Part shown: in pieces, positions 1-64,000 of the stretch
Position numbering within the stretch: the stretch's first letter is position 1
Layout of the letters: each line of letters starts with the position of its first letter
Source: Schmidtea nova
Taxonomy: Eukaryota
NCBI GenBank assembly: GCA_044892505.1
Contig: CM097882.1
Coordinates: 26,102,001 to 26,166,000, forward strand
DNA length: 64,000 bases
Reading direction: 5' to 3'
The notes under the pieces: model-generated
Told to the model about the DNA's origin: nothing
Databases searched by the model: none
The model's input: the letters and a program-made list of their open reading frames with translations, nothing else
Made by a program: the position numbers and the translations under genes

Positions 1-1255
1 ATTAAAATTAATTTATATATGTGAAAAATGTAAATTTAAGTGCAAAACATGTGTGTATTAAAAACACACCAACATACTAAATTTGCAATCAAGCCATTTT
101 ATAGACATTTAAATTTTATACATATAATGTTACAATGAAAATACAATAAAATTATTTTATATAGGTTAAATATAAAGATTTAATCACAAAACACGTGTGC
201 ACAAAACAAAACACTCCATTCTAAATTTTAAATAAAGCCATCTTGTAGAAATTTAAATTCTGTCTATACATTGTTACACTAGAAACCTGATCAGACCAAA
301 ATAAAGTACCAAAGAATCCGTTAGAAAAAACGGGAGAGTAGGCAGAAGTGTGCTCCATGAGTCATCGTTAAACAAAGACAATGACTTCATCAAAGACTCA
401 TAACAAAGACATACCCCCGCTCCCCTGCCCCCGGGTAAGAAATCTTTCTTTATGGCTCATCGCGATGATTCATAGATGACGTCATCGATGACTCATTTCA
501 AATTTGAATTTTATGACGTCATCGATGACTCATTTCAAATTTAAATTTGAATTTCCAAAGGTCAAATAAGGTCAAACCTTCAAACAAGGGTATCATTCGA
601 AAGGTCTTTGAAAGGCGCACACATTGGCGTTGCCGGCTCAAGCTATAGGCGACCTAGGCGGCCGCCTAGGGCGGCAAAAGTCAATGGGGAGACAAAACAA
701 TGCTATTGGAAAAAATTAAGGTAACTTTTCAAAATATTTTTATTCCAAAATTGATCGTTTGTATAATTGTATTTACTTTACTTTGAAATAACCAATTGCA
801 CCATTAGCCATTTAGCTACATTTAATTGTTAACCCTTGCTCTCCTGATTGTACCGTCTGTAAATTAGTGTAGACTTCTTTGAGTTCATTCACACTTTTAG
901 ACCTATCAAAAATGACGACACTCTGCAGACTGACACATGCTAAACACTAATAAAAATATTTCCATGCGTGCATGCGCAAATGAGAAAAGGTCTTTCTGAT
1001 TGCTTGTTTGAAAGTGTGAGTGGTCTATCCGTGTGCTCACTTCAAGTGAGTCACTTGAAAGAGTGTGAGATATAATGCATTTTCAGTCGTGAATTGTTCA
1101 TCCTGTCATTCTGTACCGTCTGTAGACTATTTACTACGTACATACTTCGTATCTCATGAGTGACGGAAGAAAGAGATTAAGTGGATCAGGTTATAAGAAT
1201 TTGGCAGATGAAAAGAAAAGGAAACAAGAACTCGAGATATCCAAGTTACGTAAAA
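1..1255. repeat. Left arm of long inverted duplication (continues off window start)
   Basis: Reverse complement of 4871-6125; paired coordinates sum to 6126 at both ends; four mismatches found (1063, 1077, 1194, 1209). Confidence 0.95.
337..619 (+). mobile_element. Possible terminus of a Polinton/Maverick-like or other TIR element
   Basis: Starts AGTAGG-CAGAAGTGTG; AACAAAGACA, repeated TGACGTCATCGATGACTCAT and AAGGTCAAA motifs shared with 61177-61460; runs into the 120-bp satellite. No diagnostic ORF. Confidence 0.3.
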
Positions 1256-3998
1256 TTAATAAAATTTTTGAAAAGTCCAACAAGCTTACTGCGGATGACG
1301 GACAGTTTGCTGAAATAAAAGGACCCACAGAAGATGATACAGCAGCACCCATTGATCCATTATCATTTTTGGAACATACAAAAGAAAATGACACTCTCTC
1401 TTCGCAATGCCATTTGACTGTTGAGGTGAAGATTGCTAATCATCCACAAGGTAAGTGGTCCCTATATGATCTATGTAGAATGTTGTATATCATATTATTG
1501 TTTTTATATTACTGACGACCATCAAGAAGCCGATATTGAGGATCCATTCCAGTGGTTTACCCTCAACGATGCGTTAAGAATTCAGTTGGTGAAAAGAGGT
1601 TCACGGCAAATCATGGATGTACAATTTCCACTAGATGATAAAGGAAGGAAATTTAGTTCCCATCACTACAAACGAAATCTTGTGAATGGAGAAAGTGTGA
1701 CACGTTCTTAGCTAGTTTATTTGAAAAGTAAGAACGTCGTATTCTGTTTCTCGTGTAAACTCTTCACGAAAAAATCGGTGGCATTAAAAAGCAGTGGTTG
1801 TTGTGATTGGAAAAATATGTCCGCTATTCTCTAAAGTCATGAAGTGTCGCCAACCCACATAAAAGCTTATATGCAATGGAAGGAGTTAGAAGTTCGTTTG
1901 CGTACAGAAAATACTATTGATGCAGCCAATCAGCGTGTCGTAAAACAAGAAGTCGAACACTGGAGACAAGTATTGGAAAGACTCGTCGGACTCGTTAGAG
2001 TACACGCAGTTCAAAACTTAGCATTTCAAGGTTCGTCCGATAAGCTTTTTACGCCCAACAATGGTAACTTTCTTCAATTTGTTGAATACTTAGGAAGCCT
2101 TGATCCTGTAATGAAAGAACACATCCGGCGCATCAAAAGAGGTGAAATTCATGTGCACTATGCGGGCAAGAATATTCAAAATGAAATCATTGGATTGTTG
2201 GCAAAAAAGATGAGAGACGAAATTCTAAGTGAAGCCAAAAATGCAAAATACTTCTTAATAATCTTTGATTGTACACCTGACGTTAGTCATGTTGAACAAA
2301 TAATTTTTGTGATTCGATTTGTGTCCTTGTGCGAAGCTCAAGAAGAACGTGTTGTGAATGTTGCTGTTCACGAACATTTTCTGCAATATGAGGTCGCATC
2401 TAATACAACTGGAGCTGAATTGACGAATTTAATTGTGAAAAAGATCGAGGAAATGGGCTTAGTTTTGACTAATCTCAGAGGGCAAGGTTACGACAACGGC
2501 TCTAACTTGCAAGGAAAGCATAATGGCGTGCATATGAAAATTCTTGATTTAAATTCTCGGGCATTTTATATCCCTTGCACTGCTCATTCACTGAACCTCG
2601 TCGTCAAATGTTTTGGAGTCGTACAGGCCGTGTATGTGTTTTTTTCTGCGTCCACACATCGCTGGAAGGTTCTCATGAATAATGTGTCGGGTCTAACTGT
2701 CAAACCTCGCAGTGAAACTAGGTGGTCAAATATAGTAAATGCCGTTCGTGTTTTACGTTATCAAATTGGAGAAGTCTATGATGCCCTTATTTCCATTATC
2801 GAAGATACGACCCTAACTGGAGTGACTGGCGCACAAACTCGTGCAGATGCTCAAGGAATTGCATTTCAACTGCGTTGCTTCAAATTTGTTGTTAGTGTGG
2901 TTGTTTGGTATAACGAGGTCAACTTTGCGAACAAACTGCTTCAATCTCAATCTGTCGACATGTCCGAAGCTGTCACTCAGTTGAATAAAACCATTCAATA
3001 TCTCGTAAACTATCGCTCTGACGACAGCTTTCTCAAAACTCTTGAAGAGGCAGAAGGCTTAGCAAAAGATCTGGAGATAGACCCAACTTTTCCTGCTGTG
3101 ACGCAAGTTCGGACTCGTACGAAAAAACGAATGTTTCAGTATGAAGCGGCTGATGATCAAATATCAGATCCCAGACAGTCGTTCAAGTGTCAGTTTTTCT
3201 TCGTGGTGTTAGACGCTGCTATCAACACTATGGAAGAGCGCTTCATGCTCTTGAATGCTCATCACACACTGTTTGGGTTTCTCAGTTGTATTTGAGGAGA
3301 CTATCAGTCCGCCACCCTTCTTGAAAAATGCCGATCATTAGAAAAAGCTCTGACTGACGACAGTGACAAAGACATTGATACCCTCCGTTCTTTTGAAGAA
3401 ATAAAATGCCTACAACATCGAATTCAAGCGAGAAAAGCACCAAAGCAGTTGCTTGAATTTATCTGTGCTAATCAACTGTGCAGTGTATTACCAAATTTGT
3501 CTGTGGCTTTGCGCATCATGCTTACTCTCCCAGTATCTTTTGGAGCAGGAGAATCCAGCTTCTCAAAACTGAAAATAATAAAGAATTACTTGCGATCTAC
3601 AATGGCAGAAGATCGTTTATCGGACTTGGCTATTCTCTCCATTGAGAAAGAAATGGCTTCCAAGGTGGACATCGGTAAACTTGCTCGGGAATTTGCCTCA
3701 ATAAAAATAAGGCGCATTCCATTCTTTTCTGATTGAACTATTGTTTGTACGGTTTGCCTGTATTTCAAAAATTACATCGCACACATTCTCTGACCATGTA
3801 TTTTTTCAGTAGACGGTGTAGAATAAATAGAATTGTAAACGGGCAGTAGAAAAGATAATTACAACAACAAATATTAAGAGAAACATGAAAGATGAACGCA
3901 CAGTGATTTTAACAATCCAAAATGAAATTTACAAATAGGCTATAGGGCGGCAAATTTGCGTTTTGCCTAAGGCGGCAAAAACCCACCAGCCGGCCCCG
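628..3998 (+). mobile_element. hAT DNA transposon (ZMYM/TTF-zinc-finger type), defective
   Basis: Imperfect TIRs CGTTGCCGGCT / AGCCGGCCCCG, subterminal GCCGCC-TAGG motifs, 8-bp TSD cacattgg (620-627) / cacatagg (3999-4006), internal transposase. Confidence 0.9.
1156..3736 (+). pseudogene. hAT transposase pseudogene
   Basis: Exon 1 from 1156 with GTAAGT donor at 1451; TTF-type Zn finger (VFCFSCKLF..DWKN..HE.SP.H); DUF4371-like GNFL region; catalytic motifs DCTPDVSHVEQ, GQGYDNGSN, PCTAHSLNL, ETRWS; hAT dimerisation ESSFSKLKIIKNYLRSTM. In-frame stops at 1709, 1832, 3293. Confidence 0.93.
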
Positions 3999-4000
3999 CA

Positions 4001-4554
4001 CATAGGTCATACCCTCGAAGGTCTATGGAGGGTCCTGAACCTTCAAAGGGTAAAAAACCTTCAATTTTTTTAAACCTTACAAGTTATACATCATTCGAAA
4101 AGTATTTGAAGGGTGAGTATGATGGTCATACCTCCGAAGGTCTATGGTGGGTCAATAACCTTAAAAGGGTGCAAAACCTTCAAATCTTTTCAAACCTTAT
4201 AATATACATATCACTCGAAAGGTAATTGAGAGGTAAGTATGATGGTCATACCTTCGAAGGTGTATGAAGGGTCCTGTACCTTCAATGGATTCAAAACCCT
4301 AAAATAATTTTAAACCATATAATTTACATATCAATCGAAAGGTATTTGAGAGGTAAGTATGATTATCATACTTTTGAAGATTTATGGAGGGTCCTGAACC
4401 TTCAAAGGGTCAAAAACCTTCAAATTTTTTCGGACCTTACAAGTTATATATCATTCGAAAGGTAATTGAGAGGTGCATATGATGGTCATACCCTTGAAGG
4501 TTTATGGAGGGTGCGTAACCTTCAAGGGTCTGAAACCTTCAAATATTTTGAAAC

Positions 4555-4646
<92 letters not shown>

Positions 4647-4870
4647 TTCGAAAGGTAATTGACAGGTAAATATGATGGTCATACCCTTGAAGGTGTATGG
4701 TGTGTGCTCAATCTTCAAGGAGTCTGAAACCTTCAAAAAATTTCAAACCTTTTAATATACATATGTTTCGAAAGGTATTTGAGAGGTGCACATTGTGGTC
4801 ATACTTTCGAAGGTCTATGGTGGGTGCTCAACCTTCAAATGGTACAAAAACCTTCAACTTTTTTCAAACC
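4001..4870. repeat. ~120-bp tandem satellite, ~7 diverged copies
   Basis: GGTCATACC unit anchor at 4005, 4124, 4244, ~4364, 4484, 4677, 4797; unit ggtcatacc..gaaggt.tatgg.gggt..t.aaccttcaa..aaacctt..tcattcgaaaggt. Confidence 0.92.
4558..4644. repeat. (TA)n microsatellite inside the satellite
   Basis: Pure TA run; produces spurious IY-repeat ORFs. Confidence 0.98.
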
Positions 4871-6125
4871 TTTTACGTAACTTGGATATCTCGAGTTCTT
4901 GTTTCCTTTTCTTTTCGTCTGCCAAATTCTTGTAACCTGATCCACTTAATCTCTTTCTTCCGTCACTCATGAGATACGAAGTATGTACGTAGTAAATAGT
5001 CTACAGACGGTACAGAATGACAGGATGAACAATTCACGACTGAAAATGTATTATATCTCACAGTCTTTCAAGTGACTCACTTGAAGTGAGCACACGGATA
5101 GACCACTCACACTTTCAAACAAGCAATCAGAAAGACCTTTTCTCATTTGCGCATGCACGCATGGAAATATTTTTATTAGTGTTTAGCATGTGTCAGTCTG
5201 CAGAGTGTCGTCATTTTTGATAGGTCTAAAAGTGTGAATGAACTCAAAGAAGTCTACACTAATTTACAGACGGTACAATCAGGAGAGCAAGGGTTAACAA
5301 TTAAATGTAGCTAAATGGCTAATGGTGCAATTGGTTATTTCAAAGTAAAGTAAATACAATTATACAAACGATCAATTTTGGAATAAAAATATTTTGAAAA
5401 GTTACCTTAATTTTTTCCAATAGCATTGTTTTGTCTCCCCATTGACTTTTGCCGCCCTAGGCGGCCGCCTAGGTCGCCTATAGCTTGAGCCGGCAACGCC
5501 AATGTGTGCGCCTTTCAAAGACCTTTCGAATGATACCCTTGTTTGAAGGTTTGACCTTATTTGACCTTTGGAAATTCAAATTTAAATTTGAAATGAGTCA
5601 TCGATGACGTCATAAAATTCAAATTTGAAATGAGTCATCGATGACGTCATCTATGAATCATCGCGATGAGCCATAAAGAAAGATTTCTTACCCGGGGGCA
5701 GGGGAGCGGGGGTATGTCTTTGTTATGAGTCTTTGATGAAGTCATTGTCTTTGTTTAACGATGACTCATGGAGCACACTTCTGCCTACTCTCCCGTTTTT
5801 TCTAACGGATTCTTTGGTACTTTATTTTGGTCTGATCAGGTTTCTAGTGTAACAATGTATAGACAGAATTTAAATTTCTACAAGATGGCTTTATTTAAAA
5901 TTTAGAATGGAGTGTTTTGTTTTGTGCACACGTGTTTTGTGATTAAATCTTTATATTTAACCTATATAAAATAATTTTATTGTATTTTCATTGTAACATT
6001 ATATGTATAAAATTTAAATGTCTATAAAATGGCTTGATTGCAAATTTAGTATGTTGGTGTGTTTTTAATACACACATGTTTTGCACTTAAATTTACATTT
6101 TTCACATATATAAATTAATTTTAAT
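4871..6125. repeat. Right arm of inverted duplication, containing an inverted copy of the hAT left end (4871-5498)
   Basis: Reverse complement of 1-1255; hAT TIR AGCCGGCAACG ends at 5498. Confidence 0.95.
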
Positions 6126-6830
6126 GAGTTTTAATTGTAATAATGTAGAGATAAATTTTTTTACAAAATGGCTAGATTAGAAATTTGAAAGTTATCGTAT
6201 TTTGAGATGCACACATGTTTTGTACTTAAATTTGAATTTTTCATATATAAATTAACTTGATTGAGTTTTTAAGTTTTTACATTTTTCATCCAAATAAAAT
6301 TACTTTTTCAAGTTTTCATTATAATATTGTACATATAAAATTTATTATAAAATGACTTGATTGAAAATTTAGTTTATTGGGGTATTTGTATGACTCACAT
6401 GTTTTTTAATAAAATTTGTATATTTCACCTATTTAAAGTACGTTTTGAGTTTTATTTATAATATTGTACGTATATAATCTAATTTCATATAAAATGGCTT
6501 GATTCAAATTTTAAAATTTATCGTATTTTGTGATACACATGTGTTTTTTTATTAATCTTTGCATTTTTAAACTATAAAAAATTAATTTTATTGAGTTTTC
6601 ATTGTAACTATAAAATTTTAATTTCTATAAAATTTCCGTTTACATGTTTCACACATGTTTCACACATGTTTTGTAATTATTTTGAATTTTATCAAAATAA
6701 AATTACTTTGTTATAATTCCCATTGTAATATTATAGAGATAATATTTATTAAAAAATGGCTTGATTCAAAATTATGTATATGCATTTGTCTGTCATACAC
6801 ACGTGTTTTTCACGTTGCGATTTTTCATGA
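5880..6830. repeat. Degenerate AT-rich tandem repeat, ~130-190-bp period
   Basis: Recurring AAATGGCTTGATT ... CACACATGTTTT motif pairs (e.g. 6027/6071, 6166/6211, 6350/6395, 6493/6536, 6755/6797). Confidence 0.7.
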
Positions 6831-7386
6831 TGCAAATATTTTTCAGTTATTTAGCATAGATTAAACATTTATTTTAATCATGTATAGATAGAATTTAATT
6901 TTTTATCGCATACTCAATATATATATAGAGGTTTTGTGTGTCTGTGTGTGTTATTGACAATTCTAATGTATTTTATCAAAAATAATTACAATAATTTTCA
7001 TAACTGATGTAATTACTGTAATGTAATTTAAATGTAATTCATTCAAATATTTGATCTAATTTATTGTAATATTATTACCTGTATGAAATTTATTGAAATA
7101 TTTTATAACTAATGTAAAATATAATTTGGAGAAATAATAAGATGTTAAATAAATAATATCGCCAAATCATCTTTTAAAAAATTATTTATTTTTTTAAAAT
7201 TGTGCAACGTATTATATGTTTAGTCTTAATTCTACATCCATTTCTTGAATTTTATTTGATGATAATAATAAATTTCGATAAATTACTCGATTTTGATTGG
7301 TCAAAGGTTATGTGTGTGTAATAACTTTCATATATGAATAATAATCTTTCAGTCATTATTTACTTTTACAAATACAAAAACTTAAA

Positions 7387-8514
7387 ATGAACACTACAGC
7401 AACTAGTTTTATGAACGCAAAACCAAGCGACAATGAAAATGGTAAATTTATTTTTTTTAATTTATTATCATTTAGTATTAATTTAGGTAATATTAATATC
7501 AATAATTCAATTGGTAAATCGATTTTAGAAAATGTGGAAGAAAATTGTATTTAATCTTTAACTTAGTATATTATTTAGTTTTTACTTTAGGTGATGTAAA
7601 TATGAATGATCAAAATCACGTCGAAATAAAGATTGTTAGTGACGAAAATATTATGATTGATGGAATCATACCTAATGCATCAATAAATATTCAATGTAGG
7701 TATTGATAAATTTTAATTAATTTGATTAACTTTTAATTAATTTAGTAAATAAATATAGTAAAATATTNNNNNNNNNNNNNNNNNNNNNNNNNNNNNNNNN
7801 NNNNNNNNNNNNNNNNNNNNNNNNNNNNNNNNNNNNNNNNNNNNNNNNNNNNNNNNNNNNNNNNNNNNNNNNNNNNNNNNNNNNNNNNNNNNNNNNNNNN
7901 NNNNNNNNNNNNNNNNNNNNNNNNNNNNNNNNNNNNNNNNNNNNNNNNNNNNNNNNNNNNNNNNNNTCATAGGTGTTTTATACCCAAATTATTGCTTTTC
8001 AACTGACCACATCGATAATTGTCATAGATCAATGGAGCAATATTATGGACACTCTTGTTATAAAATTCGCTATTATATATGCCCCGTATGCCAAACTTCT
8101 CAACCCCTTACATATAAAAATTTTTACGATGAACATAAGGATCATTTAAATGAATATAGGTCTAAGAAAATAAAATTATTTAAAAGACCAAACTTGACTC
8201 AAAACCCTATTAATAATAAAAAGATTAAATTGAACATAGAAATAATCAAGAAATCACAAAATTTACAAGAAGAGATTGAAGACAAGATTTTATTAGAAGC
8301 GATGGAAGAGGTGGAAGCGGACGAAGCGGATGAAAACAAGAATTTAATTGTAGCGGTGGAAGAGATTGAAGATTTTTGTAACGTTGGATTTTATCAAACT
8401 GGAGGAAGTGTTATAGAACCTCTCGCTGTCATTGAAAGTGATTTAAATGGATCGCATAGGATTTTGCTGTTATTTGTGCGATATTTTAATGGGAGTTTCT
8501 TCAATAATTTTTAA
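7387..8514 (+). CDS. Candidate spliced gene of unknown function spanning the gap
   Basis: ATG 7387, exon to 7441 (GT donor), exon 7591-7699 (tttag acceptor, gtatt donor), open frame from ~7973 to 8514 with CPVC/His cluster and acidic tract. Exon phases do not join directly across the gap. Confidence 0.4.
7768..7966. other. Assembly gap (199 N)
   Basis: Run of n. Confidence 1.
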
Positions 8515-8521
8515 TAAATTA

Positions 8522-8981
8522 CCGTTTATACTCGTGTATAAGTCCACTGGAGTACAAGTCGAATTGAAAATTTAAAGCCAGTTTTTAGTCCAAAATTGAA
8601 AACCCGTGTACATGTCGATGTAAAAAATGAGGTCATAAATAATATGTAGATAATAAGTTTCTTTGTTGGATAATTGCAGATTACTGGTTTTATTTCTTTG
8701 AAAATATTGGTTATCGAATTTAATTTTATTAATAAATGAATTTAAAATTATTAATTTAATTTCAATGTCTTAATAATTAACAAATTCGTTGTTTGAATTG
8801 CATAATTTAATTGAAAGTAATTAATTTGATTAAAAGGGACACGATGAAAAAACTCATTTTCCAAAAAAATAATTTGGAAAAAGTAAATATGATTTTTGTA
8901 TGACCCGTTTATAAGTCGAATTGAAGAAAAAGTCCTCAAATTTAGTACAAAATTTCTCGACTTATACACGAGTATATACTG
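8522..8981. mobile_element. Tc1/mariner-superfamily (Tc2/pogo-like) MITE
   Basis: TIRs CCGTTTATACTCGTGTATAAGTC / GACTTATACACGAGTATATACTG, TA on both sides. Confidence 0.85.
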
Positions 8982-9786
8982 TAGTCTCTTTATTTTAATG
9001 CTAATTTTATTCTCTGATCATGCTTTTTATTACCAATGATCTTCCCCATTCAATTCTCGTGTGGTCTTTCGTATGTAAATTTGACCTGCACTTAAATTCT
9101 GTGCTCTCTTTTGAGATGCATATTATCTATTGTTTTTATCCTTACCTCGGCTTACTTATGAAATGTGGTTCGTATGCATAATATTGGTGCTTTAATATTC
9201 TATATACTTTACTAGCAGCAACGATATCGAATTCATTTTCTGTATCCATTAAAAAGATCAAATTATCTACAAAATTTATTATATTCAAAACTATGCTTTT
9301 TCTCGTAATATTCAAACAAAACTTGAAGGCTATTCTTCTTTAATTCTGATGTTGATTTAAATGCTGGCTAATTATTAAATAAGTAATAACATATATTTTA
9401 ATTTAACATTAATTTAATTTATTAATTTAAAATGTTTATATAAAAATTTATGAAATCTGATAAATATAATTTAAATATTTATTAGCAATTTTAATTTAAA
9501 TGTGAATTCTACCCTTTCGTACTTTATGCTATTTTCCTGTTTATTGCTCTTATGTGTTATCGTGCGTTTTTAATTGTCCTGTTTTTATGAATTTAATTTT
9601 TGACGTATTAAAACAAAAATTGAACATCACTTTTACTAGCCCAACCTTTGCATTAGATAAATGTAATATTTCATTTAATAGGGTATTTTAGTAATTGTGA
9701 TTTATTTATGATATTTAAATGGATTTTAATAGAAAATATAACTTATTATTTATCGTTTGGTAACTAAACTTTTATTTTTATCTAAT

Positions 9787-10642
9787 TGTTGAGGATACCT
9801 AAATAATAAATAATATTATAAATAATTTGAATAAATTGTAGGAAAACCGATAAGGTGATTGAAATAGCATTCTGAAACTTGGCGAAGAAAACGGAAAAGT
9901 AAAGAAATTGATAAATGTGGAAAGTTTTACAAAATAAAAGAAATAAAACAATAAAACAGAGAAAGGTCATTTATAATTAATAAGTGCAAGAAAACGAAAT
10001 GGGATTCCAAAATTCGAAAACGAAAAAACGATAACAAACCCGGTGTCTTGACAACTGTCAGAGATAACACTGGAATTAGGAAAAACATTTAGGAAATGCC
10101 TGTGATAAAAATGGGAAAAGCAAATTATCCCAAGTGCCAAGCTGCAATGTGTAACACGGGAGCTAAAAAAGAAAACGGGAAATGCCAGCGATAGGAATGG
10201 GGAGAAAGCAAATCATCAAAAGTGCTGGCGAATGGCAAACTATAAAAAGGGAAAGGCCCCAGTTTTAGACAGGAATTTTGTGGCAAGAATAAGTTTTGTG
10301 CTACAAAATTAAACTTATTGAGAAAAGTTTGTTGAGTCGAATTTCAAATCAAAGCAAAGAAAGCAATTAGTTGGTTACATTTTGTTAATTCTAAATCAGT
10401 AGTTGCTGATCCTTAGACAGAGATTATACACGAGTGCTATTCCTCACATAAGTGTCGTAATAAGCACTGTATAATTGCCTCAGATTATTGATTGATTATA
10501 CCAGTGTAATTGTGGAACTAGTTGTGATATGAATAAAGATTCCTATTATAATTATTATTCTATTGATTAATAAAACACACATTCGGAGTCAGAAGTTTGA
10601 TTGGTAATTTTTAAACTTCACCAACTACATAATAACTGAGCA
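9787..10642 (+). mobile_element. Solo LTR (family A/B)
   Basis: TGTTG...CA ends, 4-bp TSD TAAT/TAAT, TATAAAAAGG and AATAAA inside; homologous to 21991-23050 (tgttgaRgatacctaaataa; gattatac.cgagtgctatt). Confidence 0.85.
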
Positions 10643-12168
10643 TAATGAAAAGGTCATATTATGAAATGAGATAACCAATATCAACAATCTAATATTCCTT
10701 TTCTATTTTTCATTAATTAATAATGCCATTGTATTTCAAAAACCTTTATCGGGGTTTCATGATTTTATTTAGTGCTATAGATATTTATTTTAATTTAATT
10801 CAGTATGCTTATATATAAATTGTCATTTAATTAAAAAAAATTCAATATCATGAGATTTTAGCCAAACAATGACAATATAATTTTTTAACTAAAATTTTCA
10901 AGAAATCATTTTCTATTATTTTTTAAAAATGAATTGTATTTAGGGTAATTTATTCCTTGATCATTCCTTAATTCTCTTCCATCTAATGATCCATAAAAAC
11001 ACAAAATATAAGTATTAACTTTAACTGAGTATTCATAAATTTATGAATATTTTAAAATAATAAAATTGCTTTAATTTTAAAATCAAAATATATTATATTT
11101 TGCCTCTAAAAACATTATTTATATTGATAAGTTTATGTACTAAATTTTAGTACATAAACTTATCAATATAAGTAAAATAAAAATTGTTTTATAATTTGTT
11201 TATTCGTGGCAAGAAATAAATAAAAAGCGAAATCATTGAAAAGATTTAAAAAGACATCATTTTAAAATAATAAATTTTATTTCTGTTAAATTTTCTCAAA
11301 TGGTACCTGACTTTTGCTTATAACATAATTTAATCGCCATTAATCTATTTGCATTAATTATTTACCAGCTGCTTCTAAATACTCAGTTTATTCGCAATAT
11401 TTCTATTTTGACATTAATAATCAATCCAAACTTTAATGATAATTATACTCGCTTGTAAATTTTAAGTTAGGTAACAGTTCTAATTCCGAAATCAAAAAAC
11501 ATTACATAATCACTGTTTTGCCATTTTATGATAATTGATGATAATAATGAACAAAATTATAAAAACATCAAAATTGTTATTAGTTTAATAATGACTAGAG
11601 ATGCCTTGATCTCCTGCTTGATGGTATGCGAAGTAAGTTTTCATTATTATTACAAAATTGATTTTTAATTTAAATGTTAATTAATAAGTAATTATTATAT
11701 TGCTTATTGATTTTTATAATTAATAATTTAATTAATAATTTATAATTAATAATTAATAATTTGGTCAATGTTAAATCTTTTAAAGTACTTTCCCAGTATT
11801 ATTATAAGTTATATTATTATGAATTATATTTGACTCTTAACAGTTGACTTGGTAAATATATAAAATTCGCTGTTGGTGTTATAAAAATCATTTTCAGTAA
11901 CGCAAGAATAAGTTATTATAATTAATGAAATTATTCTTGTGATTGAATATAGTAAATAATATAGTTATAATCCGAATTTATAATATAAAATAGTTAATGG
12001 TATGATTAGTTTTCTTCAAAATCATTGAATAATCTACGTTCTTCGAATTTGTTCTAATCGCTTGAAATTGAAAATAAAAGGTTAAAGGTGGAAAATTTTG
12101 ATATGGTTTTGAATTTACCGAATGATTAGAAATGATTTTTTGACAAGCCATTCTTTTGATTTTCAATA

Positions 12169-12816
12169 CAGTCCTCCCCGTTTATAAGGGAATTTCTTTT
12201 ATAGAGAGTTAAAAATGCAAGCATAATTTATTTATATCGAATTAATCAAAACAATATTTCCATTATAATATTACTATTATAAAAAGTAAATTAATAATAT
12301 GAGATAGTTCAATATTCACTATTTTGTCTTGCGACATTGTTTCTTTGGATTTCTAACTTTAAAATTTTTTTGTTATCGCTTTTAAGAGAATTATTATCAT
12401 CATTCTAATTCAGCTTGATTTATTTAAGGTAGTAAATGCATATAAGGGATGGAAACTAAAACAATGAGTATATTGAAGCAGACAAAAAACGGTATTTGGT
12501 GAAATATTGCTTGAAGATAGTTTAACTTTGACTAAAGATGAAAATACAATTGTGAAAGACCCTAATAAAGAAAAAATTGGGTTGGTAAAGGTGTTATTGA
12601 TAAAGCTGAAAAATGAATTCTGTATTGTAGCACCGGAAATAGCTCAGATCCTTATGAAGCCTGGAAATGCAAGTAATGAAGAGATAAATAAACAAATGGT
12701 TTTATAAGTTCAATCTGTTTTCTTATTTTCATTTTTTTAAATTGACTTTAAGGGAAATTTCTTATAAAGGGGAGATTTTATCGATCCTAAAATTCCCTTA
12801 TAAGCGGGGAATACTG
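12169..12816. mobile_element. pogo/Tigger-like non-autonomous element
   Basis: TIRs CAGTCCTCCCCGTTTATAAGGGAATTT / AAATTCCCTTATAAGCGGGGAATACTG, TA TSD. Confidence 0.85.
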
Positions 12817-13297
12817 TAAATAAATGCGCATGTATTCCATTATATGAATTGAATTCTAATACGACAACACGAATAACCTTTTGGGTTTTTATTGTATTCC
12901 TTTAATTTATTTTTGGTTTAAAAGTTGTATATAGAAATAAGTACTCACTGAATTTTACTTTCATATTTTTTCTTATTAAAATTGCTAGTTGAATTGGTTA
13001 TTTTATAAAATAATAAACCGTGCGCAGTATCGATTAACTGTTTTAATGAGCGCATTAATTTAATTTAATCTGTTTCTCTCTGGGTTACAAGGCTAAACCA
13101 AATTTCCATTTTTATTAATTTTACTCTCAAACATACCATGGATAAAAACTCCTTGCGAATAATCCTAGATGTTTAACAATTCTATTGATTTTCATTTTTT
13201 TCTATCGTATTTTCTATTTAAATTTTTATGATCCAGATTTTTTCTATATTAATAAAATTTATAAATTTCTCGAATGAGCTTAAAATACATCTTAAAC

Positions 13298-13766
13298 AAG
13301 TGTTTCCCAACCAATTTTTATCCACGGAACTCTAAAATCACAATCTCCCTCCGGAATTCAAACAGTTAAAAAGGTCAAAAATTTACAGAATGCTACTAAA
13401 TTTATTTTAAAACTTTTAATGGAAGAATGGCAATGATTTTCACCGCAAAGATTTCAATTACATCAACTTTCTCATATAATATTATCTTTATTAAACAGAA
13501 ATCAGTGACTATGGAATTGGAAAAAAGCACTTTGATTTAAAAACATTTAAAATGATCTTCAAAAAACTTCATCACTTTGTTATAATTTATATGACGAAAC
13601 TTTTCTCAACGTAAAATTGACAAAATATTTAAACCAAAACCGAAAATATCCGTTTACAAAACTTAGAAACTGTAAATATCTAGTGCCAGAGCTCATAATC
13701 CCACAAAACCCTTGAGATTTCCCAGGGAGTCCTAGGGTTCTACAGAACCTCATTTAGGAATAACTG
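13298..13766. mobile_element. hAT (Charlie-like) MITE, old
   Basis: Degenerate TIRs (a)AGTGTTTCCCAACC / TTTAGGAATAACTG; imperfect 8-bp TSD tcttaaac/atttaaac. Confidence 0.55.
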
Positions 13767-14897
13767 ATTTAAACTAATCTTTCAAAAATTTTCATTAACC
13801 TTTTCGTTTAATTTAAATATCCTAATTTTCTTCCACATCTAAGTGATTCAATTCATTTTTATCCAAAATTCAGCCTATGATATCTACATTGCGTTCTTTA
13901 GTTTTTTCCTCACCTCAATTAATTTTATTCTCCGAATATATCGATTAAAGATCTCGCTTTTTTATTAGTCACATTTTCAATTTCTTCTATGTTTGTTTCA
14001 CTCGCCTTTTACTTTGTAAGGTGTTTTCAGTTTAGAATTTAATATTTTGTTAAAATAGCATTAAATAAATTTAGAAATGTTAAAAATTAAATTGTTAAAA
14101 TCATACATAAGTTTTTAATATTAAAGTAATTGTAAAATATTAAAATTTTAGATTTTTTTGAAATTTAAATGTAAATTTTAATGGCAATTAATAATAATTT
14201 CTTTTGAAAATTTAATTTAAAAAATGTTTGTTTCAAAGTTGAAAATTCGCTACAAAAGTTTGTTTAGAAATTCAAAAATATCGTGATATTAATTAATTTT
14301 TGCAATAACAAATTTTTTGAAGTATAACACCCTTTGAATCTAATCTAGAAGATGTTCTAGTAACATCTAACATACTTCATTAAGAATCGAAATACAAACG
14401 ATTCTCAATTTTATTGCCAATCAGTTGTTTATACATTGGTCAGTTGCAAGTAACAACACGCCACTTCTTAATTGTCTATTAATGAAGTTTTACAAAACGA
14501 AACCCTCTTTAGGCATGAATCACAAAAAGAGATAACGAAAGTTATATGTTCTCATCTCAATTCTGCTCTACGTATTAACTTTTTTCTAAATATGACAAAT
14601 AAAAATAAATATTGATGGGTACTTGGTGAAATTATATGCCACTATCTTTTAATGTGACTCCAGGCATGTTTTGTAATAATAACAACATTAACAGATTCCC
14701 TCTTACCAATATTATTTGACAATTACAGTTACAAACGATTTGATACAATTACTCAACATTCAACATTCAAATCTTAGTGCTTATTGTATCACACAGTGAT
14801 CAATAACACGCTCAAAGATTACTCGAATTCTTTCTCGGTTTGAATCCTCTTGATATATTTTAATGAGTTTGATTATTTTTTTATTGATTATTCCTCC

Positions 14898-15351
14898 TTG
14901 AATCCAATAGACACTTTAGATTTTCAGTTTTAGTTGTATTTTCAATTTCTTTTTATAATTTTGGCAATTTTTTTGTTGTTTTCAAATTCATGTTTCTATT
15001 TATATAGCTTGTCATTTGCGTTTTTGTTGGATTCAGCTTTTTGATTATTGCCTCCAAGCTCCTCTCGACTCGTACTCATTATCTTAGACAGATGTCGAGA
15101 TAATAAATTTATTTTAAGCGAATTTTGAATCCAATAGACACTTTAGATTTTCAGTTTTAGTTGTATTTTCAATTTCTTTTTATAATTTTGGCAATTTTTT
15201 TGTTGTTTTCAAATTCATGTTTCTATTCATATAGCTTGTCATTTGCGTTTTTGTTGGATTCAGCTTTTTGATTATTGCCTCCAAGCTCCTCTCGACTCGT
15301 ACTCATTATCTTAGACAGATGTCGAGATAATAAATTTATTTTAAGCGAATT
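14898..15351. repeat. 227-bp tandem duplication (2 copies)
   Basis: ttgaatccaatagacac...ttaagcgaattt at 14898 and 15125, near-identical. Confidence 0.93.
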
Positions 15352-15456
15352 TTTTTTCTCTTCTCCTGATATGCCTGTTATCTCGAACAAGCTGTCGAGA
15401 TATTCAAACCATATTTCACTTTTGTTTTTGCTTTCGACATTCCTTGTCCATCATAC

Positions 15457-16221
15457 TGTTGGGGTTAGTATAAAAATCACAAAAGTAACAAGAAATACCA
15501 AAACAAATTAAAATGCAAAAATTAATTAAAATTTATCAAAAATTTAAAATTAATATTCAGGGGGAAATGGGTATGGTTGAATACCAAATCAAAAGACGAA
15601 CCCAAAAATAATAATAGAAATTTAATAAGGGGTCCCCAGAGAAAGTTATTTAATAAAAACAAACTAATTAAAATTAATTAATCGCTCAATGGGAAACTCG
15701 AGACAATGGGAAGCCCGAGGCAATGGGAAACCCGAGCGATGAGGGAAGCCCGAGCGCAAAGAGACCCGAGAGATCAAAGTCGGGGCAATTAGGAAAAATC
15801 CATCCGAGGATAATTAAAATAATTTGTTAGCCAAACAATTAAACCCGATATTGGTTAACTTTTAGGTATCGATAAAACCTAATTGCTATTTGCTAGAACT
15901 ATAAAAGGCAGCGCAAAACAGAGGACGGGGCCGACGAGTTGATAGTTATAAAAGGGAGAATATTAAAAAGATTCAAAAACAAATAAAGAAAGATCCTGAG
16001 GAAATTAAACAGACAAAGTAAGAAAGTATCCTGTTAACTAAAGAGTCAAATCCGAATCCAAAAGAAAGCGTAAATTGATCAAAAGTGTGTATAACAAAGA
16101 TTGTAATTTGTGTTGATCGTGAATAAAAATTTGTTCTGTGTTGGGTTCATTGATTTCGATCATTAAAGAGCACGAGGAGTCAGGTCAGTGAACCGATCTT
16201 AACCAGAATAATAACCCAACA
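15457..16221 (+). mobile_element. Solo LTR (family C/D)
   Basis: TGTTGGG...CCCAACA, 4-bp TSD ATAC/ATAC, internal GGGAA(A/G)CCCGAG repeats, TATAAAAGG, AATAAA. Confidence 0.88.
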
Positions 16222-18657
16222 ATACACTGATTAATTAAGAACAAACTTCTCATATTTCGTTGTTTGATTTTATTGTTCTTTGCCATTTCCTTCATTTTTC
16301 AATTTCTTCTCACTCTACTTCTCAGAATTCTAGAATAGCATATCTTTCTATTTCATATATTTCCCTCTAATCATTTTACTTTACTAATTATTTAGATTTT
16401 GTTATTTAGGTATTTTCATCAATATCGTAACGCTATTGTATTCTAATTTTCAATAATTAATGATTTTAAGTATATTTTATATAACCATTTATGTTTCCCT
16501 AAACATCTAATCCAACATAGATGTTCTAATTAAATAGTTCAAAAACTAGAAAATTAAATTATTATATAACTATTTAATTTATTACTAGTGAATAATTTCG
16601 ATTTAATCTTTAAAATGAAATTGTAAATAAAAGATCAAATGTAATGAAAATAAAAGATTTACATCAATCGAATGGAAATGCTTGAAATAAAATTTCAAAT
16701 TTCAATTTTGAAAATAAAATACTATTGGAATTTCCGAAATCTACCAAATCAGAAAAATCAAAGCCATGTAAAATGGCAAAAACTTCTTCCGATTCGGAAG
16801 ATTTCTTGGAATATCCTAAAAAAATATTTCAGAAATAAAAAAGTTTTTATTTAGTAATAATTATTATAATGATTTTTTAACTTACTTTTAATGTAAATAA
16901 TTCGTAAAACATGATAAAAAATCATAATTTCTTAGAAAGTATTTAAAAATTAAATAAAAATAAAGTTTTAGAACAATGATAACCTTTCATAGCTTCTATA
17001 GTGATCTCATATCATTGTAAGATCAAAATAAAAGCCTTAAAAGATATCTTGATAAATAAACTTACCTTATCGGAAATTTTTAAAAAATGACTAAACAATA
17101 TTAAACAAAATAATTATGAGAAACACATTTTGTATTATAGCATATTAGCATATCTTAGGATATAAATCAAATTTTCGTTTAAATATCTATTATTCCCTCG
17201 ATTATGGCGAGTTTTGAATATGATAGTATAAATACTTTTCCTAAAAATTTACAAAGTTGTACGGGCCTTTTAATCATAATTATGTTTTAAAAAGTTTCGT
17301 AAAACAAGAGATGAAAAAGTAACGTTGACTGAATTTTCTTAACATCGAGACTATTATTTGAACAATATTAAAACATTTTTGTTCACAGGCCGTTTTATTA
17401 TTGGATCTAAAAATCTATAAATTTCCAAATTTAATTGACCAGAAAATGACATCTTTGCAATGCAAAAGTTTGAAATGGATTGATATCAAGTCAGATACCC
17501 AAATAAACGCCTGTTTTCAAAAATGCCATTTGAAAAAGTAATGTTATTTCTATATTTATATTAATTCTGTGTATTAATCAATCAATTTTTTTCAATTACA
17601 CTACGAAAATTAGCCTACACTAAATTGGCCTACGAAATACATTGTTTTCATTACGAAAAAGTATTGAATGAAATCTGGGTATTTTCATTCAACTGATTTT
17701 GAAAAAGACTTCAGTTTAATCGAAGTGCCTCTAGTCTTACAAATGATAACTACCTTCACATATCTTTGGTTTGTATCGTGTGCTAGCTAAAATAATAATA
17801 ATTTTATGCACATTCTTTATCGTTAATTTGAAAACTAAATAATAAAAGCTAAAATAATACTCTATAAATTATATTGTACAGTATATTGTTTATTTTATAG
17901 AATAAAATTTCGATGAACAGTCTTGAAATTTCTATTATCACATTTTTTTAAATTGGGAAATATATATGCTCATTGTACAAAAAATCATTAATAGTTCTAA
18001 ATAAAACTGCAAATTCGACTCTTTGATAGACGGCTGACGTTAACTTTAACTCTAACATTAAACAGATAGAAATAAGCAATGTTTTCGACATATTCTTAGA
18101 TCTCCATCTCTAGAAACTGATTTAAAACCAGTCATTTTAAACCTGTTGAATACCATCTGACTATTACCTCGCTGGGATTAACCATTCCATTTAGACTGAT
18201 CATTGTTTAGCTGAATTCAATAAACATGAAAGCTACAGTTTCATTTTCAACAGGTGGAACCTCAAATACATTTTTAATATAAATATCACTGCAATCAGTC
18301 TATCACAAGAGTTAAAATAACTCTAGAATTGACATCGAATGTACCTGACATGGAAAACAAAGACTATGAATACATATTTATTTTCAGAAGTCTCTGTTTG
18401 TTAAATTTCCAAAATAATCGCTGAAATTCACATTGACCAACAAAATCGAACACAAAGCAAATTTCGATAAATTTCACCATTCGAAAAATTATTTCATTCA
18501 GTCAAATAACCACAATTAATTTTGAAGAATAATCGATTCAATTATTAATAAAAGCCTCAAAACATAAATCACACACACAGACACAACAAAAAAATCAAAT
18601 GTTTCGATACACACACCCAAAGTATGCAAAAAAGAATGCATGCACGTTCAGATAGAG

Positions 18658-19101
18658 CAGCGTTTCCCAACCTTTTTGTCTCGCGGAACCCTTTTTAGAA
18701 TCAATTTCTGTGGCGGAGCCCCTTATTTCTTATAGTCTTATAAGTAAATTTTTTGCGAGTTAGTGGAAAGGGGGGGGAGTAGATAAAATGTCATATCACA
18801 AAACATAAAATAATCTTAAGCGCTTAACGAGACTTCTGTAGTTGTACTTTTTTTGCAAAGTTTACTTATATCAGGTTTAATCGATGATAATTGCAGGCGA
18901 ATTTCTGGTTCTGCATTTAAGCGGTTTCTGTATTTAGTTTTTGTTGCTGATTACGCGGAGAATCCCGCTTCGCATAAATACGTGGTTGAGAAAGGTTGCA
19001 ATAATAATTTTGCTTTCTCGGACAGAATTTTGAATTCATCTTGTAAATTCAGCGGATGCGGAGTGCTAAGGGCTCCGCGGAGCACTGATTGGGAAACGCT
19101 G
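18658..19101 (-). mobile_element. hAT Buster/Charlie internally deleted element
   Basis: TIRs CAGCGTTTCCCAA / TTGGGAAACGCTG, perfect 8-bp TSD AGATAGAG; minus strand retains transposase C-terminus KAKLLLQPFSTTYLCEAGFSA. Confidence 0.92.
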
Positions 19102-19379
19102 AGATAGAGAATTATTTCTCTATCTGAGTTCATATTTCACATAGCACACACGGGATCAGATATAAATATAATTTCAATATATGACGGCAGCCAAAACACT
19201 TATAATCATATTTTATTATTATTTCTTATTTTCGCCTCTTATTATTTCATTTCTATTTCAGAAATTTTCATTTTTTTAGAAAAACTATAGATCATAAACT
19301 ATATATTTTATAAAAAAATGAAAATTACATTTTAGTAAATTGTGTAATTTTTAATATTAATTTCATGTATTTTTTAAAG

Positions 19380-19540
19380 AATTACCCGTGATGCTGATCC
19401 AGAATCTATTCGTTTCTGTGAATTAACTGACATTCTATCGAATACAGATGGGCTGAGGCAGTTTGTTATTAGTGAACATGGAAATCCGATTTGTATCTTG
19501 CAGTTAAGCAAATCTCGCAAATGTTCATTGTCCTGTGTTC
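19380..19540 (+). other. Possible isolated host exon
   Basis: ttttaaag acceptor, open frame ITRDADPESIRFCELTDILS...CVR, GTTAGT donor; GC higher than flanks. No family recognised. Confidence 0.3.
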
Positions 19541-20142
19541 GGTTAGTTTTTGGTTAAATTTGTTTTGAAATAACTTGAAATAATTGAAACAAATAATTAA
19601 AAAGAATTGAATTTGTTTATTGTCAAAGTTTAAATAAGTTCATATATTTTGTGACTTTGAAATTTTAGATGATGGAAAATTCTTTTCGTTCAGCAATGTT
19701 CACAAACAAGTCTTATAAGATAATGGTTTTATTAAAATCTATATTAAATATATGCGGTGTGCTAGATATTTTTTTACAATTGATTGTGAAATTCTTTATT
19801 CTTTAAATTATAAAATTTATTCTAGATATTACTCATTAAAAATTTTATAAAAGAAAAACACTTCTAATTCCAAAACCAAATTTATAAGTTTCCCGGGAAA
19901 TCTTCACATTTTTTTTACAAGAAAAATATGATTCCAAATCTACTATGGAGTCCTCATTTTAGAATTTTAAAGTGAAAATTTATTTATATGCACCGAGACC
20001 TGTGAATAGTGAATCCCTAGGAACAGTGAATAATTTTGACACCGGTCATTTTACACAGAAGCCATCTCATGTCACTGGGTATTATTTCGTTATTGAATGT
20101 GGAAATAAAATAATCTACTATTAAAATTGTGATAGAAACCTA

Positions 20143-21430
20143 CGTGGTGCGCCCAATAAGTCGTGAGACGAATATAGAAATAATAATAGTAAAAAAATTG
20201 ATACAGACATATTTAAACTTCAACATATATAGGTAAAGAAAATATATTTTGTTTTAATAATCCATTATTGTTTAAGTATATTTTTGCGAACATTCGAAAA
20301 ATGCCTCTGGAAACTATTCAATACCGTAGCGTTATTCGCTTTCTCTTTCTGAAAGGAAAAAATAGAGAAGAGGTTCTTTCTGAACTGAAAGCTGTTTACC
20401 AACATGAGTGCCCATCCACAGCAACAGTTTATCGTTGGTTCAATTACTTTAAGAGTGGTAGAACCTCCGTAGTGGACGAAGAAAGATCTGGAAAACCCTC
20501 AGAAATTGATGAAGAAATAACGCCAAAGCTGTAGACAATCGTGCAAAACGAGAGAAAAATAACGACGAGAGAGCTCACAACCCGTCTAAATGTGAGCAAA
20601 GGCACTGTGCATACTCTCCTCACTGAAAGTGGTATTCGAAAAGTATGTTACCATTTTTTGCCACGCTTCTTAACGGTGGAAATGCGACATCGACGCTTGG
20701 AATGCTGCTTGGAGAATATGCAGATCAGGAGCAATGTTGGAGACCGTTTCATTGATAAGATCATTACTGTGGACGAGATACCGTTGTCCCTTTATGTCCC
20801 CGAATCTAAAAGAGAGTCTCAAGAATGGAAACTGCCAGGAGAAAGCAGCTCACTGAAAATGCGGTCCTCAACTTGCCACCGAAAGGCTTTCATGCTGACG
20901 GTGTTTTGGGATGGCAATGGCATTATTCTGACTGACTTTGCTGAATCCGGCGTGAAGATCAATAGTTCTTACTACTCCAACATCGTGCAGCAAGCAAGGA
21001 AGGCACAACGCAAGAGCAGTGTGTGATCTCTATTTTTACAGGATAATGCTCCCATCCACACCAGCAGCGTTTCCATGGCCAAAATTGAGGGTTGCGGGCT
21101 CAATTTGCTTTCTCATCCACCATACAGCCCCGATTTGGCTCACTCTGATTTTTCCAGTTTAACCATCTTAAGAAGCATCTGCGGGGCCAGGTGTTTGCCA
21201 ACAAACATGATTTGAGAGCAGCCGTGGAGAGTTTTCTGGGAGAAAAGCCTCCAAAATTCTTCAAAAACGCCTTCGAAAACCTCGTTATTCGCTGGGAAAA
21301 TGGTGTCAATGCAGAAGGAAATTATTTTGAGAAATGATGCCTATTTACCATGCTTGTTCTAAATACAAAGTTTTGTGTTGATATCTTAAGTCTTTCTATT
21401 TTAGTCTCACGACTTATTGGGCGCACCACG
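20143..21430 (+). mobile_element. Full-length mariner element (1288 bp), defective
   Basis: Perfect 27-bp TIRs CGTGGTGCGCCCAATAAGTCGTGAGAC, TA TSD. Confidence 0.96.
20301..21337 (+). pseudogene. mariner D,D34D transposase pseudogene
   Basis: HTH (TVYRWFNYFKSGRTS..RSGKP), ITVDE, QDNAPIHT, HPPYSPDLAHSDF motifs; stops at 20532 and 21024 plus a frameshift near the 3' end. Confidence 0.93.
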
Positions 21431-21542
21431 TAAATACCAAGAAAAGCAATATTTTATAATAGAACTAATGAACAAAACTCGCAATATTCCATATTGACTT
21501 GAGCTTCATAAATTGAAATATATAATACAAGTGCAAACATTA

Positions 21543-21840
21543 GTTAACTAGTCAGAGTCGGATTAAACATTTAGTGGGACCTGTGCGGCTGTGCCAAAAA
21601 ATCCCCCTTTTCGCAGGCATAATTTTATCTCAAAAATTAAATCTCTGAAAACTATATTTTTAGAGTCTTTCGTATAGGTATTTAGTCAAATTTGAGATCA
21701 ATAGAATAATCTGAATAAATGTATAATGAAAAAAGTAAATGAGAAAAATATTTATTTAGAATGAACGCTTAACTTTTGAGAATTTGAACAAAGCACGTCA
21801 GTTTCTATGATGTTCATATCCGATTCCGACTGATAGTTAA
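21543..21840. mobile_element. Possible small MITE
   Basis: Imperfect inverted ends GTTAACTAGTCAGAGTCGGATTAAACAT / ATGTTCATATCCGATTCCGACTGATAGTTAAC; no clear TSD. Confidence 0.35.
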
Positions 21841-21990
21841 CAGTGTTTGTTGTAAATCCCAATTAATTAAAATAAATAATGCAAGTGCAAACATTAGTTA
21901 ACTCGTGACCGGTCAACAATGTGTTAAATGAAAACCTATATGCATTCTATAACCATTTTAAACGTGGATTAAATTTGCAATTTTAAATTA

Positions 21991-23050
21991 TGTTGAAGAT
22001 ACCTAAATAACAAATTGATGAATAAACAAATAAAATTATGTGGGAAAATATCGTCATGACAAAGGAGACGGTCAATGGGAACCGGAAAAAGAAAACGGAA
22101 ATAAAAAGAAATGAGAAAGATGAACCAGACAAAAGGAATCAAACAAGAAAACAAAAACAAGGGTCATTACTAATTAATTAGTACAAAAGGAAAAGGAATT
22201 TCAAAATCGGGAAAAACAGAAACAACAACAATATACTTATCTCGATAGCTTGTCAGAGATAACGAAAACCAAAAGAAAACAGGCCGGAGTGGCAAAAAGG
22301 AAAAACAGAATATCTTGACAGCTGTCAGAAATAACTCCGTTGCAGAAAAAGTCGGGGAATTATGTGGAGGAAAATGGGAAATGAGAGGTAAACTTAAGTG
22401 CCACAAAGTGACGAGGTATAAAAGGAGGAAGCACAGCAAAAGCAGACAGAATATTGTTAGAGAGAACTTTTTAAAGGAGAACATTATTAAAGGGAAAAGT
22501 TTAGAGAAAACGATTTGGAGACAGAATATTTGCGGGAAAATACTTGTAACAGAGGATTGATGTGAGAGGAAAACAGAAGACAATACGACGATATTTATTT
22601 TGGAGAAATTGAAGAGAATCGTGAATAAATTCGAAGCAGAAAAACTTAAAGAAAAAATTTAAAGAAGAGTTAAAAGGAGAATCAGAAACAAAGAGATAGG
22701 CAGTAGGAGCTTATTAAGTTAATAACCGAGTAAAGTTTGGCGTTAATCCAAGTCAAACCAAGAAAGCAAACAGTTAAATTACCAATTGTTATACTCCTCA
22801 GTGGTGAGTGATTATTCGAATCAAGATTATACGCGAGTGCTATTCTTCACCATCGTGTTGTAATAAGCACAGTATAATCAGCTGTTAGACTGTTGAACTT
22901 GGATATTTCAGTGTAAATTGAAAATATCTGTGATATTCAATAAAGTTTCCAGTGTTAACTGTTATTTGTGGGTCAATTAAAAGCACGCTTTGGAGTCAGA
23001 TATTTGATTGGTAACTTTTATGATTTCACCAACAACCCAATAACCCAACA
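21991..23050 (+). mobile_element. Solo LTR (family A/B)
   Basis: TGTTG...CCCAACA, TSD ATTA/ATTA, TATAAAAGG, AATAAA; homologous to 9787-10642. Confidence 0.9.
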
Positions 23051-25151
23051 ATTATCTTAAAACTTTTGGTTTCACCTTTGATCTCTTTTTTAATTTAAAA
23101 ATTTCCATATTAAGTTTTGTAAGATTATAGATAAAATTTTAGGGTTGGGTACAAGATATTTTGGCACAACCTTTATCAAGTGGGTATTGACAAACTTGAC
23201 AAATGCCGTGCCGAAATATCGTGTAACTTAACAACAAAAGTATTTTTATTTCTAGTCTTACAAAAACTAATACAAATATTATTGAATTATAAATTATTTA
23301 TAAAAAATTGTGAAATATTTTATAATCTTTATTATTAATATATTTTCTATCTTTTCATTTTTTAAATTAATCTGTTTCATATTTTACACGAATTTTTGGC
23401 ACAATGATTTTTAAAGAAATTAAAAAATATAAGTTGAATAATATTGTGTCTGTAGTGTACAGGAATGAATGGCAATTGTTGTTGTTTTTATTATTATTGA
23501 TTGTATTTTGTTACAAACCCCCCCCCCCCTCAATTATTTGTGTGCATTGTGGTTGTAAAGTGTTTAATTGTAATTTTAATTATAAATTTGAATTTGGTTT
23601 GCTATAGCAAATTGCTATAGTAAGCCAAATTACAAATATAAGAAATTGATTTTAAAAGAGTTGATTGTAAGTTATTTGAATAAGAATAATAAAGTTATGA
23701 AATTATAAAAAATGATGCAAAGAATTTATGAACAAAATATGATCTGTGGAATTTTTGTGTAACAACAAAGTAACTTTTAGTGATTTATTCTTTTATTAAT
23801 ACATTCTTTGAAGTTAATGATTTGGTTATTTATTTTTAATTTTTGGTTTATTTAAATTTTAAAACACTACTACACAACAAGCACCCCGAGTGTCTCCACA
23901 CAGTTTTTGGAAGACTCTCTCGGGCTCGACAATATCTTAACATACGCACGAAATTAATAAACCCATTTATTAACGACCATAATATGTCTATTATTATCGA
24001 TGTAGTATTTTGAAAATATTTTATCATTAAAAACTTGATTTACATAAAAATTTGTTTGAAATGCGATATTGACATTTTCATCCTGTTTTTCTATCTTGAT
24101 AATTTATATTTTCACTATTTGATCAAAGTTTTATAATTTTCCTTCCATTTTAGGTTTTAATGTCGCATTGTCACTACAATAAAAATGTCACGGTTTTTTA
24201 TGAAAACCAGTAATCATATCATATTATTAAAAATCACTACTCATCTGCCACACAAGGAAAAATTTTTTATTTTCATCATAATTGTTAAATGGGTATCGCC
24301 TGAACTCATGAAATGCTATTTCTAACCGAATATTCTTAAAAAATAACTTCAATTTTAGACTAATTGATGCGGTAAAAAAGCTTTCCAATATATTATAACC
24401 TTTTACTGCGAACCGGCAAACATATAGGCCCACAAACATACCTTGTGAAATTGACTAGCTAAAAATCGGCGGATAAGAAACCTAATGGTATATTAATATT
24501 AATAAATAATATTATAGAATCAACGGAGTGTTTGGCAGGAATATTTTGAGTGCAAAGCACTTTCAATAAATAAACTTAATTGATTTAATTAAAATTTCAC
24601 TTATATTCCATATTATTTTTACTACAAACATGATTAATACTCGAAATACTTAGAAAAACTCTAATATTATTTATATAAATATAATTTACATTTTGATTTG
24701 TTTAAATCATTTTATTATCAAATTATCCTTCACCGATTCAGGACCATTTCCTCGTGTAAATCCAAATATAACTTGCACAAAACTAGTCAATTATCCTACA
24801 GAAGGGGACCATTACAAAATGAATTAAGTAATTTTGATTAATAATTGATTTAATAATAATTTCCTTTATGATTAAGAGAAGTCCTATGATTTGTCGAATA
24901 ATGATGTAAAAGGTTAAGTTTTATTTCTGTTTAATTTTAAAATGAAAATTCTTATAATATTTAACTTATCAATTTTATTTTTTCTAATTATTTATTTTTA
25001 AATATAAAATTCATAATACAAAATTCCTCAAAAAAAAGTTCCTTAAATACGTATTCTTAGTTAGGTAAATTTTTAAATTGTAGAAACCTATTAATTAAAT
25101 AAATATTTAATTAATAGATGTTAATTAATTAATCTAGTAAATAAACTGAGA

Positions 25152-25155
<4 letters not shown>

Positions 25156-25225
<70 letters not shown>
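25156..25225. repeat. (TA)n microsatellite
   Basis: Pure TA run. Confidence 0.98.
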
Positions 25226-25226
<1 letters not shown>

Positions 25227-25336
25227 GGCTTTTGGTCAGCGAATATATTTATATGCGATATTTTTAATATTTACAATGAAGAATTTGGTCAGAAATCCAT
25301 CACATGATGAATTATCTTCATTTTGTTCATTTATAT

Positions 25337-25682
25337 CGGTGTTTTTCAACCTGGTTCCATAAGACATTGTTAGAGATTATACGAGAAATAATAATGAATA
25401 ATAAATAAATTAACTTGATTAAAGGAATAAATTAATAAATTCTCTCTGAAATGAATCAATTCGAGTTCACATTAATCCTAGTTTACATGGTATCTTTAAA
25501 TTGCAACACTTGGTGTCTTGACATTAAATGTAGCATAAGTATCGTCTTTTGAACAACTTAGTATCATCATTAAATTCATAAATAATAACGAAGGATGCTA
25601 ACAATGATATGTAATAATTAGTATATTGGAGTTCACACAACATAAATATTATTTCAAGGGTTCCGCAAGGGCAAAAAAGTTA
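25337..25682. mobile_element. Truncated hAT Charlie-like MITE
   Basis: Left end CGGTGTTTTTCAACCTGGTTCC; right subterminal GGGTTCCGCAAGGGCAAAAAAGTT without a complete TIR. Confidence 0.45.
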
Positions 25683-26247
25683 AGTTATATCGTTAACGTT
25701 ACTAAAATTTTCCCCCTTTATAGATGGATTTACAAGTGTATTTTTTTCCAAAATATCTACATGCTTTTACTGAATTTCTGACGAACAATAATTATTAGAG
25801 TTATTTAATGTCCTAGTATTAGATATGCTGATATTAACAACTTTCAACCAATTTTAAGTACATAGAAATTACAATTTAAAAAGGCAGTTTTAAAAATTTG
25901 TGTGGAATTCAAAAAAAAGTTTTGATCTGAAAAAATGAAAATATACATGTGAGAATAATGAAATGGAAATTGATTTGATTTTCAGATTTTAAAAGGATGT
26001 TATAAGCTTTAATGAAATTAAATAATATAATTTTAAATTATAAAACGATTAAATGATTTTATTGTAAAATCCATATTTAAAAATGATTGAAATTTAAAAA
26101 TATTCCATATTCAATTGTTAACTCATGATTGCAAAAAAATGTCTTCAAAAATAATAAGTTTATTATAGGGATTTTAATGAGCGTTTTATGGTGTAATTGT
26201 TAATATTCTAATTCACTGACGATCCAATAAATTGGAAAAAATTCATT

Positions 26248-27124
26248 TGTGAAGATTTTATAATATTAAAATAAAATAAAATGCACAGAAAACTGAGTGC
26301 AAATTGATAAAAATTGCGAATTTCAAAAATTAACAAATAAAGTGCAAAATTAATTAAAAAATTAAAAATCAATATTTTTTAAGGGAAACAGGTATGGGCG
26401 GTTGACAAATGCTGAGATGAATTCAATATCATAATATTAAATCAAAGGGGGTCCCGAGAAATTGATATTAAGAAAATAGAAACTATTTATAAATTTAAAA
26501 AACTAATGGAAAGCCCAAGTAAGTCAACAAAATAATTAAATTATTTTGGATGTATTTGTGAGCTAAAGGAAAACCGAGCAGTGTGGGAACCAAAATTGAA
26601 AATAAAATAAGTAGATTGCTTGAAAATAATTAATTGTTTAGAAACCCCGAGCAAAAGAAAAACCCGGGATATTTGAAAACCAAAATTATGAATTTATTTA
26701 ATGTTGGCCAATGAAAGCTGACTGCCAAAAATTACTTATCTTGAGGAATGATCAGGAAGTTGTATTGATCTAATTCATCAATTCTATTGAAGGGAATTAT
26801 TATTTAAGCGGAGAGCAAACTCTATAAATTGTCAGGTTTAGTCGAAAATAGAAGTTGTTAAGCGATCCATTAAAAGACTCTAAAGAAAATATATATTTAG
26901 TTATTCAGATTGATCAAAGAGTAATTAGAGACTAAAAGAGTGAAGGGGGTGAAGCAAATCAATCAGAATACTAGAAAAGGCAGCCAATTAATTTTTTACT
27001 AATTTCACTATTTTCTCTTGTTAGTGATTGTCGTGAAATTCATTGTATCGAGTATTATTGAAAATTGAAACAAATAGCACGTGAAATAAGAGCTTTCATA
27101 TTGACTTTCATAAATAACCCAACA
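26248..27124 (+). mobile_element. Degenerate solo LTR (family C/D)
   Basis: Ends AATAACCCAACA; shares GCAAAATTAATTAAAA, GGTATGG, GGGGTCCC and GAAA.CCCGAG motifs with 15457-16221; 5' end and TSD (catt/aatt) imperfect. Confidence 0.6.
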
Positions 27125-27406
27125 AATTTAACCAATATTGTGTATATATGTTGTTGATTGATGCTATTTATTGAATTCCTTATTTATATTTTATCGCATT
27201 AAAAGAAATTCTTCGGACAGATTTGTTTAAATAATATTATCGAGAAGAGAATCTTTGAAATAAATAAATTTAAAAAATAAGTGTTGGTTATTTATTAAAT
27301 GAATTCAATGAATTTGCAAATACAAAAACAGACTCGTCATAAAGTATGAAATTGTTAAATGAACTTTAGAACATAAAACTCTAATATTATATTAATTTTA
27401 TAAGTA

Positions 27407-29101
27407 CAGTGTTTCTCGAATATAAGACTCAATATTTTATTAATTTCACAGCGAAAAAACGAACTAGGTCTTATTTTCGATGTAGGTTTTATTTTTGTAA
27501 GGAAAACCAAAAATTCAAAACACGATACTTTATTAAACCTCAAGATTTATGCAATCAAAATTGTTTATTTGCTAAGAGCAACATACATTAACAAAATTAA
27601 ACATTAAAAAATATAAAATGAAACATTTATTCTAACACCATTTCATCATCTTCTGGGACGTCGTCATAACACATAAAACCTCAAACGCCACACTGTATTT
27701 CTTGCGAATGGATCTATTCTAGAATACATGGACCAAATTTCGTGTTTAGCATTATAACTTTCTTCGAAGGAACTCTTCTTGTTCAAATACCCTGCACGAA
27801 GTGCATTGACAACACAATTAGCAGTAACTTTATTCCATGAATTATTTACCAATTTCACGATTTCTGTCAGGTTTGGCTTAATAAAGTTTCAACATTAGTT
27901 TTTCTCCATTCTATATTCGATGTAATCATTAACTTCAATCCACAAATAATCCTTGAATGGTTTGTTGATGACAAGATCTAAAGATTGTAGGTATGAATTC
28001 ATTTCAGCGGGAATCATTATTTGATCAATTTTCCTCTTGCCCAGAAAATGTTTCATGTCTTTGACACGATGAGTGCTAGCCGAATCCCACACCAAAAAAC
28101 CTCTTTGAGAAACTCGAAGAATAGATGATAGAATTAAATCAACCTATTGTCTAATAACTGCTTGAGTGCACCATTGCTTTTTCCGTTTCAAGAACATAAA
28201 TTTCTGAAACCTTTTGTATTTTGTCTCTCTGCCTTTTTCAATTATAAGTGGTGGGACTTTCGTTCTATCAAGGCGAATTATCAAAACACAGATAACTCTT
28301 GCACTTTCGTATCAGTAGTTTTTGTTTCTTGGTCCATTATTATCCTTTGCAATTATATTGGAGAGATTATATTTAGAAAAGTCGATGGTATCAACAAAGT
28401 GCTTGAATGCAAGTTTACGTTTAATCACATCAACGTCTTCTAATTTGAACAGTGTTGTCGTTCTTCGCAAAGAAAGCTTATATAGCTGAGAGAAGTTATC
28501 CAACCAACTTTCTGATGCTTTGAATATCTCTGGAGATATATCTAAATGTGGTGCTGTTACAATAGCAAATGTTCGAATATCCGATCTTCTGTTCGCGATC
28601 CAATCATATGTGATATCTTCTAGTTCTGGAATTGAAGATTGCCGACCTGACCCCTCATCCATGTTCTTGCTGAGATTATCATACTCTGCTCGCCATTTAC
28701 GAACCAATCATAGATCCAACATCTACTTTCAGAAAGTCATAAGATTATTCGACAATTACCTTCTTGTACTCGACTCAATAACCTTTTCTTTTTGCCCTCA
28801 TCTTGTCTGGAGGACAAAATATTATTGGGTCTAAATTTAGAATTAAAATAAAACGTGCTTTTATTTAACACTTACGAAACAGTCGAAACGAACAGTAGAA
28901 ATACCAAAAATGTAAACAAACAGAAATCAAATAGAGCTAAAAATAGCTCATTGGCACGTGCAGCACAGCGGGTAAAATTTGTGAAAAACACCTCATCTTT
29001 TGATTCAATTTAATTATTCATTAGGTCTTATATTAAAACTATCTTGAAAAATTGTGGTAGGTCTTACTTTCAAGGTAGGTCAAATTATCGAGGAAATACG
29101 G
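27407..29101 (-). mobile_element. pogo/Tc2-like DNA transposon, defective
   Basis: Degenerate TIRs CAGTGTTTCTCGAATATAAGAC / GGTCAAATTATCGAGGAAATACGG, TA TSD. Confidence 0.85.
27627..28801 (-). pseudogene. pogo-family (CENP-B HTH + DDE_1) transposase pseudogene
   Basis: MRAKRKGY*VEYKK start; FKASESWLDNF..LSLRRTTT; VWDSASTH..IPAEMNSYLQSLDLVINKPFKD; ends EDDEMVLE*; multiple stops and frameshifts. Confidence 0.88.
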
Positions 29102-31097
29102 TAATATAATTTCACAGAATAGAATAAATTTGTATAGATTTTTTGACAATGTATATCACGAAGGAACTTTCTAAGATATTTTGCACGAAATAATTTGAAT
29201 GCCTTTGATCCATAAACATTTGTGAAACTTTTAATTAGAAAATGTATATAAAGCTTCAATAGCCTATATAAAAAGTGAACAACTTAGAATATTGAAGTAG
29301 ATTTGATATGTTTTCATTTTTATTTTTAAAGAGGAACATACTCCAAATCGGCCCTTGCATACCAATTATGGTTAATCATGTCTGATCTGACCTTTATTTA
29401 TTTGACGTTGAAAATTCGTGCAGAAAAGGAAAAACATACTGTGAATATGTAATTGTGTTCGCGGTTCATCTTTTTATATAATTATTATATTTATCAGCTT
29501 TAAATTTATTCATGTAAAAATTGCTTTTATCAATCATAGAAGCTCAGGATTGTTTTATTAAAATGCACTCATTTTATTAATTAGACTTTTCCTTTCCAAA
29601 CAATTCCAATTCAATAAACACAACTGAACTCTCCTCTACAGAAAAAGTAAATTTTATTTTCCACTCTTTTCTAGCTATTTTTAGGAAAGATTTAAGTCAA
29701 TCTCTATTATTATTCCAAGTTTTATGATAATTGGAATGGCATCAATTATTGTCCTAACAGTTTGTTGTGTGCTACATCAGACGTTTGTTATTGTTATTTT
29801 TCGATATTTTTTTAATATTAACAAAATTTAGGAAAAATGACACATCAGAAAAAATCTTTTTCAGTGTTAAAATTCAAAATCTCAACCAAGACAATAAATT
29901 TAATGTCCGGTTCGTTCTTTCGAAACCCGTTAAGGAATTGGCATAATAAACGATTTTATTTTTATTCTTAAATATTTTTATGAAATTTATTTTTATTTGG
30001 AATTCTAATAAAGTGTTAATTTGATTTTTTTATAGTTATATTTTAAGACTAATATTTAAGGCTACCATTTTTATGCACCACCCATTGTTCTATATTTACA
30101 TAGCATAAATTTTACTTCCTAAAAAAGAAAATTTTAAGCAAAGAAATAATTTTTGTTAAAATAGTAGTATTTTTTAAGAATTTTATTTCTCTTTTCGGTG
30201 GTGTTCTGCTAGCTGCGCAAAGATGTATGACATAGGATTTTGGCTCTCGAAAATTTGCCCGTTTGTGTATGGGTTGATTTATTTCTTAGTCATCCCAATT
30301 TGAATTATTTTTTTATACACATTCTAGAAAATTCATGTCTTAATCTATGTCTCTCTGATGTTCCTTGTTGTTACTGTACATTGTGGTTTAAAGTGAGCTC
30401 TGCATCAGAAATACTCTGCTTCCGGGTTCCTATCTGCCAATAGAAGGCCTTTTGCGTATGAGGATGAAATATAAGTAGCTTTTAATTCAGAGACGCAGTC
30501 TTAATTCTTTCCGTTCTCGCTCGTACCATGACTCTTGCATCTTCGAACATTTGCAATCTGTAATTGTGTTAGTCAGAATAATTATATTATTAAAAGTAAA
30601 GTAAAAGGATGATATTCTTTGATAATATTACGAAGTATAATTTCCGCATCGCCCTATTGACATACTATTATTCGACAATCATATAACACAAACAATTTAC
30701 TAAAATTCACAATGATAAGCAATTAAACACCAAAATATTTATTAAAATATGTTGGGCCCGCCAAATCACCTAAAAACACAATAAAACGAACAAAAGCATG
30801 AAACAATAAAGAAATAATAAAAATAAAAATAGCAAGAAAAACAAATTAAAAATAACAATAAAACGACAAATAATAATTGATAAATTTTCAGTAAAAGGAA
30901 ATTTTGAAAATAAACCGGTAAACAACCGCAAAAGGGGGCCTGAAATAAGAAAAAATAGAATTAAATAAAATAATAGTACAAATAATTAATTAATTACTTG
31001 GAAAATCAGGACCACCCAGCGAGAAACCGGAAAAGGAAACAAAATAATGTTTAGATTAGAATAAAATAATAAAAATACTTTGATGGACGGCCTGATC

Positions 31098-31135
31098 CTG
31101 ATTGGTCAATCCAACCAGACGGATCAGTATAAATA
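31098..31135 (+). promoter_or_regulatory. Putative LTR promoter (inverted CCAAT + TATA)
   Basis: CTGATTGG at ~31098 and TATAAATA at 31128-31135 (copy at 57600-57637); would imply a short U3 and ~2.7-kb R/U5. Confidence 0.55.
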
Positions 31136-32139
31136 CCGATCCAAAAATCATAACTCAACAGTTAAGACGTTTTACATTTCACTTACAATCAAGACTAAAC
31201 TTTGATTTAAGTAACATTTCATTTAACGAAGCGAGAATTTTTTGAAAAAACAGAATTCAAGTACGGAACGTAATTTTGATTGTTATTTTTTGTGTACCCA
31301 TGATTTTTGTTTGATTAAAATTTTATATGTAAACGTTATTTTATTTTTTCATTGATTATTGACACTTTAATGCATATAGCTATACTTCCTATGCTGCTCA
31401 CGCGGCGAGGGAGTCCGAGTCGTCGTCGTGGGGCCTCAGGGTCTCACATGGCGGTTCAACCTTTTTATTATTTAATTTAGATGTGAAGTTTTATCTAGAA
31501 AATTTGATTGAATTTTTAGTCTAATACAGACCATTTGCAAATTATTTAATTTTGGGTTGCACAACGGACGAAGGTCGAGGGCCAAATATGTAGATTGCGG
31601 AGGGCGGATGGATAAGGAGGGACACACCATGGTAGGGCATGCTCAGTCTTTAAATTTTTGGTAAATTGAATCGAAAGGGAACCTCCCGCATGGAAAACAG
31701 TGAGCAACAACTAAAATAAATTTGAATAATTTCGTTGGAATGAGAAAATCCAACGTAGTCCAAAGTCCGATTTCATTCGGAATCAGCATTTCGCCTACAA
31801 AATTTTAATATCGATAAATTCCGATCGCGATGGAATGCGTCGGAAAATCCAAATTAAATTAGTTACTAAAAATAGGCCGATCGTCGTATATGACGCGGTT
31901 TCCCAAGTTATTCTCCGATCGCTGTATATAGCGCGGAAATCTTGATTAAATTTGATAATTCCTGAATGCTGCATATAGCACAGGACTAATTATGAACTCT
32001 TTATTCCGACCGTGGTAGATCACGGCGGAGAGAAATAAAATTAATCTTATTTTTTAACGGTTGTGATTATATGCAACATAATTAAATTATCAACGAATTC
32101 CCCCTTAACTCATATTTATATCCAATAAATGTAATATAG

Positions 32140-32619
32140 ATGTCGACAGCTGAACTTACAAATCAATTAACGCAACTACGGAATATGGAGCAAGGGAATC
32201 TGCGGAATGAAAATATCTCGCAGCTCAAGGATCTACCAGCATCGATATTGCGAACCCTCAACTGCCAAATGTATAAGTGGCGACAGGGGTTTGGCCGAAA
32301 ATGCCCGTTCTCGATATGGACAGGAGGGCACGACCAAATACTCTATCGAGGAGGACCGAACTGGCCGATTTCTCAAAGGCCGTACTCAAACAAATTTGGC
32401 CGACTTGTCGTACTGATCAAGGACACCGATGGACAGACAAGCCGTGTAATTTATTGGGGGCATATCCCTCGTCGGGAACTATGCCAACTAGGCCTACACG
32501 AATTCCTGCCACGAAAACCGTTCGGCAAGGAGTGCCAGAAAGGACAACCCTCATTCTCTTGGGCTCGTCTCCGTCAGAAACCGATTAACAGCGAATTACA
32601 TAGCCTGTTTCGGAGATAA
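32140..32619 (+). CDS. LTR-encoded ORF-L1, 159 aa, unknown function
   Basis: ATG directly after TAG; GC-rich island in AT-rich LTR; identical in both LTRs; no family recognised. Confidence 0.5.
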   Translation: MSTAELTNQLTQLRNMEQGNLRNENISQLKDLPASILRTLNCQMYKWRQGFGRKCPFSIWTGGHDQILYRGGPNWPISQRPYSNKFGRLVVLIKDTDGQTSRVIYWGHIPRRELCQLGLHEFLPRKPFGKECQKGQPSFSWARLRQKPINSELHSLFRR

Positions 32620-32803
32620 GAACTGATTGTCAAATCTTTCAAATTGTGATTAAATATTAATATTCAGCAGTGTTTTTGTTATGTTGTTTTGAGTTTTGGT
32701 ATTGTGTTTTTAATAATTCATATTCGTAACCAAATAACCCTATGATCAGTTTCATTTTTCACATCATTTAATCATAGAGTAAATATCCTAAATAAATTAT
32801 AGA

Positions 32804-33400
32804 ATGAACCCAGATTTGATGCAGAAAGAATTGGAAAAGATGTGGCGGATTCGGAGAGCCCAGGATAAGGAATTGGGTCTCCTCAAGGCACAATTGATCA
32901 AAGCAGAGGCACAGATTGCATATTTGCGCAAAAGCTGGTTTGCTCCGGCCCGAATGAAGGAGCAAATCAGTAAAACCGAGCGCGCCCAACAGACTGCAGC
33001 CGATTACCAAATGGAATGGGAGGCTACAAAGATAGAACTCCGAAAATGCCTCCATTCCGTAACTGCCTCATACATCGAGAAGGAACTCAGAGAGCAAATC
33101 CGTCCGATTACGTACCAAGCTTGGACGGCAGAAAAGAAGACAGTAAACTCCATTGGAACGGATGTCCCCGATTTAATTGAAAGTCGGAATGAGACAGCTC
33201 CTCCAGCCAATTCAACCACTTCATCGGCGACTGCGCACCAGAAACGCAAGCGCATTGGGCAGAAACGGCGGAGACAGAGAAAATTATTTGCCCAGCAATT
33301 ACAAATCCAAGTCGATGGTCTACATCAGATGACTGAGGAAGCATTATTGACGGAGATTTTTCCTCCGGCGGGAGTTTTTACCGAACTCATTAAAAATTAA
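32804..33400 (+). CDS. LTR-encoded ORF-L2, 198 aa, coiled coil + basic NLS-like tract
   Basis: Heptad-rich N-half, KRKRIGQKRRRQRK; TAGA-ATG start context; AATAAA at the stop; identical in both LTRs. Confidence 0.65.
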   Translation: MNPDLMQKELEKMWRIRRAQDKELGLLKAQLIKAEAQIAYLRKSWFAPARMKEQISKTERAQQTAADYQMEWEATKIELRKCLHSVTASYIEKELREQIRPITYQAWTAEKKTVNSIGTDVPDLIESRNETAPPANSTTSSATAHQKRKRIGQKRRRQRKLFAQQLQIQVDGLHQMTEEALLTEIFPPAGVFTELIKN

Positions 33401-33874
33401 ATAAATTGTTGCATTGGCTTAAGAATCTCATCGTTCATTTAAATTGATTTAATTAACTTTACCAATGATTAAATAAAGATAGAACAAAAGTATAAATTCA
33501 GTTTACAAAATATCGAATAGAGATAATTAAATAATTAAGCGAGCATTCGTTGAAATACTTCTCGCAGACTGAGTAATGATAAAAATAAATTTTCTGAAAG
33601 ATTAACACGGAATACCTAAGGGGATGATTAAAGCGTAAGTCCTTCTAACGGCAGCAATGGACCCGTAAACATAAATGGGGAGTAGTACTAGCGATAGTGC
33701 TCACCTGCCCATCATTGTTTAACCACCCTGCGCATCACCAACTTGATTATATAGGGAAATAATCAAGGGCGCTTGAGTGTAAAATTGCAATTTTATGCAT
33801 GATCATGGATGAGGGATCCCTAGTCATTGTTAGAGCATTTTTCATCTAACCCCTCCATGAACCCAGCATAAATT

Positions 33875-33892
33875 TGGGGGCTCAGCCGGGAT
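33875..33892 (+). other. Primer-binding site, tRNA-Pro-like
   Basis: TGGGGGCTCAGCCGGGAT versus canonical tRNA-Pro PBS TGGGGGCTCGTCCGGGAT (2 mismatches), 6 nt after the 5' LTR. Confidence 0.8.
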
Positions 33893-33966
33893 CAACTTCG
33901 TTTTATCGGAAAAATGTAAACGTAAAATCTGCAGAGAGGTTTAAAATGCTCGTGTCAATTAATTTA

Positions 33967-33968
<2 letters not shown>

Positions 33969-33999
<31 letters not shown>
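33969..33999 (+). repeat. 31-nt poly(A) tract in the leader
   Basis: Direct count. Confidence 0.95.
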
Positions 34000-34000
<1 letters not shown>

Positions 34001-34227
34001 AGAAAGGTTATAATTAAATTTAAATTATTGTATAAAAATTAAAATAACAACACGGCAGTGAACAAAAGTGAATTTAAAAATTAAAATGCATGCATAGATA
34101 ATTTGTCGGGACGACAATTTTCGGAAACACGGGGAGGATTGATAAATATCAAAGATACAAAACGAAACATATTACTACTTTAAAAATGATAAAAATAACA
34201 GAGTTAAAACAATTATTTATTCAGTAA

Positions 34228-34689
34228 ATGGAGGAAAAACTGAAAGAAATTGAAGAATTTCTCAACACAGAAAGCGAAACATTAGAAACGATTGGCAAGA
34301 AAATAAACCGATTTAGAGAAATTGAATTTCAGGAACCCACAACACAGACTGAGGAAACAGATGAATTAATAAAGATAACAGAGAGAACAAGAAAAATCGA
34401 CATAAAGACCCGCTACAAATGGTACAGAACACGATTAGAAAATGCAGAACTAAACATTAAGTGCAGGCAAATAGAACAACGATTAACCCCAACATACAAT
34501 CAATGGAGGGCGCAGGGGGTAGAAGCAGCGAAAAAATACCGACAGTGCTATATATGTGAGGATAGGGAGATACAAATTATGTTTTTACCCTGCGGACATT
34601 TTCGTTTTTGTAAAATATGTGCCAGCAAATGCGACCTATGTCCTATGTGCAACCTGATGATTGACGATAAAATTATTGTGTATTTATAA
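34228..34689 (+). CDS. 153-aa protein with C-terminal IAP/MDM2-type C3HC4 RING (putative E3 ligase), no BIR
   Basis: CYICEDREIQIMFLPCGHFRFCKICASKCDLCPMC..IDDKIIVYL at the extreme C-terminus, as in IAP RINGs; coiled-coil-like N-terminus. Confidence 0.9.
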   Translation: MEEKLKEIEEFLNTESETLETIGKKINRFREIEFQEPTTQTEETDELIKITERTRKIDIKTRYKWYRTRLENAELNIKCRQIEQRLTPTYNQWRAQGVEAAKKYRQCYICEDREIQIMFLPCGHFRFCKICASKCDLCPMCNLMIDDKIIVYL

Positions 34690-35167
34690 TAAATGAAATT
34701 TGGATGGAATTTTATTGATTTATTAATAAGGAAATCATGGGTACAATTGTCATATATAAATAATTTTTGAGCTACTGCAAAGTAGTCCGATAGGAATCCA
34801 TTGGGAGGTACCGGTTGATCAACTTATTCAAGGTGTATAGAAAGGGGCCCATCGCAAATGTTGGAAAGTTTTTGTGATGTGATTGATCACCACATCCTGC
34901 ATTAATGGACCAACGCGATCTTTTTGTATATTTTGGTTGGGGAGAGAGATAGGGAAATCTTGATGGAGTAAAGCGCGCACAGAGAAAAATAAATAAAAAG
35001 TTGAAGCAGACTGATCAGGAATTAGTTATGATAGAATAAAGAGATAAACGACAATTTTGAGAGAATAAAAGGTGCATAGTCAGCTCGCATAGAGGTAGTT
35101 ATAACTCAGCTGAGAAATTTTAATCGCTAGCGAAGTTAAGAATTGTAATTAACCGGTTAAGTAAAGT

Positions 35168-35401
35168 TTATGAGATTTGTCCCTTGAAACAAAGGGTTAG
35201 GAGATTTGTCCCTTGAAACAAAGGGTTATGAGATTTGTCCCTTGAAACAAAGGGTTATGAGATTTGTCCCTTGAAACAAAGGGTTATGAGATTTGTCCCT
35301 TGAAACAAAGGGTTAGGAGATTTGTCCCTTGAAACAAAGGGTTATGAGATTTGTCCCTTGAAACAAAGGGTTATTAGCGGTTTGTCCCTTGAAAAAAAGG
35401 G
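35168..35401. repeat. 29-bp tandem array x8
   Basis: TTA(T/G)GAGATTTGTCCCTTGAAACAAAGGG; last copy diverged. Confidence 0.97.
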
Positions 35402-35445
35402 TTGAGGCCAATGAGCCATATTGAATGACCTAGCTAGGCGTTATT

Positions 35446-35700
35446 GAGAGATTAAATTGAGGCCAAGAGAGCCATTTGAGAGATTAAATTGAGGCCAAGA
35501 GAGCCATTTGAGAGATTAAATTGAGGCCAAGAGAGCCATTTGAGAGATTAAATTGAGGCCAAGAGAGCCATTTGAGAGATTAAATTGAGGCCAAGAGAGC
35601 CATTTGAGAGATTAAATTGAGGCCAAGAGAGCCATTTGAGAAATTAAATTGAGGCCAATAGAGCCATGTGAGATATAAAATTGAGGCCAGAAGAGCCATA
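35446..35700. repeat. 32-bp tandem array x8
   Basis: GAGAGATTAAATTGAGGCCAAGAGAGCCATTT; last two copies diverged; partial unit at 35402-35420. Confidence 0.97.
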
Positions 35701-36310
35701 GTGAACTATAGATATATCCGGATAAATAGTAATAGAGGGAATATAGACCCATAGTGTAATCGTCGACGAGATTTAGAGTAGTGCGCACTAGTAGTTAAGA
35801 GAATGCGAGTAAAGCTGATTATGCAACCTTAAGTAAAGCATGCAAGGAGAATAATAAAAATTGGAGCTGACCGGAGAACCGGCAGAATGAGTAAAACGAT
35901 TGCTAGCAGGGAATAATGAGTAGAGATGATATAATAATGATAAACGAGTCAGAAAGACTCAGGGAATTAGAGCGCTCGAGCGACCAATAAATTGGGAGAC
36001 TGTGGGAAAAGTAATTGATTGGATAAAGTATAGATAATTATTACGACATAAATAGATAATTGTGACCAGTCTATAGATAATTTAAATAGACTAAAAATAA
36101 AGGGGAATCTGGGAATTGGGAAATAATGAAAACCCAGTAATAAGTAATCCCGAAAGAAAGGGAATAAAAGCGCGACGATAACAATAATGTATCGTTGAGG
36201 ACCTTTGTATTTTAGATATACAAATCAATCAAATCAATCAATCAAGCAAGAAGAATCAGAAAAACGATAAGAGATAGAACAGGAAAATTGAGTATACAAA
36301 AGTAATCCCC

Positions 36311-39300
36311 TTGAGAAAAGGAGCAAAGAGTGTCGTAGTAAAGCCAACGGAAAAGAAAGTCGATAGCAACAGTAATAAAAAAGACAAAACTAGTACTACA
36401 ACAAAATCAACAAAAAAGCAGAAAGCCGGCAAAGATAACCCACAAGGGAGTAAATCGAGGAAAATAATAAGAGATAAATCGATTACCGAGAACGATAAAT
36501 TGTCAATAATAAGCAACAGCTCAAGTAACAAAGAAAACCAAGCCGAACCCAAGGAGAACCAAGCAAGTGAAACAGAGAGCGACGAAACTAACAACGATAA
36601 TATCGAAGAAGTAGAAAACGAGGTAGAACCAGAGATAGAAATCAACGCGAGTGATAACGAAAGTATAATATCAGATAACGAAGGAATAAGAGAAACAGAA
36701 AGCGATTCAAGCTCGAGTAAAACGGAAGACGAACATAACAACGAACTAGAAACAAGAGGAAACGAAAGTAAAATAACTCAAGACAGCGGAATTGAAATGG
36801 GTGAACCAAGAGAAGAAATAAAGGATAAATTTTCAGGAGAACCGTTCAACGGAGATGCGAGTAAATTAGAAACCTTTTTAAAAGAATTTGGCATATTCGT
36901 GGAAGTATGCAAATGGAAAGCTGAAACAACGGTAAGCAGAATACAGTTATACTTGAAAGATAGTGCATTGGACCTATATTTGGAAGCAAAAAATGGTACC
37001 AATCCACCTACAAGCTGGACAGCGATAAAGGATTTTTTCCAACAAACATTTGGAATAAATAAAGTGCTGAGCGAGGCATTCATAGAATTCTCAATGAGGA
37101 AACAAAAGATGAATGAATCTAATGCGGTATACGCGAGCGAACTGAAAAAATTAGCAAAATCGGTATTCAAGGATGGAGGTCCAATAAACGAGGAGTTAAT
37201 GGCAGCCATCTTCATAGGAGGATTAAGAAGACCCGACATAAGAGCACAAGTGGGATGTCAAGGATGCAAAACCATAGATCAAGCGTTAGAAACAGCTAAC
37301 CGATTTGAATTGCATATGATAGGAAGCGAAGGCAGAATTTATTTAGCCATGGACACAGCGCAAACAGAACCAGAAGTAAATCTCAACAATCATATTCCAA
37401 ATTCGCAACAATTAAACCGACCACCCCCTCAACGAAGGAATGAAGGAAATAAAGTGCAAAACTTTGGAAACCAAAACAACTACAACCCTCAAGGACAAAC
37501 AAAACAATGTAAAACATGCGGGAAGTTGGGACACTGGCAGCAAGAATGCTATCAAAATTTGAATTGCGGAAAATGTGGAGTCAAAGGACACTCGGAAAGC
37601 AGATGTTCTACAATAATCTGTTTTAATTGCGGACGACCTGGTCACTATTCAAGAAATTGCGGACAAAAAAGTAATCAGCGAGGAAACTGGCAGAGTAATG
37701 GGAACCGACCAAATTACGGAAATCAAGCAAATACCGTAAACCGACCAGATTATGGAAACCAACAAAACAACAATAACAATAATCAGAACAAAACCACCCC
37801 CAAAGAAATACATTTAATGCAAGAAGTCCAAAGATTGACGGAACTTATAAACAATACGACGAGAGGAAATCCGCAAACCAATCAACAGCAAATTAGCATG
37901 ATGAGAAAAATAGAAAGCGAAAACGAACGATTGAATCGAGAAAGTCAAGCACGACACGCTCAGGAATGGGCAAGAATACAAAGAGAGGATGAACAAAAAC
38001 AGCAAGAAAGAGAACGACAACCTCTAAGAATTAACATGCTAAGAGCAACAAACCAAACAGACACTCGCGAGAAAGAAACCACACTGGAAATGAATTCGAT
38101 AAACCCGAATCCAGCCGACAACGAAAGTCGAAAAGAAATAGTACAAAAAGATGAAGAAGTAGAAAAAGAAGCAGAAAAGGGAGAGGAAACCGAGATAAAC
38201 CAGGAAGAGAGAAGGAAAATTTGGAAAAAAGGAATGATGGTAATCATGCCCAACGACCATATGTTTCGATTCCAATATAACGCAAAAGAAAAGGTGGAAA
38301 TACTATTCAACAAAGTAAACCAGATGATTCCAGGAGTAACAAAGCTGCCCAGAGAAGCGTTCTTACAAATAGAGGGTGCACCATCAGTAAAATTGAAATT
38401 AACGGATATATGGGAAAACATGGGAGTAGTAGAAACAAAAAGAAATGTGATGAGAATTAAAGAAATAGAACCAGAAGAAATTCCACCACCAATACGTCAC
38501 GAAACCCGAATCCGGCGAATATTTGAAGGAAAAATGATAAGAAGACGTTTAAAAGAGATAGACGAGTTGGGAAAGAAAATGGAAAAAGTCAAAATAATAG
38601 AGGACAAGAGCGAACCAACACCAGAGATTGACAAAAACGAACCAGAACCAACGGAGAATATACAAGGAGAAACGAACCAAACAGCACATATTAATATGTT
38701 AAGAAATACCACCAGAGAGTTTTCCGATGAAGAAGAAGATAGTGATATCAGTAGCCTAGCAGGAGACATATTAAAGGAATCCGAAGACGAAAATAAAGAG
38801 ATGAAAGTAATAAAGACCTCAGAACCTACACAGATAAAAGTAGATGAAATCCAGAAATTACTAGATAACTCGCTAGAAGTAATATATAACGAAGAGTTCA
38901 TGGACAAGAAACAATATCGGAAATTCATGAAAGCATTACTACAAATGAACTACAAAGAATGGTTACAAGACCGGGAAGTAGACATGTTGAATCGATACGT
39001 AGGGAAATTAATAGAGGAACCACTCCTCAATTACACCATCTCAATAATAATAAATACGTCTACACCAAGAATCTGGATCAAAACTCCATTTACAGACGAT
39101 ATCTACAGATGGGTAGAGGATAGGCTAGGGAGCTCATATAGAAACAAATTCATCTATTCGCAGAATAGACTCGTAAAGAAAAGAACTCACTTAGTAGAAA
39201 CAGGTATATGGCCAGGAGAAATAACCCTGTTATCAATATGTGATGAAAAAGAAGAAGAGAACCTACAAGAAGTTGCAAGGGAAGCAAACGCGTGCTTCGA

Positions 39301-42300
39301 AAGGAGAATAAAACCTCGGTTAGAATACGAAAAAGAACGAGTCTTACGAAAGAATCTAAATTTCCTGATAGAACAAATCATACCACAAGTCAAAAAACAT
39401 AGAAAAGAATTAATGAGAAGCGAATACGAGAAATTGAAACGATGTATTGAGTGCATACGTGACACAAGCCACACGAGATGGTCACAGATCTCACACGACA
39501 AATTAATCGCAAAAATGGGAAAAACAATGTTCAGACAAGGGAAAATAACAGATCTAAAAATTTCAGTAGAATTACCTAATGAGGACACCAAAGAAATTGA
39601 AGTGGTAGCGGATTGCACCATTAAAGAATTAATAAATGTCATCAACGAGACACTAGTGCAAAGAGAACCAGAAGACGAATGGGAAGACGACATAATCATA
39701 CAATACAACGAACATGTATTATGGGATCACGATGAGAGACGATTATATAAAATCGGTATATGGGATAATCACCAAACAATCCACGTTAGCAGAATGGACG
39801 ATACACCCAGAGAAACTGCTAAAGATGAGAAAAGAGAACGGGAACGACGGAAAGAAGTTGTGCGCAAATTACAACAAATAGTAGATATCTATCGAAATTG
39901 GCGAATTTGGCCAGAATGGGAAAATGTATTAGAAGAACTCAATCTCAACAGACGAATACGAACACCCGTAGAAAAACAATGGAACGAGAAAGGAAAATGT
40001 TGGGAACCAAAAGAAGGGGAATACGAAGAAGAATATAAAAGAGGAATTGAAGATGACTGCGAACCAGAGATAGGAAGGGTTTGCATGGTGACAAGGAAAG
40101 CTACGCCAATAGACCTAGATGGACCAGAAACAGCGGCCATGTGGTTAGAAAGGGAAAAGCAAAAAACGGAAGAATTCGTCGAAATATTAAAAACTAATGC
40201 GCACGGTAAGAGAAAATTAATAAAGGGTCTCGCAGATTTTTTCGCGGTAAATGGGGAAGATATAACATGCTTGCGTAAAGTAGCAAAAGCAATCACGGAA
40301 TATAAAAGAGTTAACGAGTGGTGCCCGGAACAACTAGACCATGTAATTAGGAAATGGAGAAACCAAGAATTCTCGCAGGAAATTCCACAGAAAGTACATT
40401 TAAGAATAATATACCCAAACAAGGATAAGGAAGAGTTGTGGGTAGGAATAGCAGAAAAAATTCGAGATATTAAAAAGAAATTGAGATACGAACCACCATT
40501 CCATTTACAACACCAAGGACGATCATTAGATAACAGTTTGGAAATCGGAATAACGCCAGCACAATTAGACCTCATGAATACCTTGACAGTAGAAGCAATA
40601 GCGGGTCAACCATTGAAACGTAAAGAAGAAAACCATAAACTACACGGAAGTATAAGTACGCCAAGCCCGATGAAATCAGTACTAACACCAGGGACAAGTT
40701 CAAGACGATCTGAGACAACACCCAGAGGAACCAGAGAAAGAACTCCACCACAACCATACGACGTGGACGAAATTTTAACGGATAGCGACGATATGATAGA
40801 GGAATTAACCGAATTAACAAAGGAAAAAGAAGATAACATTTTCGAAAGAATACAAGAACTACCTACGACAATACAAGTAACCAACACCGGAGAAGCAGAA
40901 GTTGAAGAAGAAATAATAATAGAAGAAGTAAACGATTTGACAGAAGACGAAACGAGAGGAGCGAATGTCGAAAATGTACAATTAACGCAAGAAATGGAAA
41001 GATGGTTAGAGGAAAGAGCTAACGAACCAAGAGATGTCACGGAAGAAACCGGACGGGCAACAAGATTTGTGGAAACAGGGACAGGAATGGATAGACGACA
41101 TAGAGGTAGACCCAAGACAGACCCAGCGAATATAGTTGTAAGAAATAAAGACGAAAAGAGACAAGATCAATGGGAATTATGTTTAAGGAAATTAAATAAA
41201 ATTGCGGAGATGAAAGAAAAAGAGACAACACCAATATGTCAGGGGGAGGAATGGATATCGAAAATAATAATGGAAATATTGGCAATAATTGATCCGGAAT
41301 TAAGAAAATACTGGCGTATAACTGAGATAAGCGAAAAGGCGAAGTCACTACACAGCGCAATCGCACCCATCTTACCGGAATTCATAAAAGAAAAGACGAA
41401 GTCAAATCATTTAGACTGGCAAGGAACCACTACGTTAATAAAGAAATTGACAGAAGGAGCGGAAACAGATAATAAATACGTAATAGCCATCGCATACACG
41501 ATCTACAATCTGTTGACACTGAGTAGAGGTCGACCAAAACCCACTGCATTAGAGAGACATATAAAAAATACCGCAAAGATTATAGCTAGAGAAATAGAAC
41601 CTTACGTCATTAACATAGGAGGATGGGAAACATTTATAAAAGCTAACCAGAAGAAAACGCAAGCGAAGAATATGAAAAAGAAATTTGAAAAAATATTGGA
41701 AGAGTTAGAAAAAGAACAAGCAGGAACAGGAAACGCGAAGTCATCAATGAATCTGAGTGCTATCATAATGATGATGTTGATATGGATGATTAGCACCGAT
41801 AGCGCAACAGCATTCGAAGTGTTTGATTGCGACCAAATGAAGTTAGGAGAAAAGTATTCATTGAGAGGTACGGAGCAATGCAAAGATGCGACTCCAGTAG
41901 AGTTGCAGAAGATTAAAAAAGAACAATGGTACCACGTGTATCAAGAAGCAGAACTCATAAAGACAATGGTGAATGAATGTAAAGTGCAGAAGACGAGATT
42001 CGCATTCTACTGCGGGAGAGGACATTATTCAGCAATTGTCATGCCAGGAACGGAAAGAGAACCAATCGTGTTACAAGGAGAAGACTGCGAAGCACTGTTT
42101 AAACATGGAGAAGTAACAACAAGAGATAAAATCAAGATAAGAGGAAAGCCAGGAATGATGATGCAACAAACCTACTATGTAGCAGGACGGATTACGGGAG
42201 GAGAAGGATATTGTCAAGGAGAAACCTACCCGATATTCGGAGTACCCGCAACCAACCTAGTAGTAATGGATACGTATATAGTCGAATTAAAAAGCTATGA

Positions 42301-45300
42301 AGCATTCTTCGAACCAACAACGGGAGAAATGAAAACGTTACCCATGTGTAAAATCGACAGGAGCATGTGTCAAACGGGAATGTCAACATTAGTATACAAA
42401 CCAAAGGTGAACGAATGTCAATTACAACTGCTACAAGGAGCACAGTTCGACGAAATCCAAGGAAAAACGTTTCAGGAAGAAGACGACGACGACAAAGCTA
42501 GAGCAAAGCATCTCAAGGAAGCTTTAGAGAATAAAAGACAACTGAAACCAGATCATAGAGAAAAACGAATAGAGATGAGAGCCACACCAACAGTGTTGAT
42601 AACCACAAATCAAGATGTGGGAATGAGATTCATAAAAGGGAAAGCAACCCTTAAGTGTAGTACAACGGTATACGAAACGAATTACCCAGGAATATATGTG
42701 TCAAAACAAGAAGTGCCAAATGCGAAACCCAAAATCGACACAATGGATATCAAACTACACTTGTATGTGAATAATAAAATGGATTTCCTATTCCATAGAG
42801 GACAAGCCTCATTACAAAAAGTGTACTACGATCTAATAAATAATGATTGTATACTAAATCGAGAAATACTAAAGACAAAATTGGCCGTAGCAATTACGAA
42901 TCCCGATAGCGCGATGCCATTATTACCACTGAGAGAAGGACATTTCGGAAGAGTGGTTGGAGAAGCAATGTATGTATACATCTGCGAAAAGACACACGCA
43001 TCGCTAGCAGCAACAACACAGTTGAAACCTGGAACCTGTACAAATGAGTTAGAAATCGATTACAAAGGAAAAGTACGATACGTTCAACCAGTGACGAGAA
43101 TCATCAATCCACCAGGGTTTGAACCAAATCCATTCAACTGTAGTAATGCGTATGGACCGCTTTATCAGAAACCAGATGGTAAATGGGTTATGTTCCCAGG
43201 AAGATCCGAAGTGATAGCACCAAGAGAATTCGAGCTAATGCAGTTGTCAAAGGATAGGCAATTCAGCGACGTGGATGTCTCAAACAATGGAATATATAGC
43301 CCAAAGGATTTAGAAGCAGCAAGGCAGAATATATTATTCCCAGCGAGAAGAGAAGCATTACTGTCAAATATCGTAACGATAACAGGAGGAACGGATTATC
43401 GAGAAGGACCGAATTATGAACTATTGTTGTCACCAGCACATTTCAAAAAAGCCACAGAAAACATGATGAAAGCAATGTGGGGAAGATTTCTGATATTCGG
43501 ACAAATGATGGCTGGAATACTGGGGGTTATATTAATCATCCAAATCGTCAGAGTAATAATAACACAAATGTTAGCATGTTTTGACATCTACAAGAGAGAA
43601 AAGAAAGTGAATTGGAAAATGGTAGTAGGATTTTTACCATTCCTTGCGAAAACGATGGTGTTACACGGTCACTCAAAAGATATCCACCGAATAAAAAGAC
43701 TCCTGAAGATATTAGCAAAAATGAAGGGAACAGATGAAGAAGTAGGACGCAAATTTAAAAAGATAATGAACGACGAACAAGCAAGACAACAGCTCAAGAG
43801 AGAAAGAAAAGGTTTATGGGAGAGGATGAAAGGATATAAAACCCAAAATGATTCGAGTGACGACGATGATGACGATGACGACTATAAGGGAGGACAAGTG
43901 TATAAGAACCAAGCACCACAATACATCGAAAAGAATCCAGCCGACGCATGGAAATGTTACGCACCTCCACCAACCATGTATCAAGAACCACTACAAGGAG
44001 GAAAAAATAGCACGATGCAAATGATGCCAATGACAAATGTATATCCCATGATACCAGAAGATTATAAAATGAGAAGATGTAGAAGCGTAGATCCACAAGG
44101 AGATACACACACGATCGCAGTAATGTCATCAAACACAGGTGCAGTATTAACCACGACAATAGAGATTAACGGAAGGGAAATCGAAGCAATGATCGACACG
44201 GGAGCAAACATTTCCGCCATCGACATCAAATGGATACCACAAGAGCAAAGACGAGAAATAGAAAGGACAAACGTCCATGTAATTGCATGTAGCAAAGAAG
44301 TTGTAGAAGTAGCAGGAAGATGGTGGGTAAAAATACGCCATTTAAACACGGAAATCGATACGTACGTAGCTGTCATACCAGCATTAAGCGTACCTTGCAT
44401 TATCGGAACAGATTTGATGCCAGCACTATTTAAAGAGATTGTAATCGATCTCGGAACAATGAGACTAAAAGATCGCACAGGACAAATATGCGCAATAGAA
44501 GCCAAAGTGACAAGTTCAAAGCAAATGATAATACCCGCAAGAAAGGAGAAAATATGTTACGTAAAAATAGATCCGACAATCCAAGGGGATATGATTTTCG
44601 AACCAAGTAAGAGATTCGAGAAAAGAAAAGCGTTGCCAATGGCAAGAGGACTAGTTAACATAAACGATGATGGAGAAATCCCAATAAACGTAGTAAACTT
44701 CGATGAAGAGGACAAAATAATATACGAAAACGAAAGATTAGGTAAATTAACCCCAATGATGGATATCGAACTGCCAATAGAAGGAGCAGAGAAAGATAAA
44801 GAACCAACCTGGAATATTGATAGTGAATTATTAAATGAGGATCAAAGGAAGCAGCTAGAAAAACTCCTGATAGAGTATAAGGATATATTTGCAGCATCCG
44901 ATTTAGATCTAGGAACATGTGATGTCACACTACATACAATACCATTAACAGATGAAACACCAATTGCATTAAGGCCGTACAAATTAGCGGAAGCACAGAA
45001 AGCAGTAGCAGAAGCAGAAGTGAAGAAAATGTTGGATGCAGAAGTAATCGAACCAAGTTGTTCACCCTGGCAATTTCCAGTGGTAATGGTAAAGAAAAAA
45101 GACGGAACACAGAGATTCTGTATAGATTACCGAAGATTGAATACAGTGACAAAAAGAGATACTTACCCATTACCGGACATCAATGAAATGTTATTAACCT
45201 TACAGGGAGCAGCATATTTTACGTCGTTAGATCTGAAAAGCGGATATTGGCAAATAAAAATGAAGGAAGAAGATAAAGAGAAAACTGCCTTTACCATCGG

Positions 45301-48300
45301 TAGAGACCTATATCAATTTCGAAAGATGCCATTTGGATTAACGAACGCACCAGCATCATTTCAGAGATGCATGAATTTCGTCACCCACGGAATAAAGCAG
45401 TGCATGGTCTACATCGACGACTTATTGATTTACTCTAGTACATTCGAACAACACATACAGGATATTCGAGATGTATTCGTTAGACTTAGACAATGGAAGT
45501 TAAAACTCAAGCCATCAAAATGCGATTGGGCAAAAGAAAAGGTTACATTTTTAGGACATATAGTGTCAGCAAAAGGAAAAGAACCGGATCCTAGAAATAT
45601 CGACAAGGTAAAAGAATGTCCAGTACCAAAAACAATAACCCAAATACAAGAATTTCTCGGACTATGTGGATACTATAGAAAGTTTATAAAAGATTACGCT
45701 GATATCGCAAAGCCTATACAGGAACTGGTAAAGAAAGATGTATCCTTTATATGGGGAGATGAACAACAAACAGCCTTTGAAACATTGAGAGATAAACTGA
45801 TAACCGCACCCATATTAGTACACCCAGACTTTAAGAAGCCATTCTTACTTGCAACGGATGCAAGCGGATACGCAGCGGGAGCAGTATTAGGACAATACGA
45901 TGACGAAGGAAAAGAACGTGTAATCGGATATTATAGCCGGACATTCAAAAAGCATGAGAAAAATTACTCAGTAACAGAACGGGAAGCATTAGCGATTATA
46001 CTAGCAATAAAACATTTTAAATATTTATTATGGGGACACATCATCTGCATAACAACAGATCACCAACCGCTTGTATGGTTAGGACAGCACAAGGAAACAT
46101 CCAGTAGATTAATGCGATGGGCAATGCAGTTACAGGAGTACTCACCAGACATAAAATTTAAATCAGGAAAAGCGAATGCGAATGCAGATTGTATGTCAAG
46201 ACTGACATTTCCGGAATTAACCGATCCTGATGTACAACGAATTTGTGTGTTAATAGCGGAAGATTTGGATTTTAGTGAGTTAAAGAAGGATCAACAGGAA
46301 GACAAAGAATTAGGACAGATCATAGAGTTCCTAACATCTCGAAATAGGGAGATATTTAAGGATAATAAGGAATTAAAGGAACATATAGGAAAATATCAAC
46401 ATCGCTACATAATAAATAAAGGATGGTTATTAATACAAGACGGGGAAAAGAGATTGATGTGTTTACCGGAAAACAGAAGGAAAGAGATAATGATCCAATA
46501 CCATGATGGGAAATTGGGAGGTCATATGTCCGAGAAAAAGACCATAAATCGTATGAGACAAAAATATTATTGGCGAACAATGGAAGAAGATATAAAGGAA
46601 TGGATTAAAAATTGTCTAACTTGCGCAACCAGAAAGGATAGTGGGAAGAAATGGAAGAACCCACTACAACCAATGCCGATACCAGCAGAGCCAATGACAA
46701 CTATAGCAATGGACGTAATAGGACCATTACCAGAAAGTTTAAACGGAAATATTTATATATTGGTGATAACGGATTATCTGACGAAATTCCCGGAAGCATT
46801 TGCCATGCAAGACCAAAAAGCAAAAACCGTAGCAAAGATTCTAGTAGAAGACATATGTTGCAGATACGGAACTCCAAAACAAATACTCACAGACCAAGGA
46901 ACTAATTTTATGAGCGAGTTATTGAACGAGGTGACAAACTATTTCCGAATAGCAAAATTGAGAACTTCACCATATCACCCGCAAACGAATGGACAAACGG
47001 AGCGATTCAACGGCACATTGATTAGAATGTTATCAAACTACGTCAGCAGACACCAAACTGACTGGGATGAATACATAAAATTATGTTTAATGGCATACCG
47101 AATGTCGATACATGCAGCAACAAAACTAAGCCCATTTCAACTTATGTATGGAAGAGAATGCAACATGCCCATAGATTTAGAGTATCAGCCACCATTATCA
47201 CAATATATGGAAGACGACGACTACGTAACCAAATTCAAAGAAAGAATGCAGGAAATATGGAAAACGGCAGAACTCAACATTAAATTTTATCAGGAAAGTT
47301 ATAAGGACTTACACGACCAGAAGAAAAATGTTAAAGCGAACGATCTAAAACCAGGAGATTGGGTGATAATAGAAACTCCCGAAATAATACCAGGAACAGT
47401 TAAGAAACTCCAAAGACCTGGAAGAGGACCTTATGAAATTATATACAAAAAGGACAATAATGTCAAAGTTAAGCTAATAAATCGACCGTTAATACGACCC
47501 ATATATGTAAACACCTGCAGATGTAAGAAGGTGCCTAAAACGATAACTACAACACCAGAAAATCGAATAATAACTAGATCACAAACAGCCAGGATAAATA
47601 TGCTCAGAGCTAATGTAACTGAAGACGACAAAGCAGAAATAAGGCAAAAGGAAATCAGAAATAAAGAAATCATATTGAAGGCGAGAGAGATAATGGGAAG
47701 ATGGCATGTTAGAGACGAAGCAGGCATATCAAGGGATATTAGACATATGATTAGCCGTTACGCACAAGGATTACCAACCGAACCAATTATTTCTGAATTA
47801 TTGGAAAAAATCCCTGAAATACTCTTATTGAAAGATGTAGGAGGACAACCAGCCTTACATAATGCGATAGAGTGTAAAAACATGGAAAGAGCAAAAGAAT
47901 TCCTAAAAATCGCAAAAGAAACAAACCAAAACTTAGACGTAGGGAATCGGGAACAAGAAACTCCATTAATGACAGCCGCAATCCACCAAGCAGATAAAGA
48001 AATGATAGATCTATTGATAAAAGCTCATTTCAGTTGGACAGAAAGAGATAGAGAGGACAAAACAGTGCTAAATCACGTAATATGGAGTTCTCACCAACCA
48101 ATGCTGAAATACATAATAGCTAACTCCACTTGGGAGATAGACGAACTAGTTAAAGGAGATATTATCAAAGAGGCAATCAAAGTCGGTAAATGCAACACGA
48201 TCCGTAAGTTAATCAAATGGAAACGACCAGAAGATGATACATGGGTCCTAGACATAAACGAAGTATACAGCGAAGGACAAAACGCACTGTTAAGATACCT

Positions 48301-51300
48301 TTTGAAATTTACTTGTGATCAGAAGACATTACTAACCTTATTAGACAGAGGAAACATAAACATCACAAAGAATGAAGAAGAATACAAATTCGATAAAGAG
48401 AAGGAAGCCTTATTCAATAAGATTAGGAAATGGTGTGCGAAACCACTTGATAAACTAATAACATACAAAGACATAAACAATTTTAACGAGAAATACCAGA
48501 CAATAGTAAGTGAGTATGAGGAAATAATAAAAATCTTAAACCATCCCGAAAAATGCAAACAGGTTTTAGAGAAAAAAGAAAGAGAAAGTAACAAGAAACT
48601 CACACCACTCTTCAAAGCAGAAGCACCATACCAAGCTAGACTAGATGCGATACAAGAAAAAGCAAAAGAATTGTTACCGGAATTCGAGAATAGTAAACAT
48701 GCACTGGAAATACTCGGCGCATTAGTTGAAAAAGTACACGCATACGCAAAAGGAACATACAATGGTAACGACATAGTAATAATAAAAAAGGAGATGCCAG
48801 TAACATTCCTATTACCAAAAGACGGAATAATGCCCATACATAGAGCTCTACGAAATGGCAAAGATAGGAAAGTAATGGAAATTGCAAGAGTAATGCTAAA
48901 TTGCGGAAGCAATATGAATATGATAGACGAGAAAGGAGATACACTTATGGTATTTGCAGCAAGGGCCAAAACGAAAACAAAGGTATTAGAAGAACTATAC
49001 AAAGCAGGTGCAGGACTTACAGGAAAGACAGATAAAGATAATTCGATATTGGATGTAGCATTATTAACACACAATTGGGAAATGGTCAATTTCATTAAAA
49101 CCGTCCCAAATCAGGAAGAAATAGATCACCTAACTGATACGGTCAAGAAACCCAGTGTACTAGCAATGATGAACAACGTCGAACTAACAGAATCAATACT
49201 TACGTGGATAAATCCTAATACTAACGAACCAGCATTCAGGATTAATAAATTTACAGAACATAACCAAAACTGGTGTATAAGAAGTGCCTTAATAACGTAT
49301 AAATGGCCAGAGATATTGAAGATGTTTATGGAAAGAAAGGATCTAAGAATCACAACCAGCCCGAAAGAAGAAAAATACACAGGCAAATGGAAAGAATTGA
49401 TGAAGACATACATCAACAATTGGATCAAGGCCAAAAAGGAAATCTTGGAACATAAATCCACTAACAAAGTAATACCGGAGCAGGTAGAAACACAAGAATT
49501 TGAGGCAAGTAATCTAACGACATTAGCATATGCGAAACTAATAGAAGAAATAAATGTCGAGGACGACATTTTCGACGAACCAGGGGGAGATGACAACACA
49601 GATAGTGACGACGGTAACAACTCAGATAACTCAAGCGATCACGAACCACCCGATAAAGAGGAAAACGAGAGAAAAGACAAGAAACGAGACAAAGAAGAAA
49701 AGAAAAGTGAAGACGAAAAACAAAGAGATGAAGATGGAGAACAAGGAAAAAACGACCAAAGAGATAAAAATGACACCCAAAGAACAGGTTATAAATCAAC
49801 CATAAAACCATTCTTCAAACCAGAATTACTATTATTAACAGTGATTTTAACGTTAATTAACCCAAGTCAAGGAATGACATGTGAAGAAAGGGCAATAATA
49901 CAAATAAAAAACGCAAAAGGAATCGAACGAGTATGTTGGTCGAAAAAGGACAAAATCACGGAACAAAATAGGCCGATGGATTGCAGAATCTCAAAACACG
50001 AGCAAGAAATCATAGAGATCAATGACTTAGATCTAGATACCTGGTACAAAATATGCACCGTTAGAAAACAAAAGCATCCAAGATCACACAACACAATCGC
50101 ATGTGCAAAATACCAAACACCTAAAGCAGCCATGACAATACAACAGTCACCCAAAGGAGATTACATCCTCGGAAAATGTGGAAGAACAGAGACACAGGGA
50201 ACAGAAAACAAAAAACCCCCGGCAATAGATAAGCAAACAACACCAACTATACGAATTACAATAAAGAGGCCCGAAGCAAGAGTGGCCACAAACGAAACCG
50301 AAAGAGTGTCTTACCAAATGGAAGTATTATGCTTAGCACTCATACTAATAATAATAAAACGATTAGAGGAAGGAATAGAAATTGAAACTATGACAATAAC
50401 AGAAGTGGAAGATACACAGAACACTAACATAAAATGTTGGGCGAGGAATGACGAAGAAATCGGTGTAAATGAAATAAGGAAAAGTCGAAAACCCACAACA
50501 AACAAAGTAATTAAAGTATCCGAAGTAAGAGCAGACAAGACGTACAAACTATGCCTACTTGAGAAAGAGAGGAACAAGAAAGGTACCACAAAATGTAAAA
50601 CATTCCAACCTGGAGAGGTAATAAAGTTCCGAAGGAGAACGAGGAAGAGAAATAAACAAATCAAGCAGAAACTGAACATAACATTAGAAATAAAAGAAAT
50701 AGAACCAAATGTGAAAGGAGTATGCTGGAGGAAGTACGAAAAGGAAACAAATAAAAGAACGACACCACAATGTCAAACAAGCACAGGAGCAACAACGATA
50801 CAAATAAAAGGTCTAGAAAGTAAACAAACCTACGAAATATGTTTGGTAAAGAAAAATGATCAGATAACGATAAACGACCTAGAATGCGGAATACATACAA
50901 CTTCATCCGGAACAAGAACCAAAACGTTAACACGGAAAAATAAAAGGAAACAACGAAACAAAGAAAAACCGAAGTACACCACTACCTTTAAAAATAATAA
51001 ACAACCAATAAGCCAGGAAGCCACGACAAAACCCGAGAAAAAGACATCAGCAACTCTGACATTATGGAAAATAGAGAATAAAACATTAGAAATATGTTGG
51101 ATAATAGTTCAGAAACCTATAAGAAGACAATCAAGAGAGTGCAGAAAAACAAATAAAGAAATCAAGATCGAAAAACTACAATTTAATAGCGAGTATGAAG
51201 TATGTGCAATAGAAAGAATGGACGCACTAGGAAACCAACAAGAAAGATGCGAAACCTACTATACACCAGCGAACGCAACATCAAAAGGAATAACAAGGAA

Positions 51301-53275
51301 ACTCGAATTCAGGGAACTAAGCCAAACGAATGAACAAATGGACGTAGAAAAAACAATAACCGACCCTCAAGCAAAATGGACACCCGAAGAAGTTATCAAG
51401 GAAGTCAAAAGAAAGCAAGAGGAACGGGAACAATTAATGAGAAAACTAAAGGGACAATACGGAATAATGTCCAACCAAAGCGAATCTATACAAACAGACG
51501 AGAATAAAGAAATTAAAGAACTAATTGGCTTAGGAATATTAACAGCGACCATTCCAGTAATAATCGCGTTATCAGCTATATGGATACGCAAGATAAGCCC
51601 AAGAAAATCAACAACCCAATGGCTAAATATAGATAATACAAGCCATGGAGTAGAAATACTAGAAGAAAAAGCACGAGAAGAACCAAATAAGAAAGAAGCG
51701 AAAAGCGGAAAACTAGGAATAAACAACAAAGACAAGGAAATAAAAGAGATTAAAGGCGAAGAGAAAAAATATGAAAGGCGGACCAGAAGCCTACCGCAGA
51801 GTTCAAAATGGTTGGGTCTAACAATAATATTGACATTAATTAATAGGGAAGAAGCAATAAACCCACAGACAGGAATAAAAGTAATAAATGTCCAGGAAGT
51901 CGAGAAAATATGTTGGTATAGAGAAGATGAACCAATTGGAGAAAATAACCCACTAAAATGCATAATCAGAAAATCCGACCAGGATATCGTACGAATAGAA
52001 GAAATGGATGGAGGAACCATACATCGGATATGCATAATAGAAAAGGAAAAGAAGTCGGGGCTACCTAAGACAGTCGTATGCCAGAAATATGAAACGCCTA
52101 GACTTGAATGGTATAGAGTAAAACCAACAAAGAAAGAAATCAAAAACACAATAGATCAACCAGCAACTCAGATAAGAAACACGACGGATAAACCAGGAGA
52201 AGGGGAGAGAAGCATAAATAACACGAGAGAAGGAGCATCACCCCAACAAGATGTCGTATGCATAGCGTTAATAATAGCAATGTCCAAACGTATCAATAAA
52301 GGAATAACAATAGAACAAATGGCCATGACAATAAGGAGAAAAGGCCGGAGTAGCAACAAAATATGCTGGGGATGGTACAACGGACAAAAAGAATACCAAG
52401 TTCAGACAAGCGACGAATCACGAACAAACAAGGAAACCGAAATACAAGAAATACAAATGGACGGAGAAGGAAGTATATGTATATGGGAGAAAGGAATCCA
52501 AGAAGATCAACCCGGAATAGAAAAGTGCAAGACATTCCAAAAAGGAGAAATTCTGAAATTCGATGAAAAAGAATTAACCAAAACAGAAAGAACTCTGACA
52601 TTAACAGGACTTGATCAGACAGTGAAAGGAATATGTTGGACAAAACATAACCCAGAAGGAGAAGAAGGTAACCTAACCCACTGTAAAGAAACAGGGAATA
52701 AAGAAAAAGTCGAATTAAAGAAAATGGAAGTAAATAGGACATACGTGATATGTACCTTCACCAGAAAAGGTTCAGAAAAACCAGAATGCGGATTATATCA
52801 GATCTCAGAGAAACCACAACAACAGATCAAACCAGGAAACGTGGAAAACCGAACAAAAGAAAATAACGTCAAACAACTACTAAATCGCCATTGGTCTACA
52901 CAAGAAGTAATGAACAAAGTCAAGAATCAAGTACAGAAGGAGAAGAAGCCAGAGGCTCAAACCCAAAATGAGATAAAAGCGAATCAGAATAAAATCAAAG
53001 CAACAAACCGTGGAAAAACAGTAATAGGATTAATCAGTATAGGAATATTAATAGCATATGGGATAATGACGACAAGCATGATAATATATTGGAGATACAG
53101 AAAGAGAAACAAAGCGACAGCCATACAATGGCCAGATATTAAAATTATGAAGCAAAGAATAGAAATACCAGAAGAAATACAGCAAGAATTCCAAAGAAGA
53201 ACGAAAGGTAAAGAATTCTGGAAACAAATAGAAGATGAAGAACGATACGAGGAAAAGACGACAATGAGGGTATAG
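36311..53275 (+). CDS. Single ~5,650-aa polyprotein: Gag-Ubl x3-Bcl2-like-Env-PR-RT-RH-IN-ANK-FN3-like/TM modules
   Basis: Frame open from 36278 to the stop at 53273-53275 with no frameshift; first ATG at 36797, so the true start is uncertain. Domain evidence in the sub-features. Confidence 0.97.
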   Translation: MRKGAKSVVVKPTEKKVDSNSNKKDKTSTTTKSTKKQKAGKDNPQGSKSRKIIRDKSITENDKLSIISNSSSNKENQAEPKENQASETESDETNNDNIEEVENEVEPEIEINASDNESIISDNEGIRETESDSSSSKTEDEHNNELETRGNESKITQDSGIEMGEPREEIKDKFSGEPFNGDASKLETFLKEFGIFVEVCKWKAETTVSRIQLYLKDSALDLYLEAKNGTNPPTSWTAIKDFFQQTFGINKVLSEAFIEFSMRKQKMNESNAVYASELKKLAKSVFKDGGPINEELMAAIFIGGLRRPDIRAQVGCQGCKTIDQALETANRFELHMIGSEGRIYLAMDTAQTEPEVNLNNHIPNSQQLNRPPPQRRNEGNKVQNFGNQNNYNPQGQTKQCKTCGKLGHWQQECYQNLNCGKCGVKGHSESRCSTIICFNCGRPGHYSRNCGQKSNQRGNWQSNGNRPNYGNQANTVNRPDYGNQQNNNNNNQNKTTPKEIHLMQEVQRLTELINNTTRGNPQTNQQQISMMRKIESENERLNRESQARHAQEWARIQREDEQKQQERERQPLRINMLRATNQTDTREKETTLEMNSINPNPADNESRKEIVQKDEEVEKEAEKGEETEINQEERRKIWKKGMMVIMPNDHMFRFQYNAKEKVEILFNKVNQMIPGVTKLPREAFLQIEGAPSVKLKLTDIWENMGVVETKRNVMRIKEIEPEEIPPPIRHETRIRRIFEGKMIRRRLKEIDELGKKMEKVKIIEDKSEPTPEIDKNEPEPTENIQGETNQTAHINMLRNTTREFSDEEEDSDISSLAGDILKESEDENKEMKVIKTSEPTQIKVDEIQKLLDNSLEVIYNEEFMDKKQYRKFMKALLQMNYKEWLQDREVDMLNRYVGKLIEEPLLNYTISIIINTSTPRIWIKTPFTDDIYRWVEDRLGSSYRNKFIYSQNRLVKKRTHLVETGIWPGEITLLSICDEKEEENLQEVAREANACFERRIKPRLEYEKERVLRKNLNFLIEQIIPQVKKHRKELMRSEYEKLKRCIECIRDTSHTRWSQISHDKLIAKMGKTMFRQGKITDLKISVELPNEDTKEIEVVADCTIKELINVINETLVQREPEDEWEDDIIIQYNEHVLWDHDERRLYKIGIWDNHQTIHVSRMDDTPRETAKDEKRERERRKEVVRKLQQIVDIYRNWRIWPEWENVLEELNLNRRIRTPVEKQWNEKGKCWEPKEGEYEEEYKRGIEDDCEPEIGRVCMVTRKATPIDLDGPETAAMWLEREKQKTEEFVEILKTNAHGKRKLIKGLADFFAVNGEDITCLRKVAKAITEYKRVNEWCPEQLDHVIRKWRNQEFSQEIPQKVHLRIIYPNKDKEELWVGIAEKIRDIKKKLRYEPPFHLQHQGRSLDNSLEIGITPAQLDLMNTLTVEAIAGQPLKRKEENHKLHGSISTPSPMKSVLTPGTSSRRSETTPRGTRERTPPQPYDVDEILTDSDDMIEELTELTKEKEDNIFERIQELPTTIQVTNTGEAEVEEEIIIEEVNDLTEDETRGANVENVQLTQEMERWLEERANEPRDVTEETGRATRFVETGTGMDRRHRGRPKTDPANIVVRNKDEKRQDQWELCLRKLNKIAEMKEKETTPICQGEEWISKIIMEILAIIDPELRKYWRITEISEKAKSLHSAIAPILPEFIKEKTKSNHLDWQGTTTLIKKLTEGAETDNKYVIAIAYTIYNLLTLSRGRPKPTALERHIKNTAKIIAREIEPYVINIGGWETFIKANQKKTQAKNMKKKFEKILEELEKEQAGTGNAKSSMNLSAIIMMMLIWMISTDSATAFEVFDCDQMKLGEKYSLRGTEQCKDATPVELQKIKKEQWYHVYQEAELIKTMVNECKVQKTRFAFYCGRGHYSAIVMPGTEREPIVLQGEDCEALFKHGEVTTRDKIKIRGKPGMMMQQTYYVAGRITGGEGYCQGETYPIFGVPATNLVVMDTYIVELKSYEAFFEPTTGEMKTLPMCKIDRSMCQTGMSTLVYKPKVNECQLQLLQGAQFDEIQGKTFQEEDDDDKARAKHLKEALENKRQLKPDHREKRIEMRATPTVLITTNQDVGMRFIKGKATLKCSTTVYETNYPGIYVSKQEVPNAKPKIDTMDIKLHLYVNNKMDFLFHRGQASLQKVYYDLINNDCILNREILKTKLAVAITNPDSAMPLLPLREGHFGRVVGEAMYVYICEKTHASLAATTQLKPGTCTNELEIDYKGKVRYVQPVTRIINPPGFEPNPFNCSNAYGPLYQKPDGKWVMFPGRSEVIAPREFELMQLSKDRQFSDVDVSNNGIYSPKDLEAARQNILFPARREALLSNIVTITGGTDYREGPNYELLLSPAHFKKATENMMKAMWGRFLIFGQMMAGILGVILIIQIVRVIITQMLACFDIYKREKKVNWKMVVGFLPFLAKTMVLHGHSKDIHRIKRLLKILAKMKGTDEEVGRKFKKIMNDEQARQQLKRERKGLWERMKGYKTQNDSSDDDDDDDDYKGGQVYKNQAPQYIEKNPADAWKCYAPPPTMYQEPLQGGKNSTMQMMPMTNVYPMIPEDYKMRRCRSVDPQGDTHTIAVMSSNTGAVLTTTIEINGREIEAMIDTGANISAIDIKWIPQEQRREIERTNVHVIACSKEVVEVAGRWWVKIRHLNTEIDTYVAVIPALSVPCIIGTDLMPALFKEIVIDLGTMRLKDRTGQICAIEAKVTSSKQMIIPARKEKICYVKIDPTIQGDMIFEPSKRFEKRKALPMARGLVNINDDGEIPINVVNFDEEDKIIYENERLGKLTPMMDIELPIEGAEKDKEPTWNIDSELLNEDQRKQLEKLLIEYKDIFAASDLDLGTCDVTLHTIPLTDETPIALRPYKLAEAQKAVAEAEVKKMLDAEVIEPSCSPWQFPVVMVKKKDGTQRFCIDYRRLNTVTKRDTYPLPDINEMLLTLQGAAYFTSLDLKSGYWQIKMKEEDKEKTAFTIGRDLYQFRKMPFGLTNAPASFQRCMNFVTHGIKQCMVYIDDLLIYSSTFEQHIQDIRDVFVRLRQWKLKLKPSKCDWAKEKVTFLGHIVSAKGKEPDPRNIDKVKECPVPKTITQIQEFLGLCGYYRKFIKDYADIAKPIQELVKKDVSFIWGDEQQTAFETLRDKLITAPILVHPDFKKPFLLATDASGYAAGAVLGQYDDEGKERVIGYYSRTFKKHEKNYSVTEREALAIILAIKHFKYLLWGHIICITTDHQPLVWLGQHKETSSRLMRWAMQLQEYSPDIKFKSGKANANADCMSRLTFPELTDPDVQRICVLIAEDLDFSELKKDQQEDKELGQIIEFLTSRNREIFKDNKELKEHIGKYQHRYIINKGWLLIQDGEKRLMCLPENRRKEIMIQYHDGKLGGHMSEKKTINRMRQKYYWRTMEEDIKEWIKNCLTCATRKDSGKKWKNPLQPMPIPAEPMTTIAMDVIGPLPESLNGNIYILVITDYLTKFPEAFAMQDQKAKTVAKILVEDICCRYGTPKQILTDQGTNFMSELLNEVTNYFRIAKLRTSPYHPQTNGQTERFNGTLIRMLSNYVSRHQTDWDEYIKLCLMAYRMSIHAATKLSPFQLMYGRECNMPIDLEYQPPLSQYMEDDDYVTKFKERMQEIWKTAELNIKFYQESYKDLHDQKKNVKANDLKPGDWVIIETPEIIPGTVKKLQRPGRGPYEIIYKKDNNVKVKLINRPLIRPIYVNTCRCKKVPKTITTTPENRIITRSQTARINMLRANVTEDDKAEIRQKEIRNKEIILKAREIMGRWHVRDEAGISRDIRHMISRYAQGLPTEPIISELLEKIPEILLLKDVGGQPALHNAIECKNMERAKEFLKIAKETNQNLDVGNREQETPLMTAAIHQADKEMIDLLIKAHFSWTERDREDKTVLNHVIWSSHQPMLKYIIANSTWEIDELVKGDIIKEAIKVGKCNTIRKLIKWKRPEDDTWVLDINEVYSEGQNALLRYLLKFTCDQKTLLTLLDRGNINITKNEEEYKFDKEKEALFNKIRKWCAKPLDKLITYKDINNFNEKYQTIVSEYEEIIKILNHPEKCKQVLEKKERESNKKLTPLFKAEAPYQARLDAIQEKAKELLPEFENSKHALEILGALVEKVHAYAKGTYNGNDIVIIKKEMPVTFLLPKDGIMPIHRALRNGKDRKVMEIARVMLNCGSNMNMIDEKGDTLMVFAARAKTKTKVLEELYKAGAGLTGKTDKDNSILDVALLTHNWEMVNFIKTVPNQEEIDHLTDTVKKPSVLAMMNNVELTESILTWINPNTNEPAFRINKFTEHNQNWCIRSALITYKWPEILKMFMERKDLRITTSPKEEKYTGKWKELMKTYINNWIKAKKEILEHKSTNKVIPEQVETQEFEASNLTTLAYAKLIEEINVEDDIFDEPGGDDNTDSDDGNNSDNSSDHEPPDKEENERKDKKRDKEEKKSEDEKQRDEDGEQGKNDQRDKNDTQRTGYKSTIKPFFKPELLLLTVILTLINPSQGMTCEERAIIQIKNAKGIERVCWSKKDKITEQNRPMDCRISKHEQEIIEINDLDLDTWYKICTVRKQKHPRSHNTIACAKYQTPKAAMTIQQSPKGDYILGKCGRTETQGTENKKPPAIDKQTTPTIRITIKRPEARVATNETERVSYQMEVLCLALILIIIKRLEEGIEIETMTITEVEDTQNTNIKCWARNDEEIGVNEIRKSRKPTTNKVIKVSEVRADKTYKLCLLEKERNKKGTTKCKTFQPGEVIKFRRRTRKRNKQIKQKLNITLEIKEIEPNVKGVCWRKYEKETNKRTTPQCQTSTGATTIQIKGLESKQTYEICLVKKNDQITINDLECGIHTTSSGTRTKTLTRKNKRKQRNKEKPKYTTTFKNNKQPISQEATTKPEKKTSATLTLWKIENKTLEICWIIVQKPIRRQSRECRKTNKEIKIEKLQFNSEYEVCAIERMDALGNQQERCETYYTPANATSKGITRKLEFRELSQTNEQMDVEKTITDPQAKWTPEEVIKEVKRKQEEREQLMRKLKGQYGIMSNQSESIQTDENKEIKELIGLGILTATIPVIIALSAIWIRKISPRKSTTQWLNIDNTSHGVEILEEKAREEPNKKEAKSGKLGINNKDKEIKEIKGEEKKYERRTRSLPQSSKWLGLTIILTLINREEAINPQTGIKVINVQEVEKICWYREDEPIGENNPLKCIIRKSDQDIVRIEEMDGGTIHRICIIEKEKKSGLPKTVVCQKYETPRLEWYRVKPTKKEIKNTIDQPATQIRNTTDKPGEGERSINNTREGASPQQDVVCIALIIAMSKRINKGITIEQMAMTIRRKGRSSNKICWGWYNGQKEYQVQTSDESRTNKETEIQEIQMDGEGSICIWEKGIQEDQPGIEKCKTFQKGEILKFDEKELTKTERTLTLTGLDQTVKGICWTKHNPEGEEGNLTHCKETGNKEKVELKKMEVNRTYVICTFTRKGSEKPECGLYQISEKPQQQIKPGNVENRTKENNVKQLLNRHWSTQEVMNKVKNQVQKEKKPEAQTQNEIKANQNKIKATNRGKTVIGLISIGILIAYGIMTTSMIIYWRYRKRNKATAIQWPDIKIMKQRIEIPEEIQQEFQRRTKGKEFWKQIEDEERYEEKTTMRV
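36797..37660 (+). other. gag: Gag capsid-like domain + three CCHC zinc knuckles
   Basis: FNGDASKLETFL..LYL..SWTAIK..F..RKQ..ES..Y..EL..FIGGL; CKTCGKLGHWQQEC, CGKCGVKGHSESRC, CFNCGRPGHYSRNC (37508-37660). Confidence 0.92.
38228..40597 (+). other. Three ubiquitin-like (beta-grasp) domains: 38228-38463, 39554-39793, 40394-40597
   Basis: Best copy LKISVELPNEDTKEIEVVADCTIKELINVI..IIIQYNEHVL..DERRLYKIGI..TIHV follows the ubiquitin hydrophobic pattern; other two weaker; no C-terminal GG. Confidence 0.6.
41252..41650 (+). other. Bcl-2-like domain
   Basis: Helical region ending in BH2-like IAREIEPYVINIGGWETF; degenerate BH1 position (LTEGAETDNKYVIAIAY). Confidence 0.7.
41747..43670 (+). other. env: Envelope glycoprotein, chuvirus/gB-like class III fusogen, embedded in the polyprotein
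   Basis: Signal-like MNLSAIIMMMLIWMISTDSATA then FEVFDC; Cys pattern and motifs (CKVQKTRFAFYCG, AGRITGGEGYCQG, LYVNNKMDF..DC.LNREIL, GEAMYVYIC, CTNEL, PVTRI..C, NGIYSPKDLE..ILFP) colinear with chuviral-type glycoproteins; REKR at 42557-42568; TM 43487-43582. Confidence 0.85.
44108..44480 (+). other. Retropepsin aspartic protease (followed by a dUTPase-like spacer to ~44760)
   Basis: IEAMIDTGANISAI (DTG at 44195) and CIIGTDL. Confidence 0.95.
44810..46210 (+). other. pol: Reverse transcriptase + RNase H
   Basis: SPW..PVVMVKKKDG..RFCIDYRRLN, LDLKSGYWQI, MPFGLTNAPASFQR, YIDD (45410); TDASGYAAGAVL, EREALAI, TDHQPL, ADCMSR. Confidence 0.98.
46250..47590 (+). other. Integrase (HHCC, DD35E, GPY/F)
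   Basis: YHDGKLGGH..CLTC; MDVIGPL, TDQGTNF, GQTERFN; GRGPYEI. No chromodomain seen. Confidence 0.97.
47830..49100 (+). other. Two ankyrin-repeat clusters
   Basis: GQPALHNAI, QETPLMTAA, DKTVLNHVI; GIMPIHRAL, GDTLMVFAA, DNSILDVAL. Confidence 0.85.
49820..53275 (+). other. Two paralogous membrane modules with seven Cys-bearing FN3-like domains
   Basis: Module A 49820-51640 (4 domains, TM 51521-51583); module B 51809-53275 (3 domains, TM 53021-53092); repeated CW..C..I..L...T.Y.IC..C...T motif. Confidence 0.65.
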
Positions 53276-53401
53276 GGGCGGATTATGACTGTAAATAATA
53301 GTGTAAATAACAAAGCATTACCGTAATAGTATGGGTATCGATATTATAAAAAATTGTAAAAAGCTAGAAAAACAAAGTAAATGATGTATATAATTTAGAA
53401 A

Positions 53402-53758
53402 ATGACCGAACAGGACGAAACAACTGAAATAACTATGGCTATGAGATGGAAAGCACAATGTGATTTATTAGTACGAACAGTCAACTCATTACAGAACCAA
53501 TTAGCGGAAAGACAAATGTTATTATCAGAAAGTTATAACAATTGTTTCGAACAATTACACAGAATAGAGGAACAACAAAGAGCGATAACTGAACTCACCA
53601 GAGAAAATCAAACGATAAGCAACACCAATCAAAGACAAGCAATAGAAATAAACCATTTAACACGAGGAGAAAGAGAAGGATCCGAAGAAGGATGGATGAG
53701 TTGGGTAATAAATAGATTAAACAACGAAGCGGAACCAGATTCAACGAATGAGCCATAG
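53402..53758 (+). CDS. 118-aa coiled-coil orphan
   Basis: ATG in TAGAAAATG context, heptad pattern, element-like codon bias. Confidence 0.75.
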   Translation: MTEQDETTEITMAMRWKAQCDLLVRTVNSLQNQLAERQMLLSESYNNCFEQLHRIEEQQRAITELTRENQTISNTNQRQAIEINHLTRGEREGSEEGWMSWVINRLNNEAEPDSTNEP

Positions 53759-53852
53759 ATAAATAAAGCGGAAAACTGTAAATATGTAAAAATAAAAACA
53801 AGAAAAATCCAAAAAATAAATGACAAGTCGAATGTATATATTATTGTAGAAA

Positions 53853-55229
53853 ATGGACAGAGAAGAACGAATAATCGAAATTTTGAGACTAGAAAACAGA
53901 AAATGGAGTAAGAGGCTCACATGCGGGAAGTGTAACAATTTATTACGAGAACCCAGACAAACGATATGTGGATGTAGAATATGTACAAAATGTATACAAG
54001 AATTGGATGCAACAGGAATAACAACATGCCCAGAATGTAAAGAAGGAGGAATAGTGTTGGACGAAACCAGAACGGACAAAGCAACCCAAAGAGAAATTAT
54101 GAGCACCACAACGGAGTGCGTAAATACACCTTGTACATGGCAAGGACAAATAAGTAATCTGGAAAACCATATGGAAAAATGCGAGGAAAAGAGAGCCGAA
54201 TGCGAGAAATGCCAACAGACAATAACTCTAAAGAAGAGAGAACAACACAAGGAAGAATGTAAAGAAGAAGAAATCGCATGCGAGTATTGTGAAGCCCGAG
54301 AAACAAGGAGAAAAATCGAAGAAGAACACTTGAATATAACAGAGGAGAAAGTATGCGGACAATATGTAAGTAAATGTCCAAACAATTGTGAAATAACAGA
54401 AGAAATAAAATTACATGAACATTGGAAACTATGTACCGAAAGGCCAAGAGAATGCCCATATAACAAGCATGGATGCAAGGAAAAGCGGACGCGAAAAACA
54501 ATGCAACAACATCTAGAAGAAGCAGCACTAACGCATGTGGAAATGACAAACGAAACGACTAAAGAAACGGAACGGACAATTCAGAAATTAGAAAAAGAAG
54601 TAGAATCACATAAAATAATGATGAGTTTACTACTAGAAACAAGAGAGCAGTTTGAACTAACTCGCGAAAGAATGGAAAAGAAAATAATAGCCATAGAAGA
54701 ATTAGGAAAAGGAATGAAAATACAATATAATCAATTAATACGAGAAATTGACGAAAGAAGGGACTTACCAATCGCACCTTACCTATGGAAAGTAACAGAT
54801 TTCAGAGACAAATTAGCAGAAGCCAGAAATATGACGAAAACAGCAGTAATAAGCCCACCATTTTATTTATGGAAAAACGGGGTTAAAATAAGATTGAAAG
54901 TATACCCAAATGGAGACGGAAGAGGACAAGGAACACACGTGTCAATATTCTTCTCACTATGTAAAGGAGAATACGATGACCTAATAAAATGGCCCTTGAA
55001 AATAGGAGTCATTATAAGAATCAAAAGTACGGGAAAACCAGTAGAAAAGTTCTTTGAAACAGACAAACATTCGAGTACGAGCGAAAAGCCAACGACAGAA
55101 TGCGGACTAGCAGCAGGAGAACCAATGTTTATAAGGAAAGAAAACCTATGGGAGCAACTATATACAGACACGCTATACATAGAGATGGAGAGGCATGAGA
55201 AAGCAGACAGAAAAGGATGGTTGGCGTAA
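53853..55229 (+). CDS. Intronless full-length TRAF homologue (RING, TRAF Zn fingers, coiled coil, MATH)
   Basis: CGKC..CGCRICTKC..CPEC RING; C..C..H..C fingers; YLWKVTDF..SPPFY..YPNGDGRGQGTHVSIFF..GEYDDLIKWP MATH. Confidence 0.96.
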   Translation: MDREERIIEILRLENRKWSKRLTCGKCNNLLREPRQTICGCRICTKCIQELDATGITTCPECKEGGIVLDETRTDKATQREIMSTTTECVNTPCTWQGQISNLENHMEKCEEKRAECEKCQQTITLKKREQHKEECKEEEIACEYCEARETRRKIEEEHLNITEEKVCGQYVSKCPNNCEITEEIKLHEHWKLCTERPRECPYNKHGCKEKRTRKTMQQHLEEAALTHVEMTNETTKETERTIQKLEKEVESHKIMMSLLLETREQFELTRERMEKKIIAIEELGKGMKIQYNQLIREIDERRDLPIAPYLWKVTDFRDKLAEARNMTKTAVISPPFYLWKNGVKIRLKVYPNGDGRGQGTHVSIFFSLCKGEYDDLIKWPLKIGVIIRIKSTGKPVEKFFETDKHSSTSEKPTTECGLAAGEPMFIRKENLWEQLYTDTLYIEMERHEKADRKGWLA

Positions 55230-55342
55230 TGAAGGAAGTAACCATGTAAATAAAATGTATAGAAACAATATGAATTAACAAATAATCAAAAACAATAAAA
55301 AATAAAAAATGATTAAATATTCTTTTATCTGTAATTATAGAA

Positions 55343-56404
55343 ATGGGAAATATAGAAGTAACCTTACAAGAAGTAACAGTACATCAAGACGAAATGATCA
55401 GAAATCACATGGAGCGGATTGGGATATGGATTCATGCCTATTATCGAAAACAGGAAGAATTGGAAAGACAAACCCAAGCACTAAGAGAAGCCGAGAAAAC
55501 GAATCAAAGAAGTCGAGAAAAAATAGAAGAAGTCTACAAACTACTAAGACAACAAAACGAATACTACAAAGAGATGATGAAAGAGCGACGAGAGGATAGG
55601 GATAGACAACAAATAAAAACAGACCATAAGATTCAGTCAATCACAGAACAAGCAAGATATTGGAAGAAAGAGGCAAAAGACTCTTACAAGGAAGCAAGGG
55701 AGATAATAGAACGAACAGCGTACAGCGATGATTGGAAACTGTTTAAAGAGATCGATGAATTAAAAGAGGAATTAGGGCAAAAGATCAGTCAAGAAGCGTC
55801 AAATAAAGTATGGAGTAAGAAAAGACAACAATTCATCAGAGAACAAGCCAAGAAAATAAAAGAATTAACTTATCAAGTACAAAGAATGGGAGAAGATTTA
55901 GCCAATCAAGAACAATTAAAAGGTATGCTGACCGGAATGTGGAATCACAAGGAAGAAAACATGAAAAGAGACATAAATGGATATCAAGGAGTGATCACCC
56001 AGAAGAAAATAGAATTAAAAAGAACTAAAGAAAGACTGGAAGAAACGAGGCAGAGTTATGAAGAGAACATAACAAATTTGGCAAAAGAAAACGAAGAACT
56101 GAGAAAGAAGTTGGCAGAAAAACCAACACCAATAAAAGAAACAAGTATCACAGCAGCAGTGACCGAAATGATGGAGAAGGAAGAGAGAGAGAAAAAATTG
56201 GCAGAACTAGAAAAACAAATTGAAACCCTAACAGAACAGGCGAACTATCTGGAATACTTATTAGATGAAGAGATCCAGATATCCCACACATACCGAGAAG
56301 AAGTCGAAATGTGGAGGAGCACGGTAATATGGATGCCACTCCCCATAAATCAGGTGGAACCTCAAGACGAAGGTTTTTACGAACCCAACGAAACCCTTGT
56401 ATAA
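55343..56404 (+). CDS. 353-aa coiled-coil orphan
   Basis: Long E/K/Q/R heptad-rich ORF; TAGAAATG start; no recognised domain. Confidence 0.85.
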   Translation: MGNIEVTLQEVTVHQDEMIRNHMERIGIWIHAYYRKQEELERQTQALREAEKTNQRSREKIEEVYKLLRQQNEYYKEMMKERREDRDRQQIKTDHKIQSITEQARYWKKEAKDSYKEAREIIERTAYSDDWKLFKEIDELKEELGQKISQEASNKVWSKKRQQFIREQAKKIKELTYQVQRMGEDLANQEQLKGMLTGMWNHKEENMKRDINGYQGVITQKKIELKRTKERLEETRQSYEENITNLAKENEELRKKLAEKPTPIKETSITAAVTEMMEKEEREKKLAELEKQIETLTEQANYLEYLLDEEIQISHTYREEVEMWRSTVIWMPLPINQVEPQDEGFYEPNETLV

Positions 56405-56479
56405 ACGTGCGAAAACCAAGTGTAAATAAATTATGTAAAATAAAAAGTGTCAAGCTGTATTGACCGATGTATAAAAGAG

Positions 56480-57049
56480 ATGAGAAAGCTCGCAATAGCA
56501 ACACTCCTATGGTTAACAACCATTACCCTACAGAGAGAAGATCTACAACTAACCGAAACCCAATTACGAGTTCTACCCGACAAAATCTACCAGAAAGTAG
56601 ACAGCCTAATCGAAGAAGTAATTAAAGAAATCAACGAATTCCGACAGAAATATCCCTACAATCAAGATCATCAAATCCAACAAATCTTCGATAACCAACA
56701 ACTGAAACTAGAAGAAACCCGAAAAATCCTAAAAGAAGGTAGAGAACCCATAAAAAGCCTATCCCAAGCTGAAATAGAATATCAAGAGAAATGGATCATA
56801 GCAATCATCATAATCCTAGCAGTCAGCACAACTATCATCGCAATCACAATCCTGCTTGCCTCGTATAGAATAAAAATCCTAAAACAAAAGCAGAAAATCT
56901 ACAACCAAACCTCCAGACGAGATAACCGAGCTCAAAGACGAATAAGGAGCCATCTCAACCACATTCAAACCCACTACGAGCTACAAATGATCAACGAGAG
57001 GACCCGAACTCAACCCCAAGCGAGCCAGACGATCGAACAAATTGTATAA
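56480..57049 (+). CDS. 189-aa predicted type I membrane orphan
   Basis: ATG at 56480 in frame with the listed GTG ORF; signal-like MRKLAIATLLWLTTIT; TM WIIAIIIILAVSTTIIAITILLA followed by a basic tail. Confidence 0.78.
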   Translation: MRKLAIATLLWLTTITLQREDLQLTETQLRVLPDKIYQKVDSLIEEVIKEINEFRQKYPYNQDHQIQQIFDNQQLKLEETRKILKEGREPIKSLSQAEIEYQEKWIIAIIIILAVSTTIIAITILLASYRIKILKQKQKIYNQTSRRDNRAQRRIRSHLNHIQTHYELQMINERTRTQPQASQTIEQIV

Positions 57050-57220
57050 ACATTATGATAAACTTACCGAACTATTGTGACAAATCATTACATTTTGACT
57101 ATTTAATGACAAACTTTATGATATGTATAAATTCGATCACCTTATGTGATTTTCTTTGCATGTATAACTTTATAAAACTTTTTATGGATGATGAATATAA
57201 GTATTTATGTATAATTAATT

Positions 57221-57251
57221 GCGGGACGCAATTTTAGGGGTCCCCGGGTGA
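57221..57251 (+). other. Plus-strand primer region (atypical PPT)
   Basis: GCGGGACGCAATTTTAGGGGTCCCCGGGTGA directly before the 3' LTR; Gypsy-like position but not a pure purine run. Confidence 0.55.
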
Positions 57252-58641
57252 TGTTGGGCCCGCCAAATCACCTAAAAACACAATAAAACGAACAAAAGCA
57301 TGAAACAATAAAGAAATAATAAAAATAAAAATAGCAAGAAAAACAAATTAAAAATAACAATAAAACGACAAATAATAATTGATAAATTTTCAGTAAAAGG
57401 AAATTTTGAAAATAAACCGGTAAACAACCGCAAAAGGGGGCCTGAAATAAGAAAAAATATAATTAAATAAAATAATAGTACAAATAATTAATTAATTACT
57501 TGGAAAATCAGGACCACCCAGCGAGAAACCGGAAAAGGAAACAAAATAATGTTTAGATTAGAATAAAATAATAAAAATACTTTGATGGACGGCCTGATCC
57601 TGATTGGTCAATCCAACCAGACGGATCAGTATAAATACCGATCCAAAAATCATAACTCAACAGTTAAGACGTTTTACATTTCACTTACAATCAAGACTAA
57701 ACTTTGATTTAAGTAACATTTCATTTAACGAAGCGAGAATTTTTTGAAAAAACAGAATTCAAGTACGGAACGTAATTTTGATTGTTATTTTTTGTGTACC
57801 CATGATTTTTGTTTGATTAAAATTTTATATGTAAACGTTATTTTATTTTTTCATTGATTATTGACACTTTAATGCATATAGCTATACTTCCTATGCTGCT
57901 CACGCGGCGAGGGAGTCCGAGTCGTCGTCGTGGGGCCTCAGGGTCTCACATGGCGGTTCAACCTTTTTATTATTTAATTTAGATGTGAAGTTTTATCTAG
58001 AAAATTTGATTGAATTTTTAGTCTAATACAGACCATTTGCAAATTATTTAATTTTGGGTTGCACAACGGACGAAGGTCGAGGGCCAAATATGTAGATTGC
58101 GGAGGGCGGATGGATAAGGAGGGACACACCATGGTAGGGCATGCTCAGTCTTTAAATTTTTGGTAAATTGAATCGAAAGGGAACCTCCCGCATGGAAAAC
58201 AGTGAGCAACAACTAAAATAAATTTGAATAATTTCGTTGGAATGAGAAAATCCAACGTAGTCCAAAGTCCGATTTCATTCGGAATCAGCATTTCGCCTAC
58301 AAAATTTTAATATCGATAAATTCCGATCGCGATGGAATGCGTCGGAAAATCCAAATTAAATTAGTTACTAAAAATAGGCCGATCGTCGTATATGACGCGG
58401 TTTCCCAAGTTATTCTCCGATCGCTGTATATAGCGCGGAAATCTTGATTAAATTTGATAATTCCTGAATGCTGCATATAGCACAGGACTAATTATGAACT
58501 CTTTATTCCGACCGTGGTAGATCACGGCGGAGAGAAATAAAATTAATCTTATTTTTTAACGGTTGTGATTATATGCAACATAATTAAATTATCAACGAAT
58601 TCCCCCTTAACTCATATTTATATCCAATAAATGTAATATAG

Positions 58642-59121
58642 ATGTCGACAGCTGAACTTACAAATCAATTAACGCAACTACGGAATATGGAGCAAGGGAA
58701 TCTGCGGAATGAAAATATCTCGCAGCTCAAGGATCTACCAGCATCGATATTGCGAACCCTCAACTGCCAAATGTATAAGTGGCGACAGGGGTTTGGCCGA
58801 AAATGCCCGTTCTCGATATGGACAGGAGGGCACGACCAAATACTCTATCGAGGAGGACCGAACTGGCCGATTTCTCAAAGGCCGTACTCAAACAAATTTG
58901 GCCGACTTGTCGTACTGATCAAGGACACCGATGGACAGACAAGCCGTGTAATTTATTGGGGGCATATCCCTCGTCGGGAACTATGCCAACTAGGCCTACA
59001 CGAATTCCTGCCACGAAAACCGTTCGGCAAGGAGTGCCAGAAAGGACAACCCTCATTCTCTTGGGCTCGTCTCCGTCAGAAACCGATTAACAGCGAATTA
59101 CATAGCCTGTTTCGGAGATAA
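58642..59121 (+). CDS. ORF-L1 copy in 3' LTR
   Basis: Translation identical to 32140-32619. Confidence 0.5.
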   Translation: MSTAELTNQLTQLRNMEQGNLRNENISQLKDLPASILRTLNCQMYKWRQGFGRKCPFSIWTGGHDQILYRGGPNWPISQRPYSNKFGRLVVLIKDTDGQTSRVIYWGHIPRRELCQLGLHEFLPRKPFGKECQKGQPSFSWARLRQKPINSELHSLFRR

Positions 59122-59305
59122 GAACTGATTGTCAAATCTTTCAAATTGTGATTAAATATTAATATTCAGCAGTGTTTTTGTTATGTTGTTTTGAGTTTTG
59201 GTATTGTGTTTTTAATAATTCATATTCGTAACCAAATAACCCTATGATCAGTTTCATTTTTCACATCATTTAATCATAGAGTAAATATCCTAAATAAATT
59301 ATAGA

Positions 59306-59902
59306 ATGAACCCAGATTTGATGCAGAAAGAATTGGAAAAGATGTGGCGGATTCGGAGAGCCCAGGATAAGGAATTGGGTCTCCTCAAGGCACAATTGAT
59401 CAAAGCAGAGGCACAGATTGCATATTTGCGCAAAAGCTGGTTTGCTCCGGCCCGAATGAAGGAGCAAATCAGTAAAACCGAGCGCGCCCAACAGACTGCA
59501 GCCGATTACCAAATGGAATGGGAGGCTACAAAGATAGAACTCCGAAAATGCCTCCATTCCGTAACTGCCTCATACATCGAGAAGGAACTCAGAGAGCAAA
59601 TCCGTCCGATTACGTACCAAGCTTGGACGGCAGAAAAGAAGACAGTAAACTCCATTGGAACGGATGTCCCCGATTTAATTGAAAGTCGGAATGAGACAGC
59701 TCCTCCAGCCAATTCAACCACTTCATCGGCGACTGCGCACCAGAAACGCAAGCGCATTGGGCAGAAACGGCGGAGACAGAGAAAATTATTTGCCCAGCAA
59801 TTACAAATCCAAGTCGATGGTCTACATCAGATGACTGAGGAAGCATTATTGACGGAGATTTTTCCTCCGGCGGGAGTTTTTACCGAACTCATTAAAAATT
59901 AA
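59306..59902 (+). CDS. ORF-L2 copy in 3' LTR
   Basis: Translation identical to 32804-33400. Confidence 0.65.
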   Translation: MNPDLMQKELEKMWRIRRAQDKELGLLKAQLIKAEAQIAYLRKSWFAPARMKEQISKTERAQQTAADYQMEWEATKIELRKCLHSVTASYIEKELREQIRPITYQAWTAEKKTVNSIGTDVPDLIESRNETAPPANSTTSSATAHQKRKRIGQKRRRQRKLFAQQLQIQVDGLHQMTEEALLTEIFPPAGVFTELIKN

Positions 59903-60489
59903 ATAAATTGTTGCATTGGCTTAAGAATCTCATCGTTCATTTAAATTGATTTAATTAACTTTACCAATGATTAAATAAAGATAGAACAAAAGTATAAATT
60001 CAGTTTACAAAATATCGAATAGAGATAATTAAATAATTAAGCGAGCATTCGTTGAAATACTTCTCGCAGACTGAGTAATGATAAAAATAAATTTTCTGAA
60101 AGATTAACACGGAATACCTAAGGGGATGATTAAAGCGTAAGTCCTTCTAACGGCAGCAATGGACCCGTAAACATAAATGGGGAGTAGTACTAGCGATAGT
60201 GCTCACCTGCCCATCATTGTTTAACCACCCTGCGCATCACCAACTTGATTATATAGGGAAATAATCAAGGGCGCTTGAGTGTAAAATTGCAATTTTATGC
60301 ATGATCATGGATGAGGGATCCCTAGTCATTGTTAGAGCATTTTTCATCTAACCCCTCCATGAACCCAGCAAATACAACAAATAATTGAGTCAGTGGCAAA
60401 CAGTTTTTTTAATTTCTCCGGTTCTCTTTCATAATTCTTACCTCGTCTATCCATGTATGTTCTTAGAAACAGTCTTATATCTATAATAT

Positions 60490-61110
60490 TGTTAGGTTGA
60501 GACAACCACTCGGAATAAAATTAAATATAAAAAATTACAGGAATAAAAGAGTAATTAGAAAATAAAAGTAAGAATTCAAAATAACTAAGAGAAAAAGTGA
60601 AATAATAAATTAAAATAGAATTTTGGAAAGGTTAGAAAAATAAATAATCAGAATTCAATAAACCTTTGCCGAATTAGAAATAAATTGAAAAAATAAGAGG
60701 AATTAAAAATATATATAAAATATTTCCAATCGAATTGGAAAAGGAGAAATTAGAACAAAACAGTTGTTGAGAACAAAAACAAATTCATTGGATAAATGGC
60801 TCAAAATTCTGATTGGCTGATCTCCTCCAAAAATTAGAATATAAGTGCTTGCCAATTTCAGTATTCTAACTTACTTTTCTAACAGAAAGACTTGTTTTTA
60901 ACTTTTTAACTTTCAGTACGCTACTTGACTGGAATTTAACATAACAATTTGATCTGTAGAAGATTTGTGTATTTAGAAGAATCTGTACCTGTACTCATAA
61001 TAAAACTTAGACAAGTAATTTATTTTTAGTTTTTATTTATTATAATAATTTTGGGTAACCTCTCGTATATTCTTTTGATGGTAGTTAATTTAAATCTATG
61101 GTTTTAAGAT
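60490..61110 (+). mobile_element. Possible truncated solo LTR
   Basis: Starts TGTTAGG, A-rich U3-like stretch, CTGATTGGCTG box near 60809; no matching 3' end or TSD found. Confidence 0.3.
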
Positions 61111-61176
61111 CTTGAACGGTCTAAACGGTCACCGATTTTCGGTACTTTGATCCGTCGGTTTTCGCGCTGGGATGTG

Positions 61177-61460
61177 AGTAGGAGGAAGTGTGGACGGGGG
61201 AACAAAGACATATGACGTCATCGCGTGTGTGCATCCAATCAAAATCAAGTGACCCCTCAGGGGGGTACTTTTTTTTCGCAACCCCCCCCCCCCCGAATTT
61301 TTTAAAAAAAATTTGTACACACACACAGACGATGAGTCATAAAAAAATTTTTAAGGTCAAATTTTGAGGTCATTTAAAGGACAAGTTAAGGTCAAGGTCA
61401 TACTAAGGTCAATTTTTAAGGTCAAAAATTCAAAAACATAAAAAACTTAAAAATTTTTAA
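61177..61460 (+). mobile_element. Second possible Polinton-like terminus
   Basis: AGTAGGAGGAAGTGTGG start, AACAAAGACAT, TGACGTCATCG, GATGAGTCAT and AAGGTCAA repeats, related to 337-619. Confidence 0.3.
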
Positions 61461-61628
61461 AAAACATAAAAGTTTACAAAATATTTTTTCAAGAACACCA
61501 AGTGAGAATTAATCAACATTTATTAATAAATACACATATATATGACAAAAATGTTATTCCAACTATGCAATTCTTGCGCTTTTTATCTTCCAAATTGGAG
61601 ACATTGATTCTTTTGGATCGATTTTATA

Positions 61629-62007
61629 TCATTGGATGGATATATCAATAAACCAATTTTCATTATCCGTATATTCAACTGATTGAAATGCATCATGAAA
61701 TTCGGTGTTCCTGTTGTTGATGAATATTGTTTCATTGCAAGATAATTTCTTGTTGATTTTCGTCAACACTTTATTGATTGCAACAACATCTTCTTTATAA
61801 ATCTGACCAATTAAGTTGGAATATTGCGAAGTCGACAGCTTTACCGGATTTGGGACCTTGAAAGAGATTTCGTTTACCAAGAAAAACATTTGGTAATCAT
61901 GAAACATCTAAACCGGTCGTAAATCAAATTTGTTTTGAGTTGATTTGTTATCGTTCCTAACTGGTTTCATTTTAATTGGACTAGATTTGCTGAAAAGATT
62001 TTGCATT
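61629..62007 (-). pseudogene. Degraded ORF of unknown origin
   Basis: MQNLFSKSS...RPV*MFHDYQ...: one frame with one internal stop; no family recognised. Confidence 0.3.
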
Positions 62008-62164
62008 TTATATGAAATTATTGTAGGTTTATATCTTTATAATTGGTTTTATTACACTTGTAATGTTTTTAACTTTTGTTGTATTAAACTTTTGTTGCAT
62101 TTTGTTGATTTTATTATTATTATTAATACTAATATTGATATATTTCTTTTTATTACTATTTTCT

Positions 62165-62168
<4 letters not shown>

Positions 62169-62243
<75 letters not shown>
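62169..62243. repeat. (ATT)n microsatellite
   Basis: Pure trinucleotide run. Confidence 0.98.
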
Positions 62244-62244
<1 letters not shown>

Positions 62245-62893
62245 TCATCCAATATGCTGGATTACAGTCATCCACCACAACGACTTGCGTGCTTTATTAA
62301 AACGATAAATACAACCCCATTACAAGTTAAAATCTTCTCAACTGATTGAGTTCATTAATAAATCTTGCTAATAAAAATCGTCAAAATTTACCTATAATAA
62401 ATTTATTAACATATTTAAATTATATAATTTAAATTATATTTAAATTATTACGAAATATATCATACGAAATATAATTCATGAATGATTTAACATATATTTT
62501 AGCGAAAACACACATGTTTATTATTTTATGATGATTTTAGTAAAAATATGACCAGTGTTTATTTGAATACCAGTTAACCAAAAGCTTACTTGTCAGAGTA
62601 AATAAATGCTTTTTCTTTTATATATTTTTAATTAATTACTAACACACATACACATATATAAATTATGGTACGATCTGTAGTTGTATAACCTTCAGTTGTA
62701 TAATATGTATTGAAATATCTTTGTTGTACATGCATATGAATTGCAATAATGTAGCAATACAAGTGCTAACAAGATGCAATACAAGTGCAATCAAGTTGCA
62801 ATATTTGTTCAATCAAATTGTAATACATGAGTAATACACACAAATCTTGTATAAATTTGTATAAATACTTGAAAATTAATGATTATTTATAAA

Positions 62894-63469
62894 ATGAAAC
62901 AAGAAATATTTATAATAAATTTGATTGATGGTCTCTTATGAAAACAAAAAGATGATGATGAAATCATATCAAGTTTACAAATTCTAGTGTCTGATGCCGA
63001 GAAAATATATCAATCCAATCCAATCAACTATTCATGGATTTTGAATCAAAAATCGGCTACAAGCAAGAAACATGCATTCAAAAGCGAGTTTTACTCATTA
63101 TTTGAGCCTGAAATGAAATGGTCACATGTCATTGTGGCGTTCATATATATAAAACAAATAATTGAAAATTCGGGTTCAAATTATGAAAATTATTTTCAAT
63201 GGTCAGTACAGGTATATTATTTTTATTTAATTATATTATTAATATTATTTTAGATTGTCCAGAGTGAAATATGCCCCTGGGTTCAAGAAAATGGACAATG
63301 GGAAAAACTAATAGAATTGGCTGAAAATAGTAGAACTATTAGGAAAACCAAAGAAAAATTGAAAAATTTATTGAAGATAACAATTGGATTCTGTAGCATT
63401 TATGCTATTGTAAATTTATTTGATATAAATAAATTTAAAATTGTAAATTTATTTGATAAATTTGTTTGA
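62894..63469 (+). pseudogene. Two-exon Bcl-2-family gene with a premature stop
   Basis: ATG 62894; TGA at codon 16 (62939); BH3-like IISSLQILVSDAE; BH1-like LFEPEMKWSHVIVAF; 42-nt GT-AG intron 63212-63253; BH2-like EICPWVQENGQWEKL; hydrophobic tail ITIGFCSIYAIVNLF. Confidence 0.75.
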
Positions 63470-64000
63470 TATTATTATTTTTACTGATAATTTAAAGATT
63501 TTAAAAGATTTTATTGTAAAACTAGGTAAATATATGGTACTTTAGTTAGGTCACGAGTGTAAAATTTAATAATTTTACATTCTTGTCTATGTAAAATTAT
63601 ATAGTATTTATGTAAATAAAATCGATTTTTAACACAATAATACTGTAAATATTAGGTGATTAATCAAAATAATGACAAGAGTTATAAAAATCAATAAAAG
63701 TTTGCTATATTGATGGGTTTATTTTAAAACAAAGTAGATAAATTCGGGTTAAAAAGTAATGATGTGTAAAATGACCTGTGTATGTGTGATTGATTCATGT
63801 ATGTTACGCATATGTTACGCAAGTGTTATGCACTTGTATTGCACTTGAAACGTATTTGTATTGAATGTGTATAGATATGTCATATATTGTGATTATATTG
63901 AGCTTAAATTGAACGAAATATTTTTTCAAAAGTAAATAATACAAAATACTAAAAATCAAACAAAAAAACAAATTAAACATTTATTATTTATCAAAAGTTT

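Follow-up and report, generated by a model that had tools for sequence, protein, structure and literature searches.

An intact Burro-type Gypsy retroelement in Schmidtea nova with captured signaling modules under purifying selection

Organization of the element

The window analyzed here is a 64,000-nucleotide stretch of the Schmidtea nova genome (contig CM097882.1), and its positions 30750 to 60370 are occupied by an intact LTR retroelement of 29,621 bp with exact coordinates. Two LTRs of 3,119 bp with TG...CA termini (5' LTR, 30750 to 33868, with a TATA-like box near 31130; 3' LTR, 57252 to 60370; both on the forward strand, like all the features below) differ by one mismatch and are flanked on both sides by the strandless target-site duplication AATA (30746 to 30749 and 60371 to 60374). 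Duplications of 4 bp were likewise found at five other copies of the family. At 33875 to 33892 lies an 18-nt primer-binding site, the complement of the 3' terminus of tRNA-Pro(TGG) of the host with CCA added, and Pol (44156 to 46981) has the Gypsy order of protease, reverse transcriptase (RT), RNase H, and integrase. The paired LTRs, short duplication, tRNA primer site, and Pol order are those of Gypsy elements (Metaviridae) and, together with an unbroken Gag-Env-Pol frame of 5,665 codons, they bear out the preliminary description of a 29.6-kb intact retroelement. Judged by its sequence, this is a recently inserted Burro-type Gypsy LTR element with an Env gene. Each LTR also carries two open reading frames (ORFs), one of 159 aa (32140 to 32619 and 58642 to 59121; pN/pS 0.16) and one of 198 aa from its ATG (32804 to 33400, second copy ending at 59902; pN/pS 0.18), for which a Pfam scan found no family. 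The leader contains two tandem arrays (35168 to 35699; 29 bp repeated 8.1 times and 32 bp repeated 8.0 times) and an inverted repeat with a GGA loop (34100 to 34119), found in 18 of the 20 other copies. The latter is a variant of the 17-nt GGA-loop repeat directly 5' of the 3' LTR (57217 to 57233), which is common to several Burro families; hairpin-bearing sites number 2,987.

ORF1 (36278 to 53275, stop to stop) has its first Met at codon 174 (36797), from which it encodes 5,492 aa. Gag (36797 to 37687), with a capsid-like region and three CCHC knuckles, is followed by three ubiquitin-like candidates within 38225 to 40612 (38225 to 38467, which is doubtful, 39539 to 39802, and 40385 to 40612; pN/pS 0.38, 0.064, and 0.020, respectively). 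Taken singly, these are weak (Pfam E values of 0.05 to 0.11 for one and no match for the other two); their support comes from a mixed profile including sister families, which matched ubiquitin folds at an E value of 2e-6, and the domains in the window were missed by a profile built only on two sister families. Database searches with residues 900 to 1700 of ORF1 returned no relatives, and a Pfam scan did not find the dUTPase-like domain noted in print. Env (41753 to 43594) comprises a signal segment, a Monjiviricetes-type fusion glycoprotein (PF24664, E value of 5.7e-71), and a transmembrane anchor at aa 2410 to 2428. It is intact and selected (pN/pS 0.038); the element is a putative infectious retrovirus-like agent, whose enveloped particles would pass between cells. 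Downstream from Pol are two ankyrin-repeat blocks (47588 to 49567; pN/pS 0.14 each) and two FN3 cassettes (49823 to 53086; pN/pS 0.24 and 0.40), each with a signal-like segment, four or three cysteine-bearing FN3-like repeats (seven in total), and a transmembrane segment. The FN3 profile matched the PDB weakly (contactin-4 at an E value of 0.65). Membrane segments are present in Env, both FN3 cassettes, and ORF201.

The remaining cargo is encoded by small ORFs. One of 153 aa (34228 to 34689; pN/pS 0.22) ends in an XIAP-like RING, whose closest RINGs are those of XIAP/cIAP (E value of 2e-11). A Pfam scan of the ORFs of the element found no BIR domain, and the same BIR model scored 60 bits in another, RT-less family. 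Beyond ORF1, two coiled-coil-like ORFs of 118 aa (53402 to 53758; pN/pS 0.071) and 353 aa (55343 to 56404; pN/pS 0.076) flank a full-length TRAF of 458 aa (53853 to 55229; pN/pS 0.13) that has all of RING, zinc fingers, coiled coil, and MATH, with a Cys replacing the usual His in the RING; the MATH tree contained no host planarian TRAFs. The last ORF (189 aa, 56480 to 57049; pN/pS 0.33) has a signal-like start and one transmembrane segment. A conserved YAG was found 0 to 3 nt ahead of the ATG in six of seven small ORFs (background within 6 nt, 37/157 and 51/344), and a TGTAAA motif follows the stop codon in all four intercistronic gaps (75 to 126 nt; background of 0.05 per 65 nt). Four sequencing runs of unknown kind covered all 30 bins with no clear splice joints and are silent on expression.

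The Bcl-2-fold domain (41183 to 41662; pN/pS 0.056), with the Env signal segment next downstream, is missed by both Pfam and phmmer, and phmmer against the PDB gave none. With a host-only Bcl-2 profile, the top ORF1 domain was aa 1683 to 1789 (E value of 5e-4; 6.3 bits, whereas 200 shuffles, 150 of which yielded a scored domain, reached at most 4.0 bits). The first structural matches of a model of the region (pLDDT 55) were Bcl-2-family proteins (Foldseek best E value of 6e-3; VIA Z 8.2). hhalign gave a probability of 9.5% (E value of 0.003), an Atlas search with the region gave no match, and a single-sequence fold (pLDDT 42) was unusable. A BH2-like GGW is retained. NWGR is the BH1 motif of the anti-apoptotic Bcl-2 family; it is absent from this domain, and BH1 is degenerate. 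A predicted complex with a BH3-like segment from one of the Bcl-2-family ORFs of the host scored 0.12. We assign a Bcl-2 helical fold here from the host-only profile and the low-confidence model. As a list, the cargo announced in the preliminary description (IAP-type RING, Bcl-2-like domain, ankyrins, complete TRAF, and membrane proteins) was recovered, the ubiquitin-like domains weakly so.

Copies of the family and selection on the cargo

The family has at least 255 copies, counted as exact matches to a TRAF 22-mer. Twenty other copies were compared with the one in the window; they are young, were taken from the best matches, and have LTR pairs 99.0 to 100% identical in 20/20. This sample bears on the intact-copy count and on the question of whether the cargo is neutral or variably present, both raised in the preliminary description. 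In five of the 20, the frame runs uninterrupted for 5,647 codons or more, and 18 to 20 of the 20 have the cargo. For variants shared among the 21 copies, pN/pS was 0.02 to 0.40 in the cargo versus 0.86 to 1.77 in noncoding controls, the TRAF value being biased low because 14 of the 20 copies were chosen by MATH similarity. Neutrality was rejected in every cargo region (binomial P of 2e-3 to 2e-37). All cargo regions are under purifying selection, and this demonstrates function, not what function.

Possible roles of the cargo

Purifying selection maintains the TRAF, RING, ankyrin, ubiquitin-like, and Bcl-2-fold modules captured by this Burro-type element, and we consider it probable that it does so because they dampen death and immune signaling in the cell expressing the element. 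The stem-cell protection reported for the Burro1 BIR-RING (PMC13465017) is a precedent. The polyprotein would be cleaved by its own protease and signal peptidase, leaving the Bcl-2 fold on the membrane through the leftover Env signal segment and delivering the FN3 cassettes to the cell surface, while the small ORFs would be made as separate mRNAs via cis- or leader trans-splicing. In receptor signaling, TRAF and RING may serve as adaptors or as decoys of the ubiquitin-ligase type. Poxviral Bcl-2-like proteins can act as signaling adaptors, and the BH1-degenerate fold could be an adaptor of this kind rather than a BH3 trap. That the cargo converges on a single pathway, as first suggested, is putative; ubiquitin and immune signaling suit its TRAF, RING, ankyrin, and ubiquitin-like components as well as apoptosis does. 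Against the favored reading weigh the absence of the BIR, the caspase-blocking part and the one module reported as tested, the missing NWGR, and the low confidence of the Bcl-2 model. As reported in PMC8532177, moreover, Burro1 RNAi left the smedwi-2 phenotype unchanged, and derepressed Burro1 was enriched in gut cells.

The Burro1 BIR-RING has been reported to be anti-apoptotic and to protect stem cells (Lee et al. 2026, Dev Cell, cited in PMC13465017), and the element might similarly benefit its host by shielding the stem cells from apoptotic death, the Bcl-2 fold and RING replacing the BIR. The strong selection on the Bcl-2 fold, the IAP-type RING, and the mutualism reported for Burro1 (PMC13465017) favor this, but we regard it as unlikely: the window family has no BIR, BH1 is degenerate, and the BIR-IAP of this genome belongs to another family. 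That the window family, so equipped, protects cells from death would have to be inferred.

That other family carries at least 632 IAP copies and lacks RT, Gag, and Env (its two longest-frame matches are also without RT), and selection (pN/pS 0.02 to 0.12) has preserved in it the ORFs for TRAF, IAP, and coiled-coil proteins. This retention, and that of every signaling domain in the TRAF of the window element, make it improbable that the cargo serves the replication of the element itself (polyprotein processing, particle assembly, trafficking, and FN3 cell attachment) rather than host death signaling, even though the Gag-Env-Pol frame encodes the ubiquitin-like, Bcl-2, ankyrin, and FN3 parts as in-frame fusions and a shorter sister family replicates with no TRAF, RING, or ankyrin matches within the 40 kb examined. 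Neutral captured host DNA hitchhiking in a young element, an explanation helped by the youth and best-match choice of the sampled copies, can be virtually dismissed, as every cargo region rejects neutrality and orthologous ORFs are retained across sister families at 27 to 70% identity.

Two RT-bearing elements, L107 and L112, share the ends of the IAP satellite at 93 to 98%. The window family was considered as its helper and rejected, since it shares only short motifs with the satellite. The presence of the BIR-IAP on an RT-less family whose ends recur in a separate Burro1-like element with RT may be new. Tentatively, and as a possibility we would not bet on, Burro could be a multipartite system with a division of labor in which an abundant RT-less satellite with TRAF and BIR-IAP is copied by an end-sharing Burro1-like helper, the window family being the BIR-less alternative that combines everything in one element, its cargo arranged as an operon-like cassette and its FN3 parts acting as decoys at the surface; the cargo would supply hundreds of TRAF/IAP genes and partly explain the expansion of TRAFs reported in planarians. 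If so, the satellite would be a helper-dependent element maintained solely for host-modulating genes. Added here are the purifying selection on every cargo module, a BIR-less family as a natural comparison for the reported IAP mutualism, and the shuffling of cargo, which may sit in the polyprotein, in genes of its own, or on an RT-less satellite.

Comparison with Burro and other known systems

The Burro annotations in PMC6431247 include RING, MATH/TRAF, BIR, ankyrin, BCL2, and Ubi/SUMO-like domains, with env in frame in a gag-env-pol order, and the same review already proposes the apoptosis hypothesis. The preliminary description was correct in naming Burro, with a partly known cargo, and the published architecture matches; by the same token, the architecture is not novel, and a giant retroelement bearing apoptosis and ubiquitin cargo has been published before. 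Burro identity is supported by the size of ~30 kb, a single ORF1 of ~5,000 aa, Env in frame between the BCL2-like domain and protease, and ankyrin, MATH/TRAF, and ubiquitin-like cargo (the last only via the mixed profile), the published elements being compared through their descriptions. In addition, ORF1 aligns over 2,563 aa at 56% identity with a sister element in the same genome that has the published Burro1 layout.

As described in PMC6431247, Burro1 / GYPSM1 of Schmidtea mediterranea is likewise a ~30-kb Gypsy LTR element with one giant ORF1, and it has in common with the window element a Gag with three CCHC knuckles, ubiquitin-like and BCL2-like domains, in-frame env, PR-RT-RH-IN, ankyrins, and MATH/TRAF and RING cargo. 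The published Burro1 ORF1 is 4,873 aa long, versus 5,492 aa here from Met. Burro1 proper has MATH inside ORF1, as does the sister L117+L107, whereas in the window element MATH is absent from ORF1 and the entire TRAF is encoded by a 3' gene of its own. The window family also differs in having no BIR and in its FN3-like membrane cassettes, none being named in the section on Burro of that review. The ORF1 (5,140 aa) of the Burro-like element of Dugesia tigrina, described in the same source, likewise lacks MATH, which has moved to an accessory ORF, although upstream rather than downstream, and its Gag has two CCHC knuckles instead of three.

Viral Bcl-2 proteins (KSHV Bcl-2, 7qtx; ORFV125, 7ads; vaccinia A52, 2vvw) appear to have the same fold as the modeled domain at ~10% identity, although that of the window is fused within a retroelement polyprotein. 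This likeness says nothing about function, and BH3 binding is putative. The B-IAP mutualism of Burro1 (PMC13465017) likewise involves a Burro element that bears an IAP-type RING and has its cargo under selection; there, the RING has a BIR partner, which is absent from the window family and in this genome is found on the RT-less one.

Anatomy and spread of the element

The retroelement (30750-60370; 29,621 bp) is bounded by LTRs of 3,119 bp each that start with TG, end with CA and differ at a single base, and the target duplication AATA is present at both flanks. Six bases past the 5' LTR lies an 18-nt primer site matched by the host tRNA-Pro(TGG). ORF1 (36278-53275, plus strand) is one uninterrupted frame of 5,665 codons that encodes Gag with three CCHC knuckles, protease, RT, RNase H, integrase, two ankyrin blocks and a Monjiviricetes-type fusion glycoprotein as Env (E 5.7e-71). 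The only N run of the window (7768-7966) falls outside the element. The near-identical LTRs, the AATA duplication and the single frame confirm the preliminary description of an intact element of about 29.6 kb with Gag, Env and Pol.

An exact 22-mer from its TRAF gene occurs at least 255 times in the genome. We sampled 20 other natural copies, 6 by LTR similarity and 14 by MATH similarity, a choice that favours well-kept copies. LTR pairs were 99.0 to 100% identical in all 20, and 5 had an unbroken frame of 5,647 codons or more. Anatomy and recent spread show that the element replicates as a Gypsy element. Two GGA-loop inverted repeats with differing stems (34100-34119 and 57217-57233) are likely a packaging or priming signal; the 3' one, a 17-nt hairpin, occurs 2,987 times genome-wide. 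The 173 open codons ahead of the Gag Met (36278-36796; pN/pS 0.34) are possibly an N-terminal extension, non-AUG or spliced, and about 100 open codons also precede the Gag Met in the sister element.

Other mobile or repeated sequences were found nearby and elsewhere. At window positions 1-6125, perfect inverted repeats with arms of 1,255 bp flank a hAT transposase, interrupted by a single in-frame stop, and a 120-bp tandem array; this structure probably extends beyond the window start. The priming tRNA-Pro(TGG) is borne by a tandem 308-bp array at another locus (L095, G000:C1 near 459.6 Mb), whose pattern has 1,106 matches genome-wide. An ORF cluster in L078 and the end of L077 (putative ATPase, integrase, capsid and DNA polymerase) is a candidate Polinton/Maverick.

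Cargo modules and selection

Several of the modules originally proposed were recovered as such: ankyrin repeats, a complete TRAF (458-aa ORF downstream of ORF1, 24 to 26% identical to animal TRAFs) and membrane proteins. The last 1,150 aa of ORF1 contain seven cysteine-bearing repeats organised as two signal-plus-transmembrane cassettes, of uncertain topology because of extra hydrophobic segments within each. Several weak tests concur in suggesting that the repeats are FN3-like (Pfam E about 0.1; Atlas 0.90, low recognition; E 2e-4 for the sister element's repeats). Other modules stood in part. The 153-aa ORF upstream of Gag ends in a RING nearest to XIAP and cIAP, but no BIR domain was found in the element's ORFs scanned. 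A mixed profile supports three ubiquitin-like candidates in ORF1 (E 2e-6), although singly they are weak and the first is doubtful. The Bcl-2-like domain goes undetected by Pfam and lacks the BH1 NWGR motif, but it retains BH2, and when ORF1 is searched with a profile made from seven Bcl-2 ORFs of host type in this genome, the top domain falls at aa 1683-1789 (E 5e-4, 6.3 bits; maximum of 200 shuffles, 4.0 bits). At the equivalent position, directly before Env, the sister-family domain scores 31 to 35 bits on Pfam Bcl-2. For a structure model of this region derived from retroelement sequences alone (pLDDT 55), every match listed by Foldseek was a Bcl-2-family chain (best E 6e-3), as were the top seven by VIA (Z 8.2, rmsd 3.3, 113 aligned).

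Selection was evaluated by spectrum-corrected pN/pS, using variants common to at least 2 of 21 copies. Values were 0.010 for RT and 0.038 for Env in the non-cargo core, 0.056 for Bcl-2, 0.38, 0.064 and 0.020 for the ubiquitin-like candidates, 0.14 for ankyrins, 0.22 for the RING ORF, 0.24 and 0.40 for the FN3 cassettes, 0.07 to 0.33 for the 3' ORFs and 0.13 for TRAF, the last biased low by the picking of copies by MATH similarity. The LTR ORFs (0.16 and 0.18) could be aligned in only 9 and 11 copies because LTR subfamilies diverge, and frames of similar length stand at those sites. Internal cargo was covered in 18 to 20 of the 20 other copies. Neutral evolution of the cargo is rejected, as its values (0.02 to 0.40) all lie below those of non-coding controls (0.86 to 1.77); shifted frames gave at least 1.05.

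Putative expression and role of the cargo

The alternating signal and anchor segments suggest that signal peptidase and the element protease would cut the polyprotein; the Bcl-2 fold would then end up tail-anchored. A conserved YAG lies within 3 nt of the ATG in 6 of 7 small ORFs (background, 15 to 24% within 6 nt), and in the 3' cassette all four gaps (75 to 126 nt) have a TGTAAA motif past the stop. These features suggest separate mRNAs made by cis- or leader trans-splicing; leader splicing is reported to resolve operons in flatworms (PMC8629364). The TRAF, RING, ankyrin and ubiquitin-like parts suggest a role in receptor signalling that depends on ubiquitin. Protection from cell death, as proposed, may be one role of the cargo. 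Direct blocking of caspases or BH3 is less supported than first implied because BIR is absent and BH1 degenerate. Element-borne TRAFs, present in hundreds (e.g., 53853-55229), could explain some of the MATH/TRAF expansion that is reported for planarians (121 domains; PMC6109357).

An RT-less IAP family and the known Burro elements

The Pfam BIR search led to a separate high-copy family, with at least 632 exact 22-mer matches. One copy read LTR to LTR (L041-L044, G000:C1:422052000-422091999; LTRs 99.98% identical) encodes an upstream RING, a ubiquitin-like-protease-ankyrin ORF, TRAF and a 399-aa BIR-RING IAP, and no Gag, Env, RT or integrase was found in it. Further loci are L037-L040 and L105-L116, and another copy (L019-L024) contains an unrelated small gag-pol insert. 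The frame carrying the hit has at most 1,180 codons in 148 of 150 cases, and RT was also absent from the two with longer frames. The cargo of this family is under selection (pN/pS of 0.02 for TRAF and 0.12 for IAP, uncorrected and from small counts in 12 copies or part-copies). Twelve sampled sites of the 17-nt hairpin comprised 8 of the IAP family (TRAF and IAP missing at 4), 2 of the window-family sister and 2 RT-bearing elements; the last two share with the IAP family its final 360 bp and the beginning of its LTR (93 to 98%). Because of such common ends, the IAP family, devoid of RT, Gag and Env, and the RT-bearing Burro1-like element L117+L107 likely form a helper-satellite pair, although a parent that carries both RT and this IAP may exist. 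Beyond a listing in a review (PMC6431247), we found no paper describing such a satellite.

A shorter high-copy relative (L076-L077; ORF of 3,073 codons) has Gag, ubiquitin-like, Bcl-2 (about 31 bits by Pfam), Env and Pol, and also a membrane segment and a single FN3-like repeat. The genome has 141 Bcl-2 matches, most of which fall within long frames like this one.

Since L117+L107, from the same genome, has the published Burro layout (5,006 codons, MATH inside ORF1) and shares 56% identity with the window's ORF1 across 2,563 aa, the window element is assigned to a Burro-type sister family and not to Burro1 proper, which suggests a planarian host. Much of the cargo had already been annotated for Burro elements, and the first interpretation, partly supported, was mostly anticipated in print. 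According to PMC6431247, Burro/GYPSM1 elements carry RING, MATH-TRAF, BIR, ankyrin, BCL2 and Ubi/SUMO-like domains and an in-frame env with gag and pol on either side, MATH is relocated to an accessory ORF in the D. tigrina form, and interference with apoptosis and ubiquitination was already proposed. Stem cells are reported to be protected by the RING-BIR of Burro1 (PMC13465017).

Follow-up and report, generated by a model that had tools for sequence, protein, structure and literature searches.

The closest described relatives of the locus analysed here are the planarian gypsy elements Burro and GYPSM1, which resemble it in a length of about 30 kb, one ORF of ~5,000 aa, three CCHC knuckles, a Ubl and a BCL2-like motif ahead of an Env that lies in frame between gag and pol, ankyrins, and TRAF/MATH cargo (PMC6431247, citing Jurka 2007 and Grohme 2018). 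For Burro elements, Env homology is placed between BCL2 and PR (PMC6431247); the in-frame position of env between gag and pol is called the first such case, and the section describing it gives no processing model. The term 'signal peptide' has 0 occurrences in the text of PMC6431247. BURRO1 is expressed and PIWI-controlled (PMC8532177). Burro1, an element of this kind, also has an anti-death cargo, the B-IAP (Lee et al. 2026, via PMC13465017), which is a RING+BIR protein, unlike a Bcl-2-like domain.

Three groups of viral proteins offer further comparisons. Flavivirus anchor C doubles as the prM signal sequence, and signal peptide peptidase (SPP) frees HCV core from a helix of this type. At anchor C and core-E1 alike, one helix forms the end of the capsid-side protein and serves as signal sequence for the glycoprotein that follows in the polyprotein (PMC7601889). 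The upstream protein of the Flaviviridae is, however, a capsid released by NS2B/NS3 or SPP, whereas the element has a Bcl-2-like domain ~1,650 residues into the chain, with no release site found. In the foamy virus Env leader and in MMTV Rem/Env, the Env signal region is reused as a membrane or released protein, but these leaders form the N-terminus of a separate Env, unlike the host domain captured within the Gag-Env-Pol chain of the element (PMC3705266). The viral Bcl-2 homologues, comprising the BH3 binders M11L and F1L and the signalling proteins N1L, A46, A52, B14 and K7, are likewise highly divergent Bcl-2-derived domains in a virus-like setting (PMC5691641). The element differs from these in that its predicted anchor would be generated by signal peptidase at the ER, and no sequence link of its domain to either viral group was shown.

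The Bcl-2-like domain and its place are already known from Burro, and viruses are known to use a helix with such a double duty. Among the papers listed by our literature searches, none addressed a signal peptide or an anchor at this Bcl-2–Env junction; the supplements of Grohme 2018 and Lee 2026 may bear on novelty.

Anatomy of the element and its junction

The window is the whole stretch of DNA that was analysed, 64,000 nucleotides from Schmidtea nova (contig CM097882.1, positions 26,102,001 to 26,166,000). Based on the order of Pfam domains, the LTRs and the target site duplication, it holds a giant LTR retrotransposon of 29.6 kb of the gypsy kind. With env in frame between gag and pol and a BCL2-like motif before env, the element is of Burro type by anatomy.

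30750..33868, forward strand: 5' LTR (TG...CA), 3,119 bp, with 1 mismatch to the 3' LTR and a 4-bp target duplication AATA
57252..60370, forward strand: 3' LTR, paired with the 5' LTR
36278..53275, forward strand: ORF1 polyprotein of 5,665 aa between stops, with its first Met at 36797
44078..47677, forward strand: protease, RT, RNase H and integrase (Pfam)
49814..49873, forward strand: second signal-peptide-like segment, after the ankyrin region
53850..55229, forward strand: ORF2, TRAF-like with RING, zf-TRAF and MATH (Pfam)

Since the LTRs differ at only 1 of 3,119 bases and AATA flanks both sides, the insertion is very young. ORF1 comprises Gag with CCHC knuckles, spacers, the Bcl-2-like domain, Env, PR, RT, RNase H, IN, ankyrins, and FN3-like and TM repeats; Pfam matched the knuckles, the Monjiviricetes fusion glycoprotein, the protease, RT, RNase H, the integrase and the ankyrins. 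Compared to Burro and GYPSM1 (PMC6431247), the window element has its MATH domain in the downstream ORF; family E (see below) has BIR, for which none of the 10 window proteins scanned showed a match. All residue numbers of ORF1 are counted stop to stop.

Further features were observed around this core. Each LTR holds a frame of 202 codons (32792-33400 and 59294-59902) without a Pfam match and with a weak relative in family C. A PBS-like stretch at 33870-33892 presumably resembles a tRNA-Pro primer site, and the 5' leader carries tandem repeats of 29 bp and 32 bp (35134-35731). Beyond the ankyrins (49814-53100), six further hydrophobic segments alternate with repeats that contain Cys and weakly resemble FN3 (Pfam fn3 E 0.019). 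Two accessory ORFs at 55313-56404 and 56444-57049 comprise a coiled coil and a small protein with a single TM. At the start of the window (1-6125), a perfect inverted repeat of 1,255 bp (1-1255 and 4871-6125) occurs together with 120-bp repeats, and between its arms lies a frame labelled by eye as a hAT-like transposase (1835-3295).

Six families share the junction between the Bcl-2-like domain and Env, namely A (the window), B, C, D, E and F. Over the aligned segment the identity to A amounts to 63% for F, 29-31% for E and 16-21% for B, C and D. All 127 genome matches that were scored, out of 2,511 candidates, span the whole junction with 96-100% identity, and the reading frame is unbroken across it in intact copies. 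C' is a decayed non-autonomous subfamily (L097-L105), from which ~6 kb including Env and Pol were lost. Family E (L109-L123) is Burro1-like, with MATH inside ORF1 and an additional TRAF ORF; many of its copies are internally deleted, and its BIR ORF of ~399 aa is present in high copy number (150 scored of 1,295 candidates). Beside one family E copy, ORFs resembling Polinton/Maverick capsid proteins were noted by eye (L111:1-10000).

40076..40090, forward strand: protease-like site RVCMV, the nearest upstream of the Bcl-2-like domain; one of the domain-junction motifs selected by eye for the PWM described below
40391..40603, forward strand: possible ubiquitin-like domain on the same piece as the Bcl-2-like domain, assigned by eye and from PMC6431247, which places a Ubi2/SUMO-like domain before BCL-2
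41195..41635, forward strand: degenerate Bcl-2-like domain, aa ~1640-1786, the best place of the sister-family profile (hhalign probability 78.8, E 1.7e-5)
41465..41476, forward strand: TDNK, aligned with the NWGR of BH1
41591..41635, forward strand: BH2-like motif EIEPYVINIGGWETF, its P and GGW unchanged across all 19 alignment rows
41627..41740, forward strand: charged linker of 38 aa, the fastest-changing part with 38% identity to family F
41741..41812, forward strand: hydrophobic helix and c-region (aa 1822-1845), predicted internal Env signal peptide and possible anchor, with the predicted cut after 41812
41806..41848, forward strand: left boundary of a recent exchange of Env between families A and F
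41813..43567, forward strand: Env, a Monjiviricetes-type fusion glycoprotein ectodomain (14 Cys, 1 sequon) with TM (43490-43567)

The 40391-40603 segment itself gave no Pfam ubiquitin match; an earlier ubiquitin-like copy at 39545-39802 matched weakly (E 0.079).

The preliminary description had assigned the segment 41252..41812, corresponding to W1659-A1845 of ORF1, to a Bcl-2-like domain with a BH2-like motif, ~35 charged residues and a hydrophobic segment directly before mature Env. The motif, the hydrophobic segment (uncharged run SSMNLSAIIMMMLIWMIST, 41741-41797), DSATA (41798-41812) and the Env start FEVFDC (41813-41830) are all present at the described places. The stated start does not hold, as the domain begins earlier, near aa 1640. 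The linker comprises 38 residues, only 16 of which are charged. The BH2-like motif as such is correct, except that Ile before GGW is a minority allele: of 30 loci examined, the window's own among them, the pattern matched all but one, and 27 of these 29 copies carry Lys. The order of GGW, 57-67 aa, the predicted site and [YF]DC is kept in all six families, down to 16-23% identity, and is therefore more than chance.

The predicted internal signal peptide and the fate of its helix

Env lies where it had been described, matching Pfam PF24664 with an E value of 6.5e-70. Its TM is followed by basic residues, which would bring Pol back to the cytosol. A stretch REKR in a variable Env loop (42557-42568) is taken by us as a furin-like site; B, C and D carry basic clusters at the same place.

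The ten residues preceding the uncharged run of 14-21 residues carry a net charge of +1 to +3 in 6/6 families. At the end of the helix, the residues at -3/-1 are A/A, V/T, A/A, G/A, S/G and C/G in the individual families, with the site three residues before [YF]DC in every one. Among the copies of family A, 27/29 keep ATA and the remaining two still show A at -1. Taken by simple sequence rules, the helix can with good confidence be regarded as an internal Env signal peptide, and cleavage is likely to occur at the bond after ATA. The exact bond is less sure, since alternative sites 1, 3 or 5 residues earlier in family A also satisfy the (-3,-1) rule. The cut after TDSATA as originally proposed can accordingly be kept as a prediction, the site after SATA having counterparts that fit the rules in 6/6 families, with a reservation about the precise bond.

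What happens to the helix after such a cut decides whether the Bcl-2-like piece would be membrane-anchored. The earlier idea that one helix serves both proteins is a reasonable default of topology, and the helix co-segregates with the domain; it sits at the right position for a Bcl-2 tail anchor but does not look like one, given the short core, the acidic end and the lack of a homology signal to host anchors. Based on these data, the odds that the helix is retained as membrane anchor of the Bcl-2-like piece appear even.

The co-segregation was observed twice. Over Env (41813-43700, compared with L154-L161), A and F showed 97-100% protein identity and low silent divergence, with flanks saturated or nearly so: pS was 0.29-0.34 over Env (aa 1846-2470), 0.58-0.81 outside Env and 0.72 over the helix. 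This cannot be explained by constraint alone, since A and E, with 90% protein identity over a stretch of Env, showed a pS of 0.87 there. Judged by these silent sites, the Env cassette was recently exchanged between families A and F. The maximum likelihood boundary was determined at aa 1853 (1848-1864 for silent sites, 1843-1857 for all sites), and placing it ahead of the helix is worse by 6.6 lnL, with only 8 informative silent codons in the helix; the helix therefore appears to have stayed with the Bcl-2 side. The same holds true for C', where the Bcl-2-like domain and the helix were kept and run in frame into the final TM of ORF1, the join falling a few codons past the predicted cut (8/11 loci fetched). 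C' probably represents a single event, seen in decayed copies. Both breakpoints could also sit there since the start of Env is the first conserved stretch past the divergent linker.

The strongest competing explanation, although rather unlikely, is that the helix is only the signal peptide of Env, from which SPP or another protease then frees the Bcl-2-like piece, destroying the helix or releasing it, so that this piece becomes soluble as HCV core or mature flavivirus capsid; precedents of this kind are described in PMC7601889 and PMC3705266. It would agree with the composition of the helix, which contains polar residues in a short core (best 19-mer hydropathy 1.51, the Env TM reaching 2.55) and has an acidic end in A (DSATA) and F. 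It would also agree with the lack of homology to host anchors. In the host-like Bcl-2 genes of the genome (L042, L056, L059), a linker of 25 residues leads to a TM and a terminal RK, and the profile of the element behind BH2 did not set these tails apart from shuffles (273, 265 and 455 of 1000) or from other internal helices. In the host Bcl-2 family, the TM lies on a separate exon (PMC7022251). Moreover, signal-like helices occur not only here but also after the ankyrins in A and after the integrase in B and C; the layout therefore needs no Bcl-2-specific reason. Against a soluble piece stand the two cases in which the helix went with the domain, the Env swap and C', and the linker of A and E, which is without a protease-like site. 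A PWM trained on 12 junction motifs chosen by eye found no comparable site between aa 1275 and the helix in A and E, with best scores of 3.0 in linker plus helix and 4.7 in aa 1275-1783, compared to 10.8-17.8 at the training sites.

Family F carries T at -1, a less common residue at this position of a signal-peptidase site. This would suit a helix acting as an uncleaved or slowly cleaved signal-anchor, with the Bcl-2-like domain remaining on Env as a cytosolic leader, as in foamy virus, where Env is not cut co-translationally by signal peptidase (PMC3705266). Such an arrangement is improbable, considering the valid (-3,-1) site exactly three residues before [YF]DC throughout the six families and the conservation of ATA, or at least of A at -1, among the A copies.

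Ancestry of the Bcl-2-like domain

Searched directly, the domain of the window gave nothing significant in Pfam, PDB or protein databases, and a profile of A and E against PDB found Bcl-xL as best Bcl-2 protein only at E 1.0, ranked behind unrelated proteins. The claimed Bcl-2 likeness was nonetheless borne out indirectly, via the sister families, and a BCL2-like motif had already been published for Burro (PMC6431247). In a genome-wide Pfam Bcl-2 search other element families passed the cut-off, copies of B and C reaching 33.6 and 34.7 bits compared to 31.4 bits, and five of the six rows of alignment A1 matched, the row of the window being the exception. A profile built from B, C, D and C' alone matched Bcl-xL at E 6.7e-6. 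Applied to 147 tiles (the A polyprotein and part of E), the top six matches of this profile all covered the Bcl-2-like domain, with the match spanning aa 1640-1784. None of 1000 shuffles reached the real score (15.7, best shuffle 14.7), the lead amounting to one bit in A and to four in E. Comparing profile with profile, hhalign gave a probability of 78.8 and an E value of 1.7e-5 over BH1-BH2. In the Atlas, the family C domain adjoins Bcl-2 clusters (0.93, with a recognition value under the Atlas threshold). A single-sequence structure model reached a pLDDT of only 43.6; in a Foldseek search with this low-confidence model Bcl-2, A1 and Bcl-xL took ranks 1-4, with non-significant values (E 0.3-0.84, TM 0.16-0.21).

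Compared to family E, the domain shows 31% identity without gaps over 152 aa, and compared to F 69% identity with a pN of 0.17 and saturated silent sites; at the sequence level it is under strong constraint. Altogether, the domain is very probably a degenerate Bcl-2 homologue by ancestry, the homology being transitive through the sister families. That it is no longer a Bcl-2 fold in the window's family and merely a helical spacer with a relic BH2 would explain the direct searches without match, but is highly improbable in view of the ungapped identity to E, the constraint and a profile match covering aa 1640-1784.

A compact host-like Bcl-2 family (L036, L038, L042, L050, L056, L059) scores highest with the element profiles, with up to 19 bits compared to 7 for L031 (profile A6). 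It is a possible donor lineage.

One-chain model and possible function

The element encodes Gag, Env and Pol as one chain. A separate production of Env, from a spliced RNA or from Met 1824, with an ordinary N-terminal signal peptide unrelated to the Bcl-2 piece, would fit the Met at the start of the uncharged run in A and E and the own env ORF of other gypsy-like elements (PMC6431247), but is hardly credible, as F has Leu in place of this Met and B lacks it, no AG between 41619 and 41812 has >=7 pyrimidines in the preceding 12 bases, and the frame is continuous in intact copies.

For the one chain, the following course is proposed. The helix (aa 1822-1845) would insert into the ER with its N-side cytosolic and thread Env into the lumen, and the Env TM would return Pol to the cytosol. 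Signal peptidase would cut after ATA, and the helix would keep the upstream chain in the ER membrane. At first this chain would be the entire Gag precursor, a tethering that would bring particle assembly to the Env-bearing membrane. Protease cleavage near aa 1271, where RVCMV would form the N-end, would then yield a piece of ~570 aa ending in the captured degenerate Bcl-2 domain. For this overall model of one Gag-Env-Pol chain with an internal signal peptide, whose helix is kept as anchor of the captured domain, we estimate a probability of about 0.5. A more far-reaching and doubtful version would assign three jobs to the one helix: threading Env, tethering the Gag precursor in place of a matrix signal, which would explain the gag-env-pol order, and holding the Bcl-2 domain in a membrane of the ER or the particle, where this domain would block host cell death via a groove without NWGR in a 1:1 ratio with Env, the latter being a swappable cassette from the signal-peptidase site onwards.

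The canonical NWGR is indeed absent, as had been described, with TDNK aligned at its place in 29/29 copies. Based on the HMMER alignment to Bcl-xL and alignment A7 of the families, the counterparts are TDNK (A), TDSK (F), EPAK (E), DKDK (B), NRDR (C) and DENR (D); the BH1 Gly is replaced in all six families, and a basic residue at the Arg position is kept in all six. The BH1 Gly is required for canonical BH3 binding. The case of A179L G85A bears on this need (PMC5691641). The further proposal that the loss of NWGR points to a signalling antagonist instead of a BH3 binder does not follow, since myxoma M11L binds Bak, Bax, Bim and Bid despite having no detectable sequence similarity to Bcl-2 (PMC5691641). 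A TM anchor is present in nearly all anti-apoptotic viral Bcl-2s, N1L being without one (PMC5691641), and the anchor, if anything, would point away from a signalling antagonist. The Pfam poxvirus Bcl-2-like family matched none of the six rows of alignment A1; one Atlas cluster near family C contains 11% Poxv_Bcl-2-like members, which is a lead only.

With regard to function, we weakly infer that the domain most likely dampens host cell death, via a remodelled groove or another surface, and at the ER rather than at mitochondria. An anti-death role falls slightly short of an even chance, another signalling or scaffold role is a fair way below that, and a solely structural or assembly role is unlikely.

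Burro elements are high-copy planarian retrotransposons, and their junction offers a testable model of how such a chain is threaded and cut. The Bcl-2-like domain is a second candidate for anti-death cargo besides the published IAP. Should the anchor prove real, this would represent a Bcl-2-type protein whose tail is produced by signal peptidase.

Follow-up and report, generated by a model that had tools for sequence, protein, structure and literature searches.

What are two membrane-protein-like units doing at the end of a retrotransposon polyprotein? The question is raised by a young Burro-type Gypsy element of 29.6 kb (~30 kb) at 30750-60370 of a 64-kb stretch of the Schmidtea nova genome, which we call the window. 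Burro elements are reportedly to be credited to Jurka 2007 and Grohme 2018. The element is flanked by a 4-bp target-site duplication, AATA, and its long terminal repeats (LTRs) of 3,119 bp each have TG...CA ends, with one mismatch between the pair. A single open frame runs in the order Gag, accessory region, Env, protease (PR), reverse transcriptase (RT), RNase H (RH), integrase (IN), ankyrins and two membrane units that are probably of FN3 type. Env sits in frame between Gag and Pol, and the Pol order PR-RT-RH-IN is that of Gypsy elements. A TRAF-like ORF lies separately, 575 bp downstream of the polyprotein frame, and is followed by two accessory ORFs that are retained in other copies of the element. 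The features are as follows, all on the forward strand.

30750..33868, +, 5' LTR (TG...CA), 3,119 bp, one mismatch against the 3' LTR
36278..53275, +, single open frame of 5,665 codons, first Met at 36797
37500..37670, +, zinc knuckles of Gag, in which three CCHC motifs can be read (Pfam zf-CCHC, E 1.6e-7)
41759..43561, +, Env: internal signal, predicted gB-type (Monjiviricetes) fusion glycoprotein ectodomain and TM (PF24664, E 9.4e-73; hydropathy)
44156..46981, +, protease, reverse transcriptase, RNase H and integrase (Pfam RVP, RVT_1, RT_RNaseH, Integrase_H2C2, rve)
47800..49500, +, ankyrin repeats in two blocks (Ank_2, E 2.7e-14)
49820..49873, +, predicted internal signal of unit A, 11-residue apolar core with small residues at -3 and -1, by eye
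49874..50125, +, domain D1 (FN3-type, probable)
50324..50362, +, hydrophobic patch 1, paralogous to the signal, with Lys-Arg after it; kept in the sister family
50366..50911, +, domains D2 and D3; D3 shares 40% identity with one Burro1-like domain (E 1e-5)
51038..51271, +, domain D4, no unit B counterpart
51272..51808, +, unit A stalk with predicted helix, TM (51521-51586, 22 residues) and 74-residue tail
51809..51856, +, predicted internal signal of unit B (hydropathy; aligns with the unit A signal)
51857..52102, +, domain D5, paralogous to D1 of unit A
52253..52285, +, hydrophobic patch 2
52295..52813, +, domains D6 (paralogous to D2) and D7 (paralogous to D3)
52814..53275, +, unit B stalk, TM (53018-53092, 25 residues) and 60-residue tail
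53850..55229, +, TRAF-like ORF with RING, zinc fingers, coiled coil and MATH (MATH_2, E 6.5e-21; zf-TRAF, E 5e-7)
55313..57049, +, two more accessory ORFs: a 363-codon coiled coil and a 201-codon protein with a signal-like start and a TM
57252..60370, +, 3' LTR

The predicted gB-type Env had no sequence match in the PDB. A BH2-like stretch near 41650, before Env, was noticed by eye only, with no Pfam or PDB match for a BCL2-like motif, and a Pfam scan of the element's main ORFs found no BIR.

The extension forms the last 1,151 codons of the 5,665-codon frame. A sequence-only reading of this DNA had taken it for a duplicated receptor-like module, and the description of two paralogous units with leaders, patches and TMs was borne out: unit A (aa 4515-5176) and unit B (aa 5177-5665) are 29% identical over 363 columns (E 4e-44), and hydropathy places hydrophobic segments at 49826, 50324, 51521-51586, 51809, 52253 and 53018-53092. 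In each unit an 11-residue apolar leader and one domain come before a second apolar patch, also of 11 residues; more domains, a stalk, a TM and a tail that starts with basic residues follow. D1 pairs with D5, D2 with D6 and D3 with D7, while D4 has no partner in unit B, which gives unit A four domains and unit B three. When the 21 domain pairs were compared with 200 shuffles, most scored z > 4; the weak ones involve D6, with z 1-3 against D1, D3 and D5. The Cys/Tyr pattern proposed for all seven domains is present in most of them, but the second cysteine is absent from D2 and D6, and the tyrosine of the corner L-x-x-x-T-x-Y, found in D1-D4 and D7, is absent from D5 and D6. The 74-residue tail of unit A runs into the unit B signal, and the 60-residue tail of unit B has a W-P motif, an acidic tyrosine and a C-terminal Met-x-Val.

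We consider it probable that these domains adopt the FN3 fold, as had been suggested for them, and the comparative evidence for this is stronger than the direct evidence from the window. Within the window the best Pfam matches were weak (fn3, E 0.13 for D3; Fn3_ELFN, E 0.13 for D1). A profile built from the window domains only had FN3 proteins, NCAM1 and contactin-4, as four of its five PDB matches. In the ESM Atlas the ten best families were all FN3, with a top score of 0.86, a level that shuffles often reach. Structure prediction with AlphaFold, put forward earlier as a check, gave mostly beta models, but mean pLDDT was 40 and 47 and no Foldseek match had E <= 0.001; these low-confidence models yielded nothing usable by Foldseek against the PDB and BFVD, and with VIA gave Z <= 5.7, with many FN3 rows (Z 4-5.5) and also other sandwiches. 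The relatives are more telling. The homologous four-domain unit of a Burro1-like family passes Pfam fn3 (27.5 bits against a cut-off of 25, E 3.7e-6), and a profile of 15 domains from three families had six PDB matches at E <= 10, all of them FN3 proteins (E 0.04-2.3), among them Tie2, fibronectin, ELFN2 and titin. The unit of an independent lineage, L069, scored 0.91 to FN3 clusters in the ESM Atlas. On alignment to contactin-4 and NCAM1 the CW of the domains falls in FN3 strand C and does not match the tryptophan of strand B. No single cellular FN3 family was matched significantly by the units, in which no Ig or LRR domains were found. Class I cytokine receptors are marked by a WSxWS motif and a Pro-x-Pro Box1; units A and B have neither. 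The host donor gene was not found, and a search of the S. nova genome with Fn3_ELFN was blank, which is uninformative.

Hydropathy and flanking charge fit the predicted type I cell-surface topology, and the predicted internal signal sequences are consistent with release of the units from the polyprotein, both as the sequence-only reading had it. The second hydrophobic patch complicates this picture. It aligns with the signal sequence, a sign that signal and domain were duplicated together as one block before this family and its sister separated, and its 11-residue apolar core is followed by basic residues (Lys-Arg). Between the two families it is better conserved than the signal, the sister patch has no small residues at -1 and -3, and the low-confidence structure model draws it as a helix. 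The patch is apparently a duplicated, uncleavable signal-like segment. Together with Lys-Arg it could stop transfer and place D2-D4 in the cytosol; however, if the chain crossed the membrane once at the patch, D2-D4 and the tail would have the opposite orientation to those of the Burro1-like unit, a plain type I protein with four homologous domains, the same W-P tail and no patch. Passage of the patch into the lumen is thus favoured, and we judge it probable, a mixed topology unlikely and an inverted one less likely again.

The same features of the patch, its apolar core with basic residues after it, its conservation, its modelled helix and the missing small residues in the sister family, would suit an ER-resident or mixed-topology helper, in which only D1 is anchored, by the patch, or the unit acts inside the cell as a chaperone for Env folding and particle budding, with no surface ligand. 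We regard such a helper as improbable, given the plain type I layout of the patch-less unit, the inversion of homologous domains that a crossing would entail, the invariant paired cysteines, which favour the lumen, and the likely movement of Env between families without the unit, described below. Pairing of the patch cysteine with a free cysteine of D2/D6 was weakened by the finding that the sister signal has the same cysteine. The density of N-glycan sequons is close to the expectation from composition and was given no weight. Heparan sulfate binding by the basic clusters of unit A was set aside because A-rich codon use inflates Lys and Arg.

The extension is maintained in other copies of the element. 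Out of 3,189 candidate matches in the genome 111 were scored, and all of these span its first 367 aa with 94-100% identity; ~30 of the 111, counted by eye, lie in frames of more than 5,600 codons. For the comparison of copies we used 34 others, comprising 26 search loci, after the window's own and three duplicates were dropped, and 8 fetched stretches; only 8 of the 34 reach D7 and the last tail. Counted on variants common to two or more copies, dN/dS was 0.13 for D1-D4 (34 N / 64 S), 0.26 for D5-D7, where only 8 copies reach D7 (41 N / 39 S), 0.25 for the linkers and 0.10 for the ankyrins. The second signal and last TM have dN/dS > 1 but one synonymous change each, and were given no weight. 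Among the 34 copies 29 of 30 cysteines are invariant. The extension is under purifying selection across these copies, and this, with the genome-wide copies at 94-100% identity, led us to reject an artefact or chance frame.

The sequence-only reading knew of no such extension on a Gypsy Pol. That it is a peculiarity of one Pol was not supported, as a signal-ectodomain-TM unit is present in 15/15 other readable Env-bearing lineages, a count in which five short families are close kin and P0004, P0007 and P0009 form one clade, and which leaves out two further long families (3,232 and 3,754 codons). An Env-Pol search returned 19 long proteins, six of them metagenomic polyproteins with the same Env family, and all six carry after the integrase a signal-like segment, domains with FN3-type tyrosine-corner motifs, a stalk, a TM and a short tail. 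Both metagenomic contigs that reach the end of the frame (L069 and L071) have the unit, and L070 stops short of the end. All seven of the other S. nova families read (five shorter Env-bearing families, one Burro1-like family and one sister family) have one unit. The control is weak: 12 of 13 long non-Env proteins were without a strong apolar segment after the integrase, and the 13th, which scores 2.22 for such a segment, is a fused gene model; 30 conventional integrase loci, taken irrespective of Env status, all lacked the segment, but 29 of them belong to one family and many are broken. On the sequences compared, only the tandem duplication is specific to the window family; the layout of the sister family, D1-patch-D2-D3-D4-TM-tail, occurs once.

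These relatives were reached via Env, Pol and TRAF, not via the extension itself. Searches for relatives of the extension by sequence found 0 among 5,517 candidates from longer proteins and 0 in 1.84 billion representatives, a search with the P0008 unit found 0 among 8,000 shorter candidates, and 103 pattern matches in viral contigs included none that was confirmed. A profile of the window domains misses the domains of the metagenomic and short S. nova families, and the unit of L071 has a different, cysteine-rich ectodomain that does not look FN3-like. The post-integrase slot may therefore hold unrelated proteins, which would speak against a common attachment role.

Between the window family and its sister the Env ectodomain is 97% identical (dS 0.36), RT 93% and IN 86% (dS saturated), against 28-54% for the FN3 domains and 41-50% for the ankyrins. 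At the DNA level identity is 90-96% over 41978-43600 and 64-84% elsewhere, and since the high identity is confined to this segment Env was likely exchanged between the families recently. One Env thus stands beside FN3 units with just 28-54% identity, so the unit is likely an independent tether and not a trigger of Env through tight contact. The contrast between a near-identical Env and divergent FN3 domains has a stated parallel in phlebovirus GC and GN (PMC9094657, in the portion available). When the tails are compared with that of the sister family (TM plus tail for unit B), unit B is 49% identical and unit A 25%. The duplication of the unit was, to judge from these alignments, followed by retention, in which unit A kept the ectodomain plan and unit B the tail. 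Divergence of the ankyrins is equally fast, which weighs against the attachment reading, since rapid change by itself then does not mark the FN3 domains as special.

The fast variation of the ectodomains would also fit interference or a decoy, in which they bind or mask an entry receptor or host defence ligand, blocking superinfection by rival Burro elements or shielding particles. The setting is suitable, with at least eight Env-bearing families in the S. nova genome, two with near-identical Env, and many Burro1-like copies that keep a 1,346-1,350-codon open frame over the unit. Within the family, however, selection is purifying and not positive, interference is normally a property of Env itself, and the PDZ-type ends described next suggest localisation, for which a decoy has no need; we therefore consider this account quite unlikely.

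The class I PDZ-binding motif is a C-terminal Ser/Thr-x-Val/Leu. Such an end is present in 11 of 17 C-termini and in 6 of 9 lineages, where composition predicts ~0.03 per terminus by chance. It supports a cytosolic tail, and hence a luminal ectodomain. The window, the sister family, P0005, L071, L103 and L066 are without it. L066 is a copy with an early stop, and L067, of the same family, has the motif; the window ends in Met-x-Val and the sister family in Ile-Val-Val, both hydrophobic-x-Val and class II-like. The lack of the class I motif in the window and sister families is a point against attachment. A QW motif had been noted in the tails. All three long families have its W-P part behind the basic cluster, but the preceding Gln is not constant and is Lys in the sister family.

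The tails bring in a further possibility, a host-modulating receptor mimic, in which the units stand on the expressing cell and their tails signal survival or dampen immunity via the element's TRAF, PDZ scaffolds or tyrosine kinases. The TRAF ORF close downstream, with MATH/TRAF in all three long families, the conservation of tail B with the sister family and its acidic tyrosine site all point this way. So does the juxtamembrane W-P-x-I/V, which resembles half of the cytokine-receptor Box1 motif but lacks its Pro-x-Pro core. The FN3 of gp130 was the top VIA row for the models (Z 5.5), but it is tied with unrelated folds. A mimic would also fit the anti-apoptotic cargo of Burro elements; Burro1 B-IAP is reported, second-hand, to protect stem cells (PMC13465017, in the part available). 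Two observations weaken the connection with TRAF. In the sister family, which itself carries TRAF, a Lys stands in place of the TRAF-type Gln of tail B, and two shorter Env-bearing families keep the unit, yet their downstream ORF is exonuclease-like and not TRAF. We hold the receptor mimic to be somewhat unlikely. If the unit does signal to the host, it would be a transposon-borne surface receptor in stem cells, beside the reported anti-apoptotic role of Burro1.

Of the three functions first offered, attachment, decoy and superinfection block, attachment appears to fit the comparative evidence best. That the units serve attachment or junction docking, as a second envelope or cell-surface glycoprotein, is our tentative preference, which we put a little short of an even chance. 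For this attachment protein the internal signals would route both ectodomains into the ER lumen and signal peptidase would free the N-termini of the units, as for the element's own Env. Both proteins would arrive at the cell surface or particle membrane in constant proportion to Gag and Env. Their FN3 arrays would bind a surface ligand on the neighbouring cell, and the cytoplasmic tail would bind PDZ scaffolds and so concentrate the protein where cells touch and Env would fuse their membranes. Unit B would keep the free C-terminus and the ancestral tail, and unit A the four-domain ectodomain, with a tail that has drifted and runs into the second signal. A broader proposal, which we offer with greater reserve, is that the Burro clade consists of two-glycoprotein enveloped retroelements. 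A captured FN3 adhesion mimic with a PDZ tail would dock at junctions and supply the receptor binding that the gB-type fusogen lacks, for cell-to-cell spread among planarian stem cells, and families would swap the fusogen while diversifying and doubling the attachment protein. Several class III fusogens bind receptors unaided, which counts against the need for a partner. RNAi, FISH and antibodies work in planarians.

The family of the element is already known. Burro1/GYPSM1 and Burro2-4 are giant Gypsy elements of planarians (PMC6431247), and in the portion of that paper available to us they share with the window element a length of ~30 kb, long LTRs, a single polyprotein of around 5,000 residues, Gag CCHC knuckles, an in-frame Env between Gag and Pol, ankyrins and MATH/TRAF. 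The window element belongs to a different family from the Burro1-like one in the S. nova genome. Its TRAF is a downstream ORF; the Burro1-like family has MATH inside a main frame of 4,993-5,006 codons. It also differs from the published description in its post-integrase membrane protein; the word fibronectin has 0 occurrences in the available text of PMC6431247, and the unit accounts for some of the half of the Burro polyprotein that has no annotation. No mention of a post-integrase membrane protein was found in the accessible parts of PMC6431247, PMC13524379, PMC8532177, PMC13465017 and 10.1101/2025.03.14.642691, and no literature report of FN3 domains in Burro or Gypsy polyproteins was found, although the figures or supplements of Grohme 2018 and Lee 2026 may annotate them.

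The layout resembles that of the gB-type GAG-ENV-POL errantiviruses of Platyhelminthes, which carry a signal-flanked HSV/gB-type Env with a TM before Pol (PMC13524379, in the part available), and by eye the window Env is closest to Smed_errantivirus_5 and _6 in the available supplement of that paper. Its main text, as available, has 0 occurrences of fibronectin, FN3, attachment, accessory, ankyrin and Burro, and treats Env as the only glycoprotein. There Chary and Hayashi 2026 describe the entry of gB-carrying errantiviruses as unexplained, since HSV needs gD, gH and gL (PMC13524379). The unit would be a clade-wide candidate, in the same polyprotein, for the partner glycoprotein that these errantiviruses seemed to lack.

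Other systems offer partial parallels. Cellular FN3 proteins such as NCAM1, contactin-4, Tie2, ELFN2 and fibronectin, to which the profile matches are weak, have FN3 arrays, a stalk, a TM and often PDZ-binding tails. Herpesviruses have gD and gH/gL beside gB, and paramyxoviruses HN/G beside F, as separate receptor-binding glycoproteins that serve the fusogen. No sequence likeness of these partners to the units was found, and the exchange of Env argues against a tightly co-evolved trigger. HTLV-1 Env, which at cell contacts makes use of Dlg and of a PDZ motif at its C-terminus, provides a precedent for the tail (PMC3185783, as far as available). The Atlas virus of hookworm (BEL/Pao) also combines a variable GN-like glycoprotein and a fusogen in one retroelement polyprotein; it is a Belpaovirus with a class II fusogen, and its adjacent GN and GC were taken together from a phlebovirus (PMC9094657, in the portion available). 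Unlike those of Atlas virus, the glycoproteins of the window element flank Pol, the fusogen is predicted to be of class III, and its candidate partner resembles a cellular FN3 protein.

Across the ectodomain of Env, the predicted fusogen, and its TM segment (window 41978-43600), DNA identity to the sister family L153 is 90-96%, whereas elsewhere it is only 64-84%. Because of this difference, the fusogen gene was likely swapped recently between the two families. L069, an independent Env-bearing lineage on a metagenomic contig, carries an additional signal-ectodomain-TM unit between Env and protease (4760-5350), and its element therefore has three predicted membrane proteins. The long metagenomic polyproteins P0004, P0005, P0007 and P0009 contain additional aspartic-protease-like copies, either before the main protease or 3' of the integrase. 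By eye, acidic tyrosine motifs were recognised in the predicted cytoplasmic tails of the window's element, L153, L164, P0004 and P0007, and these could be kinase sites.

The polyprotein is followed by four accessory ORFs in the window, and two shorter Env-bearing elements (L069 and L102) have one of another type at the same side:

53850-55229, TRAF-like ORF, intact
53399-53758 and 55313-56404, two coiled-coil ORFs
56444-57049, ORF of 201 codons, encoding a signal-like N-terminus and a single TM segment
L069:10617-12104 and L102:8146-9624, exonuclease-like ORF (RNase_T family), 3' of the polyprotein

The TRAF-like ORF was present in all eight fetched copies of the window's element and is ~52% identical to the TRAF of the sister family; C2 of the host genome holds a large TRAF/MATH cluster. 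Pfam gave nothing above cut-off for the remaining three ORFs of the window, of which the 201-codon ORF may encode a third membrane protein.

Features were also mapped in the leader and LTRs:

33869-33895, putative primer-binding site, which we take to resemble tRNA-Pro
35134-35731, arrays within the 5' UTR in which 29-bp and 32-bp units are repeated in tandem
58642-59121 and 59294-59902, ORFs of 159 and 202 codons within the LTR, with copies in the 5' LTR

A family search with the two LTR ORFs returned no match. The coding strand of the polyprotein frame (36278-53275) is strongly A-rich, with an AT skew of up to 0.53, and an Ile-Asn-Met-Leu-Arg-type motif recurs at its domain borders (about aa 590, 812 and 3775), marking candidate protease sites.

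A further probable element lies at the start of the window:

1-6125, DUF4371 ORF (1835-3295) flanked by 1,255-bp inverted repeats, plus 120-bp tandem repeats

Judged by this arrangement, it is likely a hAT-type DNA transposon.

The host genome (G000) holds two more long-frame families, at C1:104139889 and C1:261268341 (3,232 and 3,754 codons). In its Burro1-like family (L160, L161, L170 and others), many copies have the ankyrin-FN3 end covered by a shared open frame 1,346-1,350 codons long; these copies possibly represent a non-autonomous subfamily that retains the FN3 unit.

Follow-up and report, generated by a model that had tools for sequence, protein, structure and literature searches.

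Four open reading frames (ORFs) lying behind the polyprotein of a giant retroelement in Schmidtea nova are likely to be given a 5′ end each by splicing, with the AGs in front of accessory ORFs and gag predicted to act as 3′ splice acceptors. An 8-mer in the spacers between the ORFs takes its position from the stop codon rather than from the acceptor. In our preferred reading of the 64,000-nt stretch of DNA analysed (the window), on which our judgement is evenly balanced, mRNAs would arise by cis-splicing, a single short non-coding leader exon from the LTR being joined to an acceptor in front of each ORF, combined with stop-anchored control by Pumilio. The initial annotation had proposed monocistronic mRNAs made by spliced-leader (SL) trans-splicing or from a common leader, with AATAAA-based 3′ ends; splicing is indeed likely and the common leader is now the favoured option, while the AATAAA-based ends find little support.

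A young Burro-type element and its accessory genes

On layout and domain content, the element carrying the four-ORF cassette is placed among the Burro-type giant LTR elements, as a young member with a total length of 29.6 kb. Its 5′ LTR (TG...CA, 30750..33868, + strand, 3,119 nt) differs from the 3′ LTR (57252..60370, +) by one mismatch, a 4-bp target-site duplication (AATA, 30746-30749 and 60371-60374) flanks the pair, and the motif of the primer-binding site (33875..33892, +), which we take to be tRNA-Pro-like, is also present in other lineages. Directly before the 3′ LTR lies a conserved inverted repeat (57217..57233, +) common to all families seen (3,065 matches versus 3 for the control). 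The polyprotein (36797..53275, +, 5,492 aa) comprises Gag with a zinc knuckle, a fusion glycoprotein (PF24664), protease, RT, RNase H, integrase, ankyrin repeats and late TM segments. Burro (GYPSM1-like) planarian gypsy elements are described, in the available part of the source, as ~30 kb long, with a polyprotein of ~5,000 aa, an env-like fusion protein between gag and protease, and a cargo of ankyrin repeats, MATH/TRAF, RING and BIR genes and accessory ORFs (PMC6431247). The same plan was found here: a giant polyprotein with the env-like domain between gag and protease, followed by RT-RH-IN and ankyrin repeats, and apoptosis/ubiquitin cargo, with TRAF and RING in the window's element and BIR-RING in a sister family that has up to seven downstream ORFs. 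A match from the env-family search was set aside as a different gypsy family (16 kb, one downstream ORF) lacking such a spacer design.

As the initial annotation had reported, four same-strand ORFs follow the polyprotein stop at 53275, separated by spacers of 126, 94, 113 and 75 nt. The first, o1 (53402..53758, +, 118 aa), is coiled-coil-like and under purifying selection; the second (53853..55229, +, 458 aa) is TRAF-like, with RING, TRAF zinc finger, coiled coil and MATH, and has at least 92 copies at 94-100% identity; o3 (55343..56404, +, 353 aa) is again coiled-coil-like, and o4 (56480..57049, +, 189 aa) has a hydrophobic N-terminus and one TM segment. A protein collection search, in which junction clues were sought from the N-termini, found no homologues of o1 or o3. 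Upstream of the polyprotein lie a RING-finger ORF (34228..34689, +, 153 aa) and, within the 5′ LTR, two ORFs without Pfam match (LTR ORF1, 32140..32619, +, 159 aa; LTR ORF2, 32804..33400, +, 198 aa). The ORFs of the element are intact and under purifying selection. For comparison, five diverged lineages were used whose TRAF ORF is 35-76% identical to that of the window; their 23 spacers are homologous rather than independent observations, and the positions of one stop and four start codons were assigned manually.

Candidate splice acceptors and the probable source of the 5′ ends

The seven AGs to which the initial annotation had pointed (32139, 32802, 34224, 53398, 53849, 55340 and 56479) are all in place, and most are acceptor-like when scored with a matrix built on 30 introns of the host (which themselves have a leave-one-out median of 5.2); before the last ORF, however, the AG at 56479 is poor, the best AG within 20 nt scoring −2.5. 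The AGs of the LTR ORFs score 5.6 (32139) and 6.0 (32802), and AG 34224 before the RING ORF has the highest score among the 2,133 AGs of the internal region. Over the 23 spacers of five lineages, the best AG ≤20 nt from the ATG has a median score of 4.4, versus −0.9 for 458 other element ATGs, and a YAG lies within 8 nt of the ATG in 20 of 23 spacers versus 117 of the 458 other ATGs. Last-ORF acceptors are weak in three of four lineages (−2.5, 1.4 and −1.9). Lineages interchange TAG and CAG, and orthologous ORFs vary freely in their AG-to-ATG distance (1, 2, 3 or 7 nt), so a joined exon would add no codons. It is this acceptor-like behaviour that makes monocistronic-type mRNAs by splicing likely. 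Gag, too, is preceded by a T-rich acceptor (36202..36215, +, AG end at 36215), and the 581-nt leader that follows (36216..36796, +) is ATG-free in all frames (7.7 expected). A T-rich AG lies 464-653 nt upstream of gag in 17/17 loci with a gag match, and after this acceptor 450-590 nt are nearly AUG-free (no ATG in six of seven copies, one in the seventh; 5.8-8.1 expected). The gag frame is open over the final 519 nt of the leader, a stretch that may encode a non-AUG extension of Gag.

Upstream ATGs are present in 21 of the 23 spacers (63 in 2,739 nt), and splicing would remove them. They weigh against one polycistronic RNA translated by termination-reinitiation or internal entry, with the motif bringing in a factor next to the terminating ribosome. 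The fixed stop-to-motif distance would suit that mechanism, as would spacers that are short, A-rich and unstructured (z 0.3-1.1), yet it leaves the conserved YAG and the AUG-free gag leader unexplained, and neither RNA structure nor an Rfam match was found; we regard it as very unlikely. A search for tRNA genes found none. In a planarian-cell reporter, a downstream ORF was left untranslated (PMC9606109). Readthrough of the polyprotein stop was rejected, since the lengths of spacer 1 across the five lineages (126, 125, 126, 124 and 152 nt) do not keep the frame.

The leader exon of the preferred model would come from the LTR. A predicted promoter (31100..31135, +), with a CCAAT box at 31100 and a TATA box at 31128, is arranged alike in 14 LTRs of three lineages, and transcription would start near 31155-31160. 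A candidate major splice donor (CAA/GTACGG, 31261..31262, +) closes a ~100-nt AUG-free leader exon. In 14/14 LTRs of the three lineages a GT lies at TATA+108 to +141 with no ATG from TATA+35 to that GT, an ATG being found near TATA+32 in two lineages; the flanks of the candidate donor vary between lineages, and in the most abundant family neither promoter nor donor was located. Several points count against the model: splicing would have to span 22-25 kb containing many AGs that score above the cassette acceptors, the candidate donor ranks second by the host matrix among GTs ≤400 nt from the TATA box (in the four LTRs scored), and the last-ORF acceptors are weak. A search for spliced retrocopies, a weak test in which one pattern reaches only 28 LTRs, returned no match to either leader-end pattern followed by non-G. 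In four runs, compared with the element outside the stretch from 5′ LTR to RING ORF, coding and non-coding parts were covered almost evenly, and there was no GT..AG among the 15 listed of 17 joints.

Long-range cis-splicing would be unnecessary if the 42-nt host SL were joined to each acceptor, with or without a poly(A) site per spacer, which we consider possible but doubtful. Trans-splicing by the flatworm host, assumed in the initial annotation, was confirmed: an SL-like exon with a terminal ATG occurs at ≥857 places, and the SL was joined exactly at a genomic AG of the parent gene in three of five traced cases, while two parent searches returned only further captured copies or a later exon. 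Possession and use of an SL RNA by the host also agree with the available part of a published account (PMC10899757). An unrelated LTR family carries captured SL-capped host mRNA 5′ ends at these ≥857 places, and the SL-bearing repeat is abundant. The ~100-nt spacers match the Macrostomum operon peak (PMC8629364), acceptors precede the downstream genes (weakly so at the last ORF), and flatworm acceptors often serve both cis- and trans-splicing, with retrotransposon RNAs able to receive an SL (PMC12582326). Separate short 3′ UTRs, one per ORF, would also lead one to expect an 8-mer behind each stop; this speaks for internal 3′ ends and is a point against the preferred model. However, no SL junction into a Burro exon start was seen in a complete list of 63, among 100 listed of 141, or among 100 listed of ≥857 (a weak test, the lists being inspected by eye and genomic copies sampling few distinct mRNAs), and junctions to a gag-type start gave no matches. 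The terminal AUG of the SL would become an upstream AUG on the AUG-free gag leader, in a frame that close copies do not share. AATAAA is also missing from part of the spacers, which have no U-rich downstream tract (see below), and in both SL acceptor regions of the host that were read over 400 nt the final 300 nt contain no UGUA.

The stop-anchored 8-mer and 3′ ends

The 8-mer TGTAAATA occurs five times, in all four spacers (408 nt), and is absent from the rest of the element; the dinucleotide-shuffle mean was 0.24 and none of 20,000 shuffles equalled the observed count. With one position relaxed (TGTA[ACT]ATA), the spacers hold seven sites versus 0.36 expected from shuffling: 53290, 53302 and 53385 in spacer 1 (53276..53401, +, acceptor AG 53398), 53777 and 53833 in spacer 2 (53759..53852, +, acceptor AG 53849), 55245 in spacer 3 (55230..55342, +, acceptor AG 55340) and 56421 in spacer 4 (56405..56479, +, weak acceptor). 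The sites that the initial annotation had noted after the stops are thus present, two of them slightly displaced (from 55247 and 56420), but the motif does not end each ORF, as o4, the RING ORF and both LTR ORFs have none behind their stops. The motif described before two of the starts (TGTATATA) was also recovered, and proved to be the same kind of element as that behind the stops. In 20 of 23 spacers, versus 2.5 expected, the first 8-mer lies 14-21 nt past the stop, regardless of spacer length, whereas its distance to the AG ranges from 50 to 201 nt and the letters between stop and 8-mer differ. Among 10 close copies, 0 of 56 motif columns vary, versus 26 of 343 other spacer columns. Depletion of the 8-mer in the polyprotein was not significant (0 observed, 0.7 expected).

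The consensus of TGTAAATA and TGTATATA is UGUANAUA, the Pumilio element consensus (PMC11182014), and fits a predicted Pumilio response element. It lies in untranslated RNA on the sense strand (34 sense sites versus 1 antisense), and its variable position coincides with the Pumilio N position; it counts against the model that no more than 34 of the 87 spacer UGUA words are perfect elements. A single PUF locus is present in the host, with eight triplets (SRQ, NYQ, CRQ, NHQ, CRQ, NYQ, SNE and NYQ), all of which we take to be canonical. Internal promoters, with TGTAAATA as a Forkhead site and TGTATATA as a TATA box for each ORF, would draw on GTAAATA, a match to the Forkhead consensus; but GTAAACA occurs 0 times, the variable position is that of Pumilio, all sites but one are on the sense strand, and TGTATATA stands 17-20 nt before the ATG, too near for a TATA box, so we give this reading hardly any weight.

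AATAAA, taken in the initial annotation to follow the stops and to form a poly(A) signal with UGUA, is not enriched there (8 observed versus 5.1 expected, P = 0.12; none in spacer 1). It is missing in 8 of 23 spacers, four of the 23 have none of five reported poly(A) hexamers, no U-rich downstream tract was found in the spacers, and these are A-rich whereas host 3′ ends are U-rich; that every spacer carries a host-type poly(A) signal and U-rich tract is therefore unsupported. In a variant of LTR-leader cis-splicing, improbable in our view, each ORF would be a terminal exon with its poly(A) site in the next spacer and paired UGUA would be CFIm25 rather than Pumilio sites. UGUA is indeed frequent in the window's spacers (15 versus 5.7 expected) and often paired 8-12 nt apart, in 13 of 23 spacers an AATAAA comes after the first 8-mer, U-rich 3′ ends like those of the host lie behind both LTR ORFs, and CFIm25 is not listed among the subunits missing in planarians (PMC5068929). 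However, planarian poly(A) signals are reported to lack upstream UGUA, and CFIm59/68 was likewise not found (PMC5068929); 0 of 47 host tubulin/actin loci have the 8-mer ≤157 nt past the stop. Furthermore, the motif is stop-anchored, yet a nuclear factor cannot see a stop codon; the whole 8-mer is kept, beyond UGUA alone; and genomic RNA would be cut by four to seven internal poly(A) sites.

Proposed expression strategy and known systems

In the preferred model, cis-splicing from the LTR leader, a single LTR promoter would drive transcription and the donor, ~100 nt into R (31261), would lie 5′ of the primer-binding site, which would restrict copying to unspliced RNA, as in foamy viruses. The products would be a nested mRNA set, mostly with 3′ LTR ends, with only the first ORF of each translated. 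Pumilio would bind as close to the stop as the terminating ribosome allows. Its known activity is repression, and in the option that we favour it would repress or destabilise the messages in Pumilio-dependent stem cells; alternatively, and as speculation, it could protect stops that are followed by kilobases of RNA against nonsense-mediated decay. Taken further, and tentatively, a gypsy-type endogenous virus may run a polyprotein and up to seven accessory genes by splicing off one promoter (possibly with the host SL, as a mobile SL operon), with a Pumilio site per stop through which a stem-cell regulator could switch an apoptosis/ubiquitin cassette, or protect long-tailed mRNAs from decay, gene by gene. 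The conserved spacer design suggests a link of the element with Pumilio, which planarian stem cells require (PMC3552358), and supplies exact predicted junctions for planarian RNA data; a stop-anchored Pumilio site, if true, would lend itself to testing how PUF function depends on position.

The element shares size, polyprotein plan and cargo domains with described Burro elements, whose TRAF/IAP/RING cargo has been proposed to interfere with host apoptosis, but has TRAF as a separate downstream ORF; the available part of that literature does not address by what means successive downstream genes of a 30-kb LTR element are expressed and gives no account of accessory-ORF expression, acceptors, a gag leader or a stop-anchored motif (PMC6431247). 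Knockdown of piwi-2 is reported to raise BURRO1 (PMC8532177). Like SL operons (C. elegans, Macrostomum lignano), the cassette has same-strand genes ~100 nt apart, acceptors just 5′ of the ATG and an SL host; unlike in those operons, neither a poly(A) signal nor a U-rich element is conserved in its spacers, no SL junction was found, and it sits in RNA that must also stay whole. Foamy virus genes are expressed from separate spliced mRNAs. The major splice donor of these spumaretroviruses belongs to the LTR and precedes the poly(A) signal, according to the available part of the source (PMC3694450), and our candidate donor is likewise in the LTR, although the present element is gypsy-type, with one Gag-Env-Pol polyprotein, up to seven downstream ORFs and no evident internal promoter or transactivator. 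PTBP1-bound retroviral stability elements, as far as the available text describes them, also place an RNA-binding-protein site near a stop with a long 3′ tail, though with another motif and another protein (PMC4764554). With Pumilio response elements the predicted sites share the exact consensus, the sense-strand restriction, a non-coding location and a canonical host Pumilio, and they would differ from known ones in being repeated behind successive stops at 14-21 nt.

Element anatomy and related lineages

The four cassette ORFs (o1, a TRAF-like ORF, o3 and o4, the last ORF) lie towards the 3′ end of an LTR element spanning 30750-60370, whose LTRs (3119 nt each) showed 1 mismatch on sequence comparison and which has a primer-binding site and is flanked by a 4-bp target-site duplication. 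Its 5492-aa ORF encodes a zinc knuckle, fusion glycoprotein (PF24664), protease, RT, RNase H, integrase and ankyrin repeats, and the accessory genes code for, among others, a TRAF-like and a RING protein (34228-34689). Planarian Burro elements have the same anatomy (PMC6431247), from which the host is deduced to be a planarian. The TRAF ORF was found in at least 92 copies (94-100% identity) in the host genome (G000), and a pattern at the element 3′ end matched 3065 times (control: 3), across several families. Between the window and the related copy L060, third codon positions were ∼2-4× more diverged than second positions in all four ORFs, indicating that these are real genes. Two tandem arrays (29- and 32-nt units; 35134-35731) separate the RING ORF from the gag acceptor, where other families carry different arrays, and a conserved inverted repeat with a GC-rich stretch, common to all families seen, occupies the expected polypurine-tract place (57217-57251). 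Separately, 1-6125 comprises 1255-nt inverted repeats around a 474-aa DUF4371 ORF plus 120-nt repeats, a putative hAT-like DNA transposon or fragment of one.

Five lineages, one copy each (the window, L060, L055, L057 and L062), yielded 23 spacers of 73-246 nt, counts of which are not independent because the spacers are homologous between lineages. Protein identity to the window was 73-76% for L060 (o1, TRAF and o3), 60-70% for L055, 48-54% for L057 and 30-35% for L062, whose seven downstream ORFs include a BIR-RING gene. Spacer counts leave out copies that were decayed or redundant (L053, L059, L061, L063-L065 and others). Homology was used to place four start codons (TRAF in L055, L057 and L062; o3 in L062) and one stop (L055) manually; both L062 starts have an earlier in-frame ATG. 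The most abundant Burro family (L031/L027, L040, L061, L062) appears mostly non-autonomous, with a short polyprotein remnant (protease and ankyrin), yet as many as seven accessory ORFs, the BIR-RING gene among them, remain intact; whole ORF-plus-spacer units are missing from some copies. L011-L030 represent a separate 16-kb gypsy family with a single downstream ORF of ∼480 aa and a 3400-aa polyprotein that likewise contains the env-like fusion protein.

Acceptor-like sites ahead of accessory ORFs and gag

Spacer lengths and all AG positions in the initial annotation proved correct on rechecking. To score them, 35 host introns were derived from tubulin and actin loci and 30 kept (two miscalled and three near-duplicates removed). 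Scored on this matrix, the top AG lying no more than 20 nt from each accessory ATG reached a median of 4.4, compared to 5.2 for host introns (leave-one-out) and −0.9 for the 458 other ATGs of the element. YAG occurred within 8 nt of 20/23 accessory ATGs versus 117/458 others. Between orthologous ORFs, TAG and CAG swap and the AG-to-ATG distance shifts by single bases. By these sequence measures the AGs look like splice acceptors, the exception being the last ORF (weak acceptor in three of four lineages). Upstream ATGs are dense (63 in 2739 nt) and present in 21/23 spacers, which argues against ribosome scanning through them; in a planarian-cell reporter test, a downstream ORF was untranslated (PMC9606109).

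The strongest sign of acceptor use lies outside the cassette itself. A T-rich AG was present 464-653 nt upstream of gag in all 17 loci with a gag match, and from there to the gag ATG six of seven copies contained no ATG and the seventh contained one (5.8-8.1 expected), versus 4-11 ATGs just upstream of this leader. In the window, the 173 gag-frame codons ahead of the first ATG (36278-36796) contain no stop, and in 6/7 copies the leader has 1-2 stops in the gag frame versus 8-21 in the other frames, suggesting a possible non-AUG-initiated N-terminal Gag extension.

A Pumilio-type motif behind the stops

The initial annotation had each ORF ending at a UGUA-plus-AATAAA 3′-end signal. The 8-mer was indeed enriched: TGTAAATA occurred five times, in all four window spacers (shuffle mean 0.24; 0/20,000 shuffles reached five), and TGTA[ACT]ATA seven times versus 0.36 expected, but none followed the stops of the last, RING or LTR ORFs (32140-32619 and 32804-33400). 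AATAAA was not enriched in the window spacers (8 versus 5.1, P = 0.12), with none in spacer 1 and none in 8/23 spacers overall. Nor is the 3′-end reading supported: according to PMC5068929, planarian poly(A) sites have no upstream UGUA and CFIm59/68 went undetected, and the first 157 nt after the stop held no 8-mer at any of 47 host tubulin/actin loci. Base composition differs too, host 3′ ends being rich in U (A 0.34, T 0.47; 46 loci) and the spacers in A (A 0.49, T 0.28). The 8-mer is unlikely to be a host 3′-end signal. Behind the LTR ORFs lies host-like U-/GU-rich sequence with ATTAAA/AATAAA (32620-32720 and 33401-33500); unlike the cassette ORFs, these may have their own poly(A) sites.

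By its letters, the 8-mer equals the Pumilio element, UGUANAUA as given in PMC11182014. Among 87 UGUA words tallied in spacers, 25 were TGTAAATA, eight TGTATATA and one of TGTATACA type, with no GTAAACA and only one antisense 8-mer. The single host PUF locus encodes the eight triplets of the canonical recognition code. The first 8-mer fell 14-21 nt past the stop in 20/23 spacers (2.5 expected; of the remaining three, two had no 8-mer and one had it at 135 nt) and 50-201 nt ahead of the AG. A terminating ribosome covers ∼15 nt, according to work on microRNA sites, and the matching minimum distance from the stop points to a cytoplasmic binder on translated mRNA. Among 10 close copies, 0/56 motif columns varied versus 26/343 other spacer columns.

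Probable cis-splicing, spliced leaders and precedents

CCAAT and TATA boxes are present in the LTR, and in 14/14 LTRs of three lineages a GT lies 108-141 nt past the TATA box, upstream of the primer-binding site, with no ATG from TATA+35 to the GT; it is a candidate donor only, since in each of the four LTRs scored one other local GT ranked above it. Cis-splicing, taken over all such models, appears the probable mechanism. A single LTR promoter would drive the element, with unspliced RNA as genome; a leader of ∼100 nt would be joined to one acceptor, either that of gag or that of a single accessory ORF, and each mRNA would be translated in its first ORF only, with Pumilio binding directly behind that stop. 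The sequence itself shows the element's anatomy, the acceptor-like character of the AGs, the exclusion of AUGs and the placement of the motif, from which the splice junctions, 3′ ends and Pumilio binding are inferred.

Spliced-leader (SL) trans-splicing of the element's genes seems rather unlikely. The host itself trans-splices: pattern search found an SL-like exon and a gene-like copy, the SL exon end has 857 copies in G000 (control: 2), and in three of five traced parent genes the SL exon replaces the sequence upstream of the AG. Such copies amount to a small collection of 5′ ends from trans-spliced mRNAs, in which no junction into a Burro exon start was read by eye among 100 listed of 857 matches, 100 listed of 141, or 63; no SL joined a gag-type start, and 24 Burro loci lacked the SL motif. 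These absences are weak evidence because few distinct mRNAs were sampled and one SL type was searched. The SL ends in AUG (PMC12582326), a poor fit with a gag leader kept AUG-free. Both modes could occur, given that one acceptor often serves both in flatworms. A second SL type in gene-like form (two inverted copies; GTAAG donor, hairpin, Sm-like U run) lies at G000:C2:408589603-408596931.

An unrelated LTR family (L153-L182, e.g., L161/L162 and L176/L177; 857 matches in G000) has an LTR made up, in order, of a short shared 5′ part, the whole 42-nt SL exon and a host mRNA 5′ end, the upstream part being common to 27/30 fetched SL-bearing copies. L156 and L157, bounded by TG...CA, match at 99% identity over 1.42 kb, and one of them is followed by a primer-binding-like site. 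Among the genes whose ends were captured are those for UFL1, an IMD protein, a LEM protein and a HAP1/BICD-like protein; the junction falls exactly at the AG in three parent genes, and one copy lacks an intron. These sequences suggest that trans-spliced mRNAs are captured systematically via the shared SL during reverse transcription. PMC12582326 records SL fragments at LTR/LINE loci in parasitic flatworms but does not describe such capture.

Under the cis-splicing model, the simplest function would be Pumilio repression in the Pumilio-dependent planarian stem cells described in PMC3552358. Alternatively, Pumilio might protect stops against nonsense-mediated decay, the role that PTBP1 plays at retroviral stops (PMC4764554); this would better explain the fixed position, but no Pumilio precedent appeared among the papers listed in the literature search. 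Burro elements and their accessory ORFs are already known. Within the accessible portions of the literature searched, including PMC6431247, PMC8532177 and PMC11410931, we found no account of accessory-ORF expression; the original Burro description fell outside this search. A search of PMC7346339 gave no match, and related work considered includes PMC8629364, 10.1101/2023.07.20.549885, PMC10899757 and PMC2770079. The picture proposed here is of a gypsy-type element whose splicing plan would resemble that of complex retroviruses and whose stop-anchored motif is unusual; the candidate donor would match the foamy-virus layout, which places the donor within the LTR, 5′ of the poly(A) signal (PMC3694450).

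Follow-up and report, generated by a model that had tools for sequence, protein, structure and literature searches.

A complete TRAF gene of flatworm type maintained as an accessory gene of Burro-type giant retroelements

In the planarian Schmidtea nova, giant LTR retroelements of Burro type carry a complete TRAF among their accessory genes, and purifying selection maintains it. The gene lies in a window of 64,000 nucleotides (GenBank assembly GCA_044892505.1, contig CM097882.1, positions 26,102,001 to 26,166,000, forward strand; coordinates below are those of this window), within a very recent 29.6-kb gag-env-pol element. To our knowledge, whole host signalling genes are seldom kept under selection by retrotransposons. 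The best explanation, to which about an even chance of being right is given, is that an anciently captured flatworm TRAF serves these elements as a selected accessory gene, probably expressed by way of a spliced subgenomic RNA, and that its product probably acts as a trimeric adaptor that recruits an IAP-type ligase and keeps the host cell alive.

The carrier element

Giant Ty3/gypsy elements of planarians, Burro and GYPSM1, reportedly go back to work by Jurka in 2007 and Grohme in 2018. The window element has the following parts, all on the forward strand.

30750..33868, +, 5' LTR (TG...CA), with the AATA target duplication ahead of it
33875..33892, +, sequence resembling a primer-binding site, 3' of the first LTR, which we take to be tRNA-Pro-like
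34228..34689, +, RING153, a 153-aa protein with a C-terminal IAP-type RING and without BIR
36797..53275, +, 5492-aa polyprotein (open frame, Pfam)
53402..53758, +, ORF118, a 118-aa accessory ORF with a homologue immediately 5' of TRAF in 5/5 TRAF-bearing families
55343..56404, +, ORF353, an accessory ORF of 353 aa that contains a coiled coil and ends in a conserved C-terminus
56480..57049, +, ORF189, a 189-aa accessory ORF with a hydrophobic stretch
57252..60370, +, 3' LTR, followed by AATA

The polyprotein contains gag zinc knuckles, a viral fusion (env) domain, protease, RT, RNase H and integrase, and it also carries ankyrin repeats and a C-terminal membrane region. The traits shared with Burro are (i) long LTRs (~3.1 kb, with 1 difference in 3120 bases), (ii) an internal region of more than 20 kb with a single polyprotein of ~5000 aa, (iii) env in frame between gag and protease, the order RT-RNase H-integrase, and ankyrin repeats. 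A BIR motif is absent from the whole window element (family A) and present in another family, E; since the motif is absent, the element is called a Burro-type relative and identity with Burro1 itself is not claimed.

Compared by description, published Burro has the same size, polyprotein layout, ankyrin repeats and MATH: section 7 of PMC6431247 describes an element of ~30 kb with a huge gag-env-pol polyprotein, env between gag and protease, and ankyrin repeats. According to the same source, the motifs on record are MATH_TRAF_C, BIR and BCL2-like, accessory ORFs may also occur as polyprotein subdomains, and MATH_TRAF_C lies inside ORF1 or, in D. tigrina, in an upstream accessory ORF. TRAF-domain cargo in Burro was thus already on record; a 2019 review raised a role for the MATH domain as an idea still to be tested. 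In contrast with that published MATH, the window element and its relatives carry a complete RING-finger-coil-MATH TRAF as a downstream ORF, in five families and with its selection measured, and the RT-less family E adds a separate IAP gene after TRAF. No description of a whole TRAF or of a TRAF-IAP pair in Burro was found in the literature searched, though Jurka 2007 and Grohme 2018 with its supplements may describe these ORFs; passages of PMC11410931, PMC8532177 and PMC11663942 hold nothing on element TRAFs. The whole TRAF in five families, the family E IAP and the likely acceptor of each accessory gene are concrete targets for RNAi and binding experiments.

Several smaller features of the element were seen. 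Two ORFs of 159 and 198 aa lie inside the LTRs (at 32140-32619 and 32804-33400 in the 5' LTR, at 58642-59121 and 59306-59902 in the 3' LTR), both with an acceptor-like tract, and homologues of the 198-aa ORF recur in the LTRs of other families. The leader 5' of the polyprotein holds tandem arrays of 29 and 32 bases (35134-35731). The C-terminus of ORF353 (56363-56404) has the pattern DEG/A-F-x-E-x-x-E-(T/S)-x-V, with which ORF353 and its homologues (L191, L110, L197, L177) all end across families A, A2, B, D and E, at identities down to 28%; DEGF is retained in 29 of 30 family A copies. This ending resembles a PDZ-binding C-terminus, and the residues ahead of it may form an acidic mimic of a beta-TrCP degron.

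The TRAF protein

The TRAF ORF and its domains are arranged as follows.

53853..55229, +, full-length TRAF ORF, 458 aa (uninterrupted frame, Pfam, AlphaFold2, Foldseek)
53922..54038, +, RING with eight Cys ligands, Cys replacing the usual His (copies and matches to solved structures)
54117..54548, +, five TRAF-type zinc fingers (Pfam and a 40-protein alignment)
54525..54755, +, coiled coil (TRAF-N; predicted helix 225-301)
54780..55190, +, MATH (TRAF-C) domain (Pfam, Foldseek)

Membership of the TRAF family is supported by an N-terminal RING with zinc fingers, a coiled coil ahead of MATH, and a C-terminal MATH domain. The frame reads through 458 aa without stop or intron. In Pfam, MATH_2 is matched at residues 310-446 (E 6.5e-21), together with TRAF-mep_MATH and zf-TRAF, and no RING family is matched at E<=0.01. 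Residues 17-150 resemble the RING and zinc-finger parts of solved TRAF6, TRAF2 and TRAF5 (E 5e-14 to 3e-11), with Cys41 where these carry His (C-G-C vs C-G-H). Each of the eight ligand positions of the RING is Cys in 58-59 of the 59 covering copies, and the five C/H sets of the zinc fingers are invariant or near-invariant in the 40-protein alignment. The AlphaFold2 model, built from a 40-row alignment (mean pLDDT 91.7, pTM 0.50), has a long helix at 225-301 and then a beta domain, and Foldseek matches it to the PDB TRAF domains of TRAF1/2/3/5 (E about 1e-14). The first-pass annotation, made from the letters of the window, had described RING, zinc fingers, coiled coil and MATH as all intact, and Pfam, the solved TRAF N-termini and AlphaFold2/Foldseek agree. 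It had further called the gene intronless and A-rich like the element, as is borne out by the open frame and by the share of A at fourfold sites: 0.70 in the element TRAF, which resembles pol of the element (0.62), whereas six host TRAFs have 0.30-0.39.

That the His-to-Cys replacement is a change specific to the element was ruled out: it is common to host loci and 16 library proteins (query included), and occurs in some echinoderm TRAF3-likes as well.

Copies and purifying selection

A MATH-domain search gave 2438 candidates, and the best 150 were scored, all at >=92%, so that the sample is biased to young copies. A full open frame of 458-459 codons, with a stop-free match, is present in 125 of these 150. 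For the selection measurements, 60 of the best 150 were taken at fixed steps of the list and joined by the window copy; 59 of the resulting 61 cover TRAF.

Across the 59 copies the pairwise pN/pS of TRAF is 0.134. Elsewhere in the element it is 0.022 in pol (47 copies), 0.132 in the ankyrin region (50) and 0.305 in the C-terminal membrane region (54). Within TRAF, constraint is strongest on MATH (pN/pS 0.084), a value inflated by the picking of copies on MATH itself. When the local mutation spectrum is applied, omega is 0.18 for variants shared among copies and 0.49 for variants found in a single copy; over residues 1-305, which were not used for copy choice, the values are 0.22 and 0.65, and the RING region has 0.14 for shared variants. 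Ten of the 59 copies are broken (7 by stops, 3 by frameshifts), and shared stops number 0 against ~40 expected. The contrast between shared and single variants is the pattern expected of a gene that is selected while the elements replicate and decays after insertion. The earlier proposal that the gene is maintained by selection therefore holds, both on the dN/dS-type measure and on the absence of shared stops.

A passenger that looks intact merely through the youth of its copies would fit the near-identity of the window LTRs and the more nearly neutral single-copy variants. However, the omega of shared variants and the lack of shared stops already refute this account, unless the alignment is in error, and frames are open in five families across 36-70% protein identity; it is regarded as extremely improbable.

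Origin within the flatworm TRAFs

Phylogenetic trees place the element TRAF within the flatworm TRAF clade. A tree of 36 rows unites the six element rows (88/81) and joins two unnamed proteins to them at 92/95, and this element group lies inside a 23-row flatworm TRAF clade at 99/99. Under a mixture model, with 8 rows dropped to leave 28, support is 97 for the element group and 99 for the clade. The same clade holds seven host loci (L061, L065, L066, L067, L069, L080, L107) with host-like base composition, in which RING through MATH lies in a single open frame with a C-G-C RING; matches to element DNA near host TRAF loci, as shown for up to 8 matches per region, fall outside the frames. Library TRAFs that carry Dendrocoelum lacteum or Dugesia japonica names group with the host loci. 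Those known proteins (Dendrocoelum lacteum 'TRAF-2/-4/-5', Dugesia japonica TRAF2-like A) have the same domain order, C-G-C RING and clade, whereas the element TRAF is ~27-31% identical to them, has an element-type composition and exists in hundreds of dispersed copies.

A non-flatworm donor was rejected in AU tests whose groups were all named after the trees had been viewed (p-AU 3e-5 and 7e-5 for TRAF2-like and TRAF3-like placements). In the same series, the MATH of family C as a separate capture from the L061/L065 group was weakly rejected (p-AU 0.045).

The host origin and old age proposed by the first-pass annotation are thus upheld by the trees and the AU tests. Its argument that a gene with no introns must be a retro-captured mRNA fails: the seven same-clade host loci are already single-frame from RING to MATH, so intron absence cannot separate RNA-level from DNA-level capture. 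LTR elements usually capture genes via RNA.

No close host donor was found, the best of the scored matches being 31-37% identical. A metagenome scan with P0033, which like P0161 may be element-borne, returned 98 pattern matches and no relative. An arrangement with the host single-frame TRAFs as one clade sister to the elements is not rejected in favour of elements nested in the host group (p-AU 0.49). With both placements admissible and no close donor found, the capture is about as deep as the radiation of the host clade itself. The sister placement and the lack of a donor would also suit a reversed or shared direction, in which an element-borne copy, or one older retrocopy, gave rise to the single-frame TRAFs of the host and the element took no gene from that clade. 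This direction is judged improbable: the host genes retain host base composition, L065 and its close relatives are nearer to non-flatworm TRAFs at the start of MATH than the element rows are, and the L065 group has Dendrocoelum counterparts. Capture of a flatworm TRAF by the element is preferred.

The planarian TRAF family is expanded (PMC6109357). With its hundreds of copies, the element may make planarian TRAF/MATH genes look more numerous than they are and complicate experiments in which they are knocked down. Host TRAF/MATH genes are densely clustered, many in tandem, at about 405-455 Mb of G000:C2.

The same slot in other families

A full TRAF lies 3' of the ORF118 homologue in families A2 (69-70% identity), B (51-52%), D (43-44%) and E (36%). 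Ankyrin identities drop in parallel with it (67% in A2, 45% in B, 44% in D, 27% in E), and gag identities in the same series are 81, 60 and 50%. Since TRAF and ankyrin identities fall while env and RT of A and B stay high, TRAF appears to have moved together with the 3' block, the core having undergone recombination. The element's own RT and integrase are missing in 1/1 A2 copies, 2/2 D copies and 6/6 fetched E copies plus one further E copy; the protease, the ankyrin region and the accessory genes are still present in copies of this kind. In family C the only TRAF part is a MATH domain, which lies within a polyprotein of 4606 aa.

The polyproteins of A and B (window 36797-53275; L092-L093) form a mosaic with env at 98%, RT at 93%, gag at 60% and the ankyrin region at 45%, pointing to recombination of the core.

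In family E, TRAF is followed immediately 3' by a 389-aa BIR+RING protein, an IAP, with one Pfam BIR, no CARD match and BIRC2 as its best solved match. The TRAF-IAP pair occurs in at least 40 copies at 98-100%, and in the 30 best copies the shared-variant pN/pS is 0.08 for TRAF (2 broken) and 0.17 for IAP (1 broken). All 6 fetched upstream regions of family E lack gag, env, RT and IN, and 2 of the first 3 E-like copies met with lack both TRAF and IAP. A BIR family search found one 399-aa frame in most of the 150 places listed, and in a search for homologues of the family E IAP none of 1161 candidates was scored.

One family E copy (G000:C2:452995882-453023812; L176, L213, L214) has 5.6-kb LTRs that are 99.9% identical. 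The family carries further accessory ORFs besides TRAF and IAP, and its LTR DNA resembles that of family C, a possible helper.

A candidate splice acceptor

A short tract of the following kind precedes the TRAF gene.

53836..53849, +, A/T-rich tract with a terminal AG, similar to a splice acceptor and 3 bases 5' of the TRAF start codon (putative acceptor)

An A/T-rich tract with AG, 0-4 bases upstream, is found at 6 of 8 ORF starts and at 4 of 575 other ATGs, a comparison whose p-value is overstated because the motif was defined after the sites had been inspected. The AG ahead of TRAF is invariant in 59/59 copies; a similar tract stands ahead of TRAF in A2, B and D and, in E, ahead of the second in-frame ATG. 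Contigs from four runs of one study, in which all 30 bins were covered, contain no joint at the proposed acceptors and are uninformative on expression. The position of the tracts suggests that the accessory ORFs are expressed as spliced subgenomic RNAs, and TRAF RNA would be made by splicing, in cis or in trans, to the AG preceding the start codon.

Possible function

The TRAF protein would form a trimer and would depend mainly on a partner ligase (a host IAP, or the family E IAP in trans) and less on the RING that it carries; the outcome for the cell that hosts the element would be pro-survival. Family A has no BIR protein, so its IAP partner must come from elsewhere. A Glu is kept in the element coiled coils, aligned with a stretch of TRAF2 that we take to be its cIAP motif, and gives a weak hint of cIAP-type binding. 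RING153 has a XIAP/cIAP-like RING (E 1e-10), its IAP likeness is confined to that RING, and its atlas matches are generic RING clusters only. The coiled coil of TRAF2 is bound by cIAPs through BIR1 (PMC6262405), and RING153, having no BIR, is therefore an unlikely partner by that route. The first-pass annotation had noted that TRAFs partner with cIAPs and had suggested that this one possibly works with RING153. The link between TRAF and IAP gains from family E, where a BIR-RING IAP adjoins TRAF, while the partnership with RING153 is doubtful.

A role in the particle cycle, with TRAF as adaptor or ligase on the membrane or Gag proteins of the element and possibly acting with RING153, is considered unlikely. 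RING153 homologues occur in A, A2, B, C and E, and copies lacking RT/IN still encode the protease, the ankyrin region and the accessory genes, as such a role would have it. However, no RING153 homologue was detected in two fetched family D regions, and family E offers no gag or env target in cis. In addition, a scan with classical TRAF-binding motif patterns found none in the polyprotein's last 92 residues, ORF118, ORF189 or RING153; scattered short matches were seen in ORF353 and TRAF itself only.

The main rival to a pro-survival adaptor is that TRAF acts as a decoy or damps the immune and stress signalling of the host: it would occupy receptor tails or join host trimers and block signalling, with no need of an IAP. 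This is a real though minority possibility. MATH is the most constrained part (with the inflation noted above), family C retains MATH only, and the element RING has Lys/Asn at Ile/Leu positions of TRAF6, presumably the E2-binding residues. Planarian TRAFs also respond to infection (PMC7586133). A pure decoy, however, would not need the long selection on RING and five fingers (omega 0.14-0.22), nor its pairing with an IAP in family E.

The pro-survival adaptor finds a parallel in the host, where planarian TRAFs are required for cell survival (PMC7586133, PMC8807557) and cell death rises on TRAF knockdown (PMC7586133). A TRAF fold does not by itself settle which way the effect goes: ORF111L of ISKNV, a viral TRAF, promotes apoptosis via caspase-8 (PMC3352826). 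ORF111L and the TRAF-likes of large DNA viruses are likewise host TRAFs on mobile genetic parasites; they differ from the element TRAF in belonging to DNA viruses and having other donors. Nor is a whole TRAF needed in every lineage, given the E-like copies without TRAF and IAP and the MATH-only family C. BURRO1 RNAi left the smedwi-2 phenotype unchanged, a result that addresses a different question and lends no support here (PMC8532177).

The pair in family E recalls vertebrate TRAF2-cIAP1/2 as described in PMC6262405: a TRAF with coiled coil and MATH, and likewise a BIR+RING IAP beside it. In contrast with that system, the family E IAP has one BIR and no CARD match, family A has no BIR, and the pairing is one of neighbouring genes. 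A more speculative extension, to which a low probability is attached, is that the Burro TRAF-IAP pair is a transplanted survival module: family E, without gag, env, RT or integrase, would persist on its selected TRAF and IAP, and could supply IAP in trans to TRAF-only families such as that of the window element. If true, retroelement families would divide labour and rewire host cell-death signalling, in an animal that depends on its own TRAFs to survive and regenerate.

Other repeats

Two features of the window are unrelated to the Burro-type element: a transposase remnant at 1156-3295 (DUF4371, Pfam), labelled hAT-like by our assumption, and a 120-base repeat array at 4007-4863. Elsewhere, at G000:C1:59328000-59335000 (L095-L096), Polinton/Maverick-like ORFs (ATPase, integrase, capsid-like) were recognised by eye.
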